DNA from: a virus
DNA: 64,000 nucleotides
IMG/VR virus record: IMGVR_UViG_3300043411_001170
Location: 73,688-137,687 of that record
Strand: one strand, 5' to 3'
Below are positions 1 through 64,000 of this stretch, piece by piece. The notes below the pieces were generated by a model, which did no database searches, was not told the DNA's origin, and saw nothing but the letters and a program-made list of their open reading frames with translations. A program made the translations under genes and the position numbers. Every line of letters begins with the position of its first letter. Positions within the stretch are counted from its first letter, which is position 1.

Positions 1-2
1 GT

Positions 3-767
3 CATTTTGAAAATATTATTTTTGCAAATTCATATGATGCAAGATCTTGTTTTAAGATTTTAGGGGTAGATGGTACAACATTAGGACAAGATATAATTAC
101 ACTGTCTAATTGTTATTTTTTGGCAACAGGATTAGGAACTTATTGTCTTAATGCTTCTATCTTAAATTCTTTGAGACTTTTAAATTGTGACTGTTCTGGT
201 AGTATTGTATCTACCTCCATATTTATAAGTCAATGTGCTATGTTGGAGGTAATTGGATTATTAAGTGGAACTGATATAGCTCTTAGCTATAATAATACCT
301 CTGATATTCCATCAATAATTACGTCAACGTATTCTCTATTGGATAGTAGATTCAATAATTTAACTTGTGTTCTTATAGGAGAAGGATTACTATATATGGA
401 AAAACTAGTTACTAATAATGTGATCTTTGATGGAAATAGAGCATATACACTAATTGACTGTTATGGTGTATTATTACAGCCTAATGGGACAGTGACTGTA
501 AACAGTAAAGGGAGTTCCTATACACTTAATAATGGAACACCTACAGCTACAGTTGATATTGATAATATTCAAGGATCGGTTTCATTTACCGCAGAGACAA
601 CAAAAATTGTAAGTTTTGAAGTTCCTACATCGAATACTGATTATATGGTTTTAACTTCACATCCTTTTGTCGGAGAAAAAGAAGGTGTCGTTAAAACAGT
701 AAATGGTTTTACGGTTGAATTTTCTTCAAATCAAACTGGAACTGTTGACTATTTAGTTCGTAGATAA
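3..767 (+). CDS. 5'-partial fibre/spike-like protein (beta-helix-like region plus C-terminal fibre-type beta domain)
   Basis: Frame is open from position 3 (HFENIIFANS...ITLSNCYFL), so the gene starts before the window. Beta-helix-like 'LxNCxF' and 'LLNCDC' strands; C-terminus 'VSF...DYMVL...KTVNGFTVEF...VDYLVRR' resembles fibre C-terminal domains. Confidence 0.5.
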   Translation, partial: HFENIIFANSYDARSCFKILGVDGTTLGQDIITLSNCYFLATGLGTYCLNASILNSLRLLNCDCSGSIVSTSIFISQCAMLEVIGLLSGTDIALSYNNTSDIPSIITSTYSLLDSRFNNLTCVLIGEGLLYMEKLVTNNVIFDGNRAYTLIDCYGVLLQPNGTVTVNSKGSSYTLNNGTPTATVDIDNIQGSVSFTAETTKIVSFEVPTSNTDYMVLTSHPFVGEKEGVVKTVNGFTVEFSSNQTGTVDYLVRR

Positions 768-790
768 ATATAAAAATAATTAAATATATG

Positions 791-818
791 ATCCCCTGAT
801 ATTATCAGGGGATTTTTT
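791..818 (+). terminator. Intrinsic terminator
   Basis: ATCCCCTGATA-T-TATCAGGGGAT inverted repeat followed by a T run. Confidence 0.75.
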
Positions 819-834
819 CTATGAGGTGATAAAA

Positions 835-1491
835 ATGGCTTTTGATATGAGTAAAATGAGTTTAGATGACGGTGCGATGGATGTATATTTTGATCCCAAA
901 AATTATAAAGTAAATGAGAACACAGCAGTATCGGATTTTTTCTATTCAGATCAATTTAAAAATGGCGATAAAGTAAGATATCTAGGAGGCATGGAAGGGA
1001 AGATATTATTAGGTCGTGATGAGCCTCAAGAAGGAGAAGTAGGGGTTATAATGAAAGTAAGAACTTCCTTGGGAAATGTTACACATTTCGCTGGTAAATT
1101 ATTCGTATTTTGGGATTCGATGGATAAAATTGTACCTGTTCCACATGAGTTATTGGAAAATGCAGGTGAAGATATTGACGATGCCGATATGCAGTATGAT
1201 GGCCCAATCTCTATTGGACCTATATCGAAACAAGCGTTTTACTATTCTTCATCTGTAGAAGATCTGAGGAAACATTTTGTTGTTAAAGGCCCAACATCAA
1301 ATCCTGATGAAGCTGAACTCATACATAAGTCGTCTCAAGAATTGTGGAGCCTAGAAAAATCTGGTTCTGGTTTTAAAATCCAAAGATTATTTAATCCGAA
1401 TGGTGCCCCTATCAAAGAATATCAAACAAAAAAGACGGATAAGAAGCAGGCTCCTGGTAAGTCTGCAATCCGCAGAACTAAAAAGAAGTAA
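835..1491 (+). CDS. Hypothetical protein (putative head-associated)
   Basis: ORF 826..1491; ATG at 835 has a GAGGTG SD; SKQAF and HKSSQ motifs; basic C-terminus. Confidence 0.7.
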   Translation: MAFDMSKMSLDDGAMDVYFDPKNYKVNENTAVSDFFYSDQFKNGDKVRYLGGMEGKILLGRDEPQEGEVGVIMKVRTSLGNVTHFAGKLFVFWDSMDKIVPVPHELLENAGEDIDDADMQYDGPISIGPISKQAFYYSSSVEDLRKHFVVKGPTSNPDEAELIHKSSQELWSLEKSGSGFKIQRLFNPNGAPIKEYQTKKTDKKQAPGKSAIRRTKKK

Positions 1492-1568
1492 ATTATTAAA
1501 TAATTTTTAACAAGTAGGTAAATCATTTTTTATGTATTTTCTTTTTAAGCGGGTTAGAGGATCTAAAA

Positions 1569-3062
1569 ATGTCTATAAAGTCAGATCCATTTTTAAATGA
1601 TCTTATTCTTGCATTTGCAAGAAGTGGGATGGCTGATCAAGATACACCTATTCAGAAGACGGCAGGTGAAGTTAGGTTTATTAAGGAAAATGCGAATGAG
1701 ATGGGGTTATGGGCATATGGTAACTCTGCCCCGGCCAACCGTGAATTAACTCCTAAATTCGATTTTCAAGCTAAAAATCTAAAGCCCCTTGTCGAATGTC
1801 TTAAGTACTCTACAGCAGCATTAAGTTATGCTATGGTTGCTTACGATATTTTTACTAAAATCCCAAGTTCATCTGTATCCCCCGATGGCCGCTTAGGTGG
1901 TAAGGGATATATTATGAAAATACAGGATATTAGAAAAAACTTCATGAATATTGTAGAAGCATTGTCTTCTATGAGTGACACTATCTATGATGAGCTTCAA
2001 GCTCCCCATTGGGCAGCACAAACAAGAGAAATGGAGCCTGAATTAAAAGAAGAATTAAATGATGCTCTTGAGGAAACAGAGAAGATTCGGACAGATCCTG
2101 AAAATTGGGCATTGTCTCAGTTTGATTCTCTCGACGCTTCTCCTGCTATCTCTAAATCTGTAGATGGGTCGGATGACAAAATTGACAAGGCTCCATTAGT
2201 TATGGATGTACCTAAACCAGAAATTGTAGATCCAAGAGTAAAGAAAAGACCAGTATCCTCGTTAGATTCCGATACAGAAAATGATTTGAATGAATTGGAC
2301 GCCCTAACCTCTCCCAGCCAGAAGAGTACGAATACTGAAGAATCTGAGTGGGTTGGTGATATGGCGGAAGACATAACCGCACCTATTAAGAGAAATGATG
2401 AAATTAAAGCGATTAAAAAACAAACTCCTAAATTACCTCCTAAGCCAGTAACTCCTCCAGAGACTAAGAAAGAGCCAGAGAAGAAAGAGGTAGTGAAGCC
2501 AGAACCTGTAAAGAAAGAACCTATAAAAAAAGACGTTCCAAAACCTAAACCTGAGAAAAAAGAAGATAAATTAATTGCAAAGAAGCCCCCAGAACTACCA
2601 GAAGAACCTAAAGCTCAAGACACAGTAGAAGACGATGACTGGTTAGAAGACGCTAAAAAACCAGTAAAACCTCCTGTCAAAAAGGGTCCACCAAAGCCAT
2701 CTGCAAGTACCTTTGATGATTTTCTTGAATTAGACACGCCAAAGAAAAAGACGGCTCCTGTTGTACAAGATAATTCAGAAGATGACGACTGGTTGGATGA
2801 TACAACGGATATTAATCCGAAAAAGAACGTGACTATGGATAACCAAGATGAGCAGGATATATTTTCAGAAGAACCAGAGGAACAGCTAAATGAAGATGAC
2901 TGGATTAATTCTGTTCCAGAAGAAGATAAGGAAGTGGAAGATGAAGAAACTGATTGGTTAACTTCTGTCGTTCCAGAACCTCCAAAACCTTCTCCCTCAC
3001 CAACACAAAAGACTGCTGGGAGAAATGATGATTGGAAAAAATACACAACATTAAAATTATAA
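1569..3062 (+). CDS. Hypothetical protein: helical N-domain plus Pro/Lys-rich and acidic DDW-repeat disordered tail (putative internal head protein)
   Basis: 497 aa, GAGG SD; QKTAG near both ends; repeated (E/D)DDW(L/I) motifs. Confidence 0.75.
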   Translation: MSIKSDPFLNDLILAFARSGMADQDTPIQKTAGEVRFIKENANEMGLWAYGNSAPANRELTPKFDFQAKNLKPLVECLKYSTAALSYAMVAYDIFTKIPSSSVSPDGRLGGKGYIMKIQDIRKNFMNIVEALSSMSDTIYDELQAPHWAAQTREMEPELKEELNDALEETEKIRTDPENWALSQFDSLDASPAISKSVDGSDDKIDKAPLVMDVPKPEIVDPRVKKRPVSSLDSDTENDLNELDALTSPSQKSTNTEESEWVGDMAEDITAPIKRNDEIKAIKKQTPKLPPKPVTPPETKKEPEKKEVVKPEPVKKEPIKKDVPKPKPEKKEDKLIAKKPPELPEEPKAQDTVEDDDWLEDAKKPVKPPVKKGPPKPSASTFDDFLELDTPKKKTAPVVQDNSEDDDWLDDTTDINPKKNVTMDNQDEQDIFSEEPEEQLNEDDWINSVPEEDKEVEDEETDWLTSVVPEPPKPSPSPTQKTAGRNDDWKKYTTLKL

Positions 3063-3077
3063 TTATAGAGGAACGAC

Positions 3078-5681
3078 ATGGCTAAAACACCAAAAAACCC
3101 ATATTCATTTGATGGTTTCGATATAGAATCTCTTGAATCTCCTACTCAAGAGAAAGTAGGAAATTTCACATTTAATAGTCCACAACAAACGGATTACCCG
3201 CAATTATATGAGCTAATAGATGACACCGGGGAAAGTCCAAAATTTAACATTGACGAAGCATTTGATGACGGAATAAACCTTAATGCTTTTTTGGAAGAAC
3301 CAAAAGAAACGGTTAATGATTTAAGATGGCTTACTCATCCAGACGTAAAAGAGATACCCACAGAAACTGCCCATATACGAGATGAACTACATCGACAATG
3401 GGTAGATAAAAAACCTTATAAACGTTTAGATTATTCGGAGCACCATAAAGAATCTCCAAAACCTGAGTTGCCTAAGCTTTCTTTAAGAACGGTATTACAA
3501 AAAGCCGTTAGAATGGCATCTGATGGGATTCCTCATAGTGTTATTTATGAATACTTAAATCCTATTTCTTCGATGGATGCCGTTCAAAAAACTATATCTA
3601 TCATAAATCGAGAAAAGGATGTGTTAGGAAGATTGTTCATCAGAGCTAGTGTTTACCCTGGATGCCATAAAGGTGAATGGAAAGATAAAGTAAGGTCGTG
3701 CAATAATTCGGCACGCTATATTATTTCTGCAAAGAAATGCAGGGGTTGCTATCAAAATAGAGGTGGAAGGTGCGACATATTTAAAAAAGAAATTGTTGAT
3801 CTCTTGCCTTGGTCAAAAGCTCTTGCATGGTATCAACCTATATTTGAAGAACATGGAATTAATGCTGTAGGTAATACAGTAGAGGAAAAAGTTATTTCCA
3901 TGTTTAGGGCGGTTCCATCCACGCCAAAAACACCTGAAAATTATTTCCCTGTAGATTACCTTCCTACAGTCCCATTAGAGCAAGCTGTAGATGAAATTGT
4001 TTCTTATAAAGATAAAAGAAAAGTTATAGACATTTCATATAGAAACGAAATGAAGGAATATGAAAATGCAGTAAGTTATTTAGATAACTTAAAAAGATGT
4101 ATGCTTATTACTCCAAAAGACTACGAAAACATTTTGCGTTCAACTGATAGTCCTATTACTATTATGTTGAAAGCCAGAGACGTTTTATTAAAGACCAAGG
4201 AAGTCGGTCTATATAGTGGACCTGGAATGGATGTCTTACTAAATCAATTTGGAGACGTAAGTGAAGAAGAAATGTTAGCGTACCTTGCTAACATTGATAA
4301 TAAGCAAATTATATTAGACAATAGCCATAAAATCATACAAGAGAATAAAAGAAGGGCTGTAGATCAAATTAATAAATGGGTTCAGAATAGAATGCTCACC
4401 CCAGAGCAAGGAAAGTCAATACTTGCATTAGATTTATCACCTACGGATATCATCTTACTAGGAAAAAATACAATACTAAGTAAGGGAGATACTCCTACTT
4501 ATTATGGTTATGGGACGGACAAAGTTATAAATCCCGATAAAGTCGTGTCTTTGGATGACGCTTGGAGGGATATTGCTAATTTCAAGAATACACAGCAAGT
4601 AATTGATCTATCGTATAGAAATAAAGTAAGAGAAGAGTCTGAGATAAAAGAAAATCTACAAAGATGGATGCAGACAGGATTACTTAGTAAATTGGCGTTT
4701 GATTTCCTTTCTGACAATATTGGGAAAAGGCCAAAACATGAGATCCTATCTAAAGCTGCTAAAATTATCCAAGGTAATGTGGTTAAAGTAAGAGATTACC
4801 AAGGTCCAGGTGTTGATCACGAAGTAAAGAAGGTTGCTTCTTCTAAAGAAATTGCTCAAGAATTGAAAAATATGGAAATTCAGAGCAAAAAGGAAGAACA
4901 GAGGTTTTCTAAACTTATACAAGATAGAAAAAGATCTGGTCTGTTAAAATATATCGGGGATATGAAAAATAAAGGCATTTTGAAAGAGGCTTCTGCGGAA
5001 AAACTGTCTCAGTTATGTACGGTCACAAATGATTTAAAGAAAGCTTTTGATTTATCCATGTCTTTAATACGAATGGAAATGAATGGTCCTCATAGACCAG
5101 AAATGAAAGAGATAACAAAAGAAGCTTACGATGGAGAGGGAATAGGTGCAGTTCCTCAATTAGATATGACGTTAGAAGATGCTGTGAATGAAGTTGAATA
5201 TGCCGAAGAACTTCCAGGATTTAGTTTGCCAGAAATAGCTAAGGCGGGAGATAAGATCACCGATTTGATGAATAAAGGCTTATCAGGTAAAGCTCTTGCA
5301 GATGCGATAGGACAAGCAGGTTTAGACCAAATTGTCGATTATGTCCCAATTTTATCTGCAAATTTACAAATGAATGATGGCGTCATAGGTGTTTTATTTT
5401 TAGATCCTGAAATATATTTTACTCAGAATCTAGATGGGTGTAAAGCAGCAGCTAAGAAATTAAAAAAATCACCTGTACAAAATATCTTGGAAAAGCCAAA
5501 ATGCGTTAAGTGTACTCAGAACAGGGGCGATTTTTGTAACGTTTACGGAAGAAAATTGGTTAAACCCGATTTTGAAGAAATTCTGAGATCCCGTAGTAAA
5601 AAATCCCCAGAGAAGCTAGTACCTTATGTGGCTGAATTAGATCCCTCTTTAGTTGATGACTGGAACACTGACTTAGATTAA
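3078..5681 (+). CDS. Large hypothetical protein with two Cys4 domains flanking ~100-aa repeats
   Basis: 867 aa; GC...KCxxCxQNRGxxC occurs twice; YxGxG repeats at 4212, 4500, 4797, 5127; KVAS, KEAS and RMAS motifs. Confidence 0.75.
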   Translation: MAKTPKNPYSFDGFDIESLESPTQEKVGNFTFNSPQQTDYPQLYELIDDTGESPKFNIDEAFDDGINLNAFLEEPKETVNDLRWLTHPDVKEIPTETAHIRDELHRQWVDKKPYKRLDYSEHHKESPKPELPKLSLRTVLQKAVRMASDGIPHSVIYEYLNPISSMDAVQKTISIINREKDVLGRLFIRASVYPGCHKGEWKDKVRSCNNSARYIISAKKCRGCYQNRGGRCDIFKKEIVDLLPWSKALAWYQPIFEEHGINAVGNTVEEKVISMFRAVPSTPKTPENYFPVDYLPTVPLEQAVDEIVSYKDKRKVIDISYRNEMKEYENAVSYLDNLKRCMLITPKDYENILRSTDSPITIMLKARDVLLKTKEVGLYSGPGMDVLLNQFGDVSEEEMLAYLANIDNKQIILDNSHKIIQENKRRAVDQINKWVQNRMLTPEQGKSILALDLSPTDIILLGKNTILSKGDTPTYYGYGTDKVINPDKVVSLDDAWRDIANFKNTQQVIDLSYRNKVREESEIKENLQRWMQTGLLSKLAFDFLSDNIGKRPKHEILSKAAKIIQGNVVKVRDYQGPGVDHEVKKVASSKEIAQELKNMEIQSKKEEQRFSKLIQDRKRSGLLKYIGDMKNKGILKEASAEKLSQLCTVTNDLKKAFDLSMSLIRMEMNGPHRPEMKEITKEAYDGEGIGAVPQLDMTLEDAVNEVEYAEELPGFSLPEIAKAGDKITDLMNKGLSGKALADAIGQAGLDQIVDYVPILSANLQMNDGVIGVLFLDPEIYFTQNLDGCKAAAKKLKKSPVQNILEKPKCVKCTQNRGDFCNVYGRKLVKPDFEEILRSRSKKSPEKLVPYVAELDPSLVDDWNTDLD

Positions 5682-5726
5682 ATTTTACACCTAAATACAC
5701 CTAAATAATTGAGGCTAGTTTTTGAT

Positions 5727-7928
5727 ATGTCTAATCTTAAAGCAAAATATAGAAAGTTGATTCAACGTTTAGCTAAGGACGATGCCCCTAGTATAGATGA
5801 ATTGACTAATCTAGCGAATAGTAAAAAGAAAAATACTCCTAAACCTCCTCCTGTTCCAGCACCAAAAGCTAAAACAGAGACTAAACCAGAGGCTAAAAAG
5901 CCACCTCCTATTCCAGAAGCAGCTAAGAAAAAACCTAAAAATCTTGACGACGTAAAAAGTATTAGTCTTTTTGAGGGATTACATCAAGAAAACGTACTTT
6001 TACGTTCTATTCAGGCAGACAATAAGTTTCCATTAGTTCCTGCTGAATATATTATATGGAGAATGATTCCGACAGAGAAATTTTTTGGTGGTTTAGCTGT
6101 TGCTCCCCATAATAAAGAGGGAAAATCTTGGAGGGATTTACATACCCCAACGGGAATATATGTTCCTGAAGTAAAAAATATCAGAATGAAGAAATTTAAA
6201 AAGGCATGGGATAAATTACCTGACAGTGTCCAGTATCAATCCGTAAAAAAGATTATCATTAATAATGCGAAAACTTTTCAAAAATCTAAAGATATCCTAA
6301 AGAACTATATTAATTCAAATTTAGGTGATGCTTTAAATGTGGAAAGTGCCTTTGTCGTTATGGATAAAAATCCTACAAAGTACGGTAAATTATCAGCAGC
6401 TTTGAAGCTGATGAATACTCCTGAGTTCATTGCTAATAAGTTGCTACCTGGAATCTCTAAAAAGAAAGATATTCCTACGAGTATTAATGAACTGATCTCT
6501 GCTAATTCTGACGTAGCTGAACAGTATGAATTATTAAAGAAGGCGAACCCGGTCTATGCCGAAGCTGTTATAAATAATCTTGTTAATGAAACAACGAAAC
6601 AATTACAGAATAAAGAAAATGTAGATGCTCCCGAAGAACTTCCTCCAGTTGCTCCAAGTAAATCAGAGACTGATAGAGCTTTAGAGGAATCAAAACCTCC
6701 TGCACCTAAGTCTAAACCAGAGTTACCCCTAGCTGCACGGCCATTTTCTGACTTTGAAGCTGAATTTTCGGCCATTGTAACTAGAAAGAAAGCCAAATTA
6801 AAAGATGTAGATACCATTGTAAATAACATCTTGAATGTCAAGGATGAGTATAGACAGTTAAATCCCAGAACAGCAGAGATGCTTAGACGTAAGCTAACAG
6901 ATCACTTAAAGAAAGTATATATTACTAAGCATGCTTGGAATGTGATGTCTTCCAATAATCCGAATATGAAAGTAGATGTGGATGAAAGAATAAACTTGTC
7001 CAACACCCAAGGACAACAACAAGCCTTGAGTATGGTTACTGGACCTATGACTCCAAATCAACAGGCTATCACAGGTGAATCGGTTATTAAAGTTCTTGGA
7101 AATTCGGCAGCAATTAAAAACGCAATTAAAGATGCCATAAATCAACAAGATCAGAATAATCAAGATGCAGTTGCAGATGCTTTGAATCCTAGTACCTCTT
7201 TCTGCTCTGCATTCCAAAATGTAATGACAGATCCTCACCCTGATTTATCTAGAGTGGCTGTAAATGTTGATCCTAGTATACTATATAATTTGGCGTCGAT
7301 CCCACAACCCACAACAGTTAATTCCAATACTCTATTGCTTCCTAAAAATGAGCCTCCAGATCCAGGAGCTATTGCTATTCCTGCAAACCAACTACCTCAA
7401 ATGGTTGGAAATCCAATGGCCTTGTTATCGATGCCTCCTCAAGGAATGCAAGGAATGATGCAGATGATGGCTTTAAATCAAGCTATGGGATCTGTTAATA
7501 GACAACAGGCATATCAAAATAATTTAGCTAGTATGACACAACAAATTGAAGCCTTTAAAACAATGATGGAAACTTTAAAGGCAACTGTTGCCCCAATTTG
7601 GGGAGATGAGATAACCAGAAGATTTGAACATGAAGCATATAATACATTCCTAAATAAATTTATGGAAATGTTTATGATGCAGGCTATTTCAAATCAATTT
7701 GGAATCCCAATGGAAAATATGAGCATCTTTACTCAACAACAAATGGCACAAATGTCAAATCCACAAGAGGGGGCAGCATTTGTAGAAAATCCACAAGGTG
7801 TGAGTAAGGTTGCTAAAAATCTAAATCCTATGCAGAAATTCGCTGTTTCTCTGGTCAAAGAATTGACCATGCCTACTAAAGCATCCATTGTCGGTCTAGC
7901 CCAAATTGTTGTAACAACTGCTAAATAA
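5727..7928 (+). CDS. Hypothetical protein with Q/M/N-rich C-terminal region (putative internal head protein)
   Basis: ORF 5709..7928; ATG at 5727 follows GAGG; begins MSNLKAKYRKLIQRLA. Confidence 0.7.
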   Translation: MSNLKAKYRKLIQRLAKDDAPSIDELTNLANSKKKNTPKPPPVPAPKAKTETKPEAKKPPPIPEAAKKKPKNLDDVKSISLFEGLHQENVLLRSIQADNKFPLVPAEYIIWRMIPTEKFFGGLAVAPHNKEGKSWRDLHTPTGIYVPEVKNIRMKKFKKAWDKLPDSVQYQSVKKIIINNAKTFQKSKDILKNYINSNLGDALNVESAFVVMDKNPTKYGKLSAALKLMNTPEFIANKLLPGISKKKDIPTSINELISANSDVAEQYELLKKANPVYAEAVINNLVNETTKQLQNKENVDAPEELPPVAPSKSETDRALEESKPPAPKSKPELPLAARPFSDFEAEFSAIVTRKKAKLKDVDTIVNNILNVKDEYRQLNPRTAEMLRRKLTDHLKKVYITKHAWNVMSSNNPNMKVDVDERINLSNTQGQQQALSMVTGPMTPNQQAITGESVIKVLGNSAAIKNAIKDAINQQDQNNQDAVADALNPSTSFCSAFQNVMTDPHPDLSRVAVNVDPSILYNLASIPQPTTVNSNTLLLPKNEPPDPGAIAIPANQLPQMVGNPMALLSMPPQGMQGMMQMMALNQAMGSVNRQQAYQNNLASMTQQIEAFKTMMETLKATVAPIWGDEITRRFEHEAYNTFLNKFMEMFMMQAISNQFGIPMENMSIFTQQQMAQMSNPQEGAAFVENPQGVSKVAKNLNPMQKFAVSLVKELTMPTKASIVGLAQIVVTTAK

Positions 7929-7943
7929 ATTAGAGGTAAATAA

Positions 7944-8348
7944 ATGTCGAATTTAAAATTGGCTCATGCAATAATTAAATTAGCTCAGAAGATATTAGAT
8001 AATAAACCCCCTACAGAATTGGAATTACAGGTAGCCAAGGAAATAAAGAATCTTACTCGTAGCATGTTCTATAAAGATAACATGGTGCAGACTGACGTTG
8101 ATTTTAATGAAAATATGTATTATGTCAGATTTACCCTGCGAGAACTGTGGAATGGAGATATATTTGCTTTCTACGAATTTTCAGATCCAGACTATCCTAG
8201 AGAATGGACCCTAAAATTCGATACAAAGCCATACAAAGGAAATCCTAAAAAGATAGCTGAATCTTTGATCTCCGAAGTAAAGAAAAAATCTAAGAATATT
8301 TTAAGTAATGTTACAGAAGATAACGGATTTTCTCAGAAACATGTTTAA
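7944..8348 (+). CDS. Hypothetical protein
   Basis: 134 aa, GAGGT SD; begins MSNLKLAHAIIKLA, like the upstream gene. Confidence 0.7.
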   Translation: MSNLKLAHAIIKLAQKILDNKPPTELELQVAKEIKNLTRSMFYKDNMVQTDVDFNENMYYVRFTLRELWNGDIFAFYEFSDPDYPREWTLKFDTKPYKGNPKKIAESLISEVKKKSKNILSNVTEDNGFSQKHV

Positions 8349-8365
8349 TAATTTGAGGTAATCAT

Positions 8366-9106
8366 ATGACAGCAACATCCAAAGAGTTTTCAGATATAGC
8401 AACCTTAATTAAATCTACGGATAGACCTCTAGGATTAGATGTATCGACACATCAGCCTAAAATAGATTGGAAAGCTGTCTATGATTTTGGAATAAAATGG
8501 GTCTATATAAAATCTACAGAAGGCTCTTATCATAAGGACGAACAGTTTTTAAATCATTGGAAGGGTGCTAAAGACGCTGGGTTACTTACTAGCGCGTATC
8601 ATTACGCTATATTATTTTGGAAGGGAAAGGCATCTACACCTGAAAAAGAAGCTAAAAATCTGCTCTCTACGGTGCCTACTGATTATGATTTGCCTTTGGC
8701 ATTAGACTTGGAACCGAAAGAAGTAAAGCCGATAGTAGATGCTTTAGGAAAGAAAGCAGGTGCTGATTGGATAAAAAGATTTATTAAAGTCATAGAAGAT
8801 GAGACAGGAAAATCTCCATGTCTATATACCCATCATAGAATTATGGGAAGTGAAATGTTAGGAGATGAAGCTTTACAATTTAAAGCCTACTATACGTGGT
8901 GGGCATATTACGTTAGCTCTATGGAGTCTATTATTAAAGGAAACCATAAATTACCCCCAGGTTGGGGATGGAATATGTGGCAATGTACGTCTAATGGATC
9001 TATCCCAGGAATTTCCAGTAGAGTAGATATAAATATATTCAATGGATCACTATTAGAATTTGAAATGTGGTCTAAAACATGGGGTATTGCGACGAGCGTT
9101 CCCTAA
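8366..9106 (+). CDS. GH25 family muramidase (endolysin-like)
   Basis: GH25 motifs: GLDVSTHQ, IKSTEG, AYHY, catalytic LDLE (DxE), MWQ...G.IPGI..RVDIN. Confidence 0.9.
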   Translation: MTATSKEFSDIATLIKSTDRPLGLDVSTHQPKIDWKAVYDFGIKWVYIKSTEGSYHKDEQFLNHWKGAKDAGLLTSAYHYAILFWKGKASTPEKEAKNLLSTVPTDYDLPLALDLEPKEVKPIVDALGKKAGADWIKRFIKVIEDETGKSPCLYTHHRIMGSEMLGDEALQFKAYYTWWAYYVSSMESIIKGNHKLPPGWGWNMWQCTSNGSIPGISSRVDINIFNGSLLEFEMWSKTWGIATSVP

Positions 9107-9121
9107 TTTAAGAGATTAAAG

Positions 9122-9628
9122 ATGCCAATACCATTAAAATTTTCTAATGTTTTTGATTCATTTAAAGATCTAGTAGTTCATCCAGACCCTGTTACTGGTA
9201 ATCTCGTACCAAAATTAGTAAATCAATCTTTATTAGTTTTACCTGATGAGTCGGGAGTAAACTGTTCAATAGGTTGGGACACTGATAGCACTTTAGTAAA
9301 TTCTATGCTTGATATTACAGTTGCTAATAATGATTTTACAGCTAGAGCAGTATTATATTTACATACCTATAAGCTAATTAGTGGCTTAGATTGGGTAGTA
9401 GGTGGAGGTGTTAATGCCAGTGCTACTAATTTAGCTGCTGCAATAAATAATCTAGATGGATTTTCTGCAACAGCGGCGGGAGCCGTCATAACTGTATTAG
9501 GTCCAAAAGGTGCAGCAGGATTTGGGATTCCATTCAAGTCGTCATATGACGGGGCTATTGTTAATTTCACTTTCTCTACCGAAAACTACCTGACGCATGC
9601 TACTATTACGAAGCCCTATATAGAATAA
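9122..9628 (+). CDS. Putative virion structural protein carrying the sheath-type insertion domain
   Basis: SATNLAAAINNLDGFSATAAGAVITV resembles the domain in 34966..35991 and in the sheath. Confidence 0.55.
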   Translation: MPIPLKFSNVFDSFKDLVVHPDPVTGNLVPKLVNQSLLVLPDESGVNCSIGWDTDSTLVNSMLDITVANNDFTARAVLYLHTYKLISGLDWVVGGGVNASATNLAAAINNLDGFSATAAGAVITVLGPKGAAGFGIPFKSSYDGAIVNFTFSTENYLTHATITKPYIE

Positions 9629-9645
9629 TTGATAGAAAGGTAAAT

Positions 9646-10407
9646 ATGCCAACTATAAAGACAACAACGAAGAATTTTAATGAATTACTTAAAGAAATAC
9701 CAGATACGGCTAAAAGAATAAAAGTTATAGATGTATTTGGAAATGAGGTATGGAAGAAGCCCGTTGATTTAATGCCTACAGATAAGATAAATCTAGACGG
9801 TCAAGTAGTATTTACAGAATTTGATAGGGCAGAAGAAGCGAAGAAAAAAGCTGCTGAAGCTAAAAAAGTCAAGGATGAGCCTAAGCCTGTAGAACCTTCT
9901 AAATCTTCATCTAAAACAGATGAAGAAAGTGAAGAGGTAAAGAAAATAAAAGATAAGATCAGTAGAAAAAAGAAATATATTCAGGAAGATAAACTTTATC
10001 AGATCATAAAGAAAAATCCAGATTCATTAGAAACTCTTCAGAATATTATGTTAGCATTTTCTGAAGAACAGTCATCCATAGACTTTGAGAAGAATTATTT
10101 AGAGGAGCAAGGGATCTCTGCATCAAAATTAGCGATGCAGAGAGTACGTATTTTACAGGCATTAGGTGAAACTTGGTTAAGCCATAAAGAGCTACTACTT
10201 CAAGAAAAGACTGGAATAGTAGACTTAAATAGTGACTCTTTTGGTAGATTATTTAAATTTATTGGTGAGACTTTTACAGATGTCATGTTGGAATGTGGTG
10301 TAGATCCACAAACTATTAAGATGATCACTGTAAAGACATCTAAACAAATCGATGAAACTTGGAAATCAAAAGCACTTCGTAAAATGCTTGGTGAAGATAA
10401 TAATTAA
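9646..10407 (+). CDS. Putative terminase small subunit
   Basis: Helical 253-aa protein directly upstream of TerL; call is positional. Confidence 0.45.
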   Translation: MPTIKTTTKNFNELLKEIPDTAKRIKVIDVFGNEVWKKPVDLMPTDKINLDGQVVFTEFDRAEEAKKKAAEAKKVKDEPKPVEPSKSSSKTDEESEEVKKIKDKISRKKKYIQEDKLYQIIKKNPDSLETLQNIMLAFSEEQSSIDFEKNYLEEQGISASKLAMQRVRILQALGETWLSHKELLLQEKTGIVDLNSDSFGRLFKFIGETFTDVMLECGVDPQTIKMITVKTSKQIDETWKSKALRKMLGEDNN

Positions 10408-10442
10408 CATATGTATTTATAAAGTGCTAAAAAGGTTAAAAT

Positions 10443-12251
10443 ATGGCTGTAGATTTATCGAATATAATGCTCAACATTGGTAGAGCAAGTAAATTTCAAA
10501 CACAACGATATACTATAATTGACTATATAGAGTCTGCTTGGGGTTTAGGCCGTACATTATTCCCTGTACAAAAAGCGATATTAAAAGCTTTTTATGGTCT
10601 TCCCTTGGAAAAAGTACAAAAGAATATACAAATCAGAACGTGGAGAGGGGAAGTAATAAGAAATGTAACTGAGATTGATTATTTTAAAATGCTCTATGAC
10701 GAGAGAAGATGTAATATAGAACATTTTGAGGAAGGAAAAGAAAGAAATCGTTTGATTCTGTCCATTGGTAGACGTTCAGGTAAGTCTACAATGGCATCTT
10801 GCATCATGTCTTATTCAGTGGACTATTTGTTGGGATTAGAAAATCCACAAAAATATTATGGATTGACAGATTCAAACGTTATTAAAGTTACAGCTGTTGC
10901 TACAGATAAAGATCAAGCTGCCATTCTATTTAAAGAAGCATCAGCCCACTTTGAATCCTGTCAGAGTTTTAGACCTTTTATAGCAAATGCTACTCAGAGC
11001 TTTGTTAACTTCCAAAGTCCAGAAGATATTAGGAAGTATGGATCTTATCAAGAAAATGGCGTAGGAAAGTCAACAATAGAAATCACTTTTAAATCCGCTG
11101 TTGCAAAGGGTTTACGTGGATCTGGTAACTTCGTTGTTGTATTAGATGAGATCGCACACTTTTCTGATAATTCAGGAACAGCATCTGGTCAAGCGGTTTA
11201 TGAAGCCGTCAGCTTTTCTCAAGCTGCTTTCACACCAAAAGTAGGTATAGAAGCAACTGGAGAACCTGAATATAAGATGGTTATGATTTCTTCTCCGTTA
11301 GGAAGAACGGGATTTTTCTTTGAACAATTTACATCAGGTTTCTCTGACGAATTTAAAAATGATACTTTATGTATTCAAGCACCTACTTGGGAAGTAAACC
11401 CTTCTGTTCCTACAACCTTCTTGGTTCAGAAATATAAAGAAGATCCCGTAGTCTTTATGACAGAATGCGGTGCTATATTTACAGATAAGACCCGTGGATT
11501 TATCTCAGACGATAAAGATCTCCATTTATGTATTGATGCAGCATTAAGACCTACATTTATGGGAAATGCAAGAAGAACTTATTTTTGTGGTATTGACTTA
11601 GCATTACAGAAAGACCCTTCAGCTATTTGTATCGGGCATCTTGAAGACGATCTTATTGTTGTTGACTTAGTAGAGAGTATCAAAGCAGGTGAAGGGGAAT
11701 ACGTAGATTTAGATAGATTGGAAGTAGATATAGTTGCTGATTGGGTTAAAGGAATATTAAAAAAATTCAGATTAAAGAAAGGTGTATTTGACTCTCACAT
11801 GGGGCCTCCGTTTGAAAAGGCTTTACATGATAGAGGACTGAGAGATTTGGAATGTAAACACTCTACACAAGCTTGGAACTCAGAAGTTTATAAGACATTT
11901 AAGCAGATGCTATTAGCTCGTAAGATTAAATTTTATAATTATCCCTTAAATGGACCACAAGAATTTTGTGACTATTTAACAGAAATAAAAGAACTACAAG
12001 AGACAAGAGTTTCTGAAAACGTAATTAAAGTAAGAGCACCTGAAATGCGTGGGAAACATGATGACCGTGCAGACGCTGTTGCTCGTATGGTATGGGTAGC
12101 ATCCGAATTTTATAAAGATGGAAATTTTACTTCAGGATTAACATCAGGAAACGACGCAAGAGTAGATAGAGGACTAGCCAATTACAGAAGGGGGGTAACT
12201 GGATTTGGAAGCTCTCCACTAAGACAAGTAAAGAAACCTTCCAGAAGGTAA
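10443..12251 (+). CDS. terL: Terminase large subunit
   Basis: LFPVQ adenine motif, Walker A IGRRSGKST, Walker B VVVLDE, motif III ISSP, RNase H-like nuclease GIDLA...FDSH...HDDRADA. Confidence 0.93.
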   Translation: MAVDLSNIMLNIGRASKFQTQRYTIIDYIESAWGLGRTLFPVQKAILKAFYGLPLEKVQKNIQIRTWRGEVIRNVTEIDYFKMLYDERRCNIEHFEEGKERNRLILSIGRRSGKSTMASCIMSYSVDYLLGLENPQKYYGLTDSNVIKVTAVATDKDQAAILFKEASAHFESCQSFRPFIANATQSFVNFQSPEDIRKYGSYQENGVGKSTIEITFKSAVAKGLRGSGNFVVVLDEIAHFSDNSGTASGQAVYEAVSFSQAAFTPKVGIEATGEPEYKMVMISSPLGRTGFFFEQFTSGFSDEFKNDTLCIQAPTWEVNPSVPTTFLVQKYKEDPVVFMTECGAIFTDKTRGFISDDKDLHLCIDAALRPTFMGNARRTYFCGIDLALQKDPSAICIGHLEDDLIVVDLVESIKAGEGEYVDLDRLEVDIVADWVKGILKKFRLKKGVFDSHMGPPFEKALHDRGLRDLECKHSTQAWNSEVYKTFKQMLLARKIKFYNYPLNGPQEFCDYLTEIKELQETRVSENVIKVRAPEMRGKHDDRADAVARMVWVASEFYKDGNFTSGLTSGNDARVDRGLANYRRGVTGFGSSPLRQVKKPSRR

Positions 12252-12254
12252 AAA

Positions 12255-12509
12255 ATGTTAGATAATATTCGATCAGACTATATTATAATGTTAAAAATGA
12301 TACGCTCCTCTTGCCCTAAACTTAAAGCAACTGACAAAGAACTCAATGGTCTTAGTGAGTTGTTCATGAGATTAGGAGGTTCTTGGGTACGTGTTTTTAA
12401 TGGATCTAACGAAGATTTATACTATTTGCGAAAATTAATCAAAAACTATAGTAAAGTAAAGGGAGCTTTTATTAAAGGCATTCGCAAAAAAAGAAGATCC
12501 AGGATTTAA
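12255..12509 (+). CDS. Small hypothetical protein
   Basis: 84 aa, starts 3 nt after terL. Confidence 0.6.
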   Translation: MLDNIRSDYIIMLKMIRSSCPKLKATDKELNGLSELFMRLGGSWVRVFNGSNEDLYYLRKLIKNYSKVKGAFIKGIRKKRRSRI

Positions 12510-12531
12510 TGATATTTTATAAGGTTTATAT

Positions 12532-12999
12532 ATGGCCATAGGAAAAATAGAAAAAGTAGCTAAAACATTAGGTATTCGTGGTTTTATAAGACCTAAAAAT
12601 ATTAAAGTTTTGGACGAGACTCAGTTATCCTTTTTTGATTCTTGTGTAAGACAATTAAAAGAATTAAATGCTCAGGTACTTATTAAAATAAGATCGTTAG
12701 ACAACTATACAAGAGATAAAAAGTACGAAGTATTAAGAAAAATAAATAAATTTGAAAATATTTTCCGTGGTGTCCGTAGTTATGTAGAGCATTATAATAA
12801 TGTAGAAAGTTCGCTAGAAGTTGTAAAGTCTATTAGTGCAAATTTTACAGAAATCTATAATTTATTAGAACAGTCTAAAAAGAAATTACTAGATATCCAG
12901 AAAACAGATATTATACTTTATAAGAAAATTGAAAAAGACATAGAAATTTTAAATAAAATAATTAAAGATACTAAAAAAATTGATGGTGAGGAGCGTTAA
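12532..12999 (+). CDS. Hypothetical helical protein
   Basis: 155 aa, AAGG SD, EKVAK near N-terminus. Confidence 0.6.
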   Translation: MAIGKIEKVAKTLGIRGFIRPKNIKVLDETQLSFFDSCVRQLKELNAQVLIKIRSLDNYTRDKKYEVLRKINKFENIFRGVRSYVEHYNNVESSLEVVKSISANFTEIYNLLEQSKKKLLDIQKTDIILYKKIEKDIEILNKIIKDTKKIDGEER

Positions 13000-13001
13000 T
13001 T

Positions 13002-14807
13002 ATGACAGTTTTACCTACAGGAACAGCGGGAGAAAGCAAGGTAGTTGCAACTATTAACGGTATAAGTAAAACTGCCAATACTAATGGTGTAGCTGGATCT
13101 GTTAGGGTAGGGAAGCCTGATAAAATATTAGAATCGAAGATGCATTCTAAATTTGCAACCATAGGAGCAGGTGGAGGAGGAAGTGGTTATGGTGGTATGT
13201 ATGGTGCTGGATTCGGAAATTTATCAGGATCAGTGTCTTGGGGTAATGCAATTAATCCATATAGCCCAGAACTATCTACTGACTTTTTAGAATTACCAAA
13301 CTCTCAGCAAGAATTAAGAAATACTTGTAGATTTTTCTACGATAATGATGCCATTGTCGGACAAGCCATTGACTCCTTAACTGATATACCTCTCTTAAAG
13401 GTAAGAGTAGGGATGCCAGAGGCTTTAAATGTAGAATTAGCGCGCAAAGCTATGAGATTTTGCGAGCGGTGGGTAAGATCCCAAAATTTATTAGAAAAAT
13501 TAATTTGGATATTACACGAAATTAACTTATTCGGTGAAGCTTTTATTTGGGTAGAAGATTCAGATAAAGAACTACCTCAAGATTTACTTTACGAAGAGAT
13601 TGAAGAAATTCGTGAAAACGGTGAAAAAGTAACAATTAGGAATTTAAAGAATAACGCCAACGAGCTTCACGTTTCTTGGTTAAGAAAAAATTATAAGGGA
13701 TGGACTAATCTTACTGTATTACCTCCTCACCAAGTAAGAATGGAATCTTTTCCTTTTACGAGAAGAAGTCAGTTTGAATTTATTCCTGACTCAAAAGCAA
13801 GAAATGTAGTGTCATTAGCTGAAAGCGGAGATACTTATGCCTCCAGAGTAGTTAATGATATGCCGAGAGAAATAGTAGAGTCCATAAGAAGTGGTAGGAA
13901 CATACCTCTCAATACAGACCCTGATGCTGGGTCTTTCTGCTTTTATATGGCAAGAAAAAGAAGTGCCTATGCAGAAAGAGGAAAGTCAATAATCCAAAGA
14001 ATTATTCGTCCTCTTACACATAGAGACAAATTAAGACAGGCTCAAGCATCTATTGCTTCAAGACATATGACTCCTATGCGTGTTATTCAAGCAGAAGGAG
14101 CAAGTGATGCTGACTTAGATGTATTGAGAGAACACGTAGATCATGCTTTGTCTGATCCCGATTTTACAATTATTGTAAACTATGTAATAAATTGGGAGGA
14201 AATGAATTCAAATGGAAGACTCCTAGATTTGGATTCTGAATATACGATGGCAGAAAGGCAGATGTACATTGGTCTGGGTGTTACTGAGTCTTTATTAAAT
14301 GGAGAATCTTCTTATCAAGAAAATAGTCTGTCCACACAATTATTATCTGCTAAATTTATGCATGTTCGGATGATGCTACAACACTTTGTAGAGCAGTATA
14401 TCTTTCGTCCTATGTGTGCTCGTATGGGATTTATTGAAGAAGATGAGGATGGACAAGAACATATTATCACACCAACACTTATGTTTAATCGTATGACTTG
14501 GAGAGATTCTCCTGATACAGCACAACAATTAATCACGTTATTTGAACGTGGTGCAGTAGATATTGACACCATACATGAATATTTCAATCTCGATACTCAA
14601 ACAACGGTAGAGAGAATGAATAATAATATGTATACAATAAAAGATCCGTTCTTAGCTGAAGCATTGAGATCAATGGCATCTTCTATTGGATCTGTCATGG
14701 CCGAAAAGACAAATGCTTTGGATAAATACTCTAAAGCAGCCCTATTGTCTATTCTTGCTGATAGCGTAGATCCACGATTTGCCCCACCACCGGGCGGCGG
14801 TCTATAA
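13002..14807 (+). CDS. Portal protein
   Basis: 601 aa between TerL and protease; portal-like segments 'FFYDNDAIVGQAID', 'EINLFGEAFIW', 'RGKSII', 'GLGVTESLLNGE'. Confidence 0.8.
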   Translation: MTVLPTGTAGESKVVATINGISKTANTNGVAGSVRVGKPDKILESKMHSKFATIGAGGGGSGYGGMYGAGFGNLSGSVSWGNAINPYSPELSTDFLELPNSQQELRNTCRFFYDNDAIVGQAIDSLTDIPLLKVRVGMPEALNVELARKAMRFCERWVRSQNLLEKLIWILHEINLFGEAFIWVEDSDKELPQDLLYEEIEEIRENGEKVTIRNLKNNANELHVSWLRKNYKGWTNLTVLPPHQVRMESFPFTRRSQFEFIPDSKARNVVSLAESGDTYASRVVNDMPREIVESIRSGRNIPLNTDPDAGSFCFYMARKRSAYAERGKSIIQRIIRPLTHRDKLRQAQASIASRHMTPMRVIQAEGASDADLDVLREHVDHALSDPDFTIIVNYVINWEEMNSNGRLLDLDSEYTMAERQMYIGLGVTESLLNGESSYQENSLSTQLLSAKFMHVRMMLQHFVEQYIFRPMCARMGFIEEDEDGQEHIITPTLMFNRMTWRDSPDTAQQLITLFERGAVDIDTIHEYFNLDTQTTVERMNNNMYTIKDPFLAEALRSMASSIGSVMAEKTNALDKYSKAALLSILADSVDPRFAPPPGGGL

Positions 14808-14897
14808 AAATAATGCGCTATTAGCTCTATAATACTTTAATATAGATACTATCTATTGTGAGATACCTTTATATTCAGCATCTAATGGTACTAAACT

Positions 14898-16325
14898 ATG
14901 ATTATTAAAAGAGCTAGAGCGAAGGGGTTTTCGCCCGACGTACAAATAAAAAAATGGTCAGGAATCCCAAATGTAAAAACAGCTTCTGTTTCTACGAAGG
15001 ATATTACTAGACAAGCCTCTGAGATTTTAAATGATTACTGTGATCCAGAGAATTATTTATTCTCGCACGTCACTGTAGTCTGTTCTGTAGATACTAATCC
15101 TATGGATGTTCAGATTGGCCCCAATGTCGTAAATGAAGGGCTAGTTATAAATCGTAAGTATAAAGAATACGATATCCAAGCTAACTGTCAGAAATTTATA
15201 AATAATAATAAAGATGCATGGGAACGAGATCTCCTATTACAATGCTATAAAACATTCGTTGGTGCCCATAATTTCTGCGAGCACCTGCAAATTGAAGAAC
15301 AAAGCAAGGGTAAAATCGTAGATGCAGTAGCCAGAGATATCGGTGAAAGTGTTTATGTAGATATTTTAATTGCTACAGCGAAAAAACATACAGAACTTAT
15401 TAAAGCTATCAAAGAAAGAAGAATTAATGCTGTCTCTATGGGATGCTCTGTATTAGAGACACAGTGTACAAAGTGTGGAAATACATCTCCTGATGAAGCC
15501 CATATGTGCCGACACATCACAATGATGAAAGGCCAGAAGTTTGAGGGTCCAGATGGAAAGGAGAGAATGATAGCTGAACTGTGTGGAAATAAGGCTATGG
15601 AGCCACATGGGGGAGTTAGATTTATAGAAGCATCTTGGGTAAAGGTTCCTGCATTTAAGGGTGCAGTTCTTCGTAATATTATAGATCTGTCAGAAATTAA
15701 TGGAGACAGATTAAAGAAAGTAGCATCTGATTTAAAAATGTTGAAAAATCCGACATGGAATCCCGCAGATACTTCTAGAATTGTTAACTCATTAGTTTTG
15801 AATGGTATGATGAAATTAGCAGCAGCAGAGGATGAAGGTTTTTCACCTGCACAAACAGAAATTTCGGATGGTGAAGAAAATCCATTGGAATCATTAGAAA
15901 GAGAAATGATGAAGGTCGTTATTAAGAATGTAAAGTCAAAATTAATGGATGTTTTAAGTCCTCCAAAAGATACAAATTATTCTACTCTCGTCACTCCAAT
16001 GGGGAGTAATAATAATATCGTAAGAGTAGGATCTGAGATAGATGAATTAGAGTCATTGTATAATTCTGGATTATCAGCCATCACAAATTTATGCAAAACA
16101 AATAAATCTAGAATCAGATACTCTAAAATCTACAATGACTATTTCGGAATACATATTCCAAAATGGATTTATGTTGCTTGTAATAAGCTGGGACCGTTAG
16201 TTCGTTATACAAGTCCTATGTCATATATCTCAGTATGCGAAAAAGTATTAAATAGGAGACTATCAATAGATGAAATTGATGCCCTGTTAAAAATATCGTC
16301 TATTCTTCGGGAAGACATCTATTAA
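14898..16325 (+). CDS. Prohead (capsid maturation) protease with inserted Cys/His cluster
   Basis: Follows portal; NNNKDAW...NFCEH...KGKIVDA...VSMG...FIEASWVKVPA matches the assemblin/HK97-type protease layout; CTKC...CRH...C insert. Confidence 0.7.
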   Translation: MIIKRARAKGFSPDVQIKKWSGIPNVKTASVSTKDITRQASEILNDYCDPENYLFSHVTVVCSVDTNPMDVQIGPNVVNEGLVINRKYKEYDIQANCQKFINNNKDAWERDLLLQCYKTFVGAHNFCEHLQIEEQSKGKIVDAVARDIGESVYVDILIATAKKHTELIKAIKERRINAVSMGCSVLETQCTKCGNTSPDEAHMCRHITMMKGQKFEGPDGKERMIAELCGNKAMEPHGGVRFIEASWVKVPAFKGAVLRNIIDLSEINGDRLKKVASDLKMLKNPTWNPADTSRIVNSLVLNGMMKLAAAEDEGFSPAQTEISDGEENPLESLEREMMKVVIKNVKSKLMDVLSPPKDTNYSTLVTPMGSNNNIVRVGSEIDELESLYNSGLSAITNLCKTNKSRIRYSKIYNDYFGIHIPKWIYVACNKLGPLVRYTSPMSYISVCEKVLNRRLSIDEIDALLKISSILREDIY

Positions 16326-16406
16326 TTTAATTAAGAGTTTAATATTTTGAGATTACTGAGGTCTACTTTTTAGTTTTATTACAAATTTCAGTTAGAGGTA
16401 TACAAA

Positions 16407-17648
16407 ATGTCGAATCCTAAGTTAGTCGCAATTCTAAAAAGAGCAGCTTTTTTGCACAAGGCTGCCAAGAGCATTTTAGGTGGTGATTCCGCAGAGAGAG
16501 ATGAAGTTAAGGATCTTGCTTATCGTCTATGGGAAGTTCCTAATGTTAAAATTGCATCTCTTGTAAAGAAAGCTTCTGAAATTAACGCAGAGGATTATGA
16601 AGATGAGGACGAAGATGAAGAAGCCTGTGGCTTGATGGCATCGGATGACGAGGATGAGGATTTCTTTGCCTCTGATGATGAAGATGATGACATGTTTGCA
16701 GGTGATGACAGTGAAGAGGATTGTGAAGATGATGAAGAAGACTGTGAGGACGATGAAGATACGGAAGCACTTGATGTTTATTCTATGCTAGACGAATTGG
16801 AAAATATGGATGAAGACGAACTATGTGCTTTATTGGAAGAAGAATTAGAGGCAGGTGATGACCGTTGTGCATCTGATGATGAAGATGAAGAGGATGATGA
16901 GGAAGAAGATAGTGAAGACGAAGAAGAGGAAGAAGACGAGGATGATAGTGAAGAAGATGAAGAGGAAGTAGATGAAGAGGAAGTAGATGAGGAAGAGGTT
17001 GACGAAGAAGATGAAGAAGATGAAAGCTCTAAAGAAGCATCTGAAGAAGAGATTTTCTCAAGAATTAGCTCTGATGACAGAGATATTTTATCTTTTATGG
17101 ACCATGAAGATGTAGATGCTTTTGCAGAAGGTGAGCCTGATGAAGAGTTAGAACAGGCGTTAGCTTCTGGTTGTGGATCTAGAAATAAGAAAGCTTCCCA
17201 AGAAGATGATTTATTTTTCGATGAAGAACAATTAGAAAAGGATATTACGTCATCCATTTCTAAGAAAGCTTCTCAAGAGACAGCAGAAAATCAATTCCAC
17301 TTTGATAGTTCTTATGAAGGTCAAGATTTCTATGGTGCTGAAAGTAACTCCATGATTGATGACTTTTTAAATGGGGATTTAGAAACAAAGATGGAAGTTC
17401 GTTCTGCAATTAATAAATCAGCAAGTCAAAAAGATTATGTTGCCGAGTCTCCTATTACAATGGACGGTGTAGATGATCCTATGGCACCTATTGCTGTCAC
17501 TGAAAGACCTCGTGTTAAGAAAGCTAGTGCAGGTGCAAAAAGTTTAGGAACTGTATTCTCTGGTTCGTCCGAACAAGAAGAAATTAAAATGTTAGAGAAA
17601 CTATGGACCAAAAAACCTGATATTACCAAGCTAATCAATGGTGATTAA
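16407..17648 (+). CDS. Acidic scaffolding/core protein
   Basis: Extremely D/E-rich 413-aa protein between protease and capsid genes; many KxAS sites. Confidence 0.65.
   Translation: MSNPKLVAILKRAAFLHKAAKSILGGDSAERDEVKDLAYRLWEVPNVKIASLVKKASEINAEDYEDEDEDEEACGLMASDDEDEDFFASDDEDDDMFAGDDSEEDCEDDEEDCEDDEDTEALDVYSMLDELENMDEDELCALLEEELEAGDDRCASDDEDEEDDEEEDSEDEEEEEDEDDSEEDEEEVDEEEVDEEEVDEEDEEDESSKEASEEEIFSRISSDDRDILSFMDHEDVDAFAEGEPDEELEQALASGCGSRNKKASQEDDLFFDEEQLEKDITSSISKKASQETAENQFHFDSSYEGQDFYGAESNSMIDDFLNGDLETKMEVRSAINKSASQKDYVAESPITMDGVDDPMAPIAVTERPRVKKASAGAKSLGTVFSGSSEQEEIKMLEKLWTKKPDITKLINGD
16959..17003 (+). repeat. 15-bp tandem repeat x3 (EEEVD)
   Basis: gaagaggaagtagat twice, then gaggaagaggttgac. 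Confidence 0.8.
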
Positions 17649-17698
17649 TCGATATTAGGTGTAAAAATTAGGTTCTTAGGACATTATTAATAATTGAG

Positions 17699-17735
17699 AA
17701 AGGGAAGGCTAAAAACCTTCCCTTTTTTATTTTTT
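17699..17735 (+). terminator. Intrinsic terminator after scaffold gene
   Basis: AAAGGGAAGG-ctaaaaa-CCTTCCCTTT followed by a T run. Confidence 0.8.
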
Positions 17736-17984
17736 ACACTTGGAAGCAAATATTTTTTGCAAAAACCCGAAAAAAGGCCATTTTTTCGTTTTATATTTTT
17801 TATAAAACATAAACAATAGAAGATTCAGTTTTGTATTTTATAATATAAAACCAAAACAAGGATCAGGTCAATACTTTTTGAATAATAATATTAATTTGGT
17901 TCTACTGATTTTCTGCATAAACAATGGGCACGGGTTGCCTGGACAGTGTAGAAATGAAAGTTTTATCATATTAGAGGTTAAAAA

Positions 17985-18671
17985 ATGCCAGCACCAGGAA
18001 ATGCAAGTGGTAACTTCACCGAAGGCTCATCTGCCCTTCGCGTTCTCTATAAGGGAACAATCAATACTGCAAGTGCAACTTTAAGCACAGATGGTTTTAC
18101 ACAAACAAATCCTCCAGTCGTAACAACTACTTCCACCATCTCCCAAGCTGCGATGATGAATCGTAATCGTCTTGGTGTATTGGGTGGTTCGGTTTGCTTT
18201 GCTCGTCCTGATGCAGGAAACGGCTTAGTAGGCGGTCCAAAAGAAGGTGCATCTCCTGTGTATCTTCGTTCGGGTATCGTCCCCCTTGGTCTTTTCGTGA
18301 ATGATGCAGTAGGCGTTCCCTACGAAAACCGTCCTGCGGTTGCATCAGGTCAAGCACCCTATACCTCTTCGATGGGTACATACGGTTCTCGTTTATACGA
18401 GACTCAAGTACTCGATGCAACAAACGTAGCTGGTCACTCAACTGGTGACGCTATTGTTTATGTTGCTGGTGTAGGCTTGATTGCTTCTCGTAACGGTTAT
18501 TTGATGCCTCGTTTGATTCCAAACGGTGCCAACATGACCTCTCTCGACCAAGTTGAAACTGCTGCACAGTCTGCAAATCTTGCTGCTGCAAACAGTTCAA
18601 CTGTGATCGGTATCCTCAAACTTGTTGCTGACTCTGCATTTGCAGAAATCCTCTTGGACCAACGTATCTAA
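17985..18671 (+). CDS. Capsid decoration/cement protein
   Basis: 228 aa directly upstream of MCP; 'PLGLFVNDAVG..YEN..AVASG..PY' decoration-like pattern; same high-expression codon bias as MCP. Confidence 0.65.
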   Translation: MPAPGNASGNFTEGSSALRVLYKGTINTASATLSTDGFTQTNPPVVTTTSTISQAAMMNRNRLGVLGGSVCFARPDAGNGLVGGPKEGASPVYLRSGIVPLGLFVNDAVGVPYENRPAVASGQAPYTSSMGTYGSRLYETQVLDATNVAGHSTGDAIVYVAGVGLIASRNGYLMPRLIPNGANMTSLDQVETAAQSANLAAANSSTVIGILKLVADSAFAEILLDQRI

Positions 18672-18748
18672 TTAATTGTGATTAGAACATTTAACCAAGT
18701 AAACTAGTTATAAAGCAACTTAAAGAGATATAAGAGGTAAATATAGTC

Positions 18749-19630
18749 ATGGCACCAAATAATATCAGTACAGCATCAAAAGATCGTCTCCTCGGAGAAT
18801 ATCTTTACACTTCTCAGGGTCGTCAAAAAGTCGCTCAAAGCATGGGCACTTCTTTGCGTACCCAACGCGATTACACCTCCGTTGCACGTCGTGCCTTCTT
18901 AGTTGAGCAATTGCCTTCTGGTGCATTGCCCATCTACGACAAAGATCCCGATGTCACTGCCTATGTGGTTGGTGAAGAAGGCGATTCTATCGAAGCACGT
19001 GCCAAGAGCCGTCGTGTTCACTTCCCCATCTTTGAGATCGCAAGCGTTCCCGAAGTTTCGCTCTCTCAAGTACAAGAAAGACGTTATGACATCATCGAAA
19101 GATGCCAAACTCTTGCTGTAAGTGAGATCCAAGGAGCCGAAGACATTCGCGCTTTCGCAATCATGGACGCCATCGCCCTTCTTGGCTATGACTCCATTCC
19201 TGGTGGTGAAAACCCCGACATCCCCGTCGTTGCACCTATTAACGTATCGGTTCTTGCTGATGCGTTCGGTCAAATTGGCCGCTTTGAATTGAACGTCACC
19301 AATATCTTTATCAATCCTCGCGATTTTACAGATATTCGTAAGTTCGGTGAAGATTTCTTCTCTGACGAAATTCAGAGAGACATCGTTCGCTCTGGTCAAA
19401 TCGGTAGCATCTGGGGTGCCAAGGTTATCCAATCCCGTAAGGTTCCTGAAGGTACTTGCTATCTTACTTGCGAACCTGAGTTCTTTGGTCGTATCCCCGT
19501 CCGTACTGAATTGACAGTTATGGCCGCTGATACTCCTAAGTCCCGTATGGTTGGCTTCTCTTGCTTTGAAATGTTGGGAATCGGTGCTTACAACCCCCGT
19601 GGTTTAACCCGTATCACCATCAGCCGCTAA
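18749..19630 (+). CDS. Major capsid protein (compact HK97 fold)
   Basis: Position after protease, scaffold and decoration gene; HK97-like elements 'AYVVGEEG', 'IFINPRDFTDI', 'GSIWGAKVIQSRKVPEG', 'GAYNPRGL'; strongest codon bias in the window; strong terminator downstream. Confidence 0.85.
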   Translation: MAPNNISTASKDRLLGEYLYTSQGRQKVAQSMGTSLRTQRDYTSVARRAFLVEQLPSGALPIYDKDPDVTAYVVGEEGDSIEARAKSRRVHFPIFEIASVPEVSLSQVQERRYDIIERCQTLAVSEIQGAEDIRAFAIMDAIALLGYDSIPGGENPDIPVVAPINVSVLADAFGQIGRFELNVTNIFINPRDFTDIRKFGEDFFSDEIQRDIVRSGQIGSIWGAKVIQSRKVPEGTCYLTCEPEFFGRIPVRTELTVMAADTPKSRMVGFSCFEMLGIGAYNPRGLTRITISR

Positions 19631-19640
19631 TTCGTTGTAG

Positions 19641-19662
19641 CCTAGAATCTCAAGATTCTAGG
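19641..19662 (+). other. Hairpin directly 3' of MCP
   Basis: CCTAGAATCT-CA-AGATTCTAGG. Confidence 0.6.
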
Positions 19663-19705
19663 ATACTAAATCTAGCAGATAGATAGTCAAATACGAAGAG
19701 TTTAA

Positions 19706-19748
19706 AAAATACCGAAGATTCCGAAAGGATCTTCGGTATTTTATTTTT
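19706..19748 (+). terminator. Intrinsic terminator after MCP
   Basis: AAAATACCGAAGAT(T)CC-GAAA-GGATCTTCGGTATTTT, GNRA loop, T tail. Confidence 0.85.
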
Positions 19749-19794
19749 GGCGTCCTGAAAAGGATATAAACCAAAAATAAAAGGGAACCATATT

Positions 19795-20391
19795 ATGACT
19801 ACTGTAGAATTTCAGAAATTTGCACTGCGATTAGGAAAAACTGTAAACGAGTATCTTGATCAATTTCCTCTTAGAAGTTGGTTCTCGAAAAGAGAATTAA
19901 CGAGAAAAGACTACTTGGAAATAACCTATACTGAAAAAGTTCCATTATCAAGACTTATTGATAATAAATTGGAAAATGGGGGGACCGTTAATATGGATTT
20001 GTTTTATCAACAAATCACAGAAGAAGTTTGCAATCAGATCGTGACTGATGAGTTACATTATTTAAAGTCTAAATTTGAACAAATTGCATCGAAAACAACA
20101 CGAAAGAAACTCGCAGAGATATCTGATTTTTCTAAATACTATATTTTAGCAGGGAACGACGAAAGTATCCATAAATTCGGAGTATTAGATCAGAAATTCC
20201 ATATTTATTATGGATTACCTACAGAATCTATTTATTTGATCCCAACTGAGAATACAGGAGTATTGGAAATTCAGTCATTGTGTTCTACTTATAGTCCAGA
20301 ACCTGCTAAGAGGACTATGTGCTTTACATCTTACGAATTTGTTAATCTTATCTTAGAAAATCCAGAAGAAATAATCTGTCTATCTATTTAG
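19795..20391 (+). CDS. Truncated divergent paralog of the major capsid protein
   Basis: Colinear by-eye similarity to the MCP N-helix, the 'EIxxxxxVxLS' strand and the whole C-terminal strand set (see findings). Confidence 0.55.
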   Translation: MTTVEFQKFALRLGKTVNEYLDQFPLRSWFSKRELTRKDYLEITYTEKVPLSRLIDNKLENGGTVNMDLFYQQITEEVCNQIVTDELHYLKSKFEQIASKTTRKKLAEISDFSKYYILAGNDESIHKFGVLDQKFHIYYGLPTESIYLIPTENTGVLEIQSLCSTYSPEPAKRTMCFTSYEFVNLILENPEEIICLSI

Positions 20392-20446
20392 TTTTTTGAT
20401 AGGGTAATTTTTCCCCTATCTGGGTTTACAATATTTGTTCTGTGAT

Positions 20447-20484
20447 AAGACGTTGGATTTTAAAATCCAACGTCTTTTATTTTT
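20447..20484 (+). terminator. Terminator built on a perfect 30-bp palindrome
   Basis: AAGACGTTGGATTTT|AAAATCCAACGTCTT (20447-20476) followed by TTATTTTT. Confidence 0.7.
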
Positions 20485-20583
20485 GTATAAAAGAATTTTC
20501 GGCTGTATAGTTTATTTAACATAATAATTTTAGAATACATTTTTTAGTGTAGTTATCTGTAATTTTTTAGAGGTGAGATCTGT

Positions 20584-21357
20584 ATGCCGAACGAAGGAAA
20601 TTTTACAGCCTATGTCTGTGTGAAAGCTGTTTATGTCGGATTAAACGGTTCAAAATTGTCGAGAAAATTAAATATAGGAATGAAAGCTTTATTTGACGGG
20701 TCAACCGTTAAATTTCTTGATTCAGGTGGGGGTATGGCCCCCAATCAAAGTTGGGGTTACAATGCCGAATTCTTTTATCCTCAATTCCAATTAGCTATTG
20801 ATAATGGATTTTTCGTTGAGGATACTAATTATAAATATGAATTAGAAGTCTCTAAAAACAGTGTCATTACAGGTAAAAGATTAAAAAGACTAAACTTTAC
20901 AGGCACTGGAGTCTTTACTTCATTAGATCCTAATGACAATGAAATCGTAAATATTTCAATACCTGGAGGTGGAGGGGGTGGAGGTTCTGGAGATCAGATC
21001 GTAAGTCCAAGCGGATATTTTAATTGTACTATAGATGTATTAGTCGGTGATTTAGTATATATCGACGGACCAGATTCAGTAGAAGTCTCAGATAGAACAA
21101 TTATTAATACTACGCCGTGTGTAGGTATTGTAATAGATAAACCAGCAGCCACATCAGCAACTGTTCTATTTTCTGGTAGATGTGATATATTTGCTGGATT
21201 AAGTCCAGGATCTCAATACTATTTGGGACCATTTGGGGCATTAGCATCTTCTCCTCCTATAGAAAACGGTGAAGTTTTTCAGAAGATTGGGGTAGCTGTT
21301 AATACTACTACTCTATGGGTAATTATAGATCCACCAATAATAACAGAAAGCGTTTAA
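20584..21357 (+). CDS. Virion fibre-associated protein with C-terminal capsid-cement-like (DUF2190-type) domain
   Basis: Gly linker then 'VLVGDLVYI...CVGIV...ATVLFSG...GLSPGSQYYLG..G.L...QKIGVA'. Confidence 0.55.
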   Translation: MPNEGNFTAYVCVKAVYVGLNGSKLSRKLNIGMKALFDGSTVKFLDSGGGMAPNQSWGYNAEFFYPQFQLAIDNGFFVEDTNYKYELEVSKNSVITGKRLKRLNFTGTGVFTSLDPNDNEIVNISIPGGGGGGGSGDQIVSPSGYFNCTIDVLVGDLVYIDGPDSVEVSDRTIINTTPCVGIVIDKPAATSATVLFSGRCDIFAGLSPGSQYYLGPFGALASSPPIENGEVFQKIGVAVNTTTLWVIIDPPIITESV

Positions 21358-21369
21358 GGGTTATTATAT

Positions 21370-21846
21370 ATGAAATCTGTTTTTAAAATAAAAAAATCAA
21401 ATAAATCTTTGAAAGATAAAGATAATAAAAATCGCCGTCTATTAAATAAAGAAGATAAAGAAAATAAAAATGACGAGGAGTCAGATGATAAAGATAGTAG
21501 TTCTGACATCCTAGTAAAAAGATATAAATTAACAAAAGAAGCAATTAATTTTGCTAGAGGTCCAATATTTAGATTTAGGATTGCTTTTTCCGTACTTTTA
21601 GATACAGGAGAAACAACCATAAGACCTCAGAAAAAATGCCCTGTTATTGAAGCTGACGAAAATTGTATCTTGGAAACAAGTAATACAATGGCTCAAATAA
21701 GTATTGAAAATTTTATTCTTCCATCTAGAACTACGAGAAATGGAGATGGTATTCAGGGTGGAAATGAACATGCTTTTGTTGAATTATTAATTGATGAGCC
21801 TACTATGAGAGTAATGAATTTAGACGATTTATATTTTAATACTTAA
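21370..21846 (+). CDS. Hypothetical protein
   Basis: 158 aa in operon context. Confidence 0.6.
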   Translation: MKSVFKIKKSNKSLKDKDNKNRRLLNKEDKENKNDEESDDKDSSSDILVKRYKLTKEAINFARGPIFRFRIAFSVLLDTGETTIRPQKKCPVIEADENCILETSNTMAQISIENFILPSRTTRNGDGIQGGNEHAFVELLIDEPTMRVMNLDDLYFNT

Positions 21847-21875
21847 AAAATATATAAATAATGAGGTGTTATTAA

Positions 21876-23696
21876 ATGGCTATTCCATTAAAATTAGACT
21901 CAACTACTTTAAAGCAAAGACAATTCACCACTACAGATGATTTACAGATTGATGATATAATCAGGCGTGCAGGCTCTGGTAATATGACTATCGGTGGCAA
22001 CTTAGGTGCCGCCGAAGAACTTCAATTAGGTTCTGCAACATCTGATGTTCGTATTTTAGGAGATCTTATTGTAGATGGTTCTTCAACAATATCAGTTGAC
22101 GAAACTGTAGTTGGTACATTTACTGTAGAAGGCGATGTTAATCTAGGTGACGGTACAGGAGATACCATTAATTTAGGCGGTGGAACTTCTGATATTGTAA
22201 ATTTGGAAGCAGACTTAGTTTTAGGAGCAGGTATTGTTGGAATTGGTTCTTCTGTTACCGATTATCTATCAGATTTATGGCTAATAGCTGTAAATAATAA
22301 TGGACCTAATAATGATGCCTATAATTTAAGAGCTTCTGGAGCAAACGCTGGTGCTTATTCTATTGGTGTTGATCCTACAGGGTTGACTTATATCACAGCT
22401 ACGGATTTGCAAACGGCTCTTGAGGAATTAGATGCAGGAATTTCTGCATCGTCTAGCACTTTGCAACAAGCCTATGTTGCTGGAAATACAATCTCTGTAA
22501 CAACAGCCGAAGGTGCAATTCAATTTAGTAATACTACTGATGCCACAAACGTTTTAGAACTTAGTAAGTCTGGAGCATTTGGAGGTAACGTTCTTAACGT
22601 TTCAAATGCAGCGGCTTCTACAGGTGTCCTAGCATTTTTTAACAATGTAGGAACTGGAAGCGCCTTGCAAATTCAAGATGCAGGAGCAGACGTTCTTGTT
22701 ATCAGTGCTGCTGGTGCAATTACAGCAACTCCTACATCTGGACAGAATTTGGTCGGAACCGTAGCAGGTGCTGGGGTTATTGATCTAAATACAGGTGCTG
22801 GTGGAGTTACGGTTGATGCCACTGGTGGCGGAATTTCATTGGATGCAGGAGCAGCATCAAATTTCACAACTTCTGCTGGTGCTCTAGTTTTAGAGTCTAC
22901 AGCCGCTGATGTAGACATTAACGCTGGAACAGCCGTTACTATTGATGCTGCTGGTACAATTTCGTTAGATGCAGGTGCTTCTTCAAATTTCACAACGACT
23001 GTTGGAAACATTGTGCTTAATGCTGCTGCCATTATGGATATCGATGGTGGATCAGCAGTTAACATTGATGCTGTTACAGGCATGTCTCTTGATGCAGGAG
23101 CAGCATCTAATTTCAGCACATCAGCAGGAAATCTTACTTTTGATGCTGCTGCCGCAGAGTTAGTTTTTGACGATCAAGGTAATTCTGGAACGACTTTATC
23201 TCAAAATCTTGATCGTGTATTTGACGAAACTGGTGCAGGGGAAGTATTAAACGGAGCAACATCTCTTTTAGGTGCTATCAATAGATTGGCAAGAAGAGTT
23301 AGTGTTGCTAATCTATTAGAAGTAGAGCTACCTATTGAAAATACTATCACCATTGCAGCAGGAAATTGTGTAGCTGCTTCTACTGTTACAGGAAGAGTTA
23401 CAAACGCAACTTCTGCTGTTGGTGGGAATTTTAGATTTATCGGGATTTGTACGATTGGCGGAACAGGTAACGTTGGTGGAACTAATCTCGCTAGATTTGC
23501 TGTGTCTGGATATATCACAGATTCAGGTGCTGCGTTTACGGCAGGTGCAGCCCTTTATGTACCAGAAACAGCAGGTCGTCCAGTTGTGCAAGCAACTTTG
23601 ACTCTTGACGAAGGAGATATGGCAAAACAAATTGCATATGCCATATCTGGTACTACTTATGTATTGGGTCACGGTCTGCCTGAAACAATTATCTAA
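21876..23696 (+). CDS. Fibre protein with beta-helix-type repeats and C-terminal cement-like domain
   Basis: G/A/T-rich 606 aa; SLDAGAxSNFxT repeats; C-terminal 'IAAGNCVA...FIGIC...AVSG...FTAGAALYV...QIAYAIS'. Confidence 0.65.
   Translation: MAIPLKLDSTTLKQRQFTTTDDLQIDDIIRRAGSGNMTIGGNLGAAEELQLGSATSDVRILGDLIVDGSSTISVDETVVGTFTVEGDVNLGDGTGDTINLGGGTSDIVNLEADLVLGAGIVGIGSSVTDYLSDLWLIAVNNNGPNNDAYNLRASGANAGAYSIGVDPTGLTYITATDLQTALEELDAGISASSSTLQQAYVAGNTISVTTAEGAIQFSNTTDATNVLELSKSGAFGGNVLNVSNAAASTGVLAFFNNVGTGSALQIQDAGADVLVISAAGAITATPTSGQNLVGTVAGAGVIDLNTGAGGVTVDATGGGISLDAGAASNFTTSAGALVLESTAADVDINAGTAVTIDAAGTISLDAGASSNFTTTVGNIVLNAAAIMDIDGGSAVNIDAVTGMSLDAGAASNFSTSAGNLTFDAAAAELVFDDQGNSGTTLSQNLDRVFDETGAGEVLNGATSLLGAINRLARRVSVANLLEVELPIENTITIAAGNCVAASTVTGRVTNATSAVGGNFRFIGICTIGGTGNVGGTNLARFAVSGYITDSGAAFTAGAALYVPETAGRPVVQATLTLDEGDMAKQIAYAISGTTYVLGHGLPETII
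22830..23135 (+). repeat. Three ~41-42 aa intragenic repeats (xISLDAGAASNFTTxxGxxxx)
   Basis: SLDAGA starts at 22836, 22962 and 23085 (spacing 126 and 123 nt). Confidence 0.8.
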
Positions 23697-23767
23697 TAAT
23701 CTGAAAATAATAGGTAGTATTATTCATTTTTCCACGTTTTACTACCTATTGTTTTTTAGGATGAGTT

Positions 23768-24322
23768 ATGAAAAAACCTGTAAAATATAAATTTGGTTCT
23801 AAACTGAAGACACCTGTAAAATCTAGTGTTGTTTTAAAGTCTGTTAATTTATCCAAAGAAACAAAACCTGATAAAACCACAAAATATATTGATGAACCTA
23901 TAGAAATAGTAGATTTAGAAATAGACAAAGAAACACATGAAAGCAGTAATAGTATAATTGACTATGACCCATCTATTAATTGGGACGAACCATTTAAATT
24001 AGAAATTGATGATCTGGATAAATATAAAATATTAGCCCTAGCATCAAAAGAACAGAAAGAAAGGGATTTAATATCCGTTCCCATCATTAATAAATATAAA
24101 GAATTACTAAAAATAGAGTTGGATAAGGCATTATCGAATTGTCCATCTTTTATAAAAGCCAGGGAACAAAAAGATCAAGCTATAAAAGACTTTTTAATAA
24201 AGAGCTATAAAGATCTACCTAAAACCGTATTTGTATCCCGTTTATTTTTGGAAGAAGGATATGCAGAATGTGTCAATAATGAAGAAGAATCTGAAAAAGT
24301 TAGATTATTAATTGGGGTATAA
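23768..24322 (+). CDS. Hypothetical protein (possible fibre chaperone)
   Basis: Charged 184-aa protein between two fibre genes. Confidence 0.55.
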   Translation: MKKPVKYKFGSKLKTPVKSSVVLKSVNLSKETKPDKTTKYIDEPIEIVDLEIDKETHESSNSIIDYDPSINWDEPFKLEIDDLDKYKILALASKEQKERDLISVPIINKYKELLKIELDKALSNCPSFIKAREQKDQAIKDFLIKSYKDLPKTVFVSRLFLEEGYAECVNNEEESEKVRLLIGV

Positions 24323-24325
24323 ATA

Positions 24326-26752
24326 ATGGCTATTACATTACCTGGATTAGCATCTTATCACCTAGTAGGAGATAAACTAGTACCAAGAGTTTCTTGTGAA
24401 GCACCTCTTACAGGTGAAATCCCTTATTATGACGGTGTTACGGGTAAATGGGTAAATTTAAGTACAAATACCACAGACTTTGTATTAACAACGCAAGGTG
24501 TGGGAAACGCCCCCCAATATAAAGACGTAAAATCCCTATATACAAATGTTTTTGGAAAAACAATTACAGTGGATGTAGGACATCAACGAGCAACAAATAC
24601 AAGAGGATCTCTTTCTAAATATGATGCTAATTCTCCGTGGGCGGGGATAGCTGAAGCGATGGTGGCTGCTGCATCGGGAGATGCTATTCTTGTATACCCA
24701 GGAAATTATACCTTATCTGGGACACTTACTGTAAAAGACGGTATCTCTTTAATTGGTTTTGGTGAAATTTCTAGAATTACAGGAAGAATTGAATTTACAG
24801 CAGGTGCTACTGGAATCTACTTATATAATTTAAGTGTACAGAATACAAATGACCTATGCTTATTTGGTAACGTCGTTAATAGTATTAGAATAGAAAAATG
24901 TGATTTTCTATCGTCTTATACAACACAAGTTACAAAGTATACTGTGGAGTTTGCACAAGGCACTATTACGCTTTTAGGTTGTTTTGTTCGATTCAGTTCG
25001 ACAGATACTGGAGTGACAATAAACAATGCAGGTCTTATCAGATTTTCAGGAACAGCAGCACTTACCGCTAATATTGAATTTTGTGATTTGATTTATACTT
25101 CCGCAGACGATGATGATGAAACACGCCTTATATACGATACAAACACGTCAACATCTTCAACAGTAAGAGTAGTTAACTGTCGATCTGATTTCTCAAACAC
25201 TTCGACAACGCCTATATCCTTGCACCACTTTTATTATGCAGCAACCCACACGACAAGAAGATATGTAACACAAAATTTTTGTAGCTTTTCGTGGACAAAT
25301 GCAGGAACAAACAATTTTTTAGTGTATGCTGCTACTGTAGGTGGCTCTGCTGGTGGAAGTATTCATGTTTATGACAATACTGTAATATGGACTTCTACGA
25401 TCCCAGATACATCTGTATTTTTAGGAAGATCATCAGGCTCCAATGACTCTTTTTATGGTATCGATAATAATTTAAAATACTTTAATGATTTCTTTATTGC
25501 TCAACGTTATTATTTATCAGGTGATTTAGGATTATTTAATATCTTAAGTATAGCAAATTCAGATAGAGTTAGCATTGGTCGTCCTGATTCTAGGAAAGAA
25601 TTCTCTAGTGGAGAAGGATATTTTTCAATAGACGGGATGGTTGTTCTAACAACAAATAATACAGCAAGTGGTGTGAGTGATGGTGGTGGTTTCGTAAATC
25701 AAACAGCACAAGCAATCTCCCCCACAGGTACATTTTCTTTTCAAGGAACGACTGCCAACCATACCATACTTTTCGGATCTGAATTACAAACGAGTGCTGG
25801 ATATATTAAATATTGGGGATATCTAATAGATCAGGTAACAGCAGCAGTTGAGGTTACAAAAAGAAGTTTTGCTTTCGAGATTTGGAACGGTGCTGCTTGG
25901 GTTGCTGTAGGCTCAATGGCTGTTCAAAAAGAAAATACCTATCGTTACGCAAATGAAGTTTTTATTCGTGCAAATAATATTGAGATGATAAGTTTAGGTA
26001 TTGGGCCAGATACAACGTGGGTAACAAAAACGATAAATGGTTTTACTGGTTTTTGGACAAGAGTACGTATAACAAATAACTTAACTACCGCACCGACTTT
26101 TAATTCCATTAGACTGTCTAGATCTTCTTGCCATATTGATCAATACGGTATCCATTATTTTACAGGTATTTCAAGATATTTTGATTACCAACCCCATCAC
26201 GGAGGGGCTTTTGGTATTTCTGGTACTGTAGATGGAAGTTTTACAGCAGGTACAGGAGCAGGAGCACAGACTTGGAGTCACCAAGTTCGTCAAGGGCGAC
26301 ATAATGGTGATGGTGATTTTTCAAATATGGCTCTAAGAATCCCAGCAGGTGTAGATACTTCACTGCCTGTGGAAGTCGTCGCTTTGTTTGAAACTTCAAC
26401 AGCATCTGCGGCAACAGTAACCTTAACAATGTCATTATTGCCTGTAGAGGCAGTAGGTGTGTTGGAAGCCGACCCAACAGGAGGTATTGTGCCTGTGGCA
26501 AGAACAGAAGCAAATACTGAATTGGCTAATTCGAAAGCATCACCGAATACTGCGGTTACGTTAGACAATACACCTGCGGGGTATATTAGGCAGGCACGTT
26601 TTACAGGGTTTTCAATTGCAAATTATTATGAAGGAGATGCCATACTATTAAAATTTAATTTAACTACAAGAAATGGCGGCGTCATTGAATTATTAGCACT
26701 GACTGTCAGATTCGGTAAACTGATGTTGGGTGAAAACACACTACAAGTATAA
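24326..26752 (+). CDS. Spike/fibre with pectin-lyase-like parallel beta-helix
   Basis: Beta-helix cap 'PWAGIAEAMVAAASGDAILVYPGNY...LTVKDGISLIG', followed by 'IRIEKCDF' and 'NIEFCDL' rungs. Confidence 0.7.
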   Translation: MAITLPGLASYHLVGDKLVPRVSCEAPLTGEIPYYDGVTGKWVNLSTNTTDFVLTTQGVGNAPQYKDVKSLYTNVFGKTITVDVGHQRATNTRGSLSKYDANSPWAGIAEAMVAAASGDAILVYPGNYTLSGTLTVKDGISLIGFGEISRITGRIEFTAGATGIYLYNLSVQNTNDLCLFGNVVNSIRIEKCDFLSSYTTQVTKYTVEFAQGTITLLGCFVRFSSTDTGVTINNAGLIRFSGTAALTANIEFCDLIYTSADDDDETRLIYDTNTSTSSTVRVVNCRSDFSNTSTTPISLHHFYYAATHTTRRYVTQNFCSFSWTNAGTNNFLVYAATVGGSAGGSIHVYDNTVIWTSTIPDTSVFLGRSSGSNDSFYGIDNNLKYFNDFFIAQRYYLSGDLGLFNILSIANSDRVSIGRPDSRKEFSSGEGYFSIDGMVVLTTNNTASGVSDGGGFVNQTAQAISPTGTFSFQGTTANHTILFGSELQTSAGYIKYWGYLIDQVTAAVEVTKRSFAFEIWNGAAWVAVGSMAVQKENTYRYANEVFIRANNIEMISLGIGPDTTWVTKTINGFTGFWTRVRITNNLTTAPTFNSIRLSRSSCHIDQYGIHYFTGISRYFDYQPHHGGAFGISGTVDGSFTAGTGAGAQTWSHQVRQGRHNGDGDFSNMALRIPAGVDTSLPVEVVALFETSTASAATVTLTMSLLPVEAVGVLEADPTGGIVPVARTEANTELANSKASPNTAVTLDNTPAGYIRQARFTGFSIANYYEGDAILLKFNLTTRNGGVIELLALTVRFGKLMLGENTLQV

Positions 26753-26769
26753 ATTATTGGAAATAGCTT

Positions 26770-27633
26770 ATGGCAACATCATTATCCGCGACAATTAGTG
26801 GTTTAACGACATATACTTTTACACATAGTCTAAATCGCCTAGATCTAAGTGTTAGACTTATTGGTACTGACGGGGAAATAGTTAATAACTTTCTATCTCA
26901 AGTTATACCTGACCCAGCAAATCCGAAAAATATATTAATTATTAATTTCACTTCCGCTTTTACGGGTCGTGTTCAAATTGTTACCTTGGATTTAGTACAG
27001 ATTGCGGAACTTGTTAGAAATGCACCTACTGTTATCGGGATAAATAATTTATCAGCATCTACAAGTCCATCTACGTCAAATAATTTATTGCAGGGTTATA
27101 CCATAGGCTCGCAATGGTATAACACAGTTACGCAAGATTTGTTTATATGTACATTGTCCAATATTGCCACGGCTCAATGGACATGGCAATATAATAATAT
27201 TAAGTATATAACCCTAGAAAAAACAGCAGCAAACCAGACTTTTACAACAACTCTCGCGGATGTGACTTGGCAAACCACATCTCAAAATGTTACTGATTAC
27301 TACACTTTTGGATCAAATAGAATTACCCTAAATCAAGCGGGAGAATATAGAATTAATTTTGGATTCACATCCCTAACAAGTCAAAGCCAAGCAGTAGTGC
27401 ATCGTGTTGTTATTACTAGAACGAGATCCGCAGTAGATAATGTGATTAATCGTAGCGAATCTTATCTATATTTCGAGCAGAGTAATATCCGAGCATCCAC
27501 GAACAAATTGTTCGTGGATGCCTATTTAGCAAGTGATCAAATAAGAATGCAGGTACAGGTTTTTTCTGGCGGTGCAACAACACATACAATACAGACGCAA
27601 GGAACATTTCTACAAATAGAAAGGGTAGGTTAA
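26770..27633 (+). CDS. Fibre protein with C-terminal C1q/TNF-like jelly-roll
   Basis: 'GYTIGSQWYN' fibre knob; C-terminal 'ITLNQAGEYRINF...LASDQIRMQV...FLQIERV'. Confidence 0.6.
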   Translation: MATSLSATISGLTTYTFTHSLNRLDLSVRLIGTDGEIVNNFLSQVIPDPANPKNILIINFTSAFTGRVQIVTLDLVQIAELVRNAPTVIGINNLSASTSPSTSNNLLQGYTIGSQWYNTVTQDLFICTLSNIATAQWTWQYNNIKYITLEKTAANQTFTTTLADVTWQTTSQNVTDYYTFGSNRITLNQAGEYRINFGFTSLTSQSQAVVHRVVITRTRSAVDNVINRSESYLYFEQSNIRASTNKLFVDAYLASDQIRMQVQVFSGGATTHTIQTQGTFLQIERVG

Positions 27634-27634
27634 T

Positions 27635-28759
27635 ATGGATTATACATACGATATATCTCAGACGTTGCACGGTGTTGTTTCGCCTCAGGAAATGAAAAAT
27701 ACCATTGAACTAAGTGCTATTACAGTTGCTTTAGATAATCCCTTTCCAATTTCTGTTGGAGAAACAACTTTCACGATTACTTTCAAAGATGAACTAACTG
27801 TAGAAGAAGTCGCAATATTGGTATCGATAGTATCTCAACATACAGGTATCTATAATCCTGTAAAAGAGCCAAGAGAAGTAACATTTGCATCTACTATTGC
27901 ACAAACATCAGATGGAAGAATTAGAACCGTTGGTGAAAAGTCAGTTACTTCTAAGATAAATATCCATAGCCATGATTGGACTGATAAAACAACATGGTAT
28001 GGTGATTCTGTTCGTGTTGTGGATGAAGTCGCTACAAGCGTCGATTATATTACTTATTCATTAACACATCAAAGTATCATAGACATTTATCATGGAAAAC
28101 TCGTTAATGAGGATGTGCTAGAAGATTCTGCAAATAATTCCTATCGGGTTGTTGTAAAAGTTAATGACGTTACTAAAATAGAAAAAGATCCACATTATGA
28201 TATAATACCAAATCTTGAATATGTCTGGCATTATCAAGTTAACTATGATGACGGAAAAATAATTTTTCAAAATGCTCTTACAGAAACAGACGTAGTTGAG
28301 GTGACGTACCATTACGCTACTACCTCGACATTTTATGTCCGTCCTGCTCCTACGAAAACATTAGAGATAGATTATGTAGAGGGACAATTTTCGGACGATA
28401 TAGAAATATATGATACGATCACTTTTGAACCTTGGGGATATGCAGGAGTTTTTGCCCCTCAACTTGGATATCCTTTTTCGACTATGATCCCATTAGGCTC
28501 AAATTTCGTGTATAAGGGAATCAGAGATTATGTAAGTGATTCAACACATGCTTATCCGAATTATGGAAATCTATCTTCATCTACAGGGTGGAGAGGACTT
28601 ACCAATACTGTTACCGTATTCTCATGGAATTATGTAAGAGCAACTCAGTTAATTTCAGAGTATGGTATGGAAATTAGAATAAAATTACAACATGAAGAAC
28701 CTTTTGGAGGTTCATTCTGCACAGTTTCATTTTACTGTGGGGTAGTAGACCCCCCTTGA
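27635..28759 (+). CDS. Putative virion structural protein
   Basis: 374 aa, beta-rich; 'YQVNYDDGKIIF...VEVTYHY' domain shared with neck/tail proteins. Confidence 0.6.
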   Translation: MDYTYDISQTLHGVVSPQEMKNTIELSAITVALDNPFPISVGETTFTITFKDELTVEEVAILVSIVSQHTGIYNPVKEPREVTFASTIAQTSDGRIRTVGEKSVTSKINIHSHDWTDKTTWYGDSVRVVDEVATSVDYITYSLTHQSIIDIYHGKLVNEDVLEDSANNSYRVVVKVNDVTKIEKDPHYDIIPNLEYVWHYQVNYDDGKIIFQNALTETDVVEVTYHYATTSTFYVRPAPTKTLEIDYVEGQFSDDIEIYDTITFEPWGYAGVFAPQLGYPFSTMIPLGSNFVYKGIRDYVSDSTHAYPNYGNLSSSTGWRGLTNTVTVFSWNYVRATQLISEYGMEIRIKLQHEEPFGGSFCTVSFYCGVVDPP

Positions 28760-28780
28760 TTTTAAAAGAGCGTTTATTAT

Positions 28781-29080
28781 ATGTCTTGGCTATATCCAAT
28801 TGAAACAGGTAAAACTTTATTTGATTTATGGTCTGTTGTTCATTTTGCAGGATGGATGGCTCTAGGTGCAAACTGTGTAGCTGGACATTTACCAAATTGG
28901 GCCGTGTGGAGTGTTCTAGTAGCCAGTACGATCCTTTGGGAAACGGTAGAAAGAACTTTACTAAAGCACATGATTCAGCATCCTGAAAGTATGATAAATA
29001 GTTTTATTGGAGATCCAATCTCTAATAGTCTTGGTTTTTGTTTCGGTGTGTGGTTGGCTCATTATATATCAAAAACATAA
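28781..29080 (+). CDS. Small integral membrane protein, DUF2585-like putative metal-dependent hydrolase
   Basis: About 3 hydrophobic helices with DxWSxxH...WExxE...ESxxNS..D residues. Confidence 0.55.
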   Translation: MSWLYPIETGKTLFDLWSVVHFAGWMALGANCVAGHLPNWAVWSVLVASTILWETVERTLLKHMIQHPESMINSFIGDPISNSLGFCFGVWLAHYISKT

Positions 29081-29137
29081 ATTCTCTGCTTGGAATCAGA
29101 GAATAAATTTCGCTTAACAAGCGGGATATTTAGTGTT

Positions 29138-29656
29138 ATGAATATTTATTTTGGTTTTTCTACTAGCACTTTACCACTTTCTTACGTTGCCAGATGGTTG
29201 ATGAGATCAAAGGCAAGCCACACTTTCCTTCTCATCGAACTCGGATTTATCAAAATTGTAATAGAAGCTACATTTGGAGGTGTTAAATTAACACCTTATG
29301 AAAAATGGAAGAAGCACAGTAAGCTAACACACCTATTTGCATTAGGAACTAAAAGACCAGAAGCAATGGTGAATGCTGCGTTATCTGAAGCATTTAGTAC
29401 TATCGGAACTAAATACGATTATGCAGGATATTTCGGATTTCTTCCATTATATATTTTGAGATGGTTTGGAAAGAAAATACGAAATCCTTTTGGATCTGCC
29501 AGAGCTATGGCATGTTCCGAATTTGTTGTCCAGGTAAGAGAAGAACTACAAATTCGATCATGGATGCATTTCGATCCAGAATCTACATCACCTCAAGATA
29601 TTATAGACGTTTGCGAAAAATCTGACGAATTTGTAAGTGTTCCTTTTCCAAAATAA
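29138..29656 (+). CDS. Permuted papain-like NlpC/P60 enzyme (YiiX/YaeF/LRAT-like)
   Basis: His-before-Cys order: ASHTFL...IEAT..GV...KYDY...ACSEFV...SPQDI; ATG at 29138 within ORF 29090..29656. Confidence 0.75.
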   Translation: MNIYFGFSTSTLPLSYVARWLMRSKASHTFLLIELGFIKIVIEATFGGVKLTPYEKWKKHSKLTHLFALGTKRPEAMVNAALSEAFSTIGTKYDYAGYFGFLPLYILRWFGKKIRNPFGSARAMACSEFVVQVREELQIRSWMHFDPESTSPQDIIDVCEKSDEFVSVPFPK

Positions 29657-29668
29657 AAGAGAATTAAT

Positions 29669-30319
29669 ATGGATAAAAATACAAAAACAATAGAAATGAT
29701 AAAGAAGGATATCCCTGATTTTGAAGTAGACTATAAAGACAGCAATAGTTTACAAAAATTTATAGGAATTCTATTGTTTTTTAACAAAAAATATATGAAG
29801 TCGTTCACAACTACTTTATATCCAAAAGTGTATTTTCCTAATAAGGAATGGGAGAGTAGAGAATCGTTTTATAAAACATTATGCCATGAGTATGTTCATT
29901 TAAAAGATAGAAAAGATAACGGGGTGTGGTTTAGTATTTCCTACTTATTTCCACAGATACTAGCTTTACTATCTTTATTATCTATTCTTTCTTTTATCAG
30001 TCTACATTTTCTATGGTGCCTTTTATTCTTAATATTCCTATGTCCCTTTCCATCGACGTTTAGAACTAAATGGGAATTAAGAGGGTACGCTTCAAATATT
30101 TTTATTGCCTATTTAGTTAATAAAAAATTCGATGATGAACAGATAAAATTTATTAAAGAAAATTTCTTGAACATGAGCTATTATAAAATGTCATGGTCGA
30201 AAGAAAAAATAGATGAATCTATTGATTTAATAAAAAAGCAAATATTAGATGGTAGTATAACAGCAGGTAAAGAAGGTCATGTCTATAAGAACATAGAAGA
30301 TCTTCATAAAACTTTCTAA
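29669..30319 (+). CDS. Membrane-anchored HExxH zinc metallopeptidase
   Basis: FTTT...LCHEYVH, hydrophobic hairpin, then third-ligand WELRGY. Confidence 0.7.
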   Translation: MDKNTKTIEMIKKDIPDFEVDYKDSNSLQKFIGILLFFNKKYMKSFTTTLYPKVYFPNKEWESRESFYKTLCHEYVHLKDRKDNGVWFSISYLFPQILALLSLLSILSFISLHFLWCLLFLIFLCPFPSTFRTKWELRGYASNIFIAYLVNKKFDDEQIKFIKENFLNMSYYKMSWSKEKIDESIDLIKKQILDGSITAGKEGHVYKNIEDLHKTF

Positions 30320-30963
30320 TGAGTTATGAAAAGGATAGTAATATGACTGGTTTTCAGCAAAGATTTAATAAAAATGCTCCTCAATCTGGACATTCTGGAC
30401 AGGGAGATCCTTCCGTTAGACGTATGAGGGCAACGGTAACTTTCCATTTAGGGGCAGCTAACACAAAAATTAACAAGGATCAGATTGTTGGGTGGGACGG
30501 ATATAGCTTGTATATGGGAAGTAGGGTTGTAGAAATGCAGGGTATTGACGGAGCCATTTTAAAGAAATGGCTAGTAGATCTTGATGACGATTATGAGTAT
30601 TCTCCAGCCCCAGCAAAGATGTCTAAAGATAACCCAATCAAATTTGCAACTGAAGATAATATCGAAGCAGAAATGAAGATTGAGAAAAATGGATCTTTGA
30701 CACCAAAGAAACTTCCTAACGGGATGACAATTCAACCCTCTCAACAAAGAACCTCTCAAATGTCTAAGGTTGCTTCTCAGCAACAACGTGTCGGAGGTTT
30801 TAGTATTGAACAGGAACATACCGTTCCTGTTATGCAGATTTCTAAAGACTCTAAGGGTGTGTCCTCTGCTACACCTTTACAAGCTCAAAAATCATCGGCA
30901 CCTACATCGAAAGCTAAAAAGGGATTTCGTTTAGGTTCTGTCGGTATTGAGGATGAAGGTTAA
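30319..30963 (+). CDS. Hypothetical protein
   Basis: 214 aa, TAATG-coupled to the peptidase gene; KFAT and KVAS motifs. Confidence 0.65.
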   Translation: MSYEKDSNMTGFQQRFNKNAPQSGHSGQGDPSVRRMRATVTFHLGAANTKINKDQIVGWDGYSLYMGSRVVEMQGIDGAILKKWLVDLDDDYEYSPAPAKMSKDNPIKFATEDNIEAEMKIEKNGSLTPKKLPNGMTIQPSQQRTSQMSKVASQQQRVGGFSIEQEHTVPVMQISKDSKGVSSATPLQAQKSSAPTSKAKKGFRLGSVGIEDEG

Positions 30964-31014
30964 TACTCAGATATGAGTATCTAAGAGTTCTGTTAATTTA
31001 TAAATAAATTCCCT

Positions 31015-31047
31015 ATAAGCCCGCTATTTTGAGCGGGCTTATTTTTT
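31015..31047 (+). terminator. Intrinsic terminator
   Basis: ATAAGCCCGCT-attttg-AGCGGGCTTAT followed by TTTTT. Confidence 0.85.
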
Positions 31048-31059
31048 GAGGGATTGTCT

Positions 31060-31446
31060 ATGAAAAGTCAGTTAGAAATATTTAAGATTATATTAACAAA
31101 AGACGTAACACAGATAATTACAGAGTTGTATAAATTACAATTATATGTAAAACGAATTTTACAACTCATAGAAAATTTAGACGAGAAAGAAAAAGAAAAA
31201 ATATATCAAGTCGCAGGTGATCTTGTAGATGCCGTACCAAATTCCTTAAGGAAGATGGATATCTTACTTTCTAAGATACTATACGCCTTAAATATAATTT
31301 GGAGGAAAGAATTAAAAGTGTCTCTTCCGTTTGATGAAAGGTCAGAAGTTGAAAATTTAATCACTCCGTCCAAGGAAGTAGACATAGGAAAGATTAAGAA
31401 GACAGCGAAAAAAATTGCGAACCTGTTAATTAATCGTGGCAAATAA
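31060..31446 (+). CDS. Hypothetical helical protein
   Basis: ORF 31054..31446; ATG at 31060 after GAGG; C-terminal KKTAKKIA. Confidence 0.65.
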   Translation: MKSQLEIFKIILTKDVTQIITELYKLQLYVKRILQLIENLDEKEKEKIYQVAGDLVDAVPNSLRKMDILLSKILYALNIIWRKELKVSLPFDERSEVENLITPSKEVDIGKIKKTAKKIANLLINRGK

Positions 31447-31458
31447 GAGGATCGAGAG

Positions 31459-32748
31459 ATGAGAAATCCATTTGAATCCTTCTTATTAAGTATGTTGGTT
31501 GATCCTCGTATCAATGACGGTACACTCGTACAGAACTACGATTTTAGTCATAATGAATTAAGAAACGAATTATTAATGACCAATGATTTATTTCCTTATG
31601 AATCGGAAACACCTCCAAATACTTATCAAAAGTCATACGGAAATTTAGCTTATAATTTTCCTATAGCTGGTGACGGTTTTCCAAATAAAAAAGAATATAC
31701 AAATGATGAATATCCTTCCAGAAGTTTTGCTGTTCCAGGTGACTTATATGGCCATCCTGTAAATTACAGTGCCGAATATAGCTCTGCCTCTTTATCTCCA
31801 TTTCTTAGTGATCGATATGTTCCGTCTTTTACAAAAAAAGCTGCTATTAATTTAATTTCAAAATTAGCGATGAGAAACAGTGAGAATTTATTCTTTGAGA
31901 GAGTTGAATCTGGATCTAGAAATGACTGGTGGACTGAGAGGTACTTTGGTAAAGGAAGTGATGGTCCTTTTATTAATGTAGACTACAATGATTATTATAA
32001 TAAAAATGTTCCTGGTGGATCTGATTTAAGTTTACCTGATTTAATTATAGATTCATCACAAACAAGCAAAGTGATCCCAGATCATTACGATTATTTTATT
32101 AACAAACAAGCTGCTCAGGTTTTATACAGATCTCTTAATTTTATCCAAAACCCAAAAAGAAAATATTTAACAATGATGGATGTACTTAATTTTACCCAAC
32201 AGAAGGTAAGATTAAGGGCAGTAGGTTATAGACCTCTATTTAGAAGATTTGATCCTATTTGGATGACACATCACTATACCGTTGGTGATTACGAAGTAAT
32301 TCTTCAAGTAAACTATAAAAATAGAGAAATTGAAAATCTTAATCCAGAACGCGATCCTTTTCGGGTATCATGTTCTTGTCCGTTCTGGAGATGGCAAGGA
32401 CCAGAACATTGGGCTAGACGATTTCTTTATTTATATTCTGATCCAGTTGGTACGGCTTCCGTTCCTGTTATAAGAGATCCTATGAGAAGACATGGAATGT
32501 GTAAACATGTCTATGCACTATTTAAAACAATAGTAAGTACATATAGAGCATCTAAAGGTTATAGAGAAAATAGAGGAAAAGGAAAGCCGATTGTCGATCT
32601 TGTTACTTCTCTTAATACTAGAAAAGTACCTACTATTACTAAAAAACCAACTGTAAAGAAAATTCCAAAATCAGATGTTAATAACGATAATAAAGAATTG
32701 GATAAGCCCTTTAATAATTTAACTATTCCAGAAAAGAAAAAGAGATAA
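31459..32748 (+). CDS. SWIM zinc-finger protein
   Basis: VSCSCPFWRWQG...MCKHVYA fits the CxC...CxH SWIM signature. Confidence 0.75.
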   Translation: MRNPFESFLLSMLVDPRINDGTLVQNYDFSHNELRNELLMTNDLFPYESETPPNTYQKSYGNLAYNFPIAGDGFPNKKEYTNDEYPSRSFAVPGDLYGHPVNYSAEYSSASLSPFLSDRYVPSFTKKAAINLISKLAMRNSENLFFERVESGSRNDWWTERYFGKGSDGPFINVDYNDYYNKNVPGGSDLSLPDLIIDSSQTSKVIPDHYDYFINKQAAQVLYRSLNFIQNPKRKYLTMMDVLNFTQQKVRLRAVGYRPLFRRFDPIWMTHHYTVGDYEVILQVNYKNREIENLNPERDPFRVSCSCPFWRWQGPEHWARRFLYLYSDPVGTASVPVIRDPMRRHGMCKHVYALFKTIVSTYRASKGYRENRGKGKPIVDLVTSLNTRKVPTITKKPTVKKIPKSDVNNDNKELDKPFNNLTIPEKKKR

Positions 32749-32753
32749 TTAGT

Positions 32754-33146
32754 ATGCCTACATATTCTTATAATTGTGATGTGTGTGAAATTGATTTTGA
32801 TGCTGTCAATCGGATTACGGAGTCAGATAAAAAAGAAAAATGTCCTAAATGTGGAAAGTTAGAATGTCCAAGAATTTTCACACCTAATGGAAATTTTATC
32901 TTAAAAGGTTCTGGATGGCCAAGTAAGGCTATGTCTATAAATAAGCAAATGACGACTGCAAATAATGAAAATAAATATAAACAACAGCAATATAAATCTA
33001 TGGTTCCTACTTTAGTTCCAAATGTAGAGGGTGAAAGAGTAGAATCTTGGTCTGATGCTCAAAAATTAGCAAAAGAAAAGGGCCATGATACCTCTTCTTA
33101 TGAGCCTGCCGTTCAAAAAGAACAATCTAAAAAAATCGTAACTTAA
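32754..33146 (+). CDS. FmdB-family zinc-ribbon protein
   Basis: MPTYSYNCDVC...F...CPKCG...RIF...FILKGSGW. Confidence 0.85.
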   Translation: MPTYSYNCDVCEIDFDAVNRITESDKKEKCPKCGKLECPRIFTPNGNFILKGSGWPSKAMSINKQMTTANNENKYKQQQYKSMVPTLVPNVEGERVESWSDAQKLAKEKGHDTSSYEPAVQKEQSKKIVT

Positions 33147-33172
33147 TATTTATTGGTATAGACGAGGTTTTT

Positions 33173-33865
33173 ATGCATTTACGAGAGAGAAAAAAGAATT
33201 ATATTTACATTTTAGTCCCTGCAATGGAAAACGTTATAGGATGGAGAATATTAGCTCACCGAACTCTAACGTTATGCCATACTACTCCTGTTAATATTGG
33301 TGAATATCGGATAGATCAGGGATTTATTTCTAGCTCTATGCGTAAATATAGTCGGGGTTTTGAAGGTACAAACCTGACAAAAGGTTATTCAAGAATTCTT
33401 ATTAATATAGAAGATCCAGAAATTTCTCAAGGTAGAGCAGAAATTCCTCTCGATGACAAATACTTATTTTTAAAGTTACAACCATTAATGTCTACAACAG
33501 GAACATACGCTACTTATTTTACAAATATCTTAATTATCCCTACGGTAGAAACTTTTAGTAGAGAATTACCTTATATTATGGTTGGTGGCTCGGCTCCAGG
33601 AATTACGGCAGTAGCAGATGTACCTCCTTCTGAAAGCTTTATGAAGGTGTCATTACCTAGACAATCTATTTTCTTTTCTGTGTCCAATTCATCAACAACA
33701 GAACCTCTTTTAGTTTCTTTTGATAAAGGTGCTCCAGCAGTATCTCTCCCTCCAGGGTATGAGTCCAGTACAACAGACGCTGGTGTATCTGATTTTTATG
33801 TTGCATCTACAACAGGTAATACAGTTCCTTTCATTGTAAACGCTTCAATGAGAGGAGTTCGATAA
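33173..33865 (+). CDS. Hypothetical protein (putative virion)
   Basis: 230 aa, GAGGT SD, beta-rich. Confidence 0.6.
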   Translation: MHLRERKKNYIYILVPAMENVIGWRILAHRTLTLCHTTPVNIGEYRIDQGFISSSMRKYSRGFEGTNLTKGYSRILINIEDPEISQGRAEIPLDDKYLFLKLQPLMSTTGTYATYFTNILIIPTVETFSRELPYIMVGGSAPGITAVADVPPSESFMKVSLPRQSIFFSVSNSSTTEPLLVSFDKGAPAVSLPPGYESSTTDAGVSDFYVASTTGNTVPFIVNASMRGVR

Positions 33866-34044
33866 ATAAACAATTAATAATTAACTATATTGTTGGGATT
33901 GTCCCCATAATTCTTTTATAAAAATTAAAAAAGAGCGAATACTTTTTTGAGGCTATTTGCTTCTCTAAACGATATCACCTTAAAAACTTGATAGATTGTC
34001 TTTATAGAGGCTATAAAATAGCAGTCTACCAATGGAGCCATTAA

Positions 34045-34719
34045 ATGCCTACTTTAACACAGACCGCACACGTTCACATGAAAAGAACCGATATCCCAAA
34101 TAAGGTTCTTCAATTAACTGACTTGTTTCCTCACACCTCTCTAAGCAACACTGTAAACCTTCCTCCTGGCCAAACTCGTTATCTCAAGAGAGCATCGACA
34201 GTTTGGAGTACCGTAGCCACAAGTGGTGCCAATCCTATCGTTACTGTAAATGCTTATCAAGGATTGGCTGCCTATCTTCTTGATAATATCGAAGCTGGTG
34301 GTGGCACTTTGGCATTTACGGCTGCTCAAGCAAATGCAGCAGCAACAGCATTGTTAGCGATTGCTGATGCAGGAACTGCTCTTACCCTTACAACAATCAA
34401 TGCTGCTTTGGCAGTTGTAGTTGCAGCAACCACACTAACAACAAACGGATCTACAGGTACAGTTTTGGAAGTCCTACAGATTATTGGTGGACGTATCTAC
34501 ACTGTTCCTGCCGCTGCTGTTATTGAAGCTGCTGGTGCAAAGTCTACCAGAAAAGGATCTTTTGACGACACCTATTTCAAGCCTCTCGTTCGTGGTGGCG
34601 TTTTTGAAGATTCTTTGTTATCTGGACAAGTATCTAAATTGAAGTTAGCTACTTTTAGATACAAGAATACAAATGGTGCTGCTATCGTTGTTTATGACGA
34701 CGAAGGTAATGTCATTTAA
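34045..34719 (+). CDS. Abundant virion structural protein, short paralog
   Basis: A/T/G-rich 224 aa; near-identical N- and C-termini to 34966..35991; high-expression codons. Confidence 0.7.
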   Translation: MPTLTQTAHVHMKRTDIPNKVLQLTDLFPHTSLSNTVNLPPGQTRYLKRASTVWSTVATSGANPIVTVNAYQGLAAYLLDNIEAGGGTLAFTAAQANAAATALLAIADAGTALTLTTINAALAVVVAATTLTTNGSTGTVLEVLQIIGGRIYTVPAAAVIEAAGAKSTRKGSFDDTYFKPLVRGGVFEDSLLSGQVSKLKLATFRYKNTNGAAIVVYDDEGNVI

Positions 34720-34829
34720 TGTCGAAATAACCTGCGTTGTTGGCCCGTGATTGGCCTAATTTAATAGGTTCTTTAAAAATTAAACAGTGATGTTCTCTCT
34801 CACATTGCCGTTTAATAATTACTAAAAAT

Positions 34830-34866
34830 AATAAGAAAAGCCCCCTGATCGGGGCTTTTCTTATTT
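34830..34866 (+). terminator. Intrinsic terminator (bidirectional-looking)
   Basis: AATAAGAAAAGCCCC-ctgatc-GGGGCTTTTCTTATT. Confidence 0.85.
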
Positions 34867-34965
34867 AAGGTCATTAATTTTTTAATATTATTTGAATTTT
34901 AGTTATAGTCTTTTGTCTATTTGTGTCTTGTCTTTTAACATCTAACTTGAAGATATAGAGAAAAT

Positions 34966-35991
34966 ATGCCTACTTTAACACAGACAGCCCACCTTCACGT
35001 CAAAAGAACAGATATTCCTGCTAAAGTTCTTCAATTAAATGATCTTTTCCCACACACTTCATTAAGTAACACTGTAAATCTCCCTCCCGGTCAAACACGT
35101 TACCTTAAAAGAGCGTCATCGGTTTGGAATACTGTAGCTACTACAGGTACAAACCCTATTATTACAGCCGCAGAGTATCAAGGTCTTGCAGCGTACCTAA
35201 TTGATAATTTAGTTTCTGGTGGCGGTACTTCTCCAGTACAAGCAACAGCTACAATTACTGTTACTGCTGTCCCTGTTGTTGGAACAATCACCATTGGAGG
35301 TGTTGTTTTAACAGCAGCCGCAGGAGCCAGAACTCCTGGAAATGATGACTTTGATGGTACTTTAGGAACTACAGATCTAGTGGCTGCTGAAATTGTAGCA
35401 GCTATTAATGATGTTGCAAACGGATTTGACGCTATTGTTACTGCCGCCGCAGTCGGAAGCATCGTTACTATTACAGCCGTTCCTATCGGTGTTCTCGGTA
35501 ATGCTATTACTTTAACTGAAACTTCTGGTCAAATCACAATTTCTGGTGCTTTATTGACAGGTGGCGTTAGCACAGGTACTGGAGCATTGACAGCAGCAAA
35601 TGCAAATGCAGCATCAGCAGCATTATTAGCGATTGCTGATGCAGGAACTGCCCTTACTTTATCTGCTGTAAATGCTGCTATTGCAGGTGTTGTAGCAGGT
35701 ACTTCTTTAACAGGTGGCGGATCTACTGGATCTCTACTAACCCTTCTTCAAGTCATTGGCGGTAGAATCTATACTGTTCCTTCACAGTCTATTATTGAGG
35801 CTGCCAGCGCAAAATCAACTGCTAAAGGAAGTTTGGATACTAGTTATTATAAACACACTGTTCGTGGCGGTGTTTTTGAAGCATCTTTACTTTACGGACA
35901 AGTATCCAAGTTAAAGTTATCTACTTTTAGATATAAGAATACAAATGGTGCAGCCCTTGTAGTATATGATGATGATGGCAATGTTATCTAA
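34966..35991 (+). CDS. Virion structural protein, long paralog with 117-aa inserted domain
   Basis: Paralog of 34045..34719 (341 vs 224 aa); insertion at about 35227-35580. Confidence 0.75.
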   Translation: MPTLTQTAHLHVKRTDIPAKVLQLNDLFPHTSLSNTVNLPPGQTRYLKRASSVWNTVATTGTNPIITAAEYQGLAAYLIDNLVSGGGTSPVQATATITVTAVPVVGTITIGGVVLTAAAGARTPGNDDFDGTLGTTDLVAAEIVAAINDVANGFDAIVTAAAVGSIVTITAVPIGVLGNAITLTETSGQITISGALLTGGVSTGTGALTAANANAASAALLAIADAGTALTLSAVNAAIAGVVAGTSLTGGGSTGSLLTLLQVIGGRIYTVPSQSIIEAASAKSTAKGSLDTSYYKHTVRGGVFEASLLYGQVSKLKLSTFRYKNTNGAALVVYDDDGNVI

Positions 35992-36050
35992 TAGAAATAA
36001 AAGTATATTCTATTAATAGAACACATTAATAGGGTACATTTAAATAGGAT

Positions 36051-36082
36051 AAAACCTCTAAGATAGACCTTAGAGGTTTTTT
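36051..36082 (+). terminator. Intrinsic terminator
   Basis: AAAACCTCTAAG-atagac-CTTAGAGGTTTT followed by TT. Confidence 0.8.
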
Positions 36083-36096
36083 ATTATGGTGTTAAC

Positions 36097-36996
36097 ATGC
36101 CAATAAAATTCTTTCCCGGTAAAGTTGTTCAAGAAGGAGACTTAACCGTATCCTTTATGGACTCAGAGGGAAACTCTACAAATGTGTACAGTATAGTATA
36201 CAATTTATATTATGCCGATCCAGGTCCACCTATAACTTATGTCCAAATAGATCCTGTTGATAGGACACCTGCGAATCCATTTTTAGGTGATTATTACGCC
36301 TCTTTTATGATTCCTCCAGGAGCAACACTTGGAAATTATCAGATAAGATGGACATTTCAACAGAACTCATCAGACCCACCAGCAGAAATAATACAAGAAT
36401 TTGAAGTAGTATCTTCAGACACTCAGTTAGTAACTTATACTACTTGTGAAGCCGATTTAATAAGACAACTAAGAATATTTCTACGAGATAATAACCCAGA
36501 TAGAAATTATCATTTTAGACCTCCCGAACACGAAGGTAGAATAGGTAACTATAATAGGGTATTTGGATATGTATGGGAAGATGAAGAATTGAAACAATAC
36601 TTATTATGGGGACTATATTGGTGGAATAGCCAGCCACCAAATACATCAGGTATTTGTTCGTTGGAAGCGATCTGTAATACACACCCCTATTGGATTACAA
36701 ATATTTTATGGGCAGCATCAGTACATGCTCTATATGCTTTATCAATTAATTGGATGCACGATGAATTTGATTATTCTATTGGAGGTGTTTCTCTAAGTTT
36801 AGAAAAATCATCAAAATATCAGAGTGCAAGACAAGAAGCCGAGGCTATGTTAGATAAAGCTACTCAAGCTAAAAAAGATACTGTAAGATTTATTAGAGGA
36901 CTTAAACAGCATAGATATTCTCAGGGCGTTAGAAGTTCTTTTGGACCTGCTCTTGGTAAGGGAATATTGAGTCCTAGAAGTTTTATCGGATATTAA
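36097..36996 (+). CDS. Putative head-tail adaptor (neck) protein with N-terminal Ig-like domain
   Basis: N-terminal 'GDYYASF.IP....GNYQIRW'; C-terminal 'LRIFLRD...WEDEEL...FDYSIGGVSLSL..SSKYQ' adaptor-like. Confidence 0.6.
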   Translation: MPIKFFPGKVVQEGDLTVSFMDSEGNSTNVYSIVYNLYYADPGPPITYVQIDPVDRTPANPFLGDYYASFMIPPGATLGNYQIRWTFQQNSSDPPAEIIQEFEVVSSDTQLVTYTTCEADLIRQLRIFLRDNNPDRNYHFRPPEHEGRIGNYNRVFGYVWEDEELKQYLLWGLYWWNSQPPNTSGICSLEAICNTHPYWITNILWAASVHALYALSINWMHDEFDYSIGGVSLSLEKSSKYQSARQEAEAMLDKATQAKKDTVRFIRGLKQHRYSQGVRSSFGPALGKGILSPRSFIGY

Positions 36997-37058
36997 ATTT
37001 AATAAAAAACAATTATAGCCAATAACTATTTCTAAACTATAACATATAGGACTTATAT

Positions 37059-38537
37059 ATGACAGACAAATTCGCAAAAAGAAAAGAAACAGTGGACAGT
37101 GCTAGATATGAAAAAGATATCAGTGCAAGAGACTCTTACAGTAAAGAACAACTAGCTCTTTTTAGAGAACTTTATCCTATATTTAAAATTTCTAGTAAAA
37201 GCGTAGTAAATATTAAAAATGATAAAGAAAAAGTTAAAATATTAAAAGAAGTATTAGTCACAGAATCTGAGGTCACAGATTTTCTTGAATCTTATCCAGA
37301 AACTAATAGAGATAGCTTGCTGAAACTAGGTGTAGCTGTAGCATTGGGGAAAAATATAGCTAAAGTTGAGTCTCTTGCTATATCTGTTTTCAACGATATC
37401 TACGTAACAAAAGAAATCTCTTCTGATACTCAGCAGCTAAAAAATAAACTTCCTGAACAAGTATTGGAGTTTTTACCAGATAAAATAACAATAAAAACAG
37501 ATCCAGATGGCGTCATTAACGAGATAACAAATAGATTTCAAGAACAGTATGAAACTATTGGAAAGAAAATAGATCTTCAGAAGAAGATCTTATCTAAATA
37601 CAACGACATCTCAGCTAAAATTAAAAAAGACCTCAATAGTGAAGATGAACAGACGAAATTAGCTGCTCTCATAATGGCTATTATTATGGAGACTGGAATT
37701 AGACCAGGAAAACCAGGAACGTCTTCAAAAAAGAAGAGTAAAGATGGTACGTCCATTGATACTTTTGGTGCTACCACTTTAACACCTGATCACATTTCTT
37801 TTTTGAAAGATAGTGAAGTGGAGTTAACATTTCCAGGTAAAAGTGGAACGATTAATGTAGCATCTATTCAAAATAAAGATTTGATTACTATCTTAAAAAG
37901 ATATGTGGAACATACACAAAGTTTAATTACAGGAGAAGAAGGATCTGCCCCGAGATCTGTGTTTACAACAAGTGATGGAAAAACTCTTTCTCAAGATTTC
38001 TTAAGACGTTATGTAAAAAAACTCGGTGTACAGGGACTACGTCCTACAGATTTTAGAAAATTGAGATCTACACAGGCTGTTCTTAATAGTCTAAATTCTC
38101 AACTAGAGGGTTTATATAATAGAATCTCTCAAGCAATTAGTAATCAGACTGAAAATCTCAAAGAAAGAATCGTGGAAGAAGTAATGTCTACTGTAAAACA
38201 GGCATATAAACATGCCGAAAAAACATTATCACATGATAATGTGAGAACAACTATCGACCATTATGTCAATCCAAGCTTATTGTTAAATTTCCTCAGTACA
38301 GGAAAAGTAGCAGACAATCTTAAATCTGCCATCGTAGACAGTAAAACTGTTCTCAGCTTTGATCCAGAAGTATTTGTACAACAGGCTATGGCTAGAAAAT
38401 CTGCTCAACCAGATCTTGTAAAAACATCTTCGGACGGAAATAAGCGGATGATTTCTATTCTTTATAAACTTGCAAAATTAGCAAGTTCTACGAAGAAATT
38501 AATTAATTCTTCAGATCATTATTCCTTCAGGTTTTAA
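37059..38537 (+). CDS. DNA topoisomerase IB (poxvirus/bacterial type)
   Basis: Catalytic pentad in order: ETGIRPG (R), TFGATTL..DH, LTFPGKSG (K), RPTDFRK (R), LSHD (H)...HYVNP (Y). Confidence 0.85.
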   Translation: MTDKFAKRKETVDSARYEKDISARDSYSKEQLALFRELYPIFKISSKSVVNIKNDKEKVKILKEVLVTESEVTDFLESYPETNRDSLLKLGVAVALGKNIAKVESLAISVFNDIYVTKEISSDTQQLKNKLPEQVLEFLPDKITIKTDPDGVINEITNRFQEQYETIGKKIDLQKKILSKYNDISAKIKKDLNSEDEQTKLAALIMAIIMETGIRPGKPGTSSKKKSKDGTSIDTFGATTLTPDHISFLKDSEVELTFPGKSGTINVASIQNKDLITILKRYVEHTQSLITGEEGSAPRSVFTTSDGKTLSQDFLRRYVKKLGVQGLRPTDFRKLRSTQAVLNSLNSQLEGLYNRISQAISNQTENLKERIVEEVMSTVKQAYKHAEKTLSHDNVRTTIDHYVNPSLLLNFLSTGKVADNLKSAIVDSKTVLSFDPEVFVQQAMARKSAQPDLVKTSSDGNKRMISILYKLAKLASSTKKLINSSDHYSFRF

Positions 38538-38556
38538 AAACAATGGGTTAATATAA

Positions 38557-39270
38557 ATGTTACCAGAAAAATATATTCCAATAACTGATATCAAAAACTG
38601 GATATTTAATATTAACCCGGCATATTACTACATGCCATTTTTCACTGGGTTCTTAATTATAAAACCAAATAAAGGAAGTGAGCTATGTGAATTATTATTT
38701 TATCCGAAAAGAGGATTATTATTAAGTTTTGGAAGATACATAACAGCAAACCATTGTGCAAGAATGGCTGCTAAATGGTGTTTACAGACGGATCAAAATA
38801 GATTTTTACCGTCATCCACTGATGAAACAGAAGATGCGAAGAAAAAGCGTAGAGAAAAAAGAAAAAGAAAGAAAATAGACTTGACTGAGAGTATAGAACC
38901 TAGAGATGAATACTCTGTATTAGGTCCAGAGACACCAGCAGAAAATTCGGCCCCCATACCTAAAATGGCATCTTCTGGTGCTCAAAGCGGTACTTTAGCC
39001 ATATTTGAGGAAATGAGGCATGGTGTAGAAAAGAAAATGATTTTTCATGAGTCAAAGACGAGTTATATTCTCATATATAGAAAAATACGAGACGAAATTC
39101 AAGTAGTTATTTCTAAATTAGAGGGAGAGGGAAATCCTAAATTGGCTACAGGAACATACACAGGTAGTCCTGTATTTGTTGTTTCTATTTTAAAGGATAT
39201 GCCGAAAGTACTGGAGACTATTTCATATAGTTATTTTAGACTTCCTGTAAAAACGATTTGGAACAGCTAG
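38557..39270 (+). CDS. Hypothetical protein
   Basis: 237 aa; RMAA and KMAS motifs; basic patch. Confidence 0.6.
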   Translation: MLPEKYIPITDIKNWIFNINPAYYYMPFFTGFLIIKPNKGSELCELLFYPKRGLLLSFGRYITANHCARMAAKWCLQTDQNRFLPSSTDETEDAKKKRREKRKRKKIDLTESIEPRDEYSVLGPETPAENSAPIPKMASSGAQSGTLAIFEEMRHGVEKKMIFHESKTSYILIYRKIRDEIQVVISKLEGEGNPKLATGTYTGSPVFVVSILKDMPKVLETISYSYFRLPVKTIWNS

Positions 39271-39347
39271 AATAACTGATTTATAATTTCTGTGGGTAGA
39301 ACATCTATTTTACTTGTTTCATATTTATACAAGAAAGAGAGATTTAC

Positions 39348-39764
39348 ATGTCTACCGAACAAAAAAGGTCTTTAACTCCAGATAGTTTGAAAGTAAAAAT
39401 AGAAAGAGAAAAGTCAAAGAATGATATAATGCTGTCAGCGGCATCTTTGGCTACTGCCTTAGATGAATTAAGGACAGAAAGCAATTTTAAGAAATTTCTT
39501 GATTCATCGATGATTATTGGAATGGCAGTCTGTGATATTAATTTGAGATATGTACACACAACAAAATTATGGGAACATTTTTTTATGGGAGGTGTAAAAC
39601 CTCCTTATGTTCCATTAGTAACGGGGCGTTCGTCTAGAGATTTGCAAGGTACTAAAGGTATTGAGCCAGTTGTTTCAACTGATACAGGTAAATTATTTTG
39701 TTATTGGGAAAGATGGAAGGATGGACTAGAAGAAGGATACACATTTTATATTGTCCACTCTTAA
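39348..39764 (+). CDS. Coiled-coil plus PAS-like domain protein
   Basis: 'ESNFKKFLDSSMIIGMAVCDINLRYVHTTKLWEHFF...VTGRS' matches the first half of a PAS fold. Confidence 0.55.
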   Translation: MSTEQKRSLTPDSLKVKIEREKSKNDIMLSAASLATALDELRTESNFKKFLDSSMIIGMAVCDINLRYVHTTKLWEHFFMGGVKPPYVPLVTGRSSRDLQGTKGIEPVVSTDTGKLFCYWERWKDGLEEGYTFYIVHS

Positions 39765-39824
39765 TTAATAAAAGTCTAAATAAAAAATCTAAATCTATCA
39801 ATAAATGTATTAGTGAGGTTAAAA

Positions 39825-40343
39825 ATGGCTCAACAAAATGAAAAGTACAACGAGATGTTAAACAGCTTTCTAAAACACGTTTTAGAGGGGATAGAGAGAG
39901 TAAATAACCAATTTGATAAGATTACTGAACAATTTCAAAACTATAGAACCTATGTTCAGAATACATTTCAAGAAATAAGTCACAGTTTAGCAGATCTAAG
40001 AAGTAAGGCAAATGACATAGATAAATATAAGAGAGATTTGGAATCTTTAGATAAAGACGTAAGTGATATCACCAAAGATTTGGTAAATATCGATTTAACT
40101 ATTAAAGATCTAACTAGAAGACTTACTTTAGTAGAAAATCAAAACACTGAAGATAAAAAAGCAGATGATACCATAAATAAAGATTACGTAACGTTGGTAG
40201 CACAAGTCAGTATCTTAAAGGATAAGATTAAGGAATTAGAAGAACATATTAAGACTTTAAATGCTAAAGGTGGAATCGGAGGAAGTATTGGAGGTAGTGT
40301 CGGTGGTATTATAACAGGTATCATTGTTAAGTTTCTCGGATAA
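39825..40343 (+). CDS. Coiled-coil protein with C-terminal glycine-zipper membrane helix (holin/XhlA-like?)
   Basis: ATG at 39825 after GAGG; long heptad coil; ends GGIGGSIGGSVGGIITGIIVKFLG. Confidence 0.6.
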   Translation: MAQQNEKYNEMLNSFLKHVLEGIERVNNQFDKITEQFQNYRTYVQNTFQEISHSLADLRSKANDIDKYKRDLESLDKDVSDITKDLVNIDLTIKDLTRRLTLVENQNTEDKKADDTINKDYVTLVAQVSILKDKIKELEEHIKTLNAKGGIGGSIGGSVGGIITGIIVKFLG

Positions 40344-40368
40344 TTCTTTTACGTGAGGAAGTAAATAA

Positions 40369-40623
40369 ATGGCTCAACAAGAGTTAGTAGGGACATTATC
40401 ACAAGAAGATTTTAGCTTTCTTAGGGATTCTCATGAAACACTTGAGAATCTCCTTAAGGAGCTAGCACGATTAGACAGAGAAAAATTTAAAACCAATACT
40501 TATTTAAATAGTCTAGAAAAAGTAATAGAGGATCGTCTGGTTTCTATCAGAGAAGCTTTTAAGATACCAGATGATGTGAAATGCGAAATTATCGGAAATA
40601 AAATTTATACTATAACTTTCTAA
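40369..40623 (+). CDS. Small coiled-coil hypothetical protein
   Basis: 84 aa, GAGG SD. Confidence 0.6.
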   Translation: MAQQELVGTLSQEDFSFLRDSHETLENLLKELARLDREKFKTNTYLNSLEKVIEDRLVSIREAFKIPDDVKCEIIGNKIYTITF

Positions 40624-40636
40624 ATCTAGGTTAAAT

Positions 40637-42061
40637 ATGGCTCTTACTGGATGGAATATAGATCCCACATCATTTCCTGCTGCACCTTTTAATGGTCAAG
40701 TATTGTCTCCGTTTAAGCAGGGAATGTTAGATATCCGTTGGGATAATCCAGCCATTTTAGCAAAAAATGCGATGTGGTCTGTTGTAGGTGTAAATGTTTA
40801 TCGTTCAGATGTAGGAGAATACGGACCTTATTTCAGAATAAATAATGTTCCTATTAGTGGAACTTTTTACAGAGACTCGACAGATATTATTTCTGTGACA
40901 GAGGCAATGGATTGGAATGAATCTTGGAAATTTAAAGGAGACGAGCCGAGGACACGTAGATGGGTGTTGACTACCATGAAACCCATCTACAAACAAGATT
41001 CAGAGAAAGTTGTTTATGCCAATAGTCCTGAAGATGTCTTTATTACAATAAATGACCAGCAAGTAAGGGCTATTGAGGTAGATGGTGCTCTTTGTGAAAT
41101 AGTCATAGACACCAATGAATATTTTGACATTGTATTAAATACGAAAATACCTCCTATCATCCCTGATGCCTCTTCTACTGTATTAGTTACATACCACACT
41201 TTAAGAAATGAAGTTAAATCCAGATTGGACGAAAAGGTATTCTATAGATTAACTACTGTTGCTCTATCTTCTTGGTCCCCCTCAGGTTATGTTGAGACAC
41301 CCTTGGATTTTGCACAACCTATTACATCCATAGCTATAGAATCTTTAGACTATATATGGAGAGAGGCTGTAAGAAGAAATAATTGGATACTAGAACAGGG
41401 TGGTGAAAGAGTAAAAATATTTATAAGAAAAACAGCAGGTATACCATGTACTTGCGGTTATCAACAGAGAGTTTTAGAATATAATAAGAAACCAAAAGTA
41501 AACTGTATTTATTGTTATGGCACTGGATTCATAGGTGGATATGAAGGTCCGTGGGAACAAGTTATAGTACCCGATGATGCTGAGAGAAGAATTTCTCAGA
41601 GATTAGGTGGACGAGATATTGAACATACTTATGAAGTATGGACAGGTCCGTCTCCTTTATTGACTCAAAGAGACTATATAGTAAAACAGACAAACGAAAG
41701 ATATTCTATAGGGGCAATAAGAAAGCCTACTAATAGAGGAAATGTTTTACAACAGCATTTTAATATAAAGTATATATCGGAGAATGATATTCGTTATAAA
41801 GTCCCCATTGACGGAACAACGAATATGCCGTGGCCACAGTCTAGAATTACTATTGATAGTAGAGAAAGAATGCTTGTTTATCCGTTAGCCTCTTACGGAC
41901 CTATGACACCTATTAACGGCCCTTGTGAACATGGTCCTCAAGTATACCCTGTAGATTTAAGTAATTATATTACAACACCTTTGGAAACGGATAAGAAAAA
42001 TATACCCGATACAAGAGAACATAGAGGAAGAACTCAAGTGTGGGAAAATCAGAATTATTAA
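40637..42061 (+). CDS. Putative head-closure/neck protein with FN3-like N-domain and CxC...CxxC zinc site
   Basis: 'IRWD...GVNVYRS...GPY.RIN...FYRD' FN3-like; 'GGERVKIFIRK...CTC...CIYCYGTGFIGGY...PLLTQRDYIV...RYSI'. Confidence 0.6.
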   Translation: MALTGWNIDPTSFPAAPFNGQVLSPFKQGMLDIRWDNPAILAKNAMWSVVGVNVYRSDVGEYGPYFRINNVPISGTFYRDSTDIISVTEAMDWNESWKFKGDEPRTRRWVLTTMKPIYKQDSEKVVYANSPEDVFITINDQQVRAIEVDGALCEIVIDTNEYFDIVLNTKIPPIIPDASSTVLVTYHTLRNEVKSRLDEKVFYRLTTVALSSWSPSGYVETPLDFAQPITSIAIESLDYIWREAVRRNNWILEQGGERVKIFIRKTAGIPCTCGYQQRVLEYNKKPKVNCIYCYGTGFIGGYEGPWEQVIVPDDAERRISQRLGGRDIEHTYEVWTGPSPLLTQRDYIVKQTNERYSIGAIRKPTNRGNVLQQHFNIKYISENDIRYKVPIDGTTNMPWPQSRITIDSRERMLVYPLASYGPMTPINGPCEHGPQVYPVDLSNYITTPLETDKKNIPDTREHRGRTQVWENQNY

Positions 42062-42076
42062 TTATGTAGGTGTTAG

Positions 42077-42430
42077 ATGCCATCAATAGAAGCTATAGTA
42101 ATGACTTCTTTAAAGAAGAGAATACAGAAGTCTCCTCTATTATCTAGAGACAAACCCTTCTTAGATTCTATCAAAATCAAAAATATTGGCGGTAAATTAG
42201 TTATAGAGTACGAAGATGAGGATGGTATAATAAAGGAGAGTACTTCTGAGGATTCATCAGAAGTCTCAGATGACAGTGATTCTGAATCATCTGAATCATC
42301 ACAGGAAACATCAGTAAAAATAACTGTTGATCCTAAATTGAAATTATTTAAGAGCTTAAAAAAACAAGTGATAGAGGATGGTCTGAAAGACTCTATCCCG
42401 AAAATACTTGAAAAATTAATATTTAAATGA
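42077..42430 (+). CDS. Hypothetical protein (possible tail-completion/neck)
   Basis: 117 aa, ATGA-coupled to the next gene. Confidence 0.55.
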   Translation: MPSIEAIVMTSLKKRIQKSPLLSRDKPFLDSIKIKNIGGKLVIEYEDEDGIIKESTSEDSSEVSDDSDSESSESSQETSVKITVDPKLKLFKSLKKQVIEDGLKDSIPKILEKLIFK

Positions 42431-43362
42431 GATTTAGGAACAAAAAAATGGAAGAGGTTACATTTATATGTCAAACCCTTTCTTTAAAGTTAACCGATTT
42501 CGGTCTTACTTTAGAAAGAGGATCAGTTGCTACAATTCCTAAAAATTTAGCGCAAAATTCAAAACAGTTTATGGATTCTTTAAAACAAGGACTCATAAAA
42601 GTTCTTTCTAATAGTAATTCAGCTAACGCTACAGTACCTCCTGTTGTAAAGCCACTTCCTCCTGTAGTAATTAGTCAAAATAAGAACAAAGATTACAAAT
42701 TAAGACATAAACAGTCTAATAGAGAACCTGCTCCTACTAAATCATCTGTTACTATCGTTAATGAATCTAGTATCTCTGATAAACATATAACGGACTTGAA
42801 ATATTGTATCTCTCAAGAGAATGAATCTGTAAAAGAACGATTAAATATGGTTGAAAACCTATTTTCTAATTTAACCCAGAAAATAGATAAATCATTAGCA
42901 GAGATACAATTTATTAAAGAGTCTCTAAAGACAGATCTGAATGTAGAGATAAAAGATGTTATCAATGAGGTTATATTTCCTATCCAAAAAACTTTAAAGC
43001 AATTAAGCTCTGTTTTTGATATGGACGCTGTTGATGTTATAGATAAGAAAAAAGTATTTGAAACAGTTCAAGTAGTTGTTTCTGAATGTTTAAGAAGTAT
43101 GAGTTCCATTGACTATATCAAAATAGAAGATATTATAGATAAAACTATACAAAAGAATATGGAAAATTCTAATGTAAAGAAAACATTTTCTATTCCAGAA
43201 GAGATGAAATCTACGGTGGCTCCTCTATCTGAACTTAAATTAGAGACTTTTATACCTGGAAATTTTAAAACCAGTGAGATGGTTTCTACAGGACTGGATT
43301 CAAATAGCGGAAATGGAATCTCTAAGACAGTGAAAAAGAAACCGGGTAGACCCCAACAGTAA
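42427..43362 (+). CDS. Coiled-coil protein upstream of the actin homolog
   Basis: 311 aa: small N-domain, Pro linker, coiled coil, basic tail KKKPGRP. Confidence 0.65.
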   Translation: MRFRNKKMEEVTFICQTLSLKLTDFGLTLERGSVATIPKNLAQNSKQFMDSLKQGLIKVLSNSNSANATVPPVVKPLPPVVISQNKNKDYKLRHKQSNREPAPTKSSVTIVNESSISDKHITDLKYCISQENESVKERLNMVENLFSNLTQKIDKSLAEIQFIKESLKTDLNVEIKDVINEVIFPIQKTLKQLSSVFDMDAVDVIDKKKVFETVQVVVSECLRSMSSIDYIKIEDIIDKTIQKNMENSNVKKTFSIPEEMKSTVAPLSELKLETFIPGNFKTSEMVSTGLDSNSGNGISKTVKKKPGRPQQ

Positions 43363-43378
43363 GTAAAAAAGGATTACA

Positions 43379-44398
43379 ATGTTAGAAGTAAAACATGGTG
43401 TTGGTATTGATATCGGAACAATGAATATTGTGGCCTCTAGACAAAGAGGTGAAGACGTAGAAAACTCTCGTATTAGAGATGCTTTTATTATTCTTCCTTT
43501 ATCATCTAAGAGAAGTCTAAAGATGATGAAGAATATTCCTTTTATAACCCGTTATGATGGAACGGAAGATAAACCTGTAGAAAAGGATATTATCGTAGTT
43601 GGTGATAAAGCACTGGAACTTGCCTCTACATTTGATTACCCAATTCGTAGACCTTTGGCTGAAGGATTACTATCTTCAAAAGAGTTAGACTCTGTGGAGA
43701 TCTTGCAAAAACTGATTTCCAGTGTTTTAGGAAAACCTGCTGTTCCTAATGAAGCATGTTATTTCTCTGTTCCATCCGAACCTGTAGATACGAATAGAGA
43801 TGTCGTATACCATACAGAAATCCTAAGGAAAATTGTCGCAAATCTTGGATATAAACCATATCCTGCCAATGAAGCTATGGCAATTATCTATTCAGAAGCA
43901 GAGCAAGAAAACTACAGTGCCATTGCGATTTCTTTCGGGTCAGGAATGACTAACGTAGCTCTTTCTTTTAATGCTATGTCAGGTCTTGAATTCTCTATTT
44001 CAAGAGGTGGTGACTGGATTGATAATAGCTCTGCTTCTGCTTTAGGCCGACATGTTGCCTATATGTGTTCCCTAAAAGAAAAAGGTGTAGACCTTCTATC
44101 TCCCAAAAATCAAGAAGAAGAAGCTGTTGCATTCTATTATTCTGCTCTTATTCGATATGTTATTGAACATTTTAAGAGACAGTTTGTCAATAAATGCAAA
44201 CTATCTATTTCAAGACCCATCCCTATTATTATCAGTGGTGGGACTTCAAAGGCAGGAAATTTCGTAAATCTTTTTAGGTCTACCTTTGAACAGTTGAAGT
44301 CTGATTTTCCCATCCAGATTTCAGAAATTAAACATGCAAAAGATCCATTAAATGCTGTAGCTGATGGCATGTTGGTACAAGCCCTACAAGAAGAATAA
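43379..44398 (+). CDS. Actin-like ATPase (MreB/MamK/ParM superfamily)
   Basis: Phosphate-1 GIDIGTMN, MreB-like RRPLAEG, connect-1 NEAMAII, phosphate-2 ISFGSGMT, GGDWID, adenosine IIISGGTS, connect-2 DPLNAVADG. Confidence 0.88.
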   Translation: MLEVKHGVGIDIGTMNIVASRQRGEDVENSRIRDAFIILPLSSKRSLKMMKNIPFITRYDGTEDKPVEKDIIVVGDKALELASTFDYPIRRPLAEGLLSSKELDSVEILQKLISSVLGKPAVPNEACYFSVPSEPVDTNRDVVYHTEILRKIVANLGYKPYPANEAMAIIYSEAEQENYSAIAISFGSGMTNVALSFNAMSGLEFSISRGGDWIDNSSASALGRHVAYMCSLKEKGVDLLSPKNQEEEAVAFYYSALIRYVIEHFKRQFVNKCKLSISRPIPIIISGGTSKAGNFVNLFRSTFEQLKSDFPIQISEIKHAKDPLNAVADGMLVQALQEE

Positions 44399-44420
44399 GC
44401 ATAAAATTAGATTGTTATTT

Positions 44421-44454
44421 AATAAAGGCTCCTTTCGAGGGGCTTTTATTTTTT
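44421..44454 (+). terminator. Intrinsic terminator after actin gene
   Basis: AATAAAGGCTCCT-TTCG-AGGGGCTTTTATT plus T run; UUCG loop. Confidence 0.85.
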
Positions 44455-44468
44455 ATAGGTAACTAAAA

Positions 44469-45671
44469 ATGTTCCAATATCTAACAGAACCACTTACACA
44501 GTTCTTTATTAGAGAACTTAGAGAATTCTGGTCAACACACCCAAAGTACCCAGGACTTGTTGAGAATATACAAGGTAAATACTCATGGGAAACAGAACCC
44601 AATGAAGGAATTATAGTAAAAAGTTCAGGGTCTTCTCATGTTCGTTACTCAGCAGATAACTATAAAGGTATTAGATATAGTTACGCTACATTGTTTAAAC
44701 CAAAAGGTACAAGAGGTGTGTCTATAGAATGGCTGAAAGAAGATGCCTTAGCTATAAAAAATAATAATGGTTACTTTCCTTCTCCTCCAGGTTTTTATTT
44801 TGTAAAAATCCTTAGCGTTGATAATTTAAATGGAATACTAACATTTAATGTCACAAGATATTATGACATTACAGATGAGATATTGGCTCTTGATAGTTTA
44901 TCCAATGGTACTCTATTACATGTTCCTCTACAGAATACAGTTTCTATTAGAGTAATGCCTAGTGACTATCAATTATTTGAAAATATAAATTACATCGTGA
45001 ACTATACAACTGGAGAAATAACTTTTATACAACCTCTACCTCCTACACCTTCTTATGTCACAGTATCATATAGATATAGCGGTGGAGTCTCAGATCCCTA
45101 TAAAGTACAGGAAGAGTCTTACCATAAAAATGCTATCCCTGGTGTTTTAATGGCTTTTGGAAGGAGATCATTTGTCAATGATATCATGGTAATAGCTGTA
45201 ACCAAATTAAGAGAGCCTGCTTATAAAGTGTATGGTGGTAGGTGGAGTGGAACGATAGATCTAGACTGTTTTTCTAAAGACGAATACGGTCAGAGAGAGA
45301 TAACGACCTGGACCATGAATTTTGTTGAGGCAATGTTGCGACCTGCTGCAACTGCATTTGGTATAGAAATTACAGAAGTAAGTGGTGGTGATGCCACTGA
45401 AGAACCTTATGATGATAATGCAGATGACTATAAATATAGTGCAACCGTATCTGTAACTGTCGATACAGAATGGGAGATGCATAATCCTATAGTCGGTAGA
45501 GTCTCTAGTATCGAGCCATTGACATTATTTGAACAGCAGCAATATGCAGGATTAACGGACGAACAAATAGCCCTTGTATCTAATAATATTAGATATACAC
45601 AGTCTATAGGTCTTGTAAGTATCCAAGATCCATTTTTTAATGGACGTAGAACTTTTGAATCCATAAAATAA
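44469..45671 (+). CDS. Putative tail terminator/completion protein with inserted beta domains
   Basis: C-terminal 'GTIDLDCFSKD...REIT...YSATVSVTVDTEW' terminator-like; lies before the sheath. Confidence 0.55.
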   Translation: MFQYLTEPLTQFFIRELREFWSTHPKYPGLVENIQGKYSWETEPNEGIIVKSSGSSHVRYSADNYKGIRYSYATLFKPKGTRGVSIEWLKEDALAIKNNNGYFPSPPGFYFVKILSVDNLNGILTFNVTRYYDITDEILALDSLSNGTLLHVPLQNTVSIRVMPSDYQLFENINYIVNYTTGEITFIQPLPPTPSYVTVSYRYSGGVSDPYKVQEESYHKNAIPGVLMAFGRRSFVNDIMVIAVTKLREPAYKVYGGRWSGTIDLDCFSKDEYGQREITTWTMNFVEAMLRPAATAFGIEITEVSGGDATEEPYDDNADDYKYSATVSVTVDTEWEMHNPIVGRVSSIEPLTLFEQQQYAGLTDEQIALVSNNIRYTQSIGLVSIQDPFFNGRRTFESIK

Positions 45672-45681
45672 AGGTTTAGAC

Positions 45682-46119
45682 ATGCCTAGTTATAATTATC
45701 TTTGTGATAGCTGTGGATTATTTTTTGATAAAGCGTTTAAATTAGGGAAAAATCCAGATAAATGTACATGTAGTTGTGGTTCTATAGCAGAAATCCAGCT
45801 ATCGGAAGATATTGCATATGAGTTTGATATTAAAACGGAAGGTTTAAATATTCAAAATTCTGGTGTTGTTTCATTAGATTATGATTATGACACGATTATT
45901 GGAAATGATGCAAAGCAACGATGGAAAACAATAGAAGAAAGAGACTCCTATAAACGTTCCCTGATAAAAGATACTAATGGTGCTAGGGAAAGAGATTTAA
46001 TGGTCATTTATAATGACAAAGAGGATTCTGATTATAAACTTTGGAATATACAACAAAAAAGACGTGCAGGTAAATTACGATTACAAGTTGAAAAGTTAAC
46101 TAAAATAAAATTAACATAA
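45682..46119 (+). CDS. Second FmdB-family zinc-ribbon protein
   Basis: MPSYNYLCDSCGLFFD...CSCG. Confidence 0.75.
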   Translation: MPSYNYLCDSCGLFFDKAFKLGKNPDKCTCSCGSIAEIQLSEDIAYEFDIKTEGLNIQNSGVVSLDYDYDTIIGNDAKQRWKTIEERDSYKRSLIKDTNGARERDLMVIYNDKEDSDYKLWNIQQKRRAGKLRLQVEKLTKIKLT

Positions 46120-46128
46120 GGTATTAAA

Positions 46129-46986
46129 ATGTTTTATCGAACTCCCTATATAAAAAGGAAAGGTTTAAAAGGAAGAGGTACTTCTGTATATCTTCCTTTT
46201 GCTGCGGATATGGTATGGAAGCATACAAAAAACTATAAGGGAGGGATGAATATTGCTCGACGTAACAGTGATGGAAAAGAATTTCTTATAAAGGATCTAA
46301 AGAAAAATGGTCGATATTTGCCGTTAGCTAATAATTATAGAAAACAATTTAAATTAAAATGGGATAAATTAACGGCTTTACAGAAATCTTCGGAAATAAG
46401 TAGAATTGTTCCTAGAGTGACTAATAGAAAGATGAAAGTGCTAGTGATGAGATATGCTAGAAATCTTCTACAGAAAAATCTGAAGTCTCCATATAGGAAA
46501 ATGGAAAATAAATACAAGACTTTTAAGGTAAACCCCTATTCCTATAAATCTTCTTTTTCTCGTAATCCTTTTAAAAAGTGGTCATCTGCTATCAAAAAAG
46601 AAGCAATAGACTTGATGAGTAAGATTGCAGTTACTTTAGAGGATAGATTAAAAACACGTCGAAGATTAAATAAAGAATCTTTTTCTATGGTCAATGCAGA
46701 AGAAATAGCATGGGAAAATACAGATGATGAGGGTGGCGGATTAAATGATCTTTTGAATCCTTACACGAAAGAAAAAGTAGAATATCGTTACTATGTTTCG
46801 GATAAAGGAAAATTTAATAATAAAGTCTTATCAGAGAGGAAAAAGTTCTATAATCATATTTCTGATTTAGACAATACTGCTAAGATAAAATTTTTTACAA
46901 AAATATTAAGTGATATTTCTGATTCTAAAGAAAAAAAGATAGTTAAGGATTATATTAATACGCTAAAGACTTCAGATGAGGGCTGA
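46129..46986 (+). CDS. Highly basic hypothetical protein (putative DNA-binding internal head protein)
   Basis: K/R-rich 285 aa; KKEAIDLMSKIA motif. Confidence 0.6.
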   Translation: MFYRTPYIKRKGLKGRGTSVYLPFAADMVWKHTKNYKGGMNIARRNSDGKEFLIKDLKKNGRYLPLANNYRKQFKLKWDKLTALQKSSEISRIVPRVTNRKMKVLVMRYARNLLQKNLKSPYRKMENKYKTFKVNPYSYKSSFSRNPFKKWSSAIKKEAIDLMSKIAVTLEDRLKTRRRLNKESFSMVNAEEIAWENTDDEGGGLNDLLNPYTKEKVEYRYYVSDKGKFNNKVLSERKKFYNHISDLDNTAKIKFFTKILSDISDSKEKKIVKDYINTLKTSDEG

Positions 46987-46987
46987 T

Positions 46988-48877
46988 ATGCAATTAAAAA
47001 GAGTTTTGGAAATAATTAAGATGGCTAGTAGTGATCCTTTTTCGAGTGCCCCTGCATTAAAGAAATTTTTATCCATCTTTTTACGAAAATGGAATAAGAA
47101 ATTCACTCAAATACCATTTGATGTTGGTGAAGAAGTACTATGGAGATATTACGATAAAAAATGGGGGGGACAAACAACTGTAAAAACAAATGACGGGAAA
47201 GAAGTTCCCCTAGCTAACATATTGGCTGATTTCGATGCTTTTACTTCCCCTAATTACCCATTAAAAGACAAACTACGAGAAGCAGTAACTGCAAAAAAAC
47301 AATTTCATACCTTATTGGCCGCAACCCCATTAGACGGAAAAATCAAACTGGCCGAGTACACCATAAGCAAGACAAAAAGTCCTGTTATAGATAGTTTATT
47401 GAAGGAAGCTATTGAATCTTGGAAATCTGGTATGGCATATATAGATGAAGAACCTCAAGAACAGGAAGGAGGTTTGGAAATACCTCAACCAGATGAGTCT
47501 ATTCCACCAGGAGAAGAAAATTTATCGGGTGATGATGTTTTGAGAGAAATAGAGAATAAAGGAAAAGACCAGCTAGATACTGTTCAAAAAGCACAAGAAA
47601 AAGATAAAACAACGCGGCCAGAAGCTACTCAAGATGCAACAACACCACCCACAGAAGAAGCTTTAACTCCAGAACAAGAAAATTTACAGAAGAAATTTCC
47701 TGGAGAAGAGACAGCTAAGACCAATAAGTCTTTTAGAGAAAAATTGTCGGGTGTATTTAAAGGTATCAAATCAATACCTGCAAAAATAAAGAAAGAAGTA
47801 TTAAATGCACCTAAAACAATGGTTCAATTTCTAACTGATCCTAAATTTAGGCAAGCACAATATAGTAAAGCCGCTGCTGCTATTAAGACTATGCCTGAAC
47901 GTGCTTTTAAAGGAATTGCAAAAGGCATGGATTCATTGGTTACTAATATTGTAGCAAGTGCTAAAAATGAATTTGTTAATATGGGGAAACTTTATAAATT
48001 CCCTTCAAAGATGGCAAATAAATGGAGAACTAAAAGAGATCAAATTAGGGAACAGGAAGGGAGAGAACCGTCAGCATGGGAATTAGTCAAAGAAACAATC
48101 CCTAAATTAAGAAAAACCGATCCAGAAACAGGGAAAAAGGTATGGGATGATGACGGTATCGACGATTGGATGCTCTTATTGGGAACAGGCGGATATGTAG
48201 CAACTGCTGCTCTGACATTTGGTGCTAATGCTGTAGGTGGTCCAATAGGACAAGCGTTACTTGCAACTGGAACTGCTGTTGGAAAAAGCTTGGCAACCCA
48301 CATTGCACTAAACGCTGTCGGTGATTTTGCTGGTGATATGATTAAGCAGACTATGGGTGCTAGTGCTGATTTGCTTAAATGGTTAGCATCAGGAGGAAAG
48401 AAATTAAAAGAGTACTTTGTTAAAAAATCTCCTGATACTGCATTTATGGGAACAGAGTGGGTTGAATGGTGGGGAAGTGTTGGTGCAGCAGCAGCTAAGG
48501 GAGATGCTGGTGCTGCTGCTTCAGAAAATGCAATATTTGAAACGTTTAGAACAAGCGACTTCTTTGATAAGACATCAGCTTATTTATCTGAAGTATTTGC
48601 AACAACTGGAAACTTTGTTGAGATGGTCGGTTCTAAAATAATTACTTCATCGGTTGATGACTATCAACTTTCTGGCACTGCCAATAATATAATTAAAGGT
48701 GTCCAAAAGAGTTTGGTAGCTAAACTGGAGAAAGGTGTCACAACAGAAGAATTAAAATTTTCCCTCACATTTGACTCTGATAAGTACGGACCTTCTCCAG
48801 AACCCGTGCCAAGTCAGAAAACAGCAAAATATTTGGTAGATCGTCGGTCTATTGATATGACGAAATTTAGGTTTTAA
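46988..48877 (+). CDS. Hypothetical protein with hydrophobic Gly/Ala helices (putative ejection protein)
   Basis: ORF 46976..48877, ATG at 46988 after GAGG; IKMAS at N-terminus, QKTAK at C-terminus; 'WMLLLGTGGYVATAALTFGANAVGG...'. Confidence 0.6.
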   Translation: MQLKRVLEIIKMASSDPFSSAPALKKFLSIFLRKWNKKFTQIPFDVGEEVLWRYYDKKWGGQTTVKTNDGKEVPLANILADFDAFTSPNYPLKDKLREAVTAKKQFHTLLAATPLDGKIKLAEYTISKTKSPVIDSLLKEAIESWKSGMAYIDEEPQEQEGGLEIPQPDESIPPGEENLSGDDVLREIENKGKDQLDTVQKAQEKDKTTRPEATQDATTPPTEEALTPEQENLQKKFPGEETAKTNKSFREKLSGVFKGIKSIPAKIKKEVLNAPKTMVQFLTDPKFRQAQYSKAAAAIKTMPERAFKGIAKGMDSLVTNIVASAKNEFVNMGKLYKFPSKMANKWRTKRDQIREQEGREPSAWELVKETIPKLRKTDPETGKKVWDDDGIDDWMLLLGTGGYVATAALTFGANAVGGPIGQALLATGTAVGKSLATHIALNAVGDFAGDMIKQTMGASADLLKWLASGGKKLKEYFVKKSPDTAFMGTEWVEWWGSVGAAAAKGDAGAAASENAIFETFRTSDFFDKTSAYLSEVFATTGNFVEMVGSKIITSSVDDYQLSGTANNIIKGVQKSLVAKLEKGVTTEELKFSLTFDSDKYGPSPEPVPSQKTAKYLVDRRSIDMTKFRF

Positions 48878-48893
48878 TTTAATAAAGAATAAT

Positions 48894-48934
48894 AATGATA
48901 GGTGTGATTAATTTCAAATTATGCCTATCATTTT
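48894..48934 (+). promoter_or_regulatory. G-U containing RNA hairpin upstream of sheath (terminator or leader stem)
   Basis: AATGATAGGTGTGATT-aatttca-AATTATGCCTATCATT. Confidence 0.55.
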
Positions 48935-49014
48935 ATAAAATCAATTTAATTGTATAATAAAAAATAAAATAGAGATTGTACTGATTCTTAATTATCTTTT
49001 TTGTAGGTGTTACA

Positions 49015-52000
49015 ATGGCTGATAACCTTAATAACTTTCCTGGGAAAATTTATGCTCCTCCTGGACCATATACTCAGACATTTAGTCAACCAGCAACAGC
49101 CACAACTCCTGATTTAAACCGAGTTCCCACATATATCGGAACAGGTAATGAAATTCTTTCAATCGAATCTCAAGAATTGGTTAGAGGTTCTTCTGCAAGA
49201 GTAGATCAAGAGATTGTAGACGAAGATGTTTCTGGACGATTGGTTGTAGAAATAACCATCGGTGGTGAAATAATTCTTGGACCTTATGACGGTGTCGGGT
49301 CTAGAGTTCAAGTAAGACATTATCCTATCGTTAATGGCAACGGAACGGGAACCGTTAGCAACGATAGAAGCCGTGTAGCAGCTACTGTAAATGGTGAGCC
49401 TGTCGTTGTTCTAGCTGTGGAAGGATTGAGAGGTCTTGTAACTCTTGGAAATTCAATAGGCATTGATGATGAAGTAAGAATAACTTATTTCTTCAAAAGA
49501 AAAGATACACAATTGACAGACGATGTCTCTGAACAAGTTACTTCAACTCCTGCAATTATTGAGGGGGAAATCGGACTAGCTTCTGGAGATACCTTTGAAA
49601 TCATTGAGAATTTCAATGATACTCTTCTATTCTCTGTAGATAACATTGTAGAGACATCTATAGTTATTGCAGAGGGTGATTACACACCTTCACAAATTGC
49701 TGCTCTTATCACAGGTGCAGATTTAGGAACATTATCTTCAGCAGCGTTCACCAATAATGAAGGAAAAATTGCTGTTCGTTTGCAGTCTGACCACTCCTTA
49801 CAAATAGGTAATGGATCGGCTAACGGCGTGTTTGGTTTTGTTTCTGGTGACAGAACTACAAGAGCCAACACCTTTTACACCTTTAATGGTCCTATCGTAG
49901 ATGGAACCAATGGTGGTGTTACGACAACAGATCCTTCTAAAGTTACTGTAAAAGTAAATAATATCCCTGTAGTTGTTACAGCCGTTGACGGTACGAATAG
50001 AGCCGTGTCTATTGCTCTACCTCCTGCTGTTGGAGATACTGTAGAAATTACCTATTACATTAATACTTGGCAAGATACTTATGATTATTTGCCAGTTCCT
50101 AATGTTGTAGAAATAACACGTTGCGGTTTAACACCTGGAAGAAAAGACTACGTCCAAGGTGTAGATTTCATTTTAAAAGATGATTTAATCATCTGGGGAT
50201 CTGCTACCGTTGTATCAACAGGTATAACAACGGAAAACTTTGCTGCTTTCGGTGCATCACAAGTAAGTTCAACACTTGTAGATCAAAGAGATTATTTATC
50301 TATTTGTGAACCAGTTGTTAATACTTCTACAAATCCTCCTACACAATCCAGAAAAGATTTCCAATTACAGTTTGTACCAACAACAGGTAATGGAAGAAAC
50401 ACTCCCCTTTCTGCAAACTTGTTTAATACTATTTCTAATAACAGACAAGACCTTGCTACTGCAAGACCTGATTTAATTTCTGCTTATTGGGGATACTCTT
50501 TACAAGATGCATTAGATCGTGGTCCTGTTCCAATCACTGTTGTAAATCCAAACACTAGAACAATTACCTTAAAAGATCCTGTTCCAACAAATGCCTTAGT
50601 ATGGGCAACTCTATACTATAATAATTTGTTAGACGGAACCTACACTCTATCGACTGTAATTCCTGGTGCTACTGGTGTAGGCGTATATACGGTTACAGAC
50701 TCTCAAAATAATTCACTTTATAATGTGAATTTAGGAACAAAGTCTCCTGCTTTAACAGGGGTGACTCTTGTGTTCCCAAGAGGATCTGAATTTTATCCAG
50801 ATGCTAGAATTGAATCCAATAATTCTGCCGTTCTTGCTGGTCCTGTAGATGAGGTTGTAACAGTTACATTTGCAGAAACTGGTGATTCTCCTGCAAAGTA
50901 TTCTGTAGATGGTCCTGGCTCTTACTACTTTGTAGACGCTGCATCTGATCGTCTTCGTTTAACGATTGATGGAGTATCCTTAGCTTCTGGTGCAGCAGGT
51001 CTTGATTTATCTAATCCTACTGGAGTGGCTTCTGGATTCTTTGCTTCTCTGTTAGGATCTGAAGTAGTCTATGATGCTTCTACAGGTGGAGCAACATATA
51101 CTATTGCCACAGAAGATAAAGATTTATCTGTAAATGTGGACGGAATTGTAATTAATTCTTCTGCAACTGTAGGTGCTGGTGCAACTGCCCAGGCTTATGT
51201 AGATGCATTAAATACAGCCGCTGTAGCTGGTGGAACAGTTGCACCTAAATATAAAGGTGCAACTCGATTTACCTCTGCATTTATAGTAGCAGCATCAGAA
51301 TATGACAGACTGAATTTCCACTTTACAGGAGATGTTGTTGGACTTTCTGGATTGCAAACACTTGTGTTAACTCCAGGAACTTACAACTCTGTAAACGCAT
51401 TAATTACAGAAATTAATACTCAGATTGGGTTATTAACTCCTCCGTCTAATGCAACAGGTAGCTATACTCTAGCCGTTCCCATTGTTGGAAATACAGTAAC
51501 TATTGGAGGTACTGTATTTACGGGTGTAGCTTCCGTTAGAACTATCGGTGGTAATAACTTTGATGTGCGTCCTGCTGCACAAGCTACTGCAACTATTACA
51601 GTAACTGCACCCGTTTTAGCAGGTGAGATTATCTCGATCAATGGAATCGATCTTACTGCTGTTTCTGGTGCTCCCGGTGTTGATGAATTTGATATCTCTT
51701 CGGGTGTTTCAAATACTATTGCTTCAAATATCAATACTGCTGTAAATGCTGGTGGAAACTCTTTTACAGGAACTGCAACTGGTGGTGTTCTTGGTAATGT
51801 TGTAACCTTAACAGCAGTTCCTGTAGGTGAACTCGGAAACGTACTTACCCTAACTACTACCGATGCGGTAGGATTGACTATTTCAGGTCCATTATTTACG
51901 GGCGGTATTGATGCAACAAATGATGCAGAATCATTAACTGCTGCAATCAATGATGCCTTAAACTGGACGGGTGATGCACCTGTTACTGCTTTACAAGCTG

Positions 52001-54621
52001 GTGCAGTGGTTAACCTAACTGCTGTAGTTCCTGGGATCACTGGAAATACAATTACCATTACTTCAAACAGTGGTAATATCGTTCCCTCTGGTGCTACCTT
52101 AACAGGTGCTGTGGCAGGATTCTCTGGTGATTTAACAGTATCTGCTGATTCTTCTGGCAGATTAACCTTTGCATTAGAGAAGGGTACGTTTAATAATTCT
52201 GGTTTCTTAGAATTTATCACAGATACTACAGCAACAAGAGATTTTGCAACATTAGCAGGTATTGATACTGCTGCTTCTGTAGGATCAACACAAACCAAAT
52301 TATATGACGGTCCTATTGCAACTAGATTTACCGTAGGTTCTGCACCTCTCTTATATGATCGCATCATTTTGAGAAACAGACTTATGCCTGGATCTGGAAG
52401 TATTGCACCATATCATAACGTTGCACAAACCCAATTAAAAGTTCTTGGATCTGGATCTTCAGATAAAATTGGATTTGTGTCTCAGCAAACAGGTATGGCT
52501 GGATATCAAGCTGTTATCCAAGCACCTACATTATTCGGTAGTGTAGGTTTTGCTGGGGGACAAGGAGCGTCAGGTCAACCTACTGTCGTATTCTATAATG
52601 GAACAGGTGTTAATGCAGCTAACAATGTGTTCAAGTTTACAATGGACAACACATCTGTTACTGTTACTTTCACTTCTTCTACAAATGGTACAGCTACTGA
52701 GTTAGGTCCAGTAGCCACAGCAACTACAGTATTAAATCAGATTGCTGTAGCTATGGCTGCCGCAGGATTTGGTGGTGGTGTAACTGCTACTGTAATCTCT
52801 CAACTTCTTGTGAGACAAGAAGGCGCGGGTATTAGACTAAAAAGCCCAAGAGTAGATCAGATCGGATCTATTTTAATTGGAAATGGAAATGCTAATACTG
52901 TGCTTGGTTTTGTTGAAGGTGTTTCTTCCTTTAGAACTCCTGTAGACACAAAAGTAGTAGCATCTGCATTAATGTCTAATGCTCAAGCACCTGGAGATAT
53001 TGCCGATTGGATCTTAGATCCATCTAATACTGCTGCTACCTATTTTGCTGCCGAAGCATTAGCAGGTGTTGTATTAGATGAAGTAAATGCAGAATATTTG
53101 TACTTACAATCTAGAACATTAGGTAGTAGCTCAAGTATTGCATTTGTAGATCCAACTCAACATAGTGCATTACTACCAGGAACTAGACTCATTGATAGTG
53201 TTGGTGATGGTTCAGTAGGTGAAGATGGTATTTCAGGATACTATGTAACATCTAATGACTCTAACGATGGGTCTGGAACCGTCAATGATTCTATCTTTAA
53301 TTCTGGTGTTGGACAAGACGGATTTGTCGGACAAACGTACAGAGATAAGATCACAGGATTAACATTTACTATCCTCCCAAGAGATAGTGGTGATTACCCT
53401 GTAGGTTCGTTCTTTACCTTTGTTGTTTCAAAAAATATTCTAACTAACGGTAATCTCCCAATCAGAGCTATTCCAGGTGTTGAAGTTCTCGTAACTTCTA
53501 CAGCAGGAACAAATGTTGGTGATACTGCATTAGTAGAAAATTTTGAAAAATCAGGTGAGGAGCCTGGAATTGGAGAGATCTATTATATCTCTCTCAACTA
53601 CACTAAATCAGATTACCAACACAGATTGTTTACAAGATTAGATACGATCCAAAACACCTATGGTGCTTTGTCTCCTAATAATCCTGTAACATTAGCCGCA
53701 TATTTGGCCATTCTTAATGGTGCGACTGTTGTAGGTATTAAACAGATACCAAAAGGTGATACTGGATTTGGTACAACTCAAGACTATTTGGATGCTTTAG
53801 TTGAATTGGAGCAGCCTTTTGAGGGAGGAGTTTTACCAACAATCCTAACTCCTTTAACAGGTGGAGCAAGTAGCTTACCATTCTTTAGAGAGCTTTCTAA
53901 ACACGTCGATCAAATGTCGTCTATCCGATTTAAGAAAGAGCGTACTGCCATCATTGGTGTATCTCCTATTACTACGGCAGACGATGCAATCACTATTGCT
54001 ACTGATTTAGAAAGTGCAAGAATTATCTTTGTTTATCCAGACTCTGTTCTTGTACTGGTTCCTAATAACACTGGTGGACAAGATGAATTCTTGGTTGAAG
54101 GTTTCTATTTAGCAGCAGCCCTAGCAGGTTCTGCAAGCTCTGGTCAAACGGACGTTGCTACACCTCTTACAAACCGAGTAATTAAGGGATTCAAAAAGCT
54201 TGGCCGTCGTCTGAACGACACACAAGCAAATAGAATCGCGCAAAATGGTGTGACTATAATGGTTGAGGATGGTGGGAACATTATTGTTCGCCATGAATTA
54301 ACAACCAATATGGAAAATATCAACACGCAGTTGCCTACAGTTACTTGGATTTCTGATGAGGTACAGAAGCGTGCCCGTTTAACCCTTAAACCTTTAATTG
54401 GTACAAAATTCTTAGAAGAAGTAATTAATGAAATCAATTCTAGAATCAATAATATGTACGATCAGATGGAACTAGAGGAATTAATTACAGATCACAGGGG
54501 CGTGAGTTCAGCAGTAGATCCTAACAATCCTACTATTGCGAGAACGAACTCATATTTCCGTCCTGTATATCCTCTACTCTATATTATCGCTCAATTTAAT
54601 TTGAGAACTAATATTTCTTAA
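49015..54621 (+). CDS. Contractile tail sheath protein, very large, with many inserted domains
   Basis: N-terminal 'YAPPGPY...PTYIG'; C-terminal core 'YLDALVELE...KHVDQMS...ERTAIIG...RIIFVYP...YLAAALAG...PLTN..I.GF...QNGV...IGTKF...YFRPVYPLLYI'. Confidence 0.9.
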   Translation: MADNLNNFPGKIYAPPGPYTQTFSQPATATTPDLNRVPTYIGTGNEILSIESQELVRGSSARVDQEIVDEDVSGRLVVEITIGGEIILGPYDGVGSRVQVRHYPIVNGNGTGTVSNDRSRVAATVNGEPVVVLAVEGLRGLVTLGNSIGIDDEVRITYFFKRKDTQLTDDVSEQVTSTPAIIEGEIGLASGDTFEIIENFNDTLLFSVDNIVETSIVIAEGDYTPSQIAALITGADLGTLSSAAFTNNEGKIAVRLQSDHSLQIGNGSANGVFGFVSGDRTTRANTFYTFNGPIVDGTNGGVTTTDPSKVTVKVNNIPVVVTAVDGTNRAVSIALPPAVGDTVEITYYINTWQDTYDYLPVPNVVEITRCGLTPGRKDYVQGVDFILKDDLIIWGSATVVSTGITTENFAAFGASQVSSTLVDQRDYLSICEPVVNTSTNPPTQSRKDFQLQFVPTTGNGRNTPLSANLFNTISNNRQDLATARPDLISAYWGYSLQDALDRGPVPITVVNPNTRTITLKDPVPTNALVWATLYYNNLLDGTYTLSTVIPGATGVGVYTVTDSQNNSLYNVNLGTKSPALTGVTLVFPRGSEFYPDARIESNNSAVLAGPVDEVVTVTFAETGDSPAKYSVDGPGSYYFVDAASDRLRLTIDGVSLASGAAGLDLSNPTGVASGFFASLLGSEVVYDASTGGATYTIATEDKDLSVNVDGIVINSSATVGAGATAQAYVDALNTAAVAGGTVAPKYKGATRFTSAFIVAASEYDRLNFHFTGDVVGLSGLQTLVLTPGTYNSVNALITEINTQIGLLTPPSNATGSYTLAVPIVGNTVTIGGTVFTGVASVRTIGGNNFDVRPAAQATATITVTAPVLAGEIISINGIDLTAVSGAPGVDEFDISSGVSNTIASNINTAVNAGGNSFTGTATGGVLGNVVTLTAVPVGELGNVLTLTTTDAVGLTISGPLFTGGIDATNDAESLTAAINDALNWTGDAPVTALQAGAVVNLTAVVPGITGNTITITSNSGNIVPSGATLTGAVAGFSGDLTVSADSSGRLTFALEKGTFNNSGFLEFITDTTATRDFATLAGIDTAASVGSTQTKLYDGPIATRFTVGSAPLLYDRIILRNRLMPGSGSIAPYHNVAQTQLKVLGSGSSDKIGFVSQQTGMAGYQAVIQAPTLFGSVGFAGGQGASGQPTVVFYNGTGVNAANNVFKFTMDNTSVTVTFTSSTNGTATELGPVATATTVLNQIAVAMAAAGFGGGVTATVISQLLVRQEGAGIRLKSPRVDQIGSILIGNGNANTVLGFVEGVSSFRTPVDTKVVASALMSNAQAPGDIADWILDPSNTAATYFAAEALAGVVLDEVNAEYLYLQSRTLGSSSSIAFVDPTQHSALLPGTRLIDSVGDGSVGEDGISGYYVTSNDSNDGSGTVNDSIFNSGVGQDGFVGQTYRDKITGLTFTILPRDSGDYPVGSFFTFVVSKNILTNGNLPIRAIPGVEVLVTSTAGTNVGDTALVENFEKSGEEPGIGEIYYISLNYTKSDYQHRLFTRLDTIQNTYGALSPNNPVTLAAYLAILNGATVVGIKQIPKGDTGFGTTQDYLDALVELEQPFEGGVLPTILTPLTGGASSLPFFRELSKHVDQMSSIRFKKERTAIIGVSPITTADDAITIATDLESARIIFVYPDSVLVLVPNNTGGQDEFLVEGFYLAAALAGSASSGQTDVATPLTNRVIKGFKKLGRRLNDTQANRIAQNGVTIMVEDGGNIIVRHELTTNMENINTQLPTVTWISDEVQKRARLTLKPLIGTKFLEEVINEINSRINNMYDQMELEELITDHRGVSSAVDPNNPTIARTNSYFRPVYPLLYIIAQFNLRTNIS

Positions 54622-54632
54622 TAATAAAATTA

Positions 54633-54665
54633 ATTAAGGAGCGGATATTTTGTCCGTTCCTTAAT
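54633..54665 (+). promoter_or_regulatory. RNA hairpin between sheath and tube, adjacent to the tube SD
   Basis: ATTAAGGAGCGGATA-TTT-TGTCCGTTCCTTAAT with G-U pairs and no U tail; GAGGT at 54668. Confidence 0.55.
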
Positions 54666-54678
54666 CTGAGGTAAATAT

Positions 54679-55395
54679 ATGGCAAATAAAGATTTAAATG
54701 GTACTTCGTATATTTATGATACGAATGCCACACCAGAAACAAGGGCGGTTATATCACAACGAGTTCGATTGTATACGCCAGCATTCGGTCAAAGAGCAGG
54801 AACAAAACACCAATTAGGTGTTGTATCGTCGCTTTCCGTAGATAATTCACGTTCCGTAGAACCTATTCGTGGTATTGGTTTTGGCGATCAGATTGCTGAC
54901 TTGGTTCCTGGTGTAACAGAACCAGAAACTGCATCACTAGAACGCACCATGTTATACGGATCTACATTAGCCCAAGCTACAGGGTATGGATATGGATTTT
55001 CTGGCCCCGTGAGAAGCTTACGCCATCACAAATGGCCGTTTGATATGGAACAACAAATCGTAACCTCTCAAATTGTAGATCGTGATATTTCTAACGGTGC
55101 CACAGATTTACCTGAAGTACAGGATGGTACAAGTACGGTTATGGGGGTAACAGTTCAAAATTATAACGCTAACAACAATCTTCCAGCAGGACAGCATTAC
55201 GCTATCATTACTATGTATGAAACTTGCTGGTTTAACTCTTTATCAGCAAGCTTTGCATCAGATAGTGCTATGGTATCGGAATCTGGTTCTGTTACAGTAA
55301 GAAACGTCCATGATGCCAACTCTGCTTATGGTGAATTCTTAAATTCTGGTAACAATCCATTCTTAGGACAAATCGGATCTAGAATTTATGGATAA
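54679..55395 (+). CDS. Tail tube protein
   Basis: Follows sheath; 'LGVVSSLSVDNSRSVEPIRGIG...LVPG...LERTML...ITMYETCWF.S.S..F......VSES..V.V'. Confidence 0.8.
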   Translation: MANKDLNGTSYIYDTNATPETRAVISQRVRLYTPAFGQRAGTKHQLGVVSSLSVDNSRSVEPIRGIGFGDQIADLVPGVTEPETASLERTMLYGSTLAQATGYGYGFSGPVRSLRHHKWPFDMEQQIVTSQIVDRDISNGATDLPEVQDGTSTVMGVTVQNYNANNNLPAGQHYAIITMYETCWFNSLSASFASDSAMVSESGSVTVRNVHDANSAYGEFLNSGNNPFLGQIGSRIYG

Positions 55396-55447
55396 TTATA
55401 ATCCATAAACAGATTATAAAATGGTAGTATAAAATAGAACAGAATTT

Positions 55448-55479
55448 AAAAAGGAAGTCTTAGGACTTCCTTTTTGTTT
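55448..55479 (+). terminator. Intrinsic terminator after tube gene
   Basis: AAAAAGGAAGTC-ttag-GACTTCCTTTTT. Confidence 0.8.
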
Positions 55480-55521
55480 GGGATGAATCCCAATTTGCCT
55501 AACTGTAGAGGTAATTTAATT

Positions 55522-56724
55522 ATGGCAATAGATTTAAAGTCGTTGAAGGCCACTGTCGGTAAACTATCGGATAAATTCAAAAATAGAACAGTGGTAACAA
55601 TAGAAGACACTTCTTTTGCATTGGAGTTAATAACTCCATTACAAGAAGCCGAATGTCAAAAATACGCTCTGGAGATTTTACAGGATTTAAAGGAGGGTGA
55701 AGATGCAAGTCAACCCTACTTAGTTATGTATTGGGATAGAATGAGGGATAGGTGTCTATCTTTTGCGATTAAGCAGATAAATGGGGAGGATATTCCAGAA
55801 TTTTTGGAAACAGGAGATCTAACAAAAGATGGAAAACCTGTTAAGATGGAAAGGTCTAAAATTCTTTTAGGTATGATCCGACAATGGACAAGACCTTTAT
55901 TACATGCTCTATTTTTCGCATACGGAAAATTAGCAGAGGATGCAGAAGTAGATGCAGATAAGTATATTGATTACTCGTCTAAAAATATCGATACCCATAT
56001 AGAAATAATGGAAGGTCGTTTAGAGCGTTTAAGAGAATCAAAAGCTGCACAGGTGAAAAATACAGTGTCTCTTGTAACTTCCCAAATGGAAAACTATGCA
56101 AAAGCAGAAGAAGCCAGAAGACAAGATAGACAACAAATTATTGATTCTCCAAATCCTATTGGAAAAGAACCTAACTTATCTAAACCTACTGTAAGTGATA
56201 AAGAACCCAAAGAGGATAATTATACAGAAGTCGATGAGGCATTAGTAGATTTAGACACTGATTCTATTATGTCTGTTCCACTAAAAGAGCCAAATAAATA
56301 TGTTCCTGAAACTAACCCTGTAAATAAAAATAAAGGTTCGTTTACTAAGCCAGAACCCGACGAAAATGTAAATTTTGTCCCTACTAAAGCAAATAGAAAT
56401 GATGAACCCCCAGAAGTGTTTTATTATCCACCAAAAGGAAAAAATTGGGATGAGATAGAATCTGATCCTGTTAAATCTGAACCTGTAAAATCACGTGCTG
56501 ATAAACAAGCTGGGACACTTGAAAAGATAAAAGGATCTATTTTACATGGAAGTATGGATCAATTTTTGGCTACATTACAACCAAAGGATCAAAGCTTTGT
56601 AAGACGTTTCGGAATTGAAAAATATGCAAAATCACTCGATGATGGAACCATAAATGAGTGGAGAGCTAGTAACGATAAAAGAAAGGTTCCAATGCCCTCT
56701 CCTGTTCCTCAACAAAAGAGATAA
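55522..56724 (+). CDS. Tail assembly chaperone 1
   Basis: Between tube and TMP; ATG at 55522 after GAGGT (the TTG at 55474 lies in the terminator); disordered C-terminal half. Confidence 0.6.
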   Translation: MAIDLKSLKATVGKLSDKFKNRTVVTIEDTSFALELITPLQEAECQKYALEILQDLKEGEDASQPYLVMYWDRMRDRCLSFAIKQINGEDIPEFLETGDLTKDGKPVKMERSKILLGMIRQWTRPLLHALFFAYGKLAEDAEVDADKYIDYSSKNIDTHIEIMEGRLERLRESKAAQVKNTVSLVTSQMENYAKAEEARRQDRQQIIDSPNPIGKEPNLSKPTVSDKEPKEDNYTEVDEALVDLDTDSIMSVPLKEPNKYVPETNPVNKNKGSFTKPEPDENVNFVPTKANRNDEPPEVFYYPPKGKNWDEIESDPVKSEPVKSRADKQAGTLEKIKGSILHGSMDQFLATLQPKDQSFVRRFGIEKYAKSLDDGTINEWRASNDKRKVPMPSPVPQQKR

Positions 56725-56727
56725 TAA

Positions 56728-58023
56728 ATGTTGAACTCTTTTGAAGCCCCTATAGTTGAAGAAACTGAGGACGATGGTTCTTCGTCGTTTTCTAAAAATA
56801 AGGTATTAAGTCCAGAAGAACAAAAACAGTCTTTGAAAGATAAAGCCTTATTCTCATCTTTAAAAAATCTTCCTAGAACCACATATGATCAAAGAAAGAG
56901 CTTATATACTGAGGTAGAAGATTTTTTATTTAGGGGCTTTATTTCAGAAAGTGTTTGCATACACGATATTCCCATTGCGTTGCGAACACTTTCCGCAAAT
57001 GATTTATTTTTTATGCGCTCTATGACCTATCCCTCAATGACTATGGGGGAATGGAAATTAATATGTTTGGCGAAAAGTATTTGGATGTGGGATGGTTATA
57101 ATCTGCTAGGAGATCCAAATGCTTTTAATCTATTACGGAAAAATTTAAATGACCTATCCCCACAATCGATAGACTATCTATACTCAATTTATATACGTCT
57201 TTTAAATAAAGAAAATGAGAATAGAGATGCTATCGATCTTTATTCTCTGGAATTTTATTCCAGAAGAATGTGGGCTATTTATAAAAAATATAGATTAAAT
57301 TCAGTGACAGTGACAGGAATAGAAGGAACAGAAAATATTTCTTTAAATATGTTGCAAAAATTATGGATTCTACATAATCAGACAGAAGATTCAGTAGAAG
57401 AATATATGAATAGGTGGGATTTAGTAAAAGCTAGTATGTCCCCTCATGCACATAAACAAATTAAACAATTAAATACAAGAGATGAGGCTAAAAAAATGGA
57501 TAATGAAAAGAGAAAACAAGCTCAATTAGACCATTTTTATTACCGAACAATCGGAATGTTAAAAGATCAAGAATTTATTTTCAAGGACGCTCTAACAAGA
57601 TTAAAAACGATTGATGAATTAAATAAAGAATACGAAAATTGGGTAGATGGTGTAAAAGATAGCCATGATCTTATCGTTGAACAATGGAAATTAGCCATTG
57701 CAAATAAGATGAAAGAAGAAGAAGAAAGAATCCAAGCTGCACAGAGCGAGATGTTTAAAATTGAATATCATGAATCAGATGAGCGACCTAAAATTGTTGC
57801 CTATACTACACAACAATTAATAGATTTAGGAATTATCGGGAAACCTTCTCAAAATTACGCAGTTATTTCAGATTCTAACGGATTAGCTACTCAAAAAAGC
57901 TATATCAAGAAACAATTTGAAAGAGATGGGACTTTAGATAAAGTCGAAGATAGACCGAAAATTAAAAATAATGGGCCAAGAATCACGACTTTAGATAAAA
58001 TAAATAAACTAAATAATGAGTAA
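56728..58023 (+). CDS. Tail assembly chaperone 2 (paralogous domain to chaperone 1)
   Basis: Directly upstream of TMP; colinear similarity to the chaperone 1 N-domain. Confidence 0.6.
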   Translation: MLNSFEAPIVEETEDDGSSSFSKNKVLSPEEQKQSLKDKALFSSLKNLPRTTYDQRKSLYTEVEDFLFRGFISESVCIHDIPIALRTLSANDLFFMRSMTYPSMTMGEWKLICLAKSIWMWDGYNLLGDPNAFNLLRKNLNDLSPQSIDYLYSIYIRLLNKENENRDAIDLYSLEFYSRRMWAIYKKYRLNSVTVTGIEGTENISLNMLQKLWILHNQTEDSVEEYMNRWDLVKASMSPHAHKQIKQLNTRDEAKKMDNEKRKQAQLDHFYYRTIGMLKDQEFIFKDALTRLKTIDELNKEYENWVDGVKDSHDLIVEQWKLAIANKMKEEEERIQAAQSEMFKIEYHESDERPKIVAYTTQQLIDLGIIGKPSQNYAVISDSNGLATQKSYIKKQFERDGTLDKVEDRPKIKNNGPRITTLDKINKLNNE

Positions 58024-58033
58024 TACTTGAATT

Positions 58034-61000
58034 ATGTCTAATTTCACGCTCAATCTAAATTCTAATCTCACATCTATTGAAGCTGATCTAAAGAAATTAT
58101 TTAGTAAGTATTCAACACTTAATACGGGTTTTAGTGCGAATTCTATTAAAAATATAAATAATATGGTGAACACTGTAAATCAGGGGTTCACACAGGCTGG
58201 ACAGAATTTCGTACAAAATATGAAGTTAGCGGATAAGCAGTCTAAAGGGATTATTACAAATATCCTAAGAGGAACTGCTAGCATGACTAAAGGAGTGGAG
58301 AAAGCTGCAAAAGCAGCAAGAAATATTAGAGCTTTTGAAGACGTAGGAATGATCTCTGGCGCTTTTGATGGTGTGGGAGACGCATTAAAAAATTTAGGAA
58401 AAGGAGCTAAACAATTCAGTAATTTATTGAGAGCTTCAGCTTCTCAATCGACAGGAATGAAAAAAGGAATACTGTCTATGGCTTCAAAAGGTACTGCTGC
58501 TTTAGGTCCAATGCTAGCAATGGCAGGATCAATAGCAGGTGCCTTTGCAAGTGTTATTGCAGTAATGATTGATGCAGAAGCACAAGCCAAACAGATGAAT
58601 AAGACATTGTTGGAAGGTGGTGTATCGGCTGTAGATTTAGGAGCTAGTATAGGCGGTGTCAATAAGTCATTAAAAATAGCCAGAGATGCGGCAGTAGACT
58701 TTCATAATAATTTAAGTTTTGGTACTACTTCAGAAGATCAATTAAGATTAATTACAAATTTTAATAATATGGGTGTTAGTTTAAAACTTTTGGGAAAAGA
58801 CGCCGCAGAATCAACAGATAAAATAAAAGCTTTTCAAGATTTAACGAAAGTATCCATTGTCTATTCAAAGATAATGGGCGTTTCTATGGATCAAGTTGCA
58901 GAAGTGCAGGGTGAATATATGAAAGATCTTGGCCAATCGTTAAAAACGGTTGAACAAGGATTTGCCACTGTATTTCAAGCGTCTATGTCAGCAGGATTTG
59001 GAACATCTAGGTTCTTTTCAATGGTTACACAAGCCACATCAGGCTTGGCCATGTATAACGTAAGAACGGAACAAACGGCTGGATTAATGGTAATGCTTTC
59101 AAAAGTATTATCACCAGAAAATGCAGGAAAATTCCTACAGTCTTTAACTAAGGGTTATGGGGATTTAGGATACCAAGAAAGAGTAAAAAAGATATTAATT
59201 GCAGGAAATGATACTACAAAGAAGATATTTGAAGTAGAAGCTAAGAATATGGCAGAAGCCTTTACTAAAAATCTACAAAGTAAAGGAGATATAGGTAAAC
59301 AGTTTGCTACTGAATTTGGAATTAATTTAGAAGATCCCTCTGGAATGGTTGATCAATTCAAGAAAATGTCAGATCAACAAAAGGCAACCGCTGTAGCAAA
59401 GAGTAGATTAATAGATCCTACTGGCGGTTTAGCTAAAGAAATGTCTAAGATGATTGAATTATCAAAGGGAACGAATGGAAATATGGATGATATGGCTAAG
59501 GGCTTGGACCAGTTAGGTCCAGGTGGTGTATTGGCCATGCAGATGTCACAAAATATTGGTGGTGTGCTAAAACCCTTTCATGAACGAAGCATAGAAGAGT
59601 TAATGGCTACTGAATCCTTTGCAGGATATTCAGGAGAACAATTATTAGAAATGAGAAGAATCAGTGAGACTTTATATGGTAATTATGATCAAGCTAAGGA
59701 AATGTCTAAATCTGTGATGTCTTTGAGAAAAACAGATCCAGGCAAAGCTGAAGAAATGAATAAAAAGATGGCTGAAGCATTTGGTTTAGCTGTAGATGAA
59801 AGTGGTAAATTAGTACAAGCAGCAGTTACTACAGACATAGAGACGAACAAACAAATAGTGACAATGGGTTCAGAAGTATCCGACATGCAGAGTTATATTG
59901 TTACTCAAGGTGATGCCTTTGAGAATATAGCAACAGAAGAAACAGTTGATAAGCAGACAGCATTAGCAATGGAAACAGCAAAGAATACAACTGATATTGC
60001 CACAATTATGAAATTAGGTGTCGAATATTTCTTAGAGCAGATTTATGGAAATTTAACTGGACTAGGCGATATCTTTATTGATCTATATAATTGGTTTACA
60101 AAGGATTCTGGAAGTAAACTAGTAGGTAAAGAAAAAAGAGGAACATTAAAAGAAGACATTGATGGGAGTATTAAACAACTAAATGATACAATGTCGGAAA
60201 GAGCAAAGAAAATTGCGGAGGCGGAAAGAAAAGTTAATACTTCTTCTGGACAAAAAAGAGCGGATGCCAAGAAGGAATTGGAAGCACTTACAGCGGCTCA
60301 GACCACAGATAAAGGATCAGTTGAAGCATTAAAGAAGCAAGCTACTAAATTATCAGGTCCGTTAACTCAACAGGTATTTGATGAGATAAGCAAAGCTGTA
60401 AATGATAATAAAACGGTTGCTGCGGTAGGTGCCGACAAAGCTGCTGCAATTCAAGCAGCTGCTGGTGGGGCAGGTTCAAAAGAAATTGCAGATGCAACTA
60501 TAAAAGCTGCTGCTAATGGACAAGTTGTAGTAGGTGGTGTAGTTGCCAACGCACAAGATAATACTAATATAAATAAGGCTCAATCCAAAGTAGATGAAAA
60601 AACAGATGCCATATCAGAAATACAAAAAGATCAATCCCAAGGATGGGGAATGGGGGCTATAGATACCTTAGTAGATTTAGGAAGCGGAAATGTAGGAGGT
60701 GCTGCACAGAGAATGGGATCTGCTATTGAAGAAGCTAATCTTACAGGGGGAGGGGCTTGGGTAGGAAAGAATATGGGAGGGGCTTTAGGAAAGGAGATAG
60801 GGTTAGAAAAAGAAGGATTAGTATTAGGTGAATTTGCAGGTGCTATGACTGGAGGTATGTTAGACCTTACCGCTGATTTAGGTGGACTATTTTACGAAAA
60901 TAGAGAGGAAGAAAAGAAGAGATTAGAAGAAGAAGCAGCAATAGCCCAATTAGAAGTAAATAAAAAAGTTAATGCAAAAGCATCTTTGCAGGCAGCCTTT

Positions 61001-62194
61001 GGTGATACGACTGCCTTAGACAGCCTTTCTTATAGTGAAAGAGAAGTCGGTGGAGATATTCCTCAGTCTGTAAAAGACTTACAATACACGGTGGAAACAT
61101 TATTTGAAGGTACAAAAGGTGCTGGTGGAACTTTAGAGAAGATGGGTTTATCGGATGCTAGTGGAAACGTTTTATTAGGTTCAGGAGAAAATATTAGTGA
61201 AGATGCTCTTATGGAGCAACTAAAAGGGCAAGCATTTAAACATTTAGAAAGTGTTGGTGCCTTTGCTGGAGATCCTGCTGAAGCTTCTGCAAGAATACAA
61301 GAAGCAATGCCTTTATTGATACAGGGTTATTTAGATCAATTAATGGCAGAAAAAGCAGGCATGGCTGCTATTGGCGGTGCTTCTGATTTTAGTATGCAAA
61401 CAGCAGGAGGAATTGACACTGTATTTGGAGGAACAAAAGAAGAAAAATTGGGATTAGCTGCTGTTGTAGGAGCACAGGGTCAACAAGATGTTACAAAAGC
61501 TCTTGCAATGGCTTCTCCTGGTGGGGCAGAATTTGAAGAAGTGTTGAATGCTTCAGCAGAAGTTAGCGATGCTAAATTAATAGAAGCAGAATCATTAAAT
61601 TTCCAAAAACTAATGGCCTTAGATGAGGAATTACAGAAAAAAGGATTACCAGAAGAAAAACAGCAGAAAACAGATCAAGCTAAAGAAATTGCTAAAGAGA
61701 TGCAAAAAGAATCCGAGATTGCAAAAATCAACGATTTCTTTGATGCAATCAAAGCAACGGGTGTCGATGCTGAATCATTGAGGAAGAGAGCATTAAAGAG
61801 CGGGAGTTTGCGAGGATTTGAAACAGATATAACAAATAAGTTAACAGAAGTAGCAGATACAAATCTTCCTGGATTAATGCGTTCTCTTAATAAAATATCT
61901 CCTGCCACTGTATCTCAAGTCGTCAGTACAGCTAATAAGGGATCAGCAGGTGCTAGGTTTCAAGGATTTGAAACACCTAACGACTTTATCGTGGCAGGAA
62001 ATAGATATATAGAGCCAAGCAGTAAAGATACAGTTATTGGATTTATGCCTGGAGGACCAGTAGATCAGGCAATGTCTAATAAAAAGACAGCGGCTGGTGG
62101 TGGAGGCATTGTTAATATACATATTAACGGTGGAAATCAACAAGAAGTCTACAATACGGTTATGAAGGTGTTGACGACTCTAGGGATTGCGTAA
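58034..62194 (+). CDS. Tape measure protein
   Basis: 1386 aa, A/G/K/M-rich and helical, one hydrophobic segment; ends 'NDFI...PSSKDTVIGFMPGGPV...GGGIVNIHING...VYNTVMKVL' as is typical of TMP tails. Confidence 0.85.
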   Translation: MSNFTLNLNSNLTSIEADLKKLFSKYSTLNTGFSANSIKNINNMVNTVNQGFTQAGQNFVQNMKLADKQSKGIITNILRGTASMTKGVEKAAKAARNIRAFEDVGMISGAFDGVGDALKNLGKGAKQFSNLLRASASQSTGMKKGILSMASKGTAALGPMLAMAGSIAGAFASVIAVMIDAEAQAKQMNKTLLEGGVSAVDLGASIGGVNKSLKIARDAAVDFHNNLSFGTTSEDQLRLITNFNNMGVSLKLLGKDAAESTDKIKAFQDLTKVSIVYSKIMGVSMDQVAEVQGEYMKDLGQSLKTVEQGFATVFQASMSAGFGTSRFFSMVTQATSGLAMYNVRTEQTAGLMVMLSKVLSPENAGKFLQSLTKGYGDLGYQERVKKILIAGNDTTKKIFEVEAKNMAEAFTKNLQSKGDIGKQFATEFGINLEDPSGMVDQFKKMSDQQKATAVAKSRLIDPTGGLAKEMSKMIELSKGTNGNMDDMAKGLDQLGPGGVLAMQMSQNIGGVLKPFHERSIEELMATESFAGYSGEQLLEMRRISETLYGNYDQAKEMSKSVMSLRKTDPGKAEEMNKKMAEAFGLAVDESGKLVQAAVTTDIETNKQIVTMGSEVSDMQSYIVTQGDAFENIATEETVDKQTALAMETAKNTTDIATIMKLGVEYFLEQIYGNLTGLGDIFIDLYNWFTKDSGSKLVGKEKRGTLKEDIDGSIKQLNDTMSERAKKIAEAERKVNTSSGQKRADAKKELEALTAAQTTDKGSVEALKKQATKLSGPLTQQVFDEISKAVNDNKTVAAVGADKAAAIQAAAGGAGSKEIADATIKAAANGQVVVGGVVANAQDNTNINKAQSKVDEKTDAISEIQKDQSQGWGMGAIDTLVDLGSGNVGGAAQRMGSAIEEANLTGGGAWVGKNMGGALGKEIGLEKEGLVLGEFAGAMTGGMLDLTADLGGLFYENREEEKKRLEEEAAIAQLEVNKKVNAKASLQAAFGDTTALDSLSYSEREVGGDIPQSVKDLQYTVETLFEGTKGAGGTLEKMGLSDASGNVLLGSGENISEDALMEQLKGQAFKHLESVGAFAGDPAEASARIQEAMPLLIQGYLDQLMAEKAGMAAIGGASDFSMQTAGGIDTVFGGTKEEKLGLAAVVGAQGQQDVTKALAMASPGGAEFEEVLNASAEVSDAKLIEAESLNFQKLMALDEELQKKGLPEEKQQKTDQAKEIAKEMQKESEIAKINDFFDAIKATGVDAESLRKRALKSGSLRGFETDITNKLTEVADTNLPGLMRSLNKISPATVSQVVSTANKGSAGARFQGFETPNDFIVAGNRYIEPSSKDTVIGFMPGGPVDQAMSNKKTAAGGGGIVNIHINGGNQQEVYNTVMKVLTTLGIA

Positions 62195-62822
62195 CATTAT
62201 TTTTCCTAGCTACCTTTAACTTATTTTTAATGATTTCTTTCACTCTTTTTTCAATATAAGGAGAATATCCCTTCCAATTTTTATAGATAAAATTAGTCCT
62301 TAACCATTCATTAATTGCCTGTTTTTTATCTGCACCTGATAAAATCTGCTCTAATAAAATATCTAAATGTGGAACGTTACCGTTAATACTATTCGTCACA
62401 ACAGTATTTATTTCTTTTAATATTCCTGAACGGATTATCTCATAATCTTCTACTGTTAATAATTTAACTATATTAACACCTAAATGCACTACGATTTTAT
62501 TTCCGTGACTCTTTAATAAAGAGCTTTCTATATACTTTTGATCTATGTTATGAACATATTTTACTTGGGAAGCTTTTTCTTTATTATTTGTCCTAAGACT
62601 CCATACCAAACTATATAACTCAGCTATTAATAGACGATAATTTAGATTCTTTATAAGAAGACTCTTCAATACTGCATTTGATAGCACTTCATTTGCTTGT
62701 AATATGTAGTTAATATTTAATAAATTACTTCTTATCGCTTCCGTGTATATATCCTCTATTATCTTAGGGTCTTTAGGATCTAACACTAACATGTTAGCTA
62801 AGATCGTTAATTTTTCTGACAT
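62160..62822 (-). CDS. Hypothetical protein
   Basis: 220 aa, AT-rich, AGGA SD; overlaps the TMP 3' end by 35 nt. Confidence 0.6.
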   Translation of the reverse strand: MSEKLTILANMLVLDPKDPKIIEDIYTEAIRSNLLNINYILQANEVLSNAVLKSLLIKNLNYRLLIAELYSLVWSLRTNNKEKASQVKYVHNIDQKYIESSLLKSHGNKIVVHLGVNIVKLLTVEDYEIIRSGILKEINTVVTNSINGNVPHLDILLEQILSGADKKQAINEWLRTNFIYKNWKGYSPYIEKRVKEIIKNKLKVARKNNVTQSLESSTPS

Positions 62823-62845
62823 TTTTCTTCCTATCTTTGTTTCTA

Positions 62846-63223
62846 CTAACCCATTATATGCAGAGTTGCTTTTGCAATTACTCTTATTCTTGATGATTTT
62901 TCATATTTACTGTTACCATATTTTTCTACGGTATCTAAAAGTTGGTCGAAGATATAATCGTCAATCCAGTCTGCTGAAATTAATTGAGTTGTATATAAAC
63001 ATAACTCTTTGATTTTTTCACAGCAATTTGAATCGTTTAATTTACTTAATATTACTCTTACTAAGTCTTCGATTTCCTTCGACTCTTCAGTAATTTCTAC
63101 ACCAGACTCCGCAAAGTATTTTATTTTATCTCTTAAACATTCAAAAGTGATAATTTCTTTTTCTTTTTGTATGTTTGAAATATATTTTTCGTATCCTATA
63201 AGCTCTTTCATACTTATTCTCAT
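62846..63223 (-). CDS. Hypothetical protein
   Basis: 125 aa, ATGA-type overlap with the upstream minus-strand gene. Confidence 0.55.
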   Translation of the reverse strand: MRISMKELIGYEKYISNIQKEKEIITFECLRDKIKYFAESGVEITEESKEIEDLVRVILSKLNDSNCCEKIKELCLYTTQLISADWIDDYIFDQLLDTVEKYGNSKYEKSSRIRVIAKATLHIMG

Positions 63224-63933
63224 CTATGCACAGTCAACACCACTTCATCTTCTTTAAGATATATGATAGGATTTCTATTACGTCTTACTTTTATTAAAAA
63301 ATGTAGATTATCTTCAATTTCTATAAAATTTACTTTGGTGTCCGTAAGTAAATCAATATTTTTTGATATCTCTATTCTTGAATTTTTCAGTTCTTCGTCT
63401 ATTTTCTTTGAAATAAAGAACAAGTAAGGATTATTCTTCCTATATTCTTTTTCAGAGTCAGTTTCCGACTCTTGGCCAAACCACATATACCTATATTCAT
63501 AACTTATATTATTTGTTGTTAAGTACTTTAGTATATTACCAACCGACTTATTATATTCGTCTATACTCCATTTATATTCAAGATTATTCTTATAAGTAGA
63601 ATTTGATATACATATACTTTCTTCATTACTGCTACTACTAACAACACATAAATTATTAACCCACAATACTGCATTAAGATTATTAGTATAATTTTCTCTA
63701 TTTATTTTTATAATAGATTTTAAAACACACTCATTTAAATTATTGTAATTAATAGGAAATAATAAATCACTATCTAATGTATAAACACTAGAAAACTCCT
63801 TCATAGAAATCTCGATTTTATCACCATTGTCTAGCAATCCTTTTCTTCTCATTTCAATATTAAGTGACTTTGCAACTGATCTATCCATGTTATTAAGCAA
63901 AAGTCTTTGTGTTAAATCGTTTATCTTTTCCAT
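63220..63933 (-). CDS. Hypothetical protein
   Basis: 237 aa, N/I/K-rich, AAGGA SD upstream. Confidence 0.6.
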   Translation of the reverse strand: MEKINDLTQRLLLNNMDRSVAKSLNIEMRRKGLLDNGDKIEISMKEFSSVYTLDSDLLFPINYNNLNECVLKSIIKINRENYTNNLNAVLWVNNLCVVSSSSNEESICISNSTYKNNLEYKWSIDEYNKSVGNILKYLTTNNISYEYRYMWFGQESETDSEKEYRKNNPYLFFISKKIDEELKNSRIEISKNIDLLTDTKVNFIEIEDNLHFLIKVRRNRNPIIYLKEDEVVLTVHR

Positions 63934-64000
63934 GTTCTTCTTCCTTATCTTATCTATAGATAGTAAATAAATCTGTTTGCGTATTTATTTTAATTATTCC

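What the first reader, a model, noticed from the sequence alone, without database searches (positions are those of the whole stretch)
835..48877. Window-wide K-x-A-[S/G] motif marks a candidate set of protease-matured, head-packaged proteins
Seen: the scaffold has VKIAS, VKKAS (x2), SKEAS, NKKAS, SKKAS and NKSAS; the protease has VKTAS, KKVAS and MKLAA; the portal N-terminus has SKTAN and SKFAT. The same motif recurs in unknown proteins: 1569 (QKTAG near both ends), 3078 (RMAS, KVAS, KEAS), 30319 (KFAT, KVAS), 31060 (KKTAKKIA), 31459 (KKAA, KQAA), 37059 (KTSS, KLAS), 38557 (KMAS) and 46988 (KMAS, KTAK). By eye it is scarce in the sheath, tube, fibres and GH25. Established: T4 gp21 and phiKZ gp175 prohead proteases cleave many internal head proteins at short Glu-ending motifs. 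Inference: this phage uses a different, Ala-P1 code (KxA|S), and the motif reads out an unknown virion cargo of about a dozen proteins.
Basis: partly seen in the sequence, partly recalled or inferred. Interest (0 to 1): 0.82.

Follow-up and report, generated by a model that had tools for sequence, protein, structure and literature searches.

The report
Lys-x-Ala-Ser head-protease cleavage code
The head scaffold of this uncultured large phage and its herpesvirus-like head protease carry a short Lys-x-Ala-Ser signal that most likely marks where the protease cuts. The same signal flags a few other probable head proteins, but no cut has been measured.

Summary
By count alone, K-x-A-S is significant only in the scaffold 16407-17648 (7 vs 0.20 expected) and the protease 14898-16325 (2 vs 0.18). 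The loose motif is not enriched in the rest of the window: 9 vs about 6.3, inside the range of order-permuted controls.

The signal is nevertheless real and family-wide. In 62 relatives' scaffolds [KR]-x-A-[SG] occurs 377 times vs 69 expected. It is depleted in capsid, decoration and portal proteins. The sites flank an assemblin/gp21-fold catalytic domain in disordered linkers.

A refined form, hydrophobic-x-K-x-A-S, is enriched window-wide outside scaffold and protease: 7 vs 1.69, p=0.001. Conservation supports the sites in 1569-3062, 46976-48877 and the topoisomerase-IB protein 37059-38537. Support is weaker for 3078-5681, 31459-32748 and the portal. 30319-30963 is inconclusive, 38557-39270 has no homologue in five relatives, and 31054-31446 was not tested.

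The most likely reading is a herpesvirus-like Ala|Ser cleavage code of the prohead protease. No cleavage has been shown, and head packaging of the extra proteins is inferred. The scan has noted this code before on other phage-G-like DNA. I found no paper describing it.

The parts
16407..17648 (+). Scaffold protein, 413 aa, 37% Asp+Glu. It has seven K-x-A-S sites with K at aa 48, 54, 209, 261, 286, 337 and 371 (nt 16548-16559, 16566-16577, 17031-17042, 17187-17198, 17262-17273, 17415-17426, 17517-17528).
   Evidence: K.AS 7 vs 0.20 expected, or 0.33 by local shuffle. It lies between the protease and the decoration/capsid genes. No family hit. Its C-terminal 44 aa match relatives' scaffolds. The last site is 40 aa from the C-terminus; in relatives the last site is 20-46 aa from the end in 61 of 62.
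14898..16325 (+). Prohead protease, 475 aa. Catalytic domain about aa 45-266. Motifs: KTAS 27-30 (nt 14976-14987), RQAS 38-41 (15009-15020), KVAS 274-277 (15717-15728), KLAA 306-309 (15813-15824).
   Evidence: phrog_18299 head maturation protease, E 1.8e-10. AF2 core pLDDT about 87-97, with residues 1-32 and 278-326 below 50. VIA-align Z 11.2 to VZV protease and 9.8 to T4 gp21 over residues 49-266. W20 and A40 are invariant; R24 and A296 are at least 90% conserved in 48 homologues.
1569..3062 (+). Conserved head-block protein, 497 aa. Helical core about aa 62-190, flanked by QKTAG at aa 29-33 (K at nt 1656) and aa 480-484 (K at nt 3009).
   Evidence: [KR]-T-A-G-E-V-R is near-invariant in 22 of 23 aligned homologues, behind N-extensions that vary widely in length (none to several hundred residues). 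The C-terminal QKTA[GS] is kept in 3 of 4 close relatives; the fourth has QKAAS. In five large relatives the N-flank site is kept in 4 of 5 and a C-flank [KR]-x-A-S in 4 of 5. Family count is 172 vs 47.5. Both sites lie in predicted disorder. The gene sits next to the 3078 homologue, upstream of the portal, in 5 of 5 relatives.
3078..5681 (+). Cys-rich conserved head-block protein, 867 aa, with KVAS 585 (nt 4830-4841), KEAS 636 (4983-4994) and RMAS 145.
   Evidence: Own count is 2 vs 0.28. Family of 150 representatives: [KR].A[SG] 757 vs 235, median 5 vs 1.57, and 83 of 150 have 5 or more. Its own sites are weak: KKVAS is kept only in P0195, KEAS is not kept, and RMAS aligns to a conserved RRSA helix.
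37059..38537 (+). Topoisomerase-IB-like protein, 492 aa, with Y-K-L-A-K-L-A-S at aa 469-476 (KLAS nt 38475-38486), 16 aa before a C-terminus ending FRF.
   Evidence: Pfam Topoisom_I, 44.9 bits (cut-off 23.7). In relatives the topo domain sits in proteins of 331-1384 aa, next to the head genes, bracketed by R-[VI]-A-[SA]-[RK]-[YFW]. The window's C-terminal site lines up by eye with NYKDAALRVASRW.
46976..48877 (+). Unknown protein, 633 aa. N-terminal I-I-K-M-A-S at aa 13-18 (KMAS nt 47018-47029). C-terminal Q-K-T-A-K at aa 614-618 (nt 48818-48829). Ends FRF.
   Evidence: [KR]-[ML]-A-[SN] is kept in 5 of 6 sequences (the sixth lacks the N-terminus). In one homologue the M is L, so this M is not simply a start codon. 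The C-terminal QK[TLV]A[KRN] is kept in 6 of 6.
13002..14807 (+). Portal, 601 aa. N-terminal K-F-A-T at aa 50-53 (nt 13149-13160) is a possible site. SKTAN at aa 22-26 is not conserved.
   Evidence: phrog_16240, E 3.6e-25. K-x-A sits in the same alignment column in 3 of 5 large relatives (KVAF, KVAF, KMAY). Phage G portal has RKMAS shortly before the conserved FYxP block (placement by eye).
31459..32748 (+). SWIM-like zinc-finger protein, 429 aa. KQAA at aa 216-219 (nt 32104-32115) lies at the junction of a variable N-part and a conserved C-domain.
   Evidence: It aligns with KEAS in LR745208. Two relatives end in RVASRY and one in VVSRY. Weak.
30319..30963 (+). Conserved structural-block protein, 214 aa. 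M-S-K-V-A-S at aa 148-153 (KVAS nt 30766-30777).
   Evidence: It fits the refined motif, but the site lies in a variable linker and is not positionally conserved. Inconclusive.
38557..39270 (+). Unknown protein, 237 aa. I-P-K-M-A-S at aa 134-139 (KMAS nt 38962-38973).
   Evidence: It fits the refined motif. No homologue in 5 relatives. Untested.
17985..19630 (+). Decoration-like protein (17985-18671) and major capsid protein (18749-19630). These are motif-poor negative controls.
   Evidence: Window: 0 K.AS in each. Families: 3 vs 9 and 2 vs 14 for [KR].A[SG]. The capsid families' invariant KLAAS reads KVAQS here, inside a highly conserved N-arm, so it says nothing about cleavage.

Best explanation
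K-x-A-S, more fully (hydrophobic)-x-[K/R]-x-A-[S > G/N/A], is the recognition and cleavage signal of this phage's prohead protease, an enzyme with the herpesvirus-assemblin / T4-gp21 fold.

Shown: the motif's distribution, its conservation and the protease fold.

Inferred:
1. The protease trims itself at sites in the disordered linkers before (aa 27-41) and after (aa 274-309) its catalytic domain.
2. It cuts the acidic scaffold at seven sites. If the cut is after Ala, the pieces are about 50, 6, 155, 52, 25, 51, 34 and 40 aa.
3. The last cut detaches the conserved 40-aa C-terminal tail, like the herpesvirus maturational site, so the fragments can leave the prohead.
4. The same signal near the ends of a few other proteins marks short N- or C-terminal peptides, or long variable extensions, that are removed during head maturation. 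These proteins are 1569-3062, 46976-48877 and the topoisomerase-IB protein 37059-38537. Outside the window they are a 2747-aa protein, a 1635-aa protein and an acidic scaffold-like protein.
5. The scissile bond (Ala|Ser) is assigned only by analogy with herpesvirus proteases.
For: 1. Scaffold K.AS 7 vs 0.20 and protease 2 vs 0.18; the local-shuffle test agrees.

2. The signal is family-wide. 81 loci yielded 78 scaffolds, 62 of them unique. K.AS is 178 vs 20 expected. [KR].A[SG] is 377 vs 64 by global shuffle and 69 by 15-aa local shuffle (maximum 91 of 200). It is the top of 12 order permutations.

3. The signal is specific. Protease cluster 127 vs 35; decoration 3 vs 9; capsid 2 vs 14; portal 0 vs 3.

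4. Each position is selected in three unrelated families. In scaffolds P1' is Ser 7.5x, P1 is Ala 5.4x, and P3 is Arg 6.1x, Lys 4.8x, His 3.9x.

5. Position. 36 of 62 scaffolds have a site in the first 35 aa (shuffled mean 4.0, maximum 9). The last site is 20-46 aa from the C-terminus in 61 of 62. In the protease alignment the consensus is W..VRTA near the N-terminus (S follows in many members) and KAA after the catalytic domain. Both lie in regions with pLDDT below 50.

6. Fold. The top 36 VIA-align entries are all herpesvirus proteases or T4 gp21 (Z 11.2-7.5, residues 49-266). PrV assemblin's sites are given as YLQA-T and VQA-S, the latter removing 37 C-terminal residues that bind the capsid protein (PMC4498786, passages).

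7. Glu-ending motifs are not enriched here: [LI].E 4 vs 8.6, [SAG].E 12 vs 18, A.E[SAG] 0 vs 1.6.

8. Outside scaffold and protease, hydrophobic-x-K-x-A-S is 7 vs 1.69 in the window (p=0.001) and 13 vs 4.07 in the genome. K.A[SG] sites lie within 30 aa of a protein end 14 of 36 times vs 6.6 expected (p=0.0014).

9. Conserved flanking sites in the 1569, 46976 and topo-IB families.

10. The scaffold's KIASLVKKAS recurs as KIASLVKQAS at the N-terminus of the 2747-aa protein. An acidic scaffold paralogue carries K-M-A-S near its N-terminus and NKSAS 10 aa from its C-terminus.

11. Cultured relatives show it too. Tunturi_5 gp332 has 4 vs 0.4 and its 'DNA ejection protein' gp328 has 5 vs 0.54. Phage G protease gp19 has 2 vs 0.18.
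Against: - No cleavage has been observed in this phage or any relative. I found no N-terminal or semi-tryptic data.
- The catalytic residues were not assigned. There is no Pfam protease hit and no sequence-level PDB match to any protease.
- The relatives are related sequences, so family counts are not independent events.
- In the window alone, the loose motif outside scaffold and protease is at chance, and the end-bias is not significant (4 of 16 vs 2.5, p=0.23).
- Only 3 of the 7 scaffold sites have a hydrophobic residue two before the Lys.
- About 1.7 of the 7 refined-motif hits are expected by chance. One is in the terminase ATPase domain and is probably meaningless.
- Phage G's putative scaffold gp21 has none.
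- [LI].E is mildly over-represented in relatives' scaffolds (353 vs 297).
- The capsid protein has no clear site.
Confidence: 0.7

Rival explanations
1. The motif is a docking or targeting signal, not a cut site. It would bind the protease, the portal or the inner capsid surface to recruit proteins into the prohead and would stay uncleaved.
For: - The protease and the scaffold share a longer N-terminal element: W-x-x-[IV]-P-N-V-K-x-A-S here and W..VRTA(S)-like elements in relatives' proteases and scaffolds.
- Two proteins share a tail of K-x-A-x plus 15-16 aa ending FRF.
- Terminal placement fits targeting peptides as well as propeptides.
Against: - Seven copies spread through an acidic, probably disordered scaffold, with sites exactly at the two borders of the catalytic domain, fit cutting better than docking.
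- Targeting and cleavage are usually combined, as in the T4 capsid-targeting sequences (recalled).
Confidence: 0.12
2. The sites are cut, but by another protease: a host enzyme or another phage peptidase such as the C39-like (genome 45774-46286) or metallopeptidase-like (genome 67070-67654) genes.
For: The genome encodes other peptidase-like domains. No experiment links the motif to the prohead protease.
Against: - The motif co-occurs family-wide with this protease and is built into the protease itself at its domain borders, even in phage G gp19.
- C39 peptidases cut after Gly-Gly (recalled), which does not fit.
Confidence: 0.08
3. The motif is a basophilic Ser phosphorylation site ([K/R]-x-x-S) that regulates scaffold function.
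For: K at -3 from Ser, and the frequent K-K-A-S, resemble kinase consensus sites (recalled).
Against: - Ala at -1 is as strongly selected as Ser (5.4x).
- The best-conserved site of the 1569 family has Gly, not Ser.
- N, G and A substitute for S.
- No protein kinase domain was found in 124 proteins scanned.
Confidence: 0.03
4. It is chance, composition or internal-repeat artefact: K-, A- and S-rich patches or duplicated scaffold segments produce the pattern with no function.
For: - Three scaffold sites look alike ([NS]K[KS]ASQ), suggesting duplication.
- The loose motif is at chance elsewhere in the window.
Against: - Local 15-aa shuffles and order permutations fail to reproduce it.
- The same motif is enriched in three unrelated protein families and depleted in capsid proteins.
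- Positions are conserved while the flanks diverge.
Confidence: 0.03

Closest known systems
Herpesvirus assemblin (pUL26 / UL80a protease-scaffold precursor; release and maturational sites)
   Same: - Same protease fold: Z 11.2 to VZV protease and 10.6 to PrV pUL26N over residues 49-266.
- Small Ala-type residue before Ser. PrV sites are YLQA-T and VQA-S (PMC4498786, passages). The consensus (V/L/I)-x-A|S and the HCMV site YVKA|S are recalled.
- One site lies at the C-terminal border of the protease domain (KVAS 274-277), like an R-site.
- One site lies 40 aa before the scaffold C-terminus, like the M-site, which removes 37 aa in PrV.
   Different: - Protease and scaffold are separate genes here.
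- A basic residue at P3 is required.
- There are seven sites rather than one or two in the scaffold.
- There is an extra N-terminal site on the protease.
- There is no sequence-level similarity.
- The catalytic triad was not assigned.
Phage T4 prohead core: gp21 protease, gp22 scaffold, internal proteins with N-terminal capsid-targeting sequences
   Same: - Related fold: Z 9.8, 126 residues aligned.
- A scaffold chopped at many sites.
- Short N-terminal peptides on cargo proteins. Here M-x(7-9)-K-M-A-S appears on three proteins.
- A self-processing protease.
   Different: - T4 cuts after Glu in L/I-x-E (recalled). That motif is not enriched here: 4 vs 8.6.
- No Pfam or profile match to gp21.
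phiKZ gp175 / SPN3US gp245 prohead proteases of giant phages
   Same: - A giant-phage head in which many proteins, including ejected ones, are matured at a short motif.
- Multiple motif copies in propeptides (PMC10052503, passages).
   Different: - Their motif ends in Glu: S/A/G-x-E or A-x-E (recalled).
- That form is not enriched here: 12 vs 18 and 0 vs 1.6.
- It is a different phage lineage.
Cultured relatives: Bacillus phage G gp19 and Tunturiibacter phage Tunturi_5 gp331 proteases with their head modules
   Same: - Homologous proteases: 34% identity over 35% of the query and 36% over 55%.
- The same gene order: protease, scaffold-like protein, decoration protein, capsid protein.
- The same motif on gp19, on Tunturi_5 gp332 and gp328, and RKMAS in the phage G portal.
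   Different: - Much larger genomes (498 and 309 kb).
- Phage G's putative scaffold gp21 lacks the motif.
- No processing data in the texts I read.

Membership tests
Assemblin/gp21-fold prohead serine proteases (structural superfamily) | Shared catalytic-domain fold | tested here: met
   AF2 model core pLDDT about 87-97. VIA-align Z 11.2 (rmsd 2.5, 113 aa) to VZV protease and 9.8 (rmsd 2.6, 126 aa) to T4 gp21. The top 36 entries all belong to this superfamily, and the next unrelated entry scores Z 6.7. Foldseek alone is weak: best E 9.7e-3.
Assemblin/gp21-fold prohead serine proteases (structural superfamily) | Catalytic Ser/His residues in the right places | not tested
   Invariant His57, His129, Ser136, Ser180 and Ser246 exist. 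I could not superpose coordinates to assign them.
Assemblin/gp21-fold prohead serine proteases (structural superfamily) | Gene sits in the head module next to portal, scaffold and capsid genes | tested here: met
   Order is portal 13002, protease 14898, scaffold 16407, decoration-like 17985, capsid 18749. The protease, scaffold and decoration order holds in 78 of 81 loci, and the capsid gene was found in 72.
Herpesvirus assemblin, MEROPS S21 / Pfam Peptidase_S21 | Sequence-profile membership | tested here: not met
   0 Pfam families at E<=0.01 for the protease. A profile of 48 homologues hits no protease among PDB sequences.
Herpesvirus assemblin, MEROPS S21 / Pfam Peptidase_S21 | Cleavage at (V/L/I)-x-Ala|Ser | not testable with these tools
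   The motif x-A-S is enriched and well placed. No cleavage data exist.
Herpesvirus assemblin, MEROPS S21 / Pfam Peptidase_S21 | Protease fused in frame to the scaffold, with R- and M-sites | tested here: not met
   These are separate ORFs with an 81-nt gap. The protease does carry a 200-aa C-terminal extension after KVAS/KLAA.
T4 gp21 family (MEROPS S77) | Glu at P1 (L/I-x-E) | tested here: not met
   By enrichment only. [LI].E is 4 vs 8.6 in the scaffold and 8 vs 5.2 in the protease. A.E[SAG] is 0 in both.
T4 gp21 family (MEROPS S77) | Sequence-profile membership | tested here: not met
   No Pfam hit. PHROGs gives only phrog_18299 'head maturation protease' (E 1.8e-10) and unnamed families.
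Phage scaffolding protein (functional class) | Gene between protease and capsid, acidic and probably disordered, with a conserved C-terminal tail | tested here: met
   Position. 37% Asp+Glu. No fold family. Only the C-terminal residues 363-406 match relatives.
Type IB topoisomerase (37059-38537) | Pfam Topoisom_I above the gathering score | tested here: met
   44.9 bits vs 23.7, residues 173-392. Catalytic residues were not checked.

The most novel reading that the evidence does not exclude
A very large clade of big and huge phages has kept or re-evolved the herpesvirus-type Ala|Ser specificity, with an added basic P3. The clade has more than 1196 protease homologues and includes cultured phage G and Tunturi_5. 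It uses this specificity as a general address-and-cut code. The code would release scaffold fragments and also mature a packaged, probably ejected, cargo. That cargo would include a eukaryotic-type topoisomerase IB, multi-kilodalton giant proteins, and domains excised from polyproteins at R-V-A-S-R-Y joints. If so, the virion cargo of uncultured megaphages could be read from sequence alone.
Probability: 0.35. Interest if true: 0.78.

Novelty: new variant of a known kind. Interest (0 to 1): 0.6.

Why it matters
Prohead proteases with known specificity in large phages (T4, phiKZ, SPN3US) cut after Glu. A basic-x-Ala|Ser code in a lineage with more than a thousand known proteases would be a second, herpesvirus-like rule. 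It would also tighten the evolutionary link between phage and herpesvirus capsid maturation.

In practice it offers a sequence-only way to predict which proteins of uncultured huge phages are processed in the head and perhaps injected. Here the candidates are a topoisomerase IB, two giant proteins and several conserved unknowns. The rule can be tested directly in the cultured relatives phage G and Tunturi_5.

Tried and rejected
- A single-protein scan of IMG/VR found no close relative. The profile scan worked.
- The loose window-wide enrichment is rejected. There are 9 vs about 6.3 K.AS outside scaffold and protease, inside the permuted-control range of 3-14.
- The capsid protein site is rejected as evidence. 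KLAAS in relatives reads KVAQS here and lies in a highly conserved N-arm.
- I considered that N-terminal K-M-A-S reflects mis-called start codons.
  - This is rejected for the 2747-aa protein, which has AAGAGG 5 nt before its first ATG.
  - It is rejected for 46976, whose extension is conserved and has Leu in place of Met in one homologue.
  - The 260-aa protein probably starts at Met20, which still leaves K-M-A-S at positions 9-12.
- A sequence search of PDB with the protease profile gave only weak unrelated hits.
- RMAS in 3078 aligns to a conserved RRSA helix. SKTAN in the portal is not conserved.
- The AF2 model of 1569-3062 has mean pLDDT 52, with only a helical core (62-190) confident. 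I made no fold search on it.
- No complex prediction was run. An enzyme-substrate pair was judged not worth the job.
- Two look-ups of earlier notes by place found nothing for this genome.
- Literature searches and passages read in PMC10052503, PMC11924767, PMC5646251, bioRxiv 10.1101/2024.12.16.628780 and PMC5512222 gave no report of a K-x-A-S rule for a phage. Their supplementary tables were not seen. The phage G proteomics tables may hold relevant peptides.

Full report
**What the window is.** The window is the last 64 kb of a single 137,687-bp phage contig, with GC 33-40%. It carries:
- a head block: terminase 10443-12251, portal 13002-14807, protease 14898-16325, an acidic scaffold 16407-17648, a decoration-like protein 17985-18671 and an HK97-type capsid protein 18749-19630;
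- a GH25 lysin at 8366-9106;
- a topoisomerase-IB-like gene at 37059-38537;
- a volactin-family actin at 43379-44398;
- a 1868-aa protein with a sub-threshold sheath match.

The nearest public relative of the protease is an uncultured 485-kb phage, LR745208.1, at 35% identity. More distant relatives are Tunturi_5, Bacillus phage G gp19 and cluster-C-like actinophages. The protease family is very large: 1196 proteins at E<=1e-10 among the 8000 candidates scored.

**Checking the observation.** Against 2000 composition shuffles for each of 57 proteins:

| Protein | K.AS observed | Expected | p |
|---|---|---|---|
| Scaffold 16407-17648 | 7 | 0.20 | <0.0005 |
| Protease 14898-16325 | 2 | 0.18 | 0.015 |
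| 3078-5681 | 2 | 0.28 | 0.03 |
| Every other protein | 0 or 1 | | |

Outside scaffold and protease the window holds 9 K.AS vs about 6.3 expected. Eleven order-permuted patterns of the same residues give 3-14. So the loose motif is not window-wide. The tail block has 0 vs 1.61, which is not significant. GH25 has two K-x-A-G, so it is not motif-poor.

**Is the scaffold and protease signal functional?** I took 81 loci: 80 IMG/VR loci, the best 80 of 475 confirmed, plus LR745208. I located the ORF between the protease and the decoration gene in 78 of them. That gave 62 unique scaffolds; 3 loci lacked a decoration hit.

Counts in the 62 scaffolds:
- K.AS: 178 vs 20 expected.
- [KR].A[SG]: 377 vs 64 by global shuffle and 69 by 15-aa local shuffle (maximum 91 in 200 shuffles). 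It is the top of 12 order permutations.

Clustering all ORFs of these loci shows the motif is specific:

| Cluster | Observed | Expected |
|---|---|---|
| Scaffolds | 306 | 56 |
| Proteases | 127 | 35 |
| Decoration | 3 | 9 |
| Capsid | 2 | 14 |
| Portal | 0 | 3 |

A position-by-position test shows each position is selected: Ser 7.5x after [KR].A, Ala 5.4x before [SG], and Arg, Lys and His at 6.1x, 4.8x and 3.9x at the first position. Two unrelated families show the same core. These sequences are related, so the counts are not independent events. Several sites per protein and conserved placement still argue for selection:
- 36 of 62 scaffolds have a site in the first 35 residues (shuffled mean 4.0, maximum 9).
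- The last site lies 20-46 residues from the C-terminus in 61 of 62. It is 40 residues in the window.

**The protease.** I aligned 48 homologues, chosen down the list of 120 shown and leaving out the intein-bearing ones. The consensus shows W..VRTA near the N-terminus (Ser follows in many members), QAS with A40 invariant, and KAA after the catalytic domain (A296 at least 90% conserved). The AF2 model has a confident core (about 45-266). Residues 1-32 and 278-326 are disordered, and these hold the window's KTAS, KVAS and KLAA.

Foldseek alone gives weak matches, led by T4 gp21 and herpesvirus proteases. VIA-align gives Z 11.2 to VZV protease, 10.6 to PrV and 9.8 to T4 gp21 over residues 49-266. 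All top 36 entries belong to that superfamily, and the next unrelated entry scores 6.7. There is no sequence-level match, and I did not assign the catalytic residues.

Glu-ending motifs of the T4 and phiKZ kind are not enriched in the window's scaffold or protease.

The layout parallels the herpesvirus release and maturational sites. One site sits at the C-terminal border of the protease domain. Another sits a few tens of residues before the scaffold's conserved C-terminal tail. For PrV these are given as YLQA-T and VQA-S, the latter removing 37 residues that bind the capsid protein (PMC4498786, passages).

**The window-wide claim, revisited.** Earlier notes of this scan on other phage-G-like genomes describe a hydrophobic-x-K-x-A form of the motif. 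I tested that as a prior hypothesis. Outside scaffold and protease:

| Pattern | Observed | Expected |
|---|---|---|
| [VILMF].K.AS, window | 7 | 1.69 (p=0.001) |
| Non-hydrophobic form, window | 2 | 4.58 |
| Five order-permuted controls | 0-2 | |

Genome-wide the refined motif is 13 vs 4.07. The seven window hits are 3078-5681 (two), terminase (probably chance), 30319, 37059, 38557 and 46976. 1569-3062 adds I-Q-K-T-A-G.

Genome-wide, K.A[SG] sites lie within 30 residues of a protein end 14 of 36 times vs 6.6 expected (p=0.0014). Permuted controls give 26 vs 23. In the window alone this is 4 of 16 vs 2.5, which is not significant.

**Conservation tests of single candidates.**

*1569-3062.* Of 69 homologues, 22 were aligned with the window protein.
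- [KR]-T-A-G-E-V-R is near-invariant, behind N-terminal extensions that vary widely in length (none to several hundred residues).
- Many homologues have a second [KR]-T-A-[SAG] right after the about 150-aa helical core.
- The window's C-terminal QKTAG is kept as QKTA[GS] in 3 of 4 close relatives; the fourth has QKAAS.
- In five large relatives the N-flank is kept in 4 of 5 and a C-flank site in 4 of 5.
- The family count is 172 vs 47.5.
- Both sites are in predicted disorder.
- This gene and 3078-5681 are adjacent, upstream of the portal, in 5 of 5 relatives.

*3078-5681.* Its family is strikingly motif-rich. The 150 listed representatives, of 384 hits, total 757 vs 235, with a median of 5 vs 1.57. 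The window member's own sites are poorly conserved.

*46976-48877.* The N-terminal [KR]-[ML]-A-[SN] and the C-terminal QK[TLV]A[KRN] are conserved in its 5 homologues.

*Topoisomerase IB, 37059-38537.* In relatives the domain lies in proteins of up to 1384 aa beside the head genes, bracketed by R-[VI]-A-[SA]-[RK]-[YFW]. The window's C-terminal YKLAKLAS lines up with that element by eye.

*Others.*
- 31459-32748: KQAA aligns with KEAS in LR745208 at a variable/conserved junction.
- Portal: K-F-A-T aligns with K-[VM]-A-[FY] in 3 of 5 relatives, and phage G has RKMAS nearby.
- 30319: inconclusive.
- 38557: no homologue in 5 relatives.
- 31054: not tested.

**Outside the window.** Several proteins elsewhere in the genome carry the signal near an end:
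- A 2747-aa protein (genome 31818-40061) starts MLDKNQINKMAS. It carries VKKAS, and KIASLVKQAS that matches the scaffold's KIASLVKKAS. A Shine-Dalgarno-like AAGAGG precedes its first ATG.
- A 1635-aa protein has L-T-K-E-A-S at residue 26.
- A 260-aa acidic protein (genome 20475-21257) resembles the scaffold (E 2e-4). It has K-M-A-S near its N-terminus and NKSAS 10 residues from its C-terminus.

**Cultured relatives.** Tunturi_5 gp332 has 4 vs 0.4 and its annotated 'DNA ejection protein' gp328 has 5 vs 0.54. Phage G protease gp19 has 2 vs 0.18. Phage G's putative scaffold gp21 has none.

**Explanation and rivals.** The best reading (0.7) is that the motif is the cleavage signal of the prohead protease. 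I place the cut between Ala and Ser only by analogy; I put that detail at about 0.5. The rivals are:
- a docking signal that is not cut (0.12);
- cutting by another protease (0.08);
- phosphorylation (0.03). This is disfavoured by the selected Ala, by Gly at the best-conserved site, and by the absence of a kinase domain;
- artefact (0.03).

**What is known.** I found no paper describing this rule. I read passages in five papers and saw no supplements. The T4 (L/I-x-E) and phiKZ (S/A/G-x-E) motifs and the herpesvirus consensus are recalled from memory, apart from the PrV sites cited above. The scan itself has noted the same code on at least eight other genomes. I tested its refined form here and it holds.

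**Verdict.** This is a real, family-wide, probably proteolytic code. It is strongly marked in the scaffold and protease. It is plausibly extended to about five to seven other window proteins rather than the dozen listed. It remains unproven experimentally.

Noticed in passing
window 43379-44398 (+): A phage-encoded actin-family protein with a full-length match to Pfam Volactin (PF25216): E 7.2e-67, 226.6 bits vs cut-off 35. I recall this family as archaeal. Its role in a 35%-GC phage is unknown.
   Followed up: no
window 37059-38537 (+); relatives L019, L020, L035, L063 and others: A eukaryotic/poxvirus-type topoisomerase IB. In relatives the domain is embedded in proteins of up to 1384 aa next to the portal and protease, bracketed by R-V-A-[SA]-R-Y joints. 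This suggests a virion-carried enzyme.
   Followed up: partly
P0002, P0003 (close relatives of the protease 14898-16325): The two closest protease homologues (99% and 84% identity) are about 150 aa longer and carry Hint/intein Pfam domains. So an intein interrupts the protease in sister phages but not here.
   Followed up: no
window 14898-16325, aa 190-229: Four invariant cysteines (C190, C193, C204, C229) in the 48-sequence alignment suggest a zinc-binding insertion in the protease catalytic domain.
   Followed up: no
window 37059-38537 and 46976-48877, C-termini: Both proteins end in ...FRF, 15-16 residues after a K-x-A-x site. No other protein of the genome ends this way. This may be a shared C-terminal targeting tail.
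   Followed up: partly
window 34045-34719, 34966-35991 and 49015-54621: Two Ala-rich paralogues share QTRYLKRAS[TS]VW at residues 43-54. Both cluster with the 1868-aa sheath-like protein.
   Followed up: no
genome C1:20475-21257 (outside the window): An acidic scaffold-like paralogue with DEDEDF[YW]A repeats, K-M-A-S near its N-terminus and NKSAS 10 aa from its C-terminus.
   Followed up: partly
genome C1:31818-44995 (outside the window): Two adjacent giant ORFs (2747 and 1635 aa) with no Pfam domain. The first has four K-x-A-S sites in its first 81 residues.
   Followed up: partly
genome C1:1-73687 (outside the window): The left half encodes an IF-1/eIF-1A-like factor, a Cpn60-like chaperonin fragment, HU, ThyX, RecA, a RecD-like helicase, a clamp-loader subunit, a TnpB/IS605 OrfB gene and an LRR protein.
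   Followed up: no
window 16407-17648, aa 75-156: Besides K-x-A-S, the acidic core of the scaffold has aromatic or hydrophobic x-A-[SG] sites (LMAS, FFAS, MFAG, RCAS), each followed by DD[ED]. In all there are 11 Ala-Ser dipeptides in the protein. These may be secondary cut sites.
   Followed up: no

Follow-up and report, generated by a model that had tools for sequence, protein, structure and literature searches.

An open reading frame downstream of the major capsid protein gene of a phage-G-like megaphage, a candidate capsid-derived shell subunit

Introduction

Phage T4 encodes gp24, an HK97 protein of full size in which both the E-loop and an insertion domain are present; it is conserved among T4-like phages and easily recognised by its sequence. 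It is a vertex protein and a paralogue of the T4 major capsid protein (MCP) gp23 (PDB 1yue; PMC13595954, available part of the text). A second vertex protein, VP, has been described in the Lactococcus phage Nocturne116, a small prolate siphovirus, where it is the product of an open reading frame (ORF19) adjacent to the MCP gene. [quoted passage not shown] It is 24% identical to the MCP and, as cryo-EM shows, makes up the 11 pentamers. The same text calls the VPs of related phages 'barely detectable' by sequence, names counterparts in c2, GE1 and Q54, and reports VP-like genes in all c2-like phages examined. MCP copies may also serve other parties. The Ccm protein of the satellite SaPIbov5 is an MCP homologue that takes pentamer positions and changes assembly, and the satellite thereby redirects the capsids of its helper (Nat Commun 2021, PMC8569155, available part of the text).

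We analysed a 64,000-nucleotide stretch of DNA (the window) from an uncultured phage-G-like megaphage. Directly downstream of its MCP gene lies an ORF of 198 aa, which a preliminary description had taken to be a truncated paralogue of the MCP. We examine here how far sequence comparison and structure prediction bear out this relationship, and which of the roles known for MCP copies the ORF might have.

Results and Discussion

The locus

The ORF and the elements around it are as follows.

18749-19630, + strand: MCP gene, 293 aa, HK97 fold of the phage G type, presumed parent of the ORF
19637-19666, + strand: stem-loop immediately 3' of the MCP stop codon, from the RNA fold of 19628-19800
19706-19742, + strand: intrinsic-terminator-like hairpin T1, a 16-pair stem with a T-run, between the MCP gene and the ORF
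19795-20391, + strand: the ORF, 198 aa, ATG to TAG, from the open reading frame list
20447-20476, + strand: intrinsic-terminator-like hairpin T2, a 13-pair stem with a T-run, 3' of the ORF

Between the MCP stop codon and the start of the ORF, which runs in the same direction, lie 164 nt. The identity of the MCP itself was clear: the protein matched phrog_2522 'major head protein' in PHROGs (1.6e-43), its family profile matched PDB entry 6wkk_A, the gp27 protein of phage G (4e-123), and it is 34% identical to phage G gp27, 44% to the Tunturi_5 MCP and 62% to that of LR745208. Upstream of the MCP gene, a 228-aa ORF compared with the phage G decoration protein gp26 gave a BLASTP E value of 0.53. 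Other head genes of the phage code for a protease (14898-16325), an acidic scaffold-like protein (16407-17648) and a portal.

Several features of the preliminary description were recovered at this locus. The lengths of the two proteins (198 and 293 aa) agree with the open reading frame list, and T1 and T2 correspond to the two terminators between which the ORF had been placed. The region from 17500 to 22000 contains nine terminator-like sites, compared with 2.6 +/- 1.7 in shuffled sequences, and the intergenic regions flanking the ORF fold with z values of -6.7 and -4.7 relative to shuffles. For the segment 19628-19800, the minimum free energy is -51.8 kcal/mol (z -6.72), and none of 200 shuffles folded as well. 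A comparable stem-loop was seen in the loose end of a relative's contig from run X4, one of two runs (X3 and X4) made up of small pieces only. The ORF also lacks the high-expression codon bias, as had been claimed: its GC content is 0.318 and its GC3 0.261, versus 0.480 and 0.435 for the MCP gene, which has the highest GC3 of any gene in the window. In its codon usage the ORF does not stand out from the other 47 genes tabulated. The proposal that the ORF forms its own transcription unit fared less well. T1 and the ATG are only 52 nt apart, and upstream of the ORF the + strand showed no sigma-70-like site. A comparison of 18 intergenic regions revealed no common k-mer besides A/T-rich words and the ribosome-binding motif; the AGAGGT-type form of this motif that precedes the neighbouring head genes is missing 5' of the ORF.

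Sequence comparison with the MCP

Pairwise and family searches did not connect the ORF with the MCP. BLASTP between the two proteins gave an E value of 5.6, and none of the four members of the ORF family matched a capsid family (for example PF05065 Phage_capsid or phrog_2522) in Pfam at E<=1 or in PHROGs at E<=10. On the 137.7-kb contig, an MCP-family HMM used at E<=10 matched the MCP alone and not the ORF, and a PDB sequence search with the ORF-family profile gave no match at E<=10. Two sub-threshold candidates for the ORF, RasGAP_C (Pfam, E 0.017) and phrog_26237 (E 5.5e-4), were treated as chance matches because each was found with one of the four family members.

A relationship appeared when profiles were compared with profiles. 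Alignment with hhalign of the ORF family (A2, 4 sequences) with the MCP family (A3, 25 sequences) paired ORF residues 141-197 with MCP residues 232-290 (P 5.3e-4, probability 30.6%), which defines one further feature.

20215-20388, + strand: MCP-like segment of the ORF, codons 141-198, corresponding to the MCP C-terminus, residues 232-290 (hhalign)

The match covers 39-57 aligned columns and reaches the C-terminus of both proteins. Its score of 32.2 was equalled by none of 755 column shuffles (178 of the whole query, 420 of the C-terminus only and 157 of the template); the best shuffle, a C-terminal one, scored 30.4 and the next 24.3, while reversed controls scored 11.7 and 11.6. All four leave-one-out profiles gave the identical register (P 6.2e-4 to 9.3e-4), as did each of the four members when compared singly with the MCP (P 0.0076-0.028). 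When the ORF-family profile was compared with 60 ORFs from four related loci, the two best matches were the MCPs of Tunturi_5 (P 0.0015) and LR745208 (P 0.0054), both in this C-terminal register, which recurs for the MCPs of three relatives. With single-sequence templates made from all 65 ORFs of the window, the MCP was the second non-self match (P 0.031), a 12-column match in the ORF at 23768-24322 ranking above it. No C-terminal 'handle' common to other proteins of the contig was found among 596 frames of at least 50 aa.

The situation was different for the rest of the protein. The ORF and the MCP had been read by eye as colinear in several blocks, and of these the C-terminal block is the one that withstood comparison with shuffles, whereas the three N-terminal blocks did not. 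Between ORF residues 1-140 and MCP residues 1-231 the best local match paired ORF 41-56 with MCP 95-110, which is one of the blocks noted by eye, and 80 of 172 shuffles scored as high. Shuffling the N-terminal 140 columns led to the same result, the extended alignment being equalled by 62 of 89 shuffles and the global alignment by 66 of 89. The HHalign comparison suggested in the preliminary description yielded a C-terminal alignment of limited probability and nothing above chance for residues 1-140. Similarity to the HK97 superfamily in sequence is confined to this type of profile-profile comparison and to the 39-57 residues at the C-terminus.

Predicted structure

A template-free AlphaFold (AF2) model of the ORF was of low confidence (pLDDT 55.7, pTM 0.49). 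It consists of helices at residues 3-23, 51-59 and 67-100 and strands at 47-50, 115-119, 145-150, 156-169, 174-186 and 194-197, with a long helix (67-100) and a long beta-hairpin (156-186, formed by strands 156-169 and 174-186). A wide structure search covered 48,161 chains, and each of the 14 rows in which over 104 residues were aligned was a capsid or encapsulin chain. The best matches to solved capsid proteins had Z values of 5.0-6.1 and rmsd values of 5.3-5.6, on a model of pLDDT 55.7, and every Z obtained with the ORF model was at most 6.1, below the value of 8 under which the comparison tool advises caution. The top row of the search was an unrelated helical chain (Z 5.1). Two known MCP copies were among the structural matches, T4 gp24 (1yue_A) with Z 3.6 over 161 aligned residues (rmsd 5.0) and Ccm (7rwz) with Z 4.1 over 142. 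Foldseek gave a similar picture: capsid or encapsulin entries made up 28 of 33 among the PDB matches listed (best E 1.1e-2), the best match in BFVD was an MCP (E 8.3e-4), and phage G Gp27 ranked eighth there (60 columns, 25% identity, rmsd 3.1). The alignment with Gp27 bears on the MCP-like C-terminal segment of the ORF. The structural check that had been proposed thus returned long matches of the HK97 fold throughout, at a model confidence and at Z values that are both low. Two other models were of no use, a first AF2 run made from 3 near-identical sequences (pLDDT 36.6) and the ESM Atlas model (pLDDT 0.40, TM <=0.35), which had no usable feature match.

The E-loop and part of the A-domain had been described as missing from the ORF. 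In the model, the E-loop region is represented by residues 24-40, that is 17 residues between the N-terminal helix and the P-domain strand, compared with about 48 in the MCP; these residues have a pLDDT below 50 and form no hairpin, so that the model contains a stub in place of an extended E-loop. The A-domain is represented by three short strands (115-119, 145-150 and 194-197), residues 120-142 having a pLDDT below 50, and would be some 45 residues shorter than that of the MCP. Both reductions are as described at the level of the model, where the N-terminal part of the ORF was mapped onto the MCP from the model and by eye, without statistical support.

The C-terminal profile match and the template-free model are two independent lines of evidence, neither of them strong, which together give moderate support to descent from an MCP. 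The complete lack of a significant HK97 alignment, by profile or by structure, that would have spoken against the preliminary interpretation was not observed. On these sequence and model data, we consider it probable that the ORF derives from the phage's own MCP. The family of phage G gp27 (6wkk) and the window MCP is the only one with a sequence-level link to the ORF, which is 95 residues shorter than the MCP and appears to have lost about half of the A-domain as well as a segment the length of an E-loop.

We also considered, as a minority possibility, that the ORF is an orphan accessory gene unrelated to the MCP, the C-terminal hairpins being alike by chance or convergence and the model drifting to a common viral fold. 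This would require the agreement on the fold between two independent kinds of evidence to be fortuitous. It would also require chance to have singled out the next-door gene in a single comparison stated beforehand, rather than as the best match of a database, with a score that no shuffle reached, in a register repeated in four members of 33-82% identity and in the MCPs of three relatives, and with an end at both C-termini. Such a coincidence is made easier to accept by the low hhalign probability over few columns, by the one shuffle that came close, by the second place of the MCP among the window ORFs with single-sequence templates and by the lack of signal in residues 1-140, as well as by the two useless models, the Z values all below 8 and the helical chain at the top of the wide search.

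A candidate vertex protein

Our preferred reading, which we put forward tentatively, is that the ORF encodes an MCP-derived shell subunit of low copy number, the likeliest being a vertex protein like Nocturne116 VP or T4 gp24. The protein would be a small, lineage-restricted and fast-evolving descendant of the HK97-fold MCP. At the sequence level it would retain the C-terminal hairpin of the P-domain together with the final strand of the A-domain; a helix at the N-terminus, the strand of the P-domain and a spine helix of 34 residues would be retained in the model only. Its E-loop would be cut to a stub of about 17 residues and its A-domain would be down by roughly 45. Expression would be late and presumably low, given the strong terminator that separates the ORF from the MCP gene, the lack of codon bias and the weakness of the ribosome-binding site. 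The subunit may dock via its MCP-like P-domain onto MCP hexamers, most probably at the pentameric vertices, where the VP of Nocturne116 and gp24 of T4 are located. The capsid of phage G has T=52, and on this basis the low-expression signals would fit about 55 copies of the subunit for thousands of copies of the MCP.

By analogy, Nocturne116 VP provides a close published precedent for such a vertex protein. As far as the available part of its description goes, the ORF product and VP are both encoded immediately downstream of the MCP gene, resemble the MCP weakly, diverge quickly among relatives and are far shorter than the MCP (198 aa for the ORF, 220 aa for VP), with savings in the E-loop and the A-domain that for the ORF are those of the model. 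They differ in that the ORF can be aligned with the MCP over its last 57 residues or fewer, whereas VP shows 24% identity; pentamers have been seen for VP only; and the ORF is modelled with a 21-residue N-terminal helix, whereas VP is almost devoid of an N-arm. The host is also different, a megaphage instead of a small prolate siphovirus. With T4 gp24 the ORF would share its proposed role, that of an HK97-fold MCP paralogue encoded beside the MCP gene and present in low copy at the vertices, but it is trimmed, sporadic and nearly unrecognisable, unlike gp24. Ccm, in the available text, sets a precedent for the modulation of assembly by an MCP copy. It differs from the ORF in having the complete HK97 fold including the E-loop, in being encoded by a phage parasite and in acting against the helper, whereas the ORF sits in the phage's own head module.

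If the ORF does encode a vertex protein, two specialised HK97 proteins would make up the very large head of this roughly 440-kb megaphage. The use of dedicated penton proteins would in that case extend beyond the T4-like and c2-like phages, with a bearing on how huge capsids set their curvature and size.

Distribution and divergence of the ORF family

Four full-length members of the ORF family were found among 1.84 billion representatives, the other three being 82, 48 and 33% identical to the ORF. All four keep an intact frame of 198-211 aa, and they share 48 invariant columns, among them a C-terminal motif of nine residues. At E<=10 the family is absent from phage G, Tunturi_5 and LR745208, whose genomes are complete, and the slot after the MCP gene in relatives is occupied by unrelated genes. 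None of 56 non-MCP ORFs from four related loci resembled the MCP (P >=0.063) or the ORF family (P >=0.021), in comparisons with single sequences, whose sensitivity is low. A tblastn search with the ORF against 50,697 phage records gave no match, and ORF-family loci had no relative in viral contigs or metagenome contigs. The locus of P0010, an 89%-identical MCP, had a single, distant counterpart (L005) among viral contigs; metagenome contigs yielded none. Judging from equal lengths, the 48%-identical ORF homologue seems to share a contig of length 70,307 with an 89%-identical MCP.

Divergence could be followed at short range in a strain about 99% identical, from another study (run X2). Its ORF carries 4 non-synonymous and 2 synonymous changes together with a one-base deletion, and its MCP gene 0 non-synonymous and 4 synonymous changes. 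The deletion falls in the following element.

19978-19983, + strand: run of six G in the ORF, one base missing in the run X2 strain, which splits the ORF

The deletion at 19978 was seen on a single 56,134-nt contig at a depth of 11.6 and may be an assembly error; it accounts for two proteins that are fragments, P0007 of 82 aa and P0002 of 132 aa, the longest contig for the latter being 56,134 nt. The ORF family changes much faster than the MCP.

The absence from three complete relatives argues, on the genomes compared, against a vertex protein that is required throughout the lineage; in this respect the ORF also differs from the VP-like genes, which are reported, in the available text, from all c2-like phages examined. 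The uneven rates of change of the ORF and the MCP, in the X2 strain and for the 48%-identical homologue, count against the vertex reading as well. The family may still be conserved inside a narrow sub-clade. The same patchy distribution would suit an MCP-derived but optional, moron-like accessory that mimics part of the MCP surface and acts as a sponge or blocker of host sensors for the MCP core fold or as a poison of competitors' capsid assembly, a reading that we hold to be doubtful. In its more specific form, which we judge rather unlikely, a rapidly diversifying mimic of the capsid core would blind or mis-trigger HK97-sensing immunity of the Avs7/8/10 or CapRel type, or would sabotage competitors' capsids. 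Besides the distribution, the unrelated cargo that relatives carry after the MCP terminator points in this direction, as do the terminators on either side of the ORF, its ordinary codon usage and its weak ribosome-binding site. So do the dominance of amino-acid-changing substitutions and the possible frameshift in one strain, where the MCP gene has synonymous changes only; however, the counts are tiny (6 versus 4), the frameshift was seen in one contig, inside a homopolymer, and true vertex proteins are likewise reported to diverge fast (PMC13595954, available part). Precedents for the elements of such a mimic exist. Tunturi_5 gp172 is a small MCP-derived ORF located among replication genes (MCP profile E 3.6e-8), binding of MCP core folds is reported for Avs7, Avs8 and Avs10 (PMC13581612, available part), and a satellite redirects helper capsids by means of the MCP homologue Ccm (PMC8569155, available part). 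Against it, the literature searched contained no description of a phage-encoded MCP decoy, the word 'decoy' in the available part of PMC13581612 being a mass-spectrometry term, and the position right after the MCP gene, adjacent and downstream, is that of known vertex-protein genes. Were the mimic real, it would be a first example of a capsid-derived gene for counter-defence or interference and, with Tunturi_5 gp172, would form a class of capsid-derived conflict genes that has not been described. Whether the ORF product is a vertex protein or a mimic, an orphan gene next to a capsid gene can be a hidden paralogue of it, one that standard annotation (BLAST, Pfam, PHROGs, HMMER) misses entirely.

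The non-synonymous excess and the one-base deletion could also be expected of a decaying, functionless remnant of an MCP duplication. Members with as little as 33% identity nevertheless keep the frame of 198-211 aa intact, and the 48 invariant columns with their nine-residue C-terminal motif would not be expected without selection, which makes decay improbable. RNA does not help here: the contigs of the one RNA run (X8) are confined to the segment 19125-19485 within the MCP gene, and the lack of RNA cover on the ORF is uninformative either way.

We finally considered whether ORF residues ~123-167 form one DUF6923-type repeat unit, as in the 546-aa protein P0008, and are not capsid-derived. P0008 ranked fifth in the library search (E 8.9e-4, 5 stretches), gave BLASTP E values of 9e-6 with the ORF and 7e-4 with the family member P0005, and itself matches Pfam DUF6923 (1.4e-9). 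This origin is very improbable, since the library score sums five near-identical repeats, the common part is a strand-turn-strand motif of 15-17 residues, the most divergent member, P0006, gave E 1.9 with P0008, the Pfam model (PF21959) matches none of the four members at E<=1, and the motif does not include ORF 160-198, the core of the MCP match.

Context and expression signals of the ORF

The viral record comprises 137,687 bases, and the window covers its final 64 kb; CheckV estimates the record to be 31% complete, implying a genome of roughly 440 kb. The head module and the 198-aa ORF that follows the major capsid protein (MCP) gene are organized as follows.

Head module, ORF and flanking hairpins
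10443-12251, +, large terminase (phrog_2, 2.6e-24)
13002-14807, +, portal (phrog_16240, 3.6e-25)
14898-16325, +, protease-like protein (phrog_18299, 1.8e-10)
16407-17648, +, very acidic 413-aa protein
17985-18671, +, 228-aa protein
18749-19630, +, MCP (phrog_2522, 1.6e-43)
19706-19742, terminator-like hairpin 5' of the ORF (16 pairs, then a T-run)
19795-20391, +, ORF, 198 aa
20447-20476, terminator-like hairpin 3' of the ORF (13 pairs, then a T-run)

This MCP is a phage-G-type protein, with 62% identity to that of LR745208 (an uncultured 485-kb phage) and 44% to that of Tunturi_5 (a Tunturiibacter phage). Bacillus phage G gp27 is 34% identical to it, and the gp27 structure (PDB 6wkk) was matched by the MCP-family profile at 4e-123.

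The ORF was present as first described, between two terminator-like hairpins that both rank among the strongest in the region. The intergenic stretches on either side fold far better than shuffled sequences (z -6.7 and -4.7). High-expression codon bias was likewise found to be absent: GC (0.318) and GC3 (0.261) resemble those of the bulk of the window's genes, the outliers being the MCP gene (GC 0.48, GC3 0.435) and the 228-aa gene (0.47, 0.319). The AGAGGT-type motif present before the neighbouring head genes is absent upstream of the ORF. The preliminary description had assigned the ORF to its own transcription unit; no sigma-70-like promoter was found between the first terminator and the ATG, which are only 52 nt apart. 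Transcription that partly continues past the MCP terminator would account for the ORF just as well.

A small family with a predicted capsid fold

Searching 1.84 billion representatives at E<=0.001 retrieved only four related proteins (P0002, P0005, P0006 and P0007) and a doubtful one, P0008; word-based searches added P0001. The full-length members, namely the window protein, P0001 (82% identical), P0005 (48%) and P0006 (33%), are identical at 48 alignment columns and all end in the same nine-residue C-terminal motif.

A first AF2 run on three near-identical sequences (pLDDT 36.6) and the ESM Atlas model (pLDDT 0.40) were unusable. With six sequences, and with neither template nor MCP sequence, AF2 gave a model with a pLDDT of 55.7 and a pTM of 0.49.

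Elements of the AF2 model (ORF residues)
3-23, N-terminal helix
24-46, poorly defined stretch
47-59, strand and short helix
67-100, 34-residue helix
115-119, 145-150 and 194-197, short strands
156-169 and 174-186, long hairpin

The best Foldseek match in the PDB was the capsid of jumbo phage S6 (E 1.1e-2, probability 0.90); among the 33 matches listed, 28 were capsids or encapsulins, one an engineered nanocage and four unrelated. In BFVD the MCP of a Clostridium phage came first (E 8.3e-4, probability 0.98), and named capsid or head proteins accounted for 22 of the 50 matches listed; one of these, phage G Gp27, ranked eighth, with 25% identity over 60 columns and an rmsd of 3.1. A wide structure search of 48,161 chains, independent of Foldseek, placed an unrelated helical chain first (Z 5.1, 81 aligned residues). 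All 14 matches with more than 104 aligned residues were capsids or encapsulins, such as PfV (Z 5.0, 151 aligned, rmsd 5.3). Re-ranking of the Foldseek list, which therefore depends on Foldseek, gave 49 capsids or encapsulins and one engineered nanocage among 50 entries, with the phi29 MCP at Z 6.1 (161 aligned, rmsd 5.5). Every Z value stayed under 8, the caution threshold of the tool, and for this reason the HK97 capsid fold predicted by the model is considered only probable.

Mapping of the model onto the MCP domains, done partly by eye, suggests that an N-terminal helix, the spine helix and the last strand are kept in the ORF, together with both the strand and the hairpin of the P-domain, and that it may retain a minimal A-domain sheet. 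The E-loop, described earlier as missing, appears to be shortened from about 48 residues in the MCP to 17, and the A-domain would be smaller by some 45 residues.

The fifth-best structural match of the model in BFVD was A0A1Y0SXS9, an uncharacterised 164-aa protein of the Pseudomonas jumbo phage Noxifer (E 1.1e-2, TM by target 0.40, 180 columns), which could be another small capsid-like protein.

Sequence relation to the MCP

BLASTP gave an E value of 5.6 between the ORF and the MCP. No capsid family of Pfam or PHROGs was matched by any ORF-family member, a PDB sequence search with the family profile returned nothing, and an MCP HMM run over the whole contig detected the MCP only, missing the ORF. 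Comparison of the ORF-family profile (four sequences) with a profile of 25 MCPs aligned ORF residues 141-197 to MCP residues 232-290 (P 5.3e-4, probability 30.6%), exactly reproducing the C-terminal alignment previously made by eye. The real score of 32.2 compares with 11.7 and 11.6 for reversed query and reversed template. It was reached in none of 178 whole-query column shuffles (maximum 20.4), 420 shuffles of the C-terminal columns only (maxima 30.4 and 24.3) and 157 template shuffles (maximum 21.8). Leaving out one member at a time gave P values from 6.2e-4 to 9.3e-4, and each member alone gave the same register (P 0.0076-0.028).

When 60 plus-strand ORFs of at least 90 aa from four related loci were compared with the ORF-family profile, the best two were the MCPs of Tunturi_5 (P 0.0015) and LR745208 (P 0.0054). 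The phage G MCP aligned in the same register (P 0.082); the best non-MCP reached P 0.021 over 15 columns. With single-sequence templates, the window MCP scored only P 0.031 and ranked below a 12-column match elsewhere.

The three N-terminal blocks also proposed by eye found no statistical support, shuffles equalling the best local score in 80 of 172 cases. Within ORF 1-140, the highest-scoring local alignment coincided with one of these very blocks (41-56 against 95-110), and after shuffling of these 140 columns the real extended and global values were reached in 62 and 66 of 89 shuffles. Overall, descent of the ORF from the MCP appears likely, and a chance similarity less probable.

P0008, a DUF6923 repeat protein, has in common with the ORF (around residues 145-160) a strand-turn-strand motif of 15-17 residues (BLASTP E 9e-6 with the window ORF, 7e-4 with P0005, 1.9 with P0006). 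We took this resemblance as chance: Pfam DUF6923 matches no family member, and the core of the MCP match does not include the motif.

Possible roles of the ORF product

The P-domain, the best-kept part of the ORF, touches neighbouring capsomers in HK97 shells. The position, size, lost parts, weak similarity and low-expression signals of the ORF would fit a dedicated low-copy shell subunit, and we tentatively propose an MCP-derived protein with a vertex or lattice role. Among published cases, the vertex protein VP of Lactococcus phage Nocturne116 comes closest; it is encoded by an ORF adjacent to the MCP gene (PMC13595954). VP forms the 11 pentamers and is 24% identical to the MCP; its 220 residues are 54 fewer than in the MCP domain, because its E-loop is far smaller, its A-domain tip is shorter and its N-arm is nearly absent. 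Its counterparts in c2, GE1 and Q54 can hardly be identified from their sequences (PMC13595954). Like VP, the ORF adjoins the MCP gene and encodes a product shorter than the MCP. Further precedents are T4 gp24 (PMC13595954) and Ccm, a satellite protein that occupies penton positions (PMC8569155).

An optional MCP mimic would be consistent with a patchy distribution, a variable slot after the MCP, an excess of amino-acid changes and a possible frameshift. The ORF-family profile retrieved nothing at E<=10 from phage G, Tunturi_5 or LR745208, each searched as a complete genome; in all three, unrelated genes follow the MCP.

Genes following the MCP in related phages (positions within the locus extracted from each genome)
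Phage G, 6967-7899, gp28, 310-aa protein
Tunturi_5, 7060-7851, gp335, 263-aa low-complexity protein
LR745208, 7077-10766, 1,229-aa ORF

The position behind the MCP terminator looks like a hotspot for accessory cargo. A near-identical strain from wastewater, sequenced in another study, covers 17900-20700 with a 56,134-nt contig and differs by 24 substitutions and 5 indels.

Changes in the wastewater strain (counts are small; the deletion lies in a homopolymer of a single contig)
MCP, 0 non-synonymous, 4 synonymous
228-aa gene, 1 non-synonymous, 2 synonymous
ORF, 4 non-synonymous, 2 synonymous, one G lost from the run 19978-19983

The missing G breaks the ORF in two, yielding the 82-aa protein P0007 and the 132-aa protein P0002. 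The longest contig is 70,307 bases both for P0005 (48% identical to the ORF) and for P0010, an MCP 89% identical to that of the window; if the two share one contig, the ORF would diverge several times faster than the MCP. Avs proteins that sense the MCP have been reported (PMC13581612). Our literature search found no paper on a phage-encoded MCP decoy. We regard a mimic as somewhat less likely than a shell subunit.

An MCP-like segment was also noticed in Tunturi_5 gp172 (PP885688.1, 122430-122723, minus strand), a 97-aa hypothetical protein encoded among replication genes, which carries a copy of about 29 residues of the MCP P-domain strand segment (profile positions 85-113, E 3.6e-8). Its N-terminus, which precedes this segment, has the look of a putative twin-arginine signal. 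In the phage G and LR745208 genomes the MCP profile matched only their own MCP.

Other genes of the window

The 413-aa protein (16407-17648), whose gene is flanked by that of the protease-like protein and by the head genes, consists mostly of Asp/Glu runs; it matched no Pfam or PHROGs family and presumably acts as a scaffold or as an internal protein of the head. The 228-aa gene (17985-18671), just 5' of the MCP gene, ranks second in the window for both GC and codon bias and has an equally long homologue at the same place in LR745208. It takes the slot of gp26 of phage G, whose shell is reportedly T=52 with gp26 as decoration protein; the phage G GenBank record carries a 'capsid decoration' note for gp26. 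The two proteins have no BLASTP similarity (E 0.53), and the 228-aa product probably belongs to a different family of decoration or cement proteins.

GC is elevated (0.43 and 0.42) in two further genes, 34045-34719 and 34966-35991, whose codon usage resembles that of the MCP gene (index 0.68 and 0.64); each is preceded by a long structured intergenic region. Neither had a PHROG match at 1e-5; they probably encode other abundant virion proteins, for example tail tube or sheath. The 606-aa protein at 21876-23696, for which no PHROG match was obtained, contains several tandem copies of a unit of about 35 residues rich in Ala, Gly, Ser and Thr, giving it a fibre-like look.
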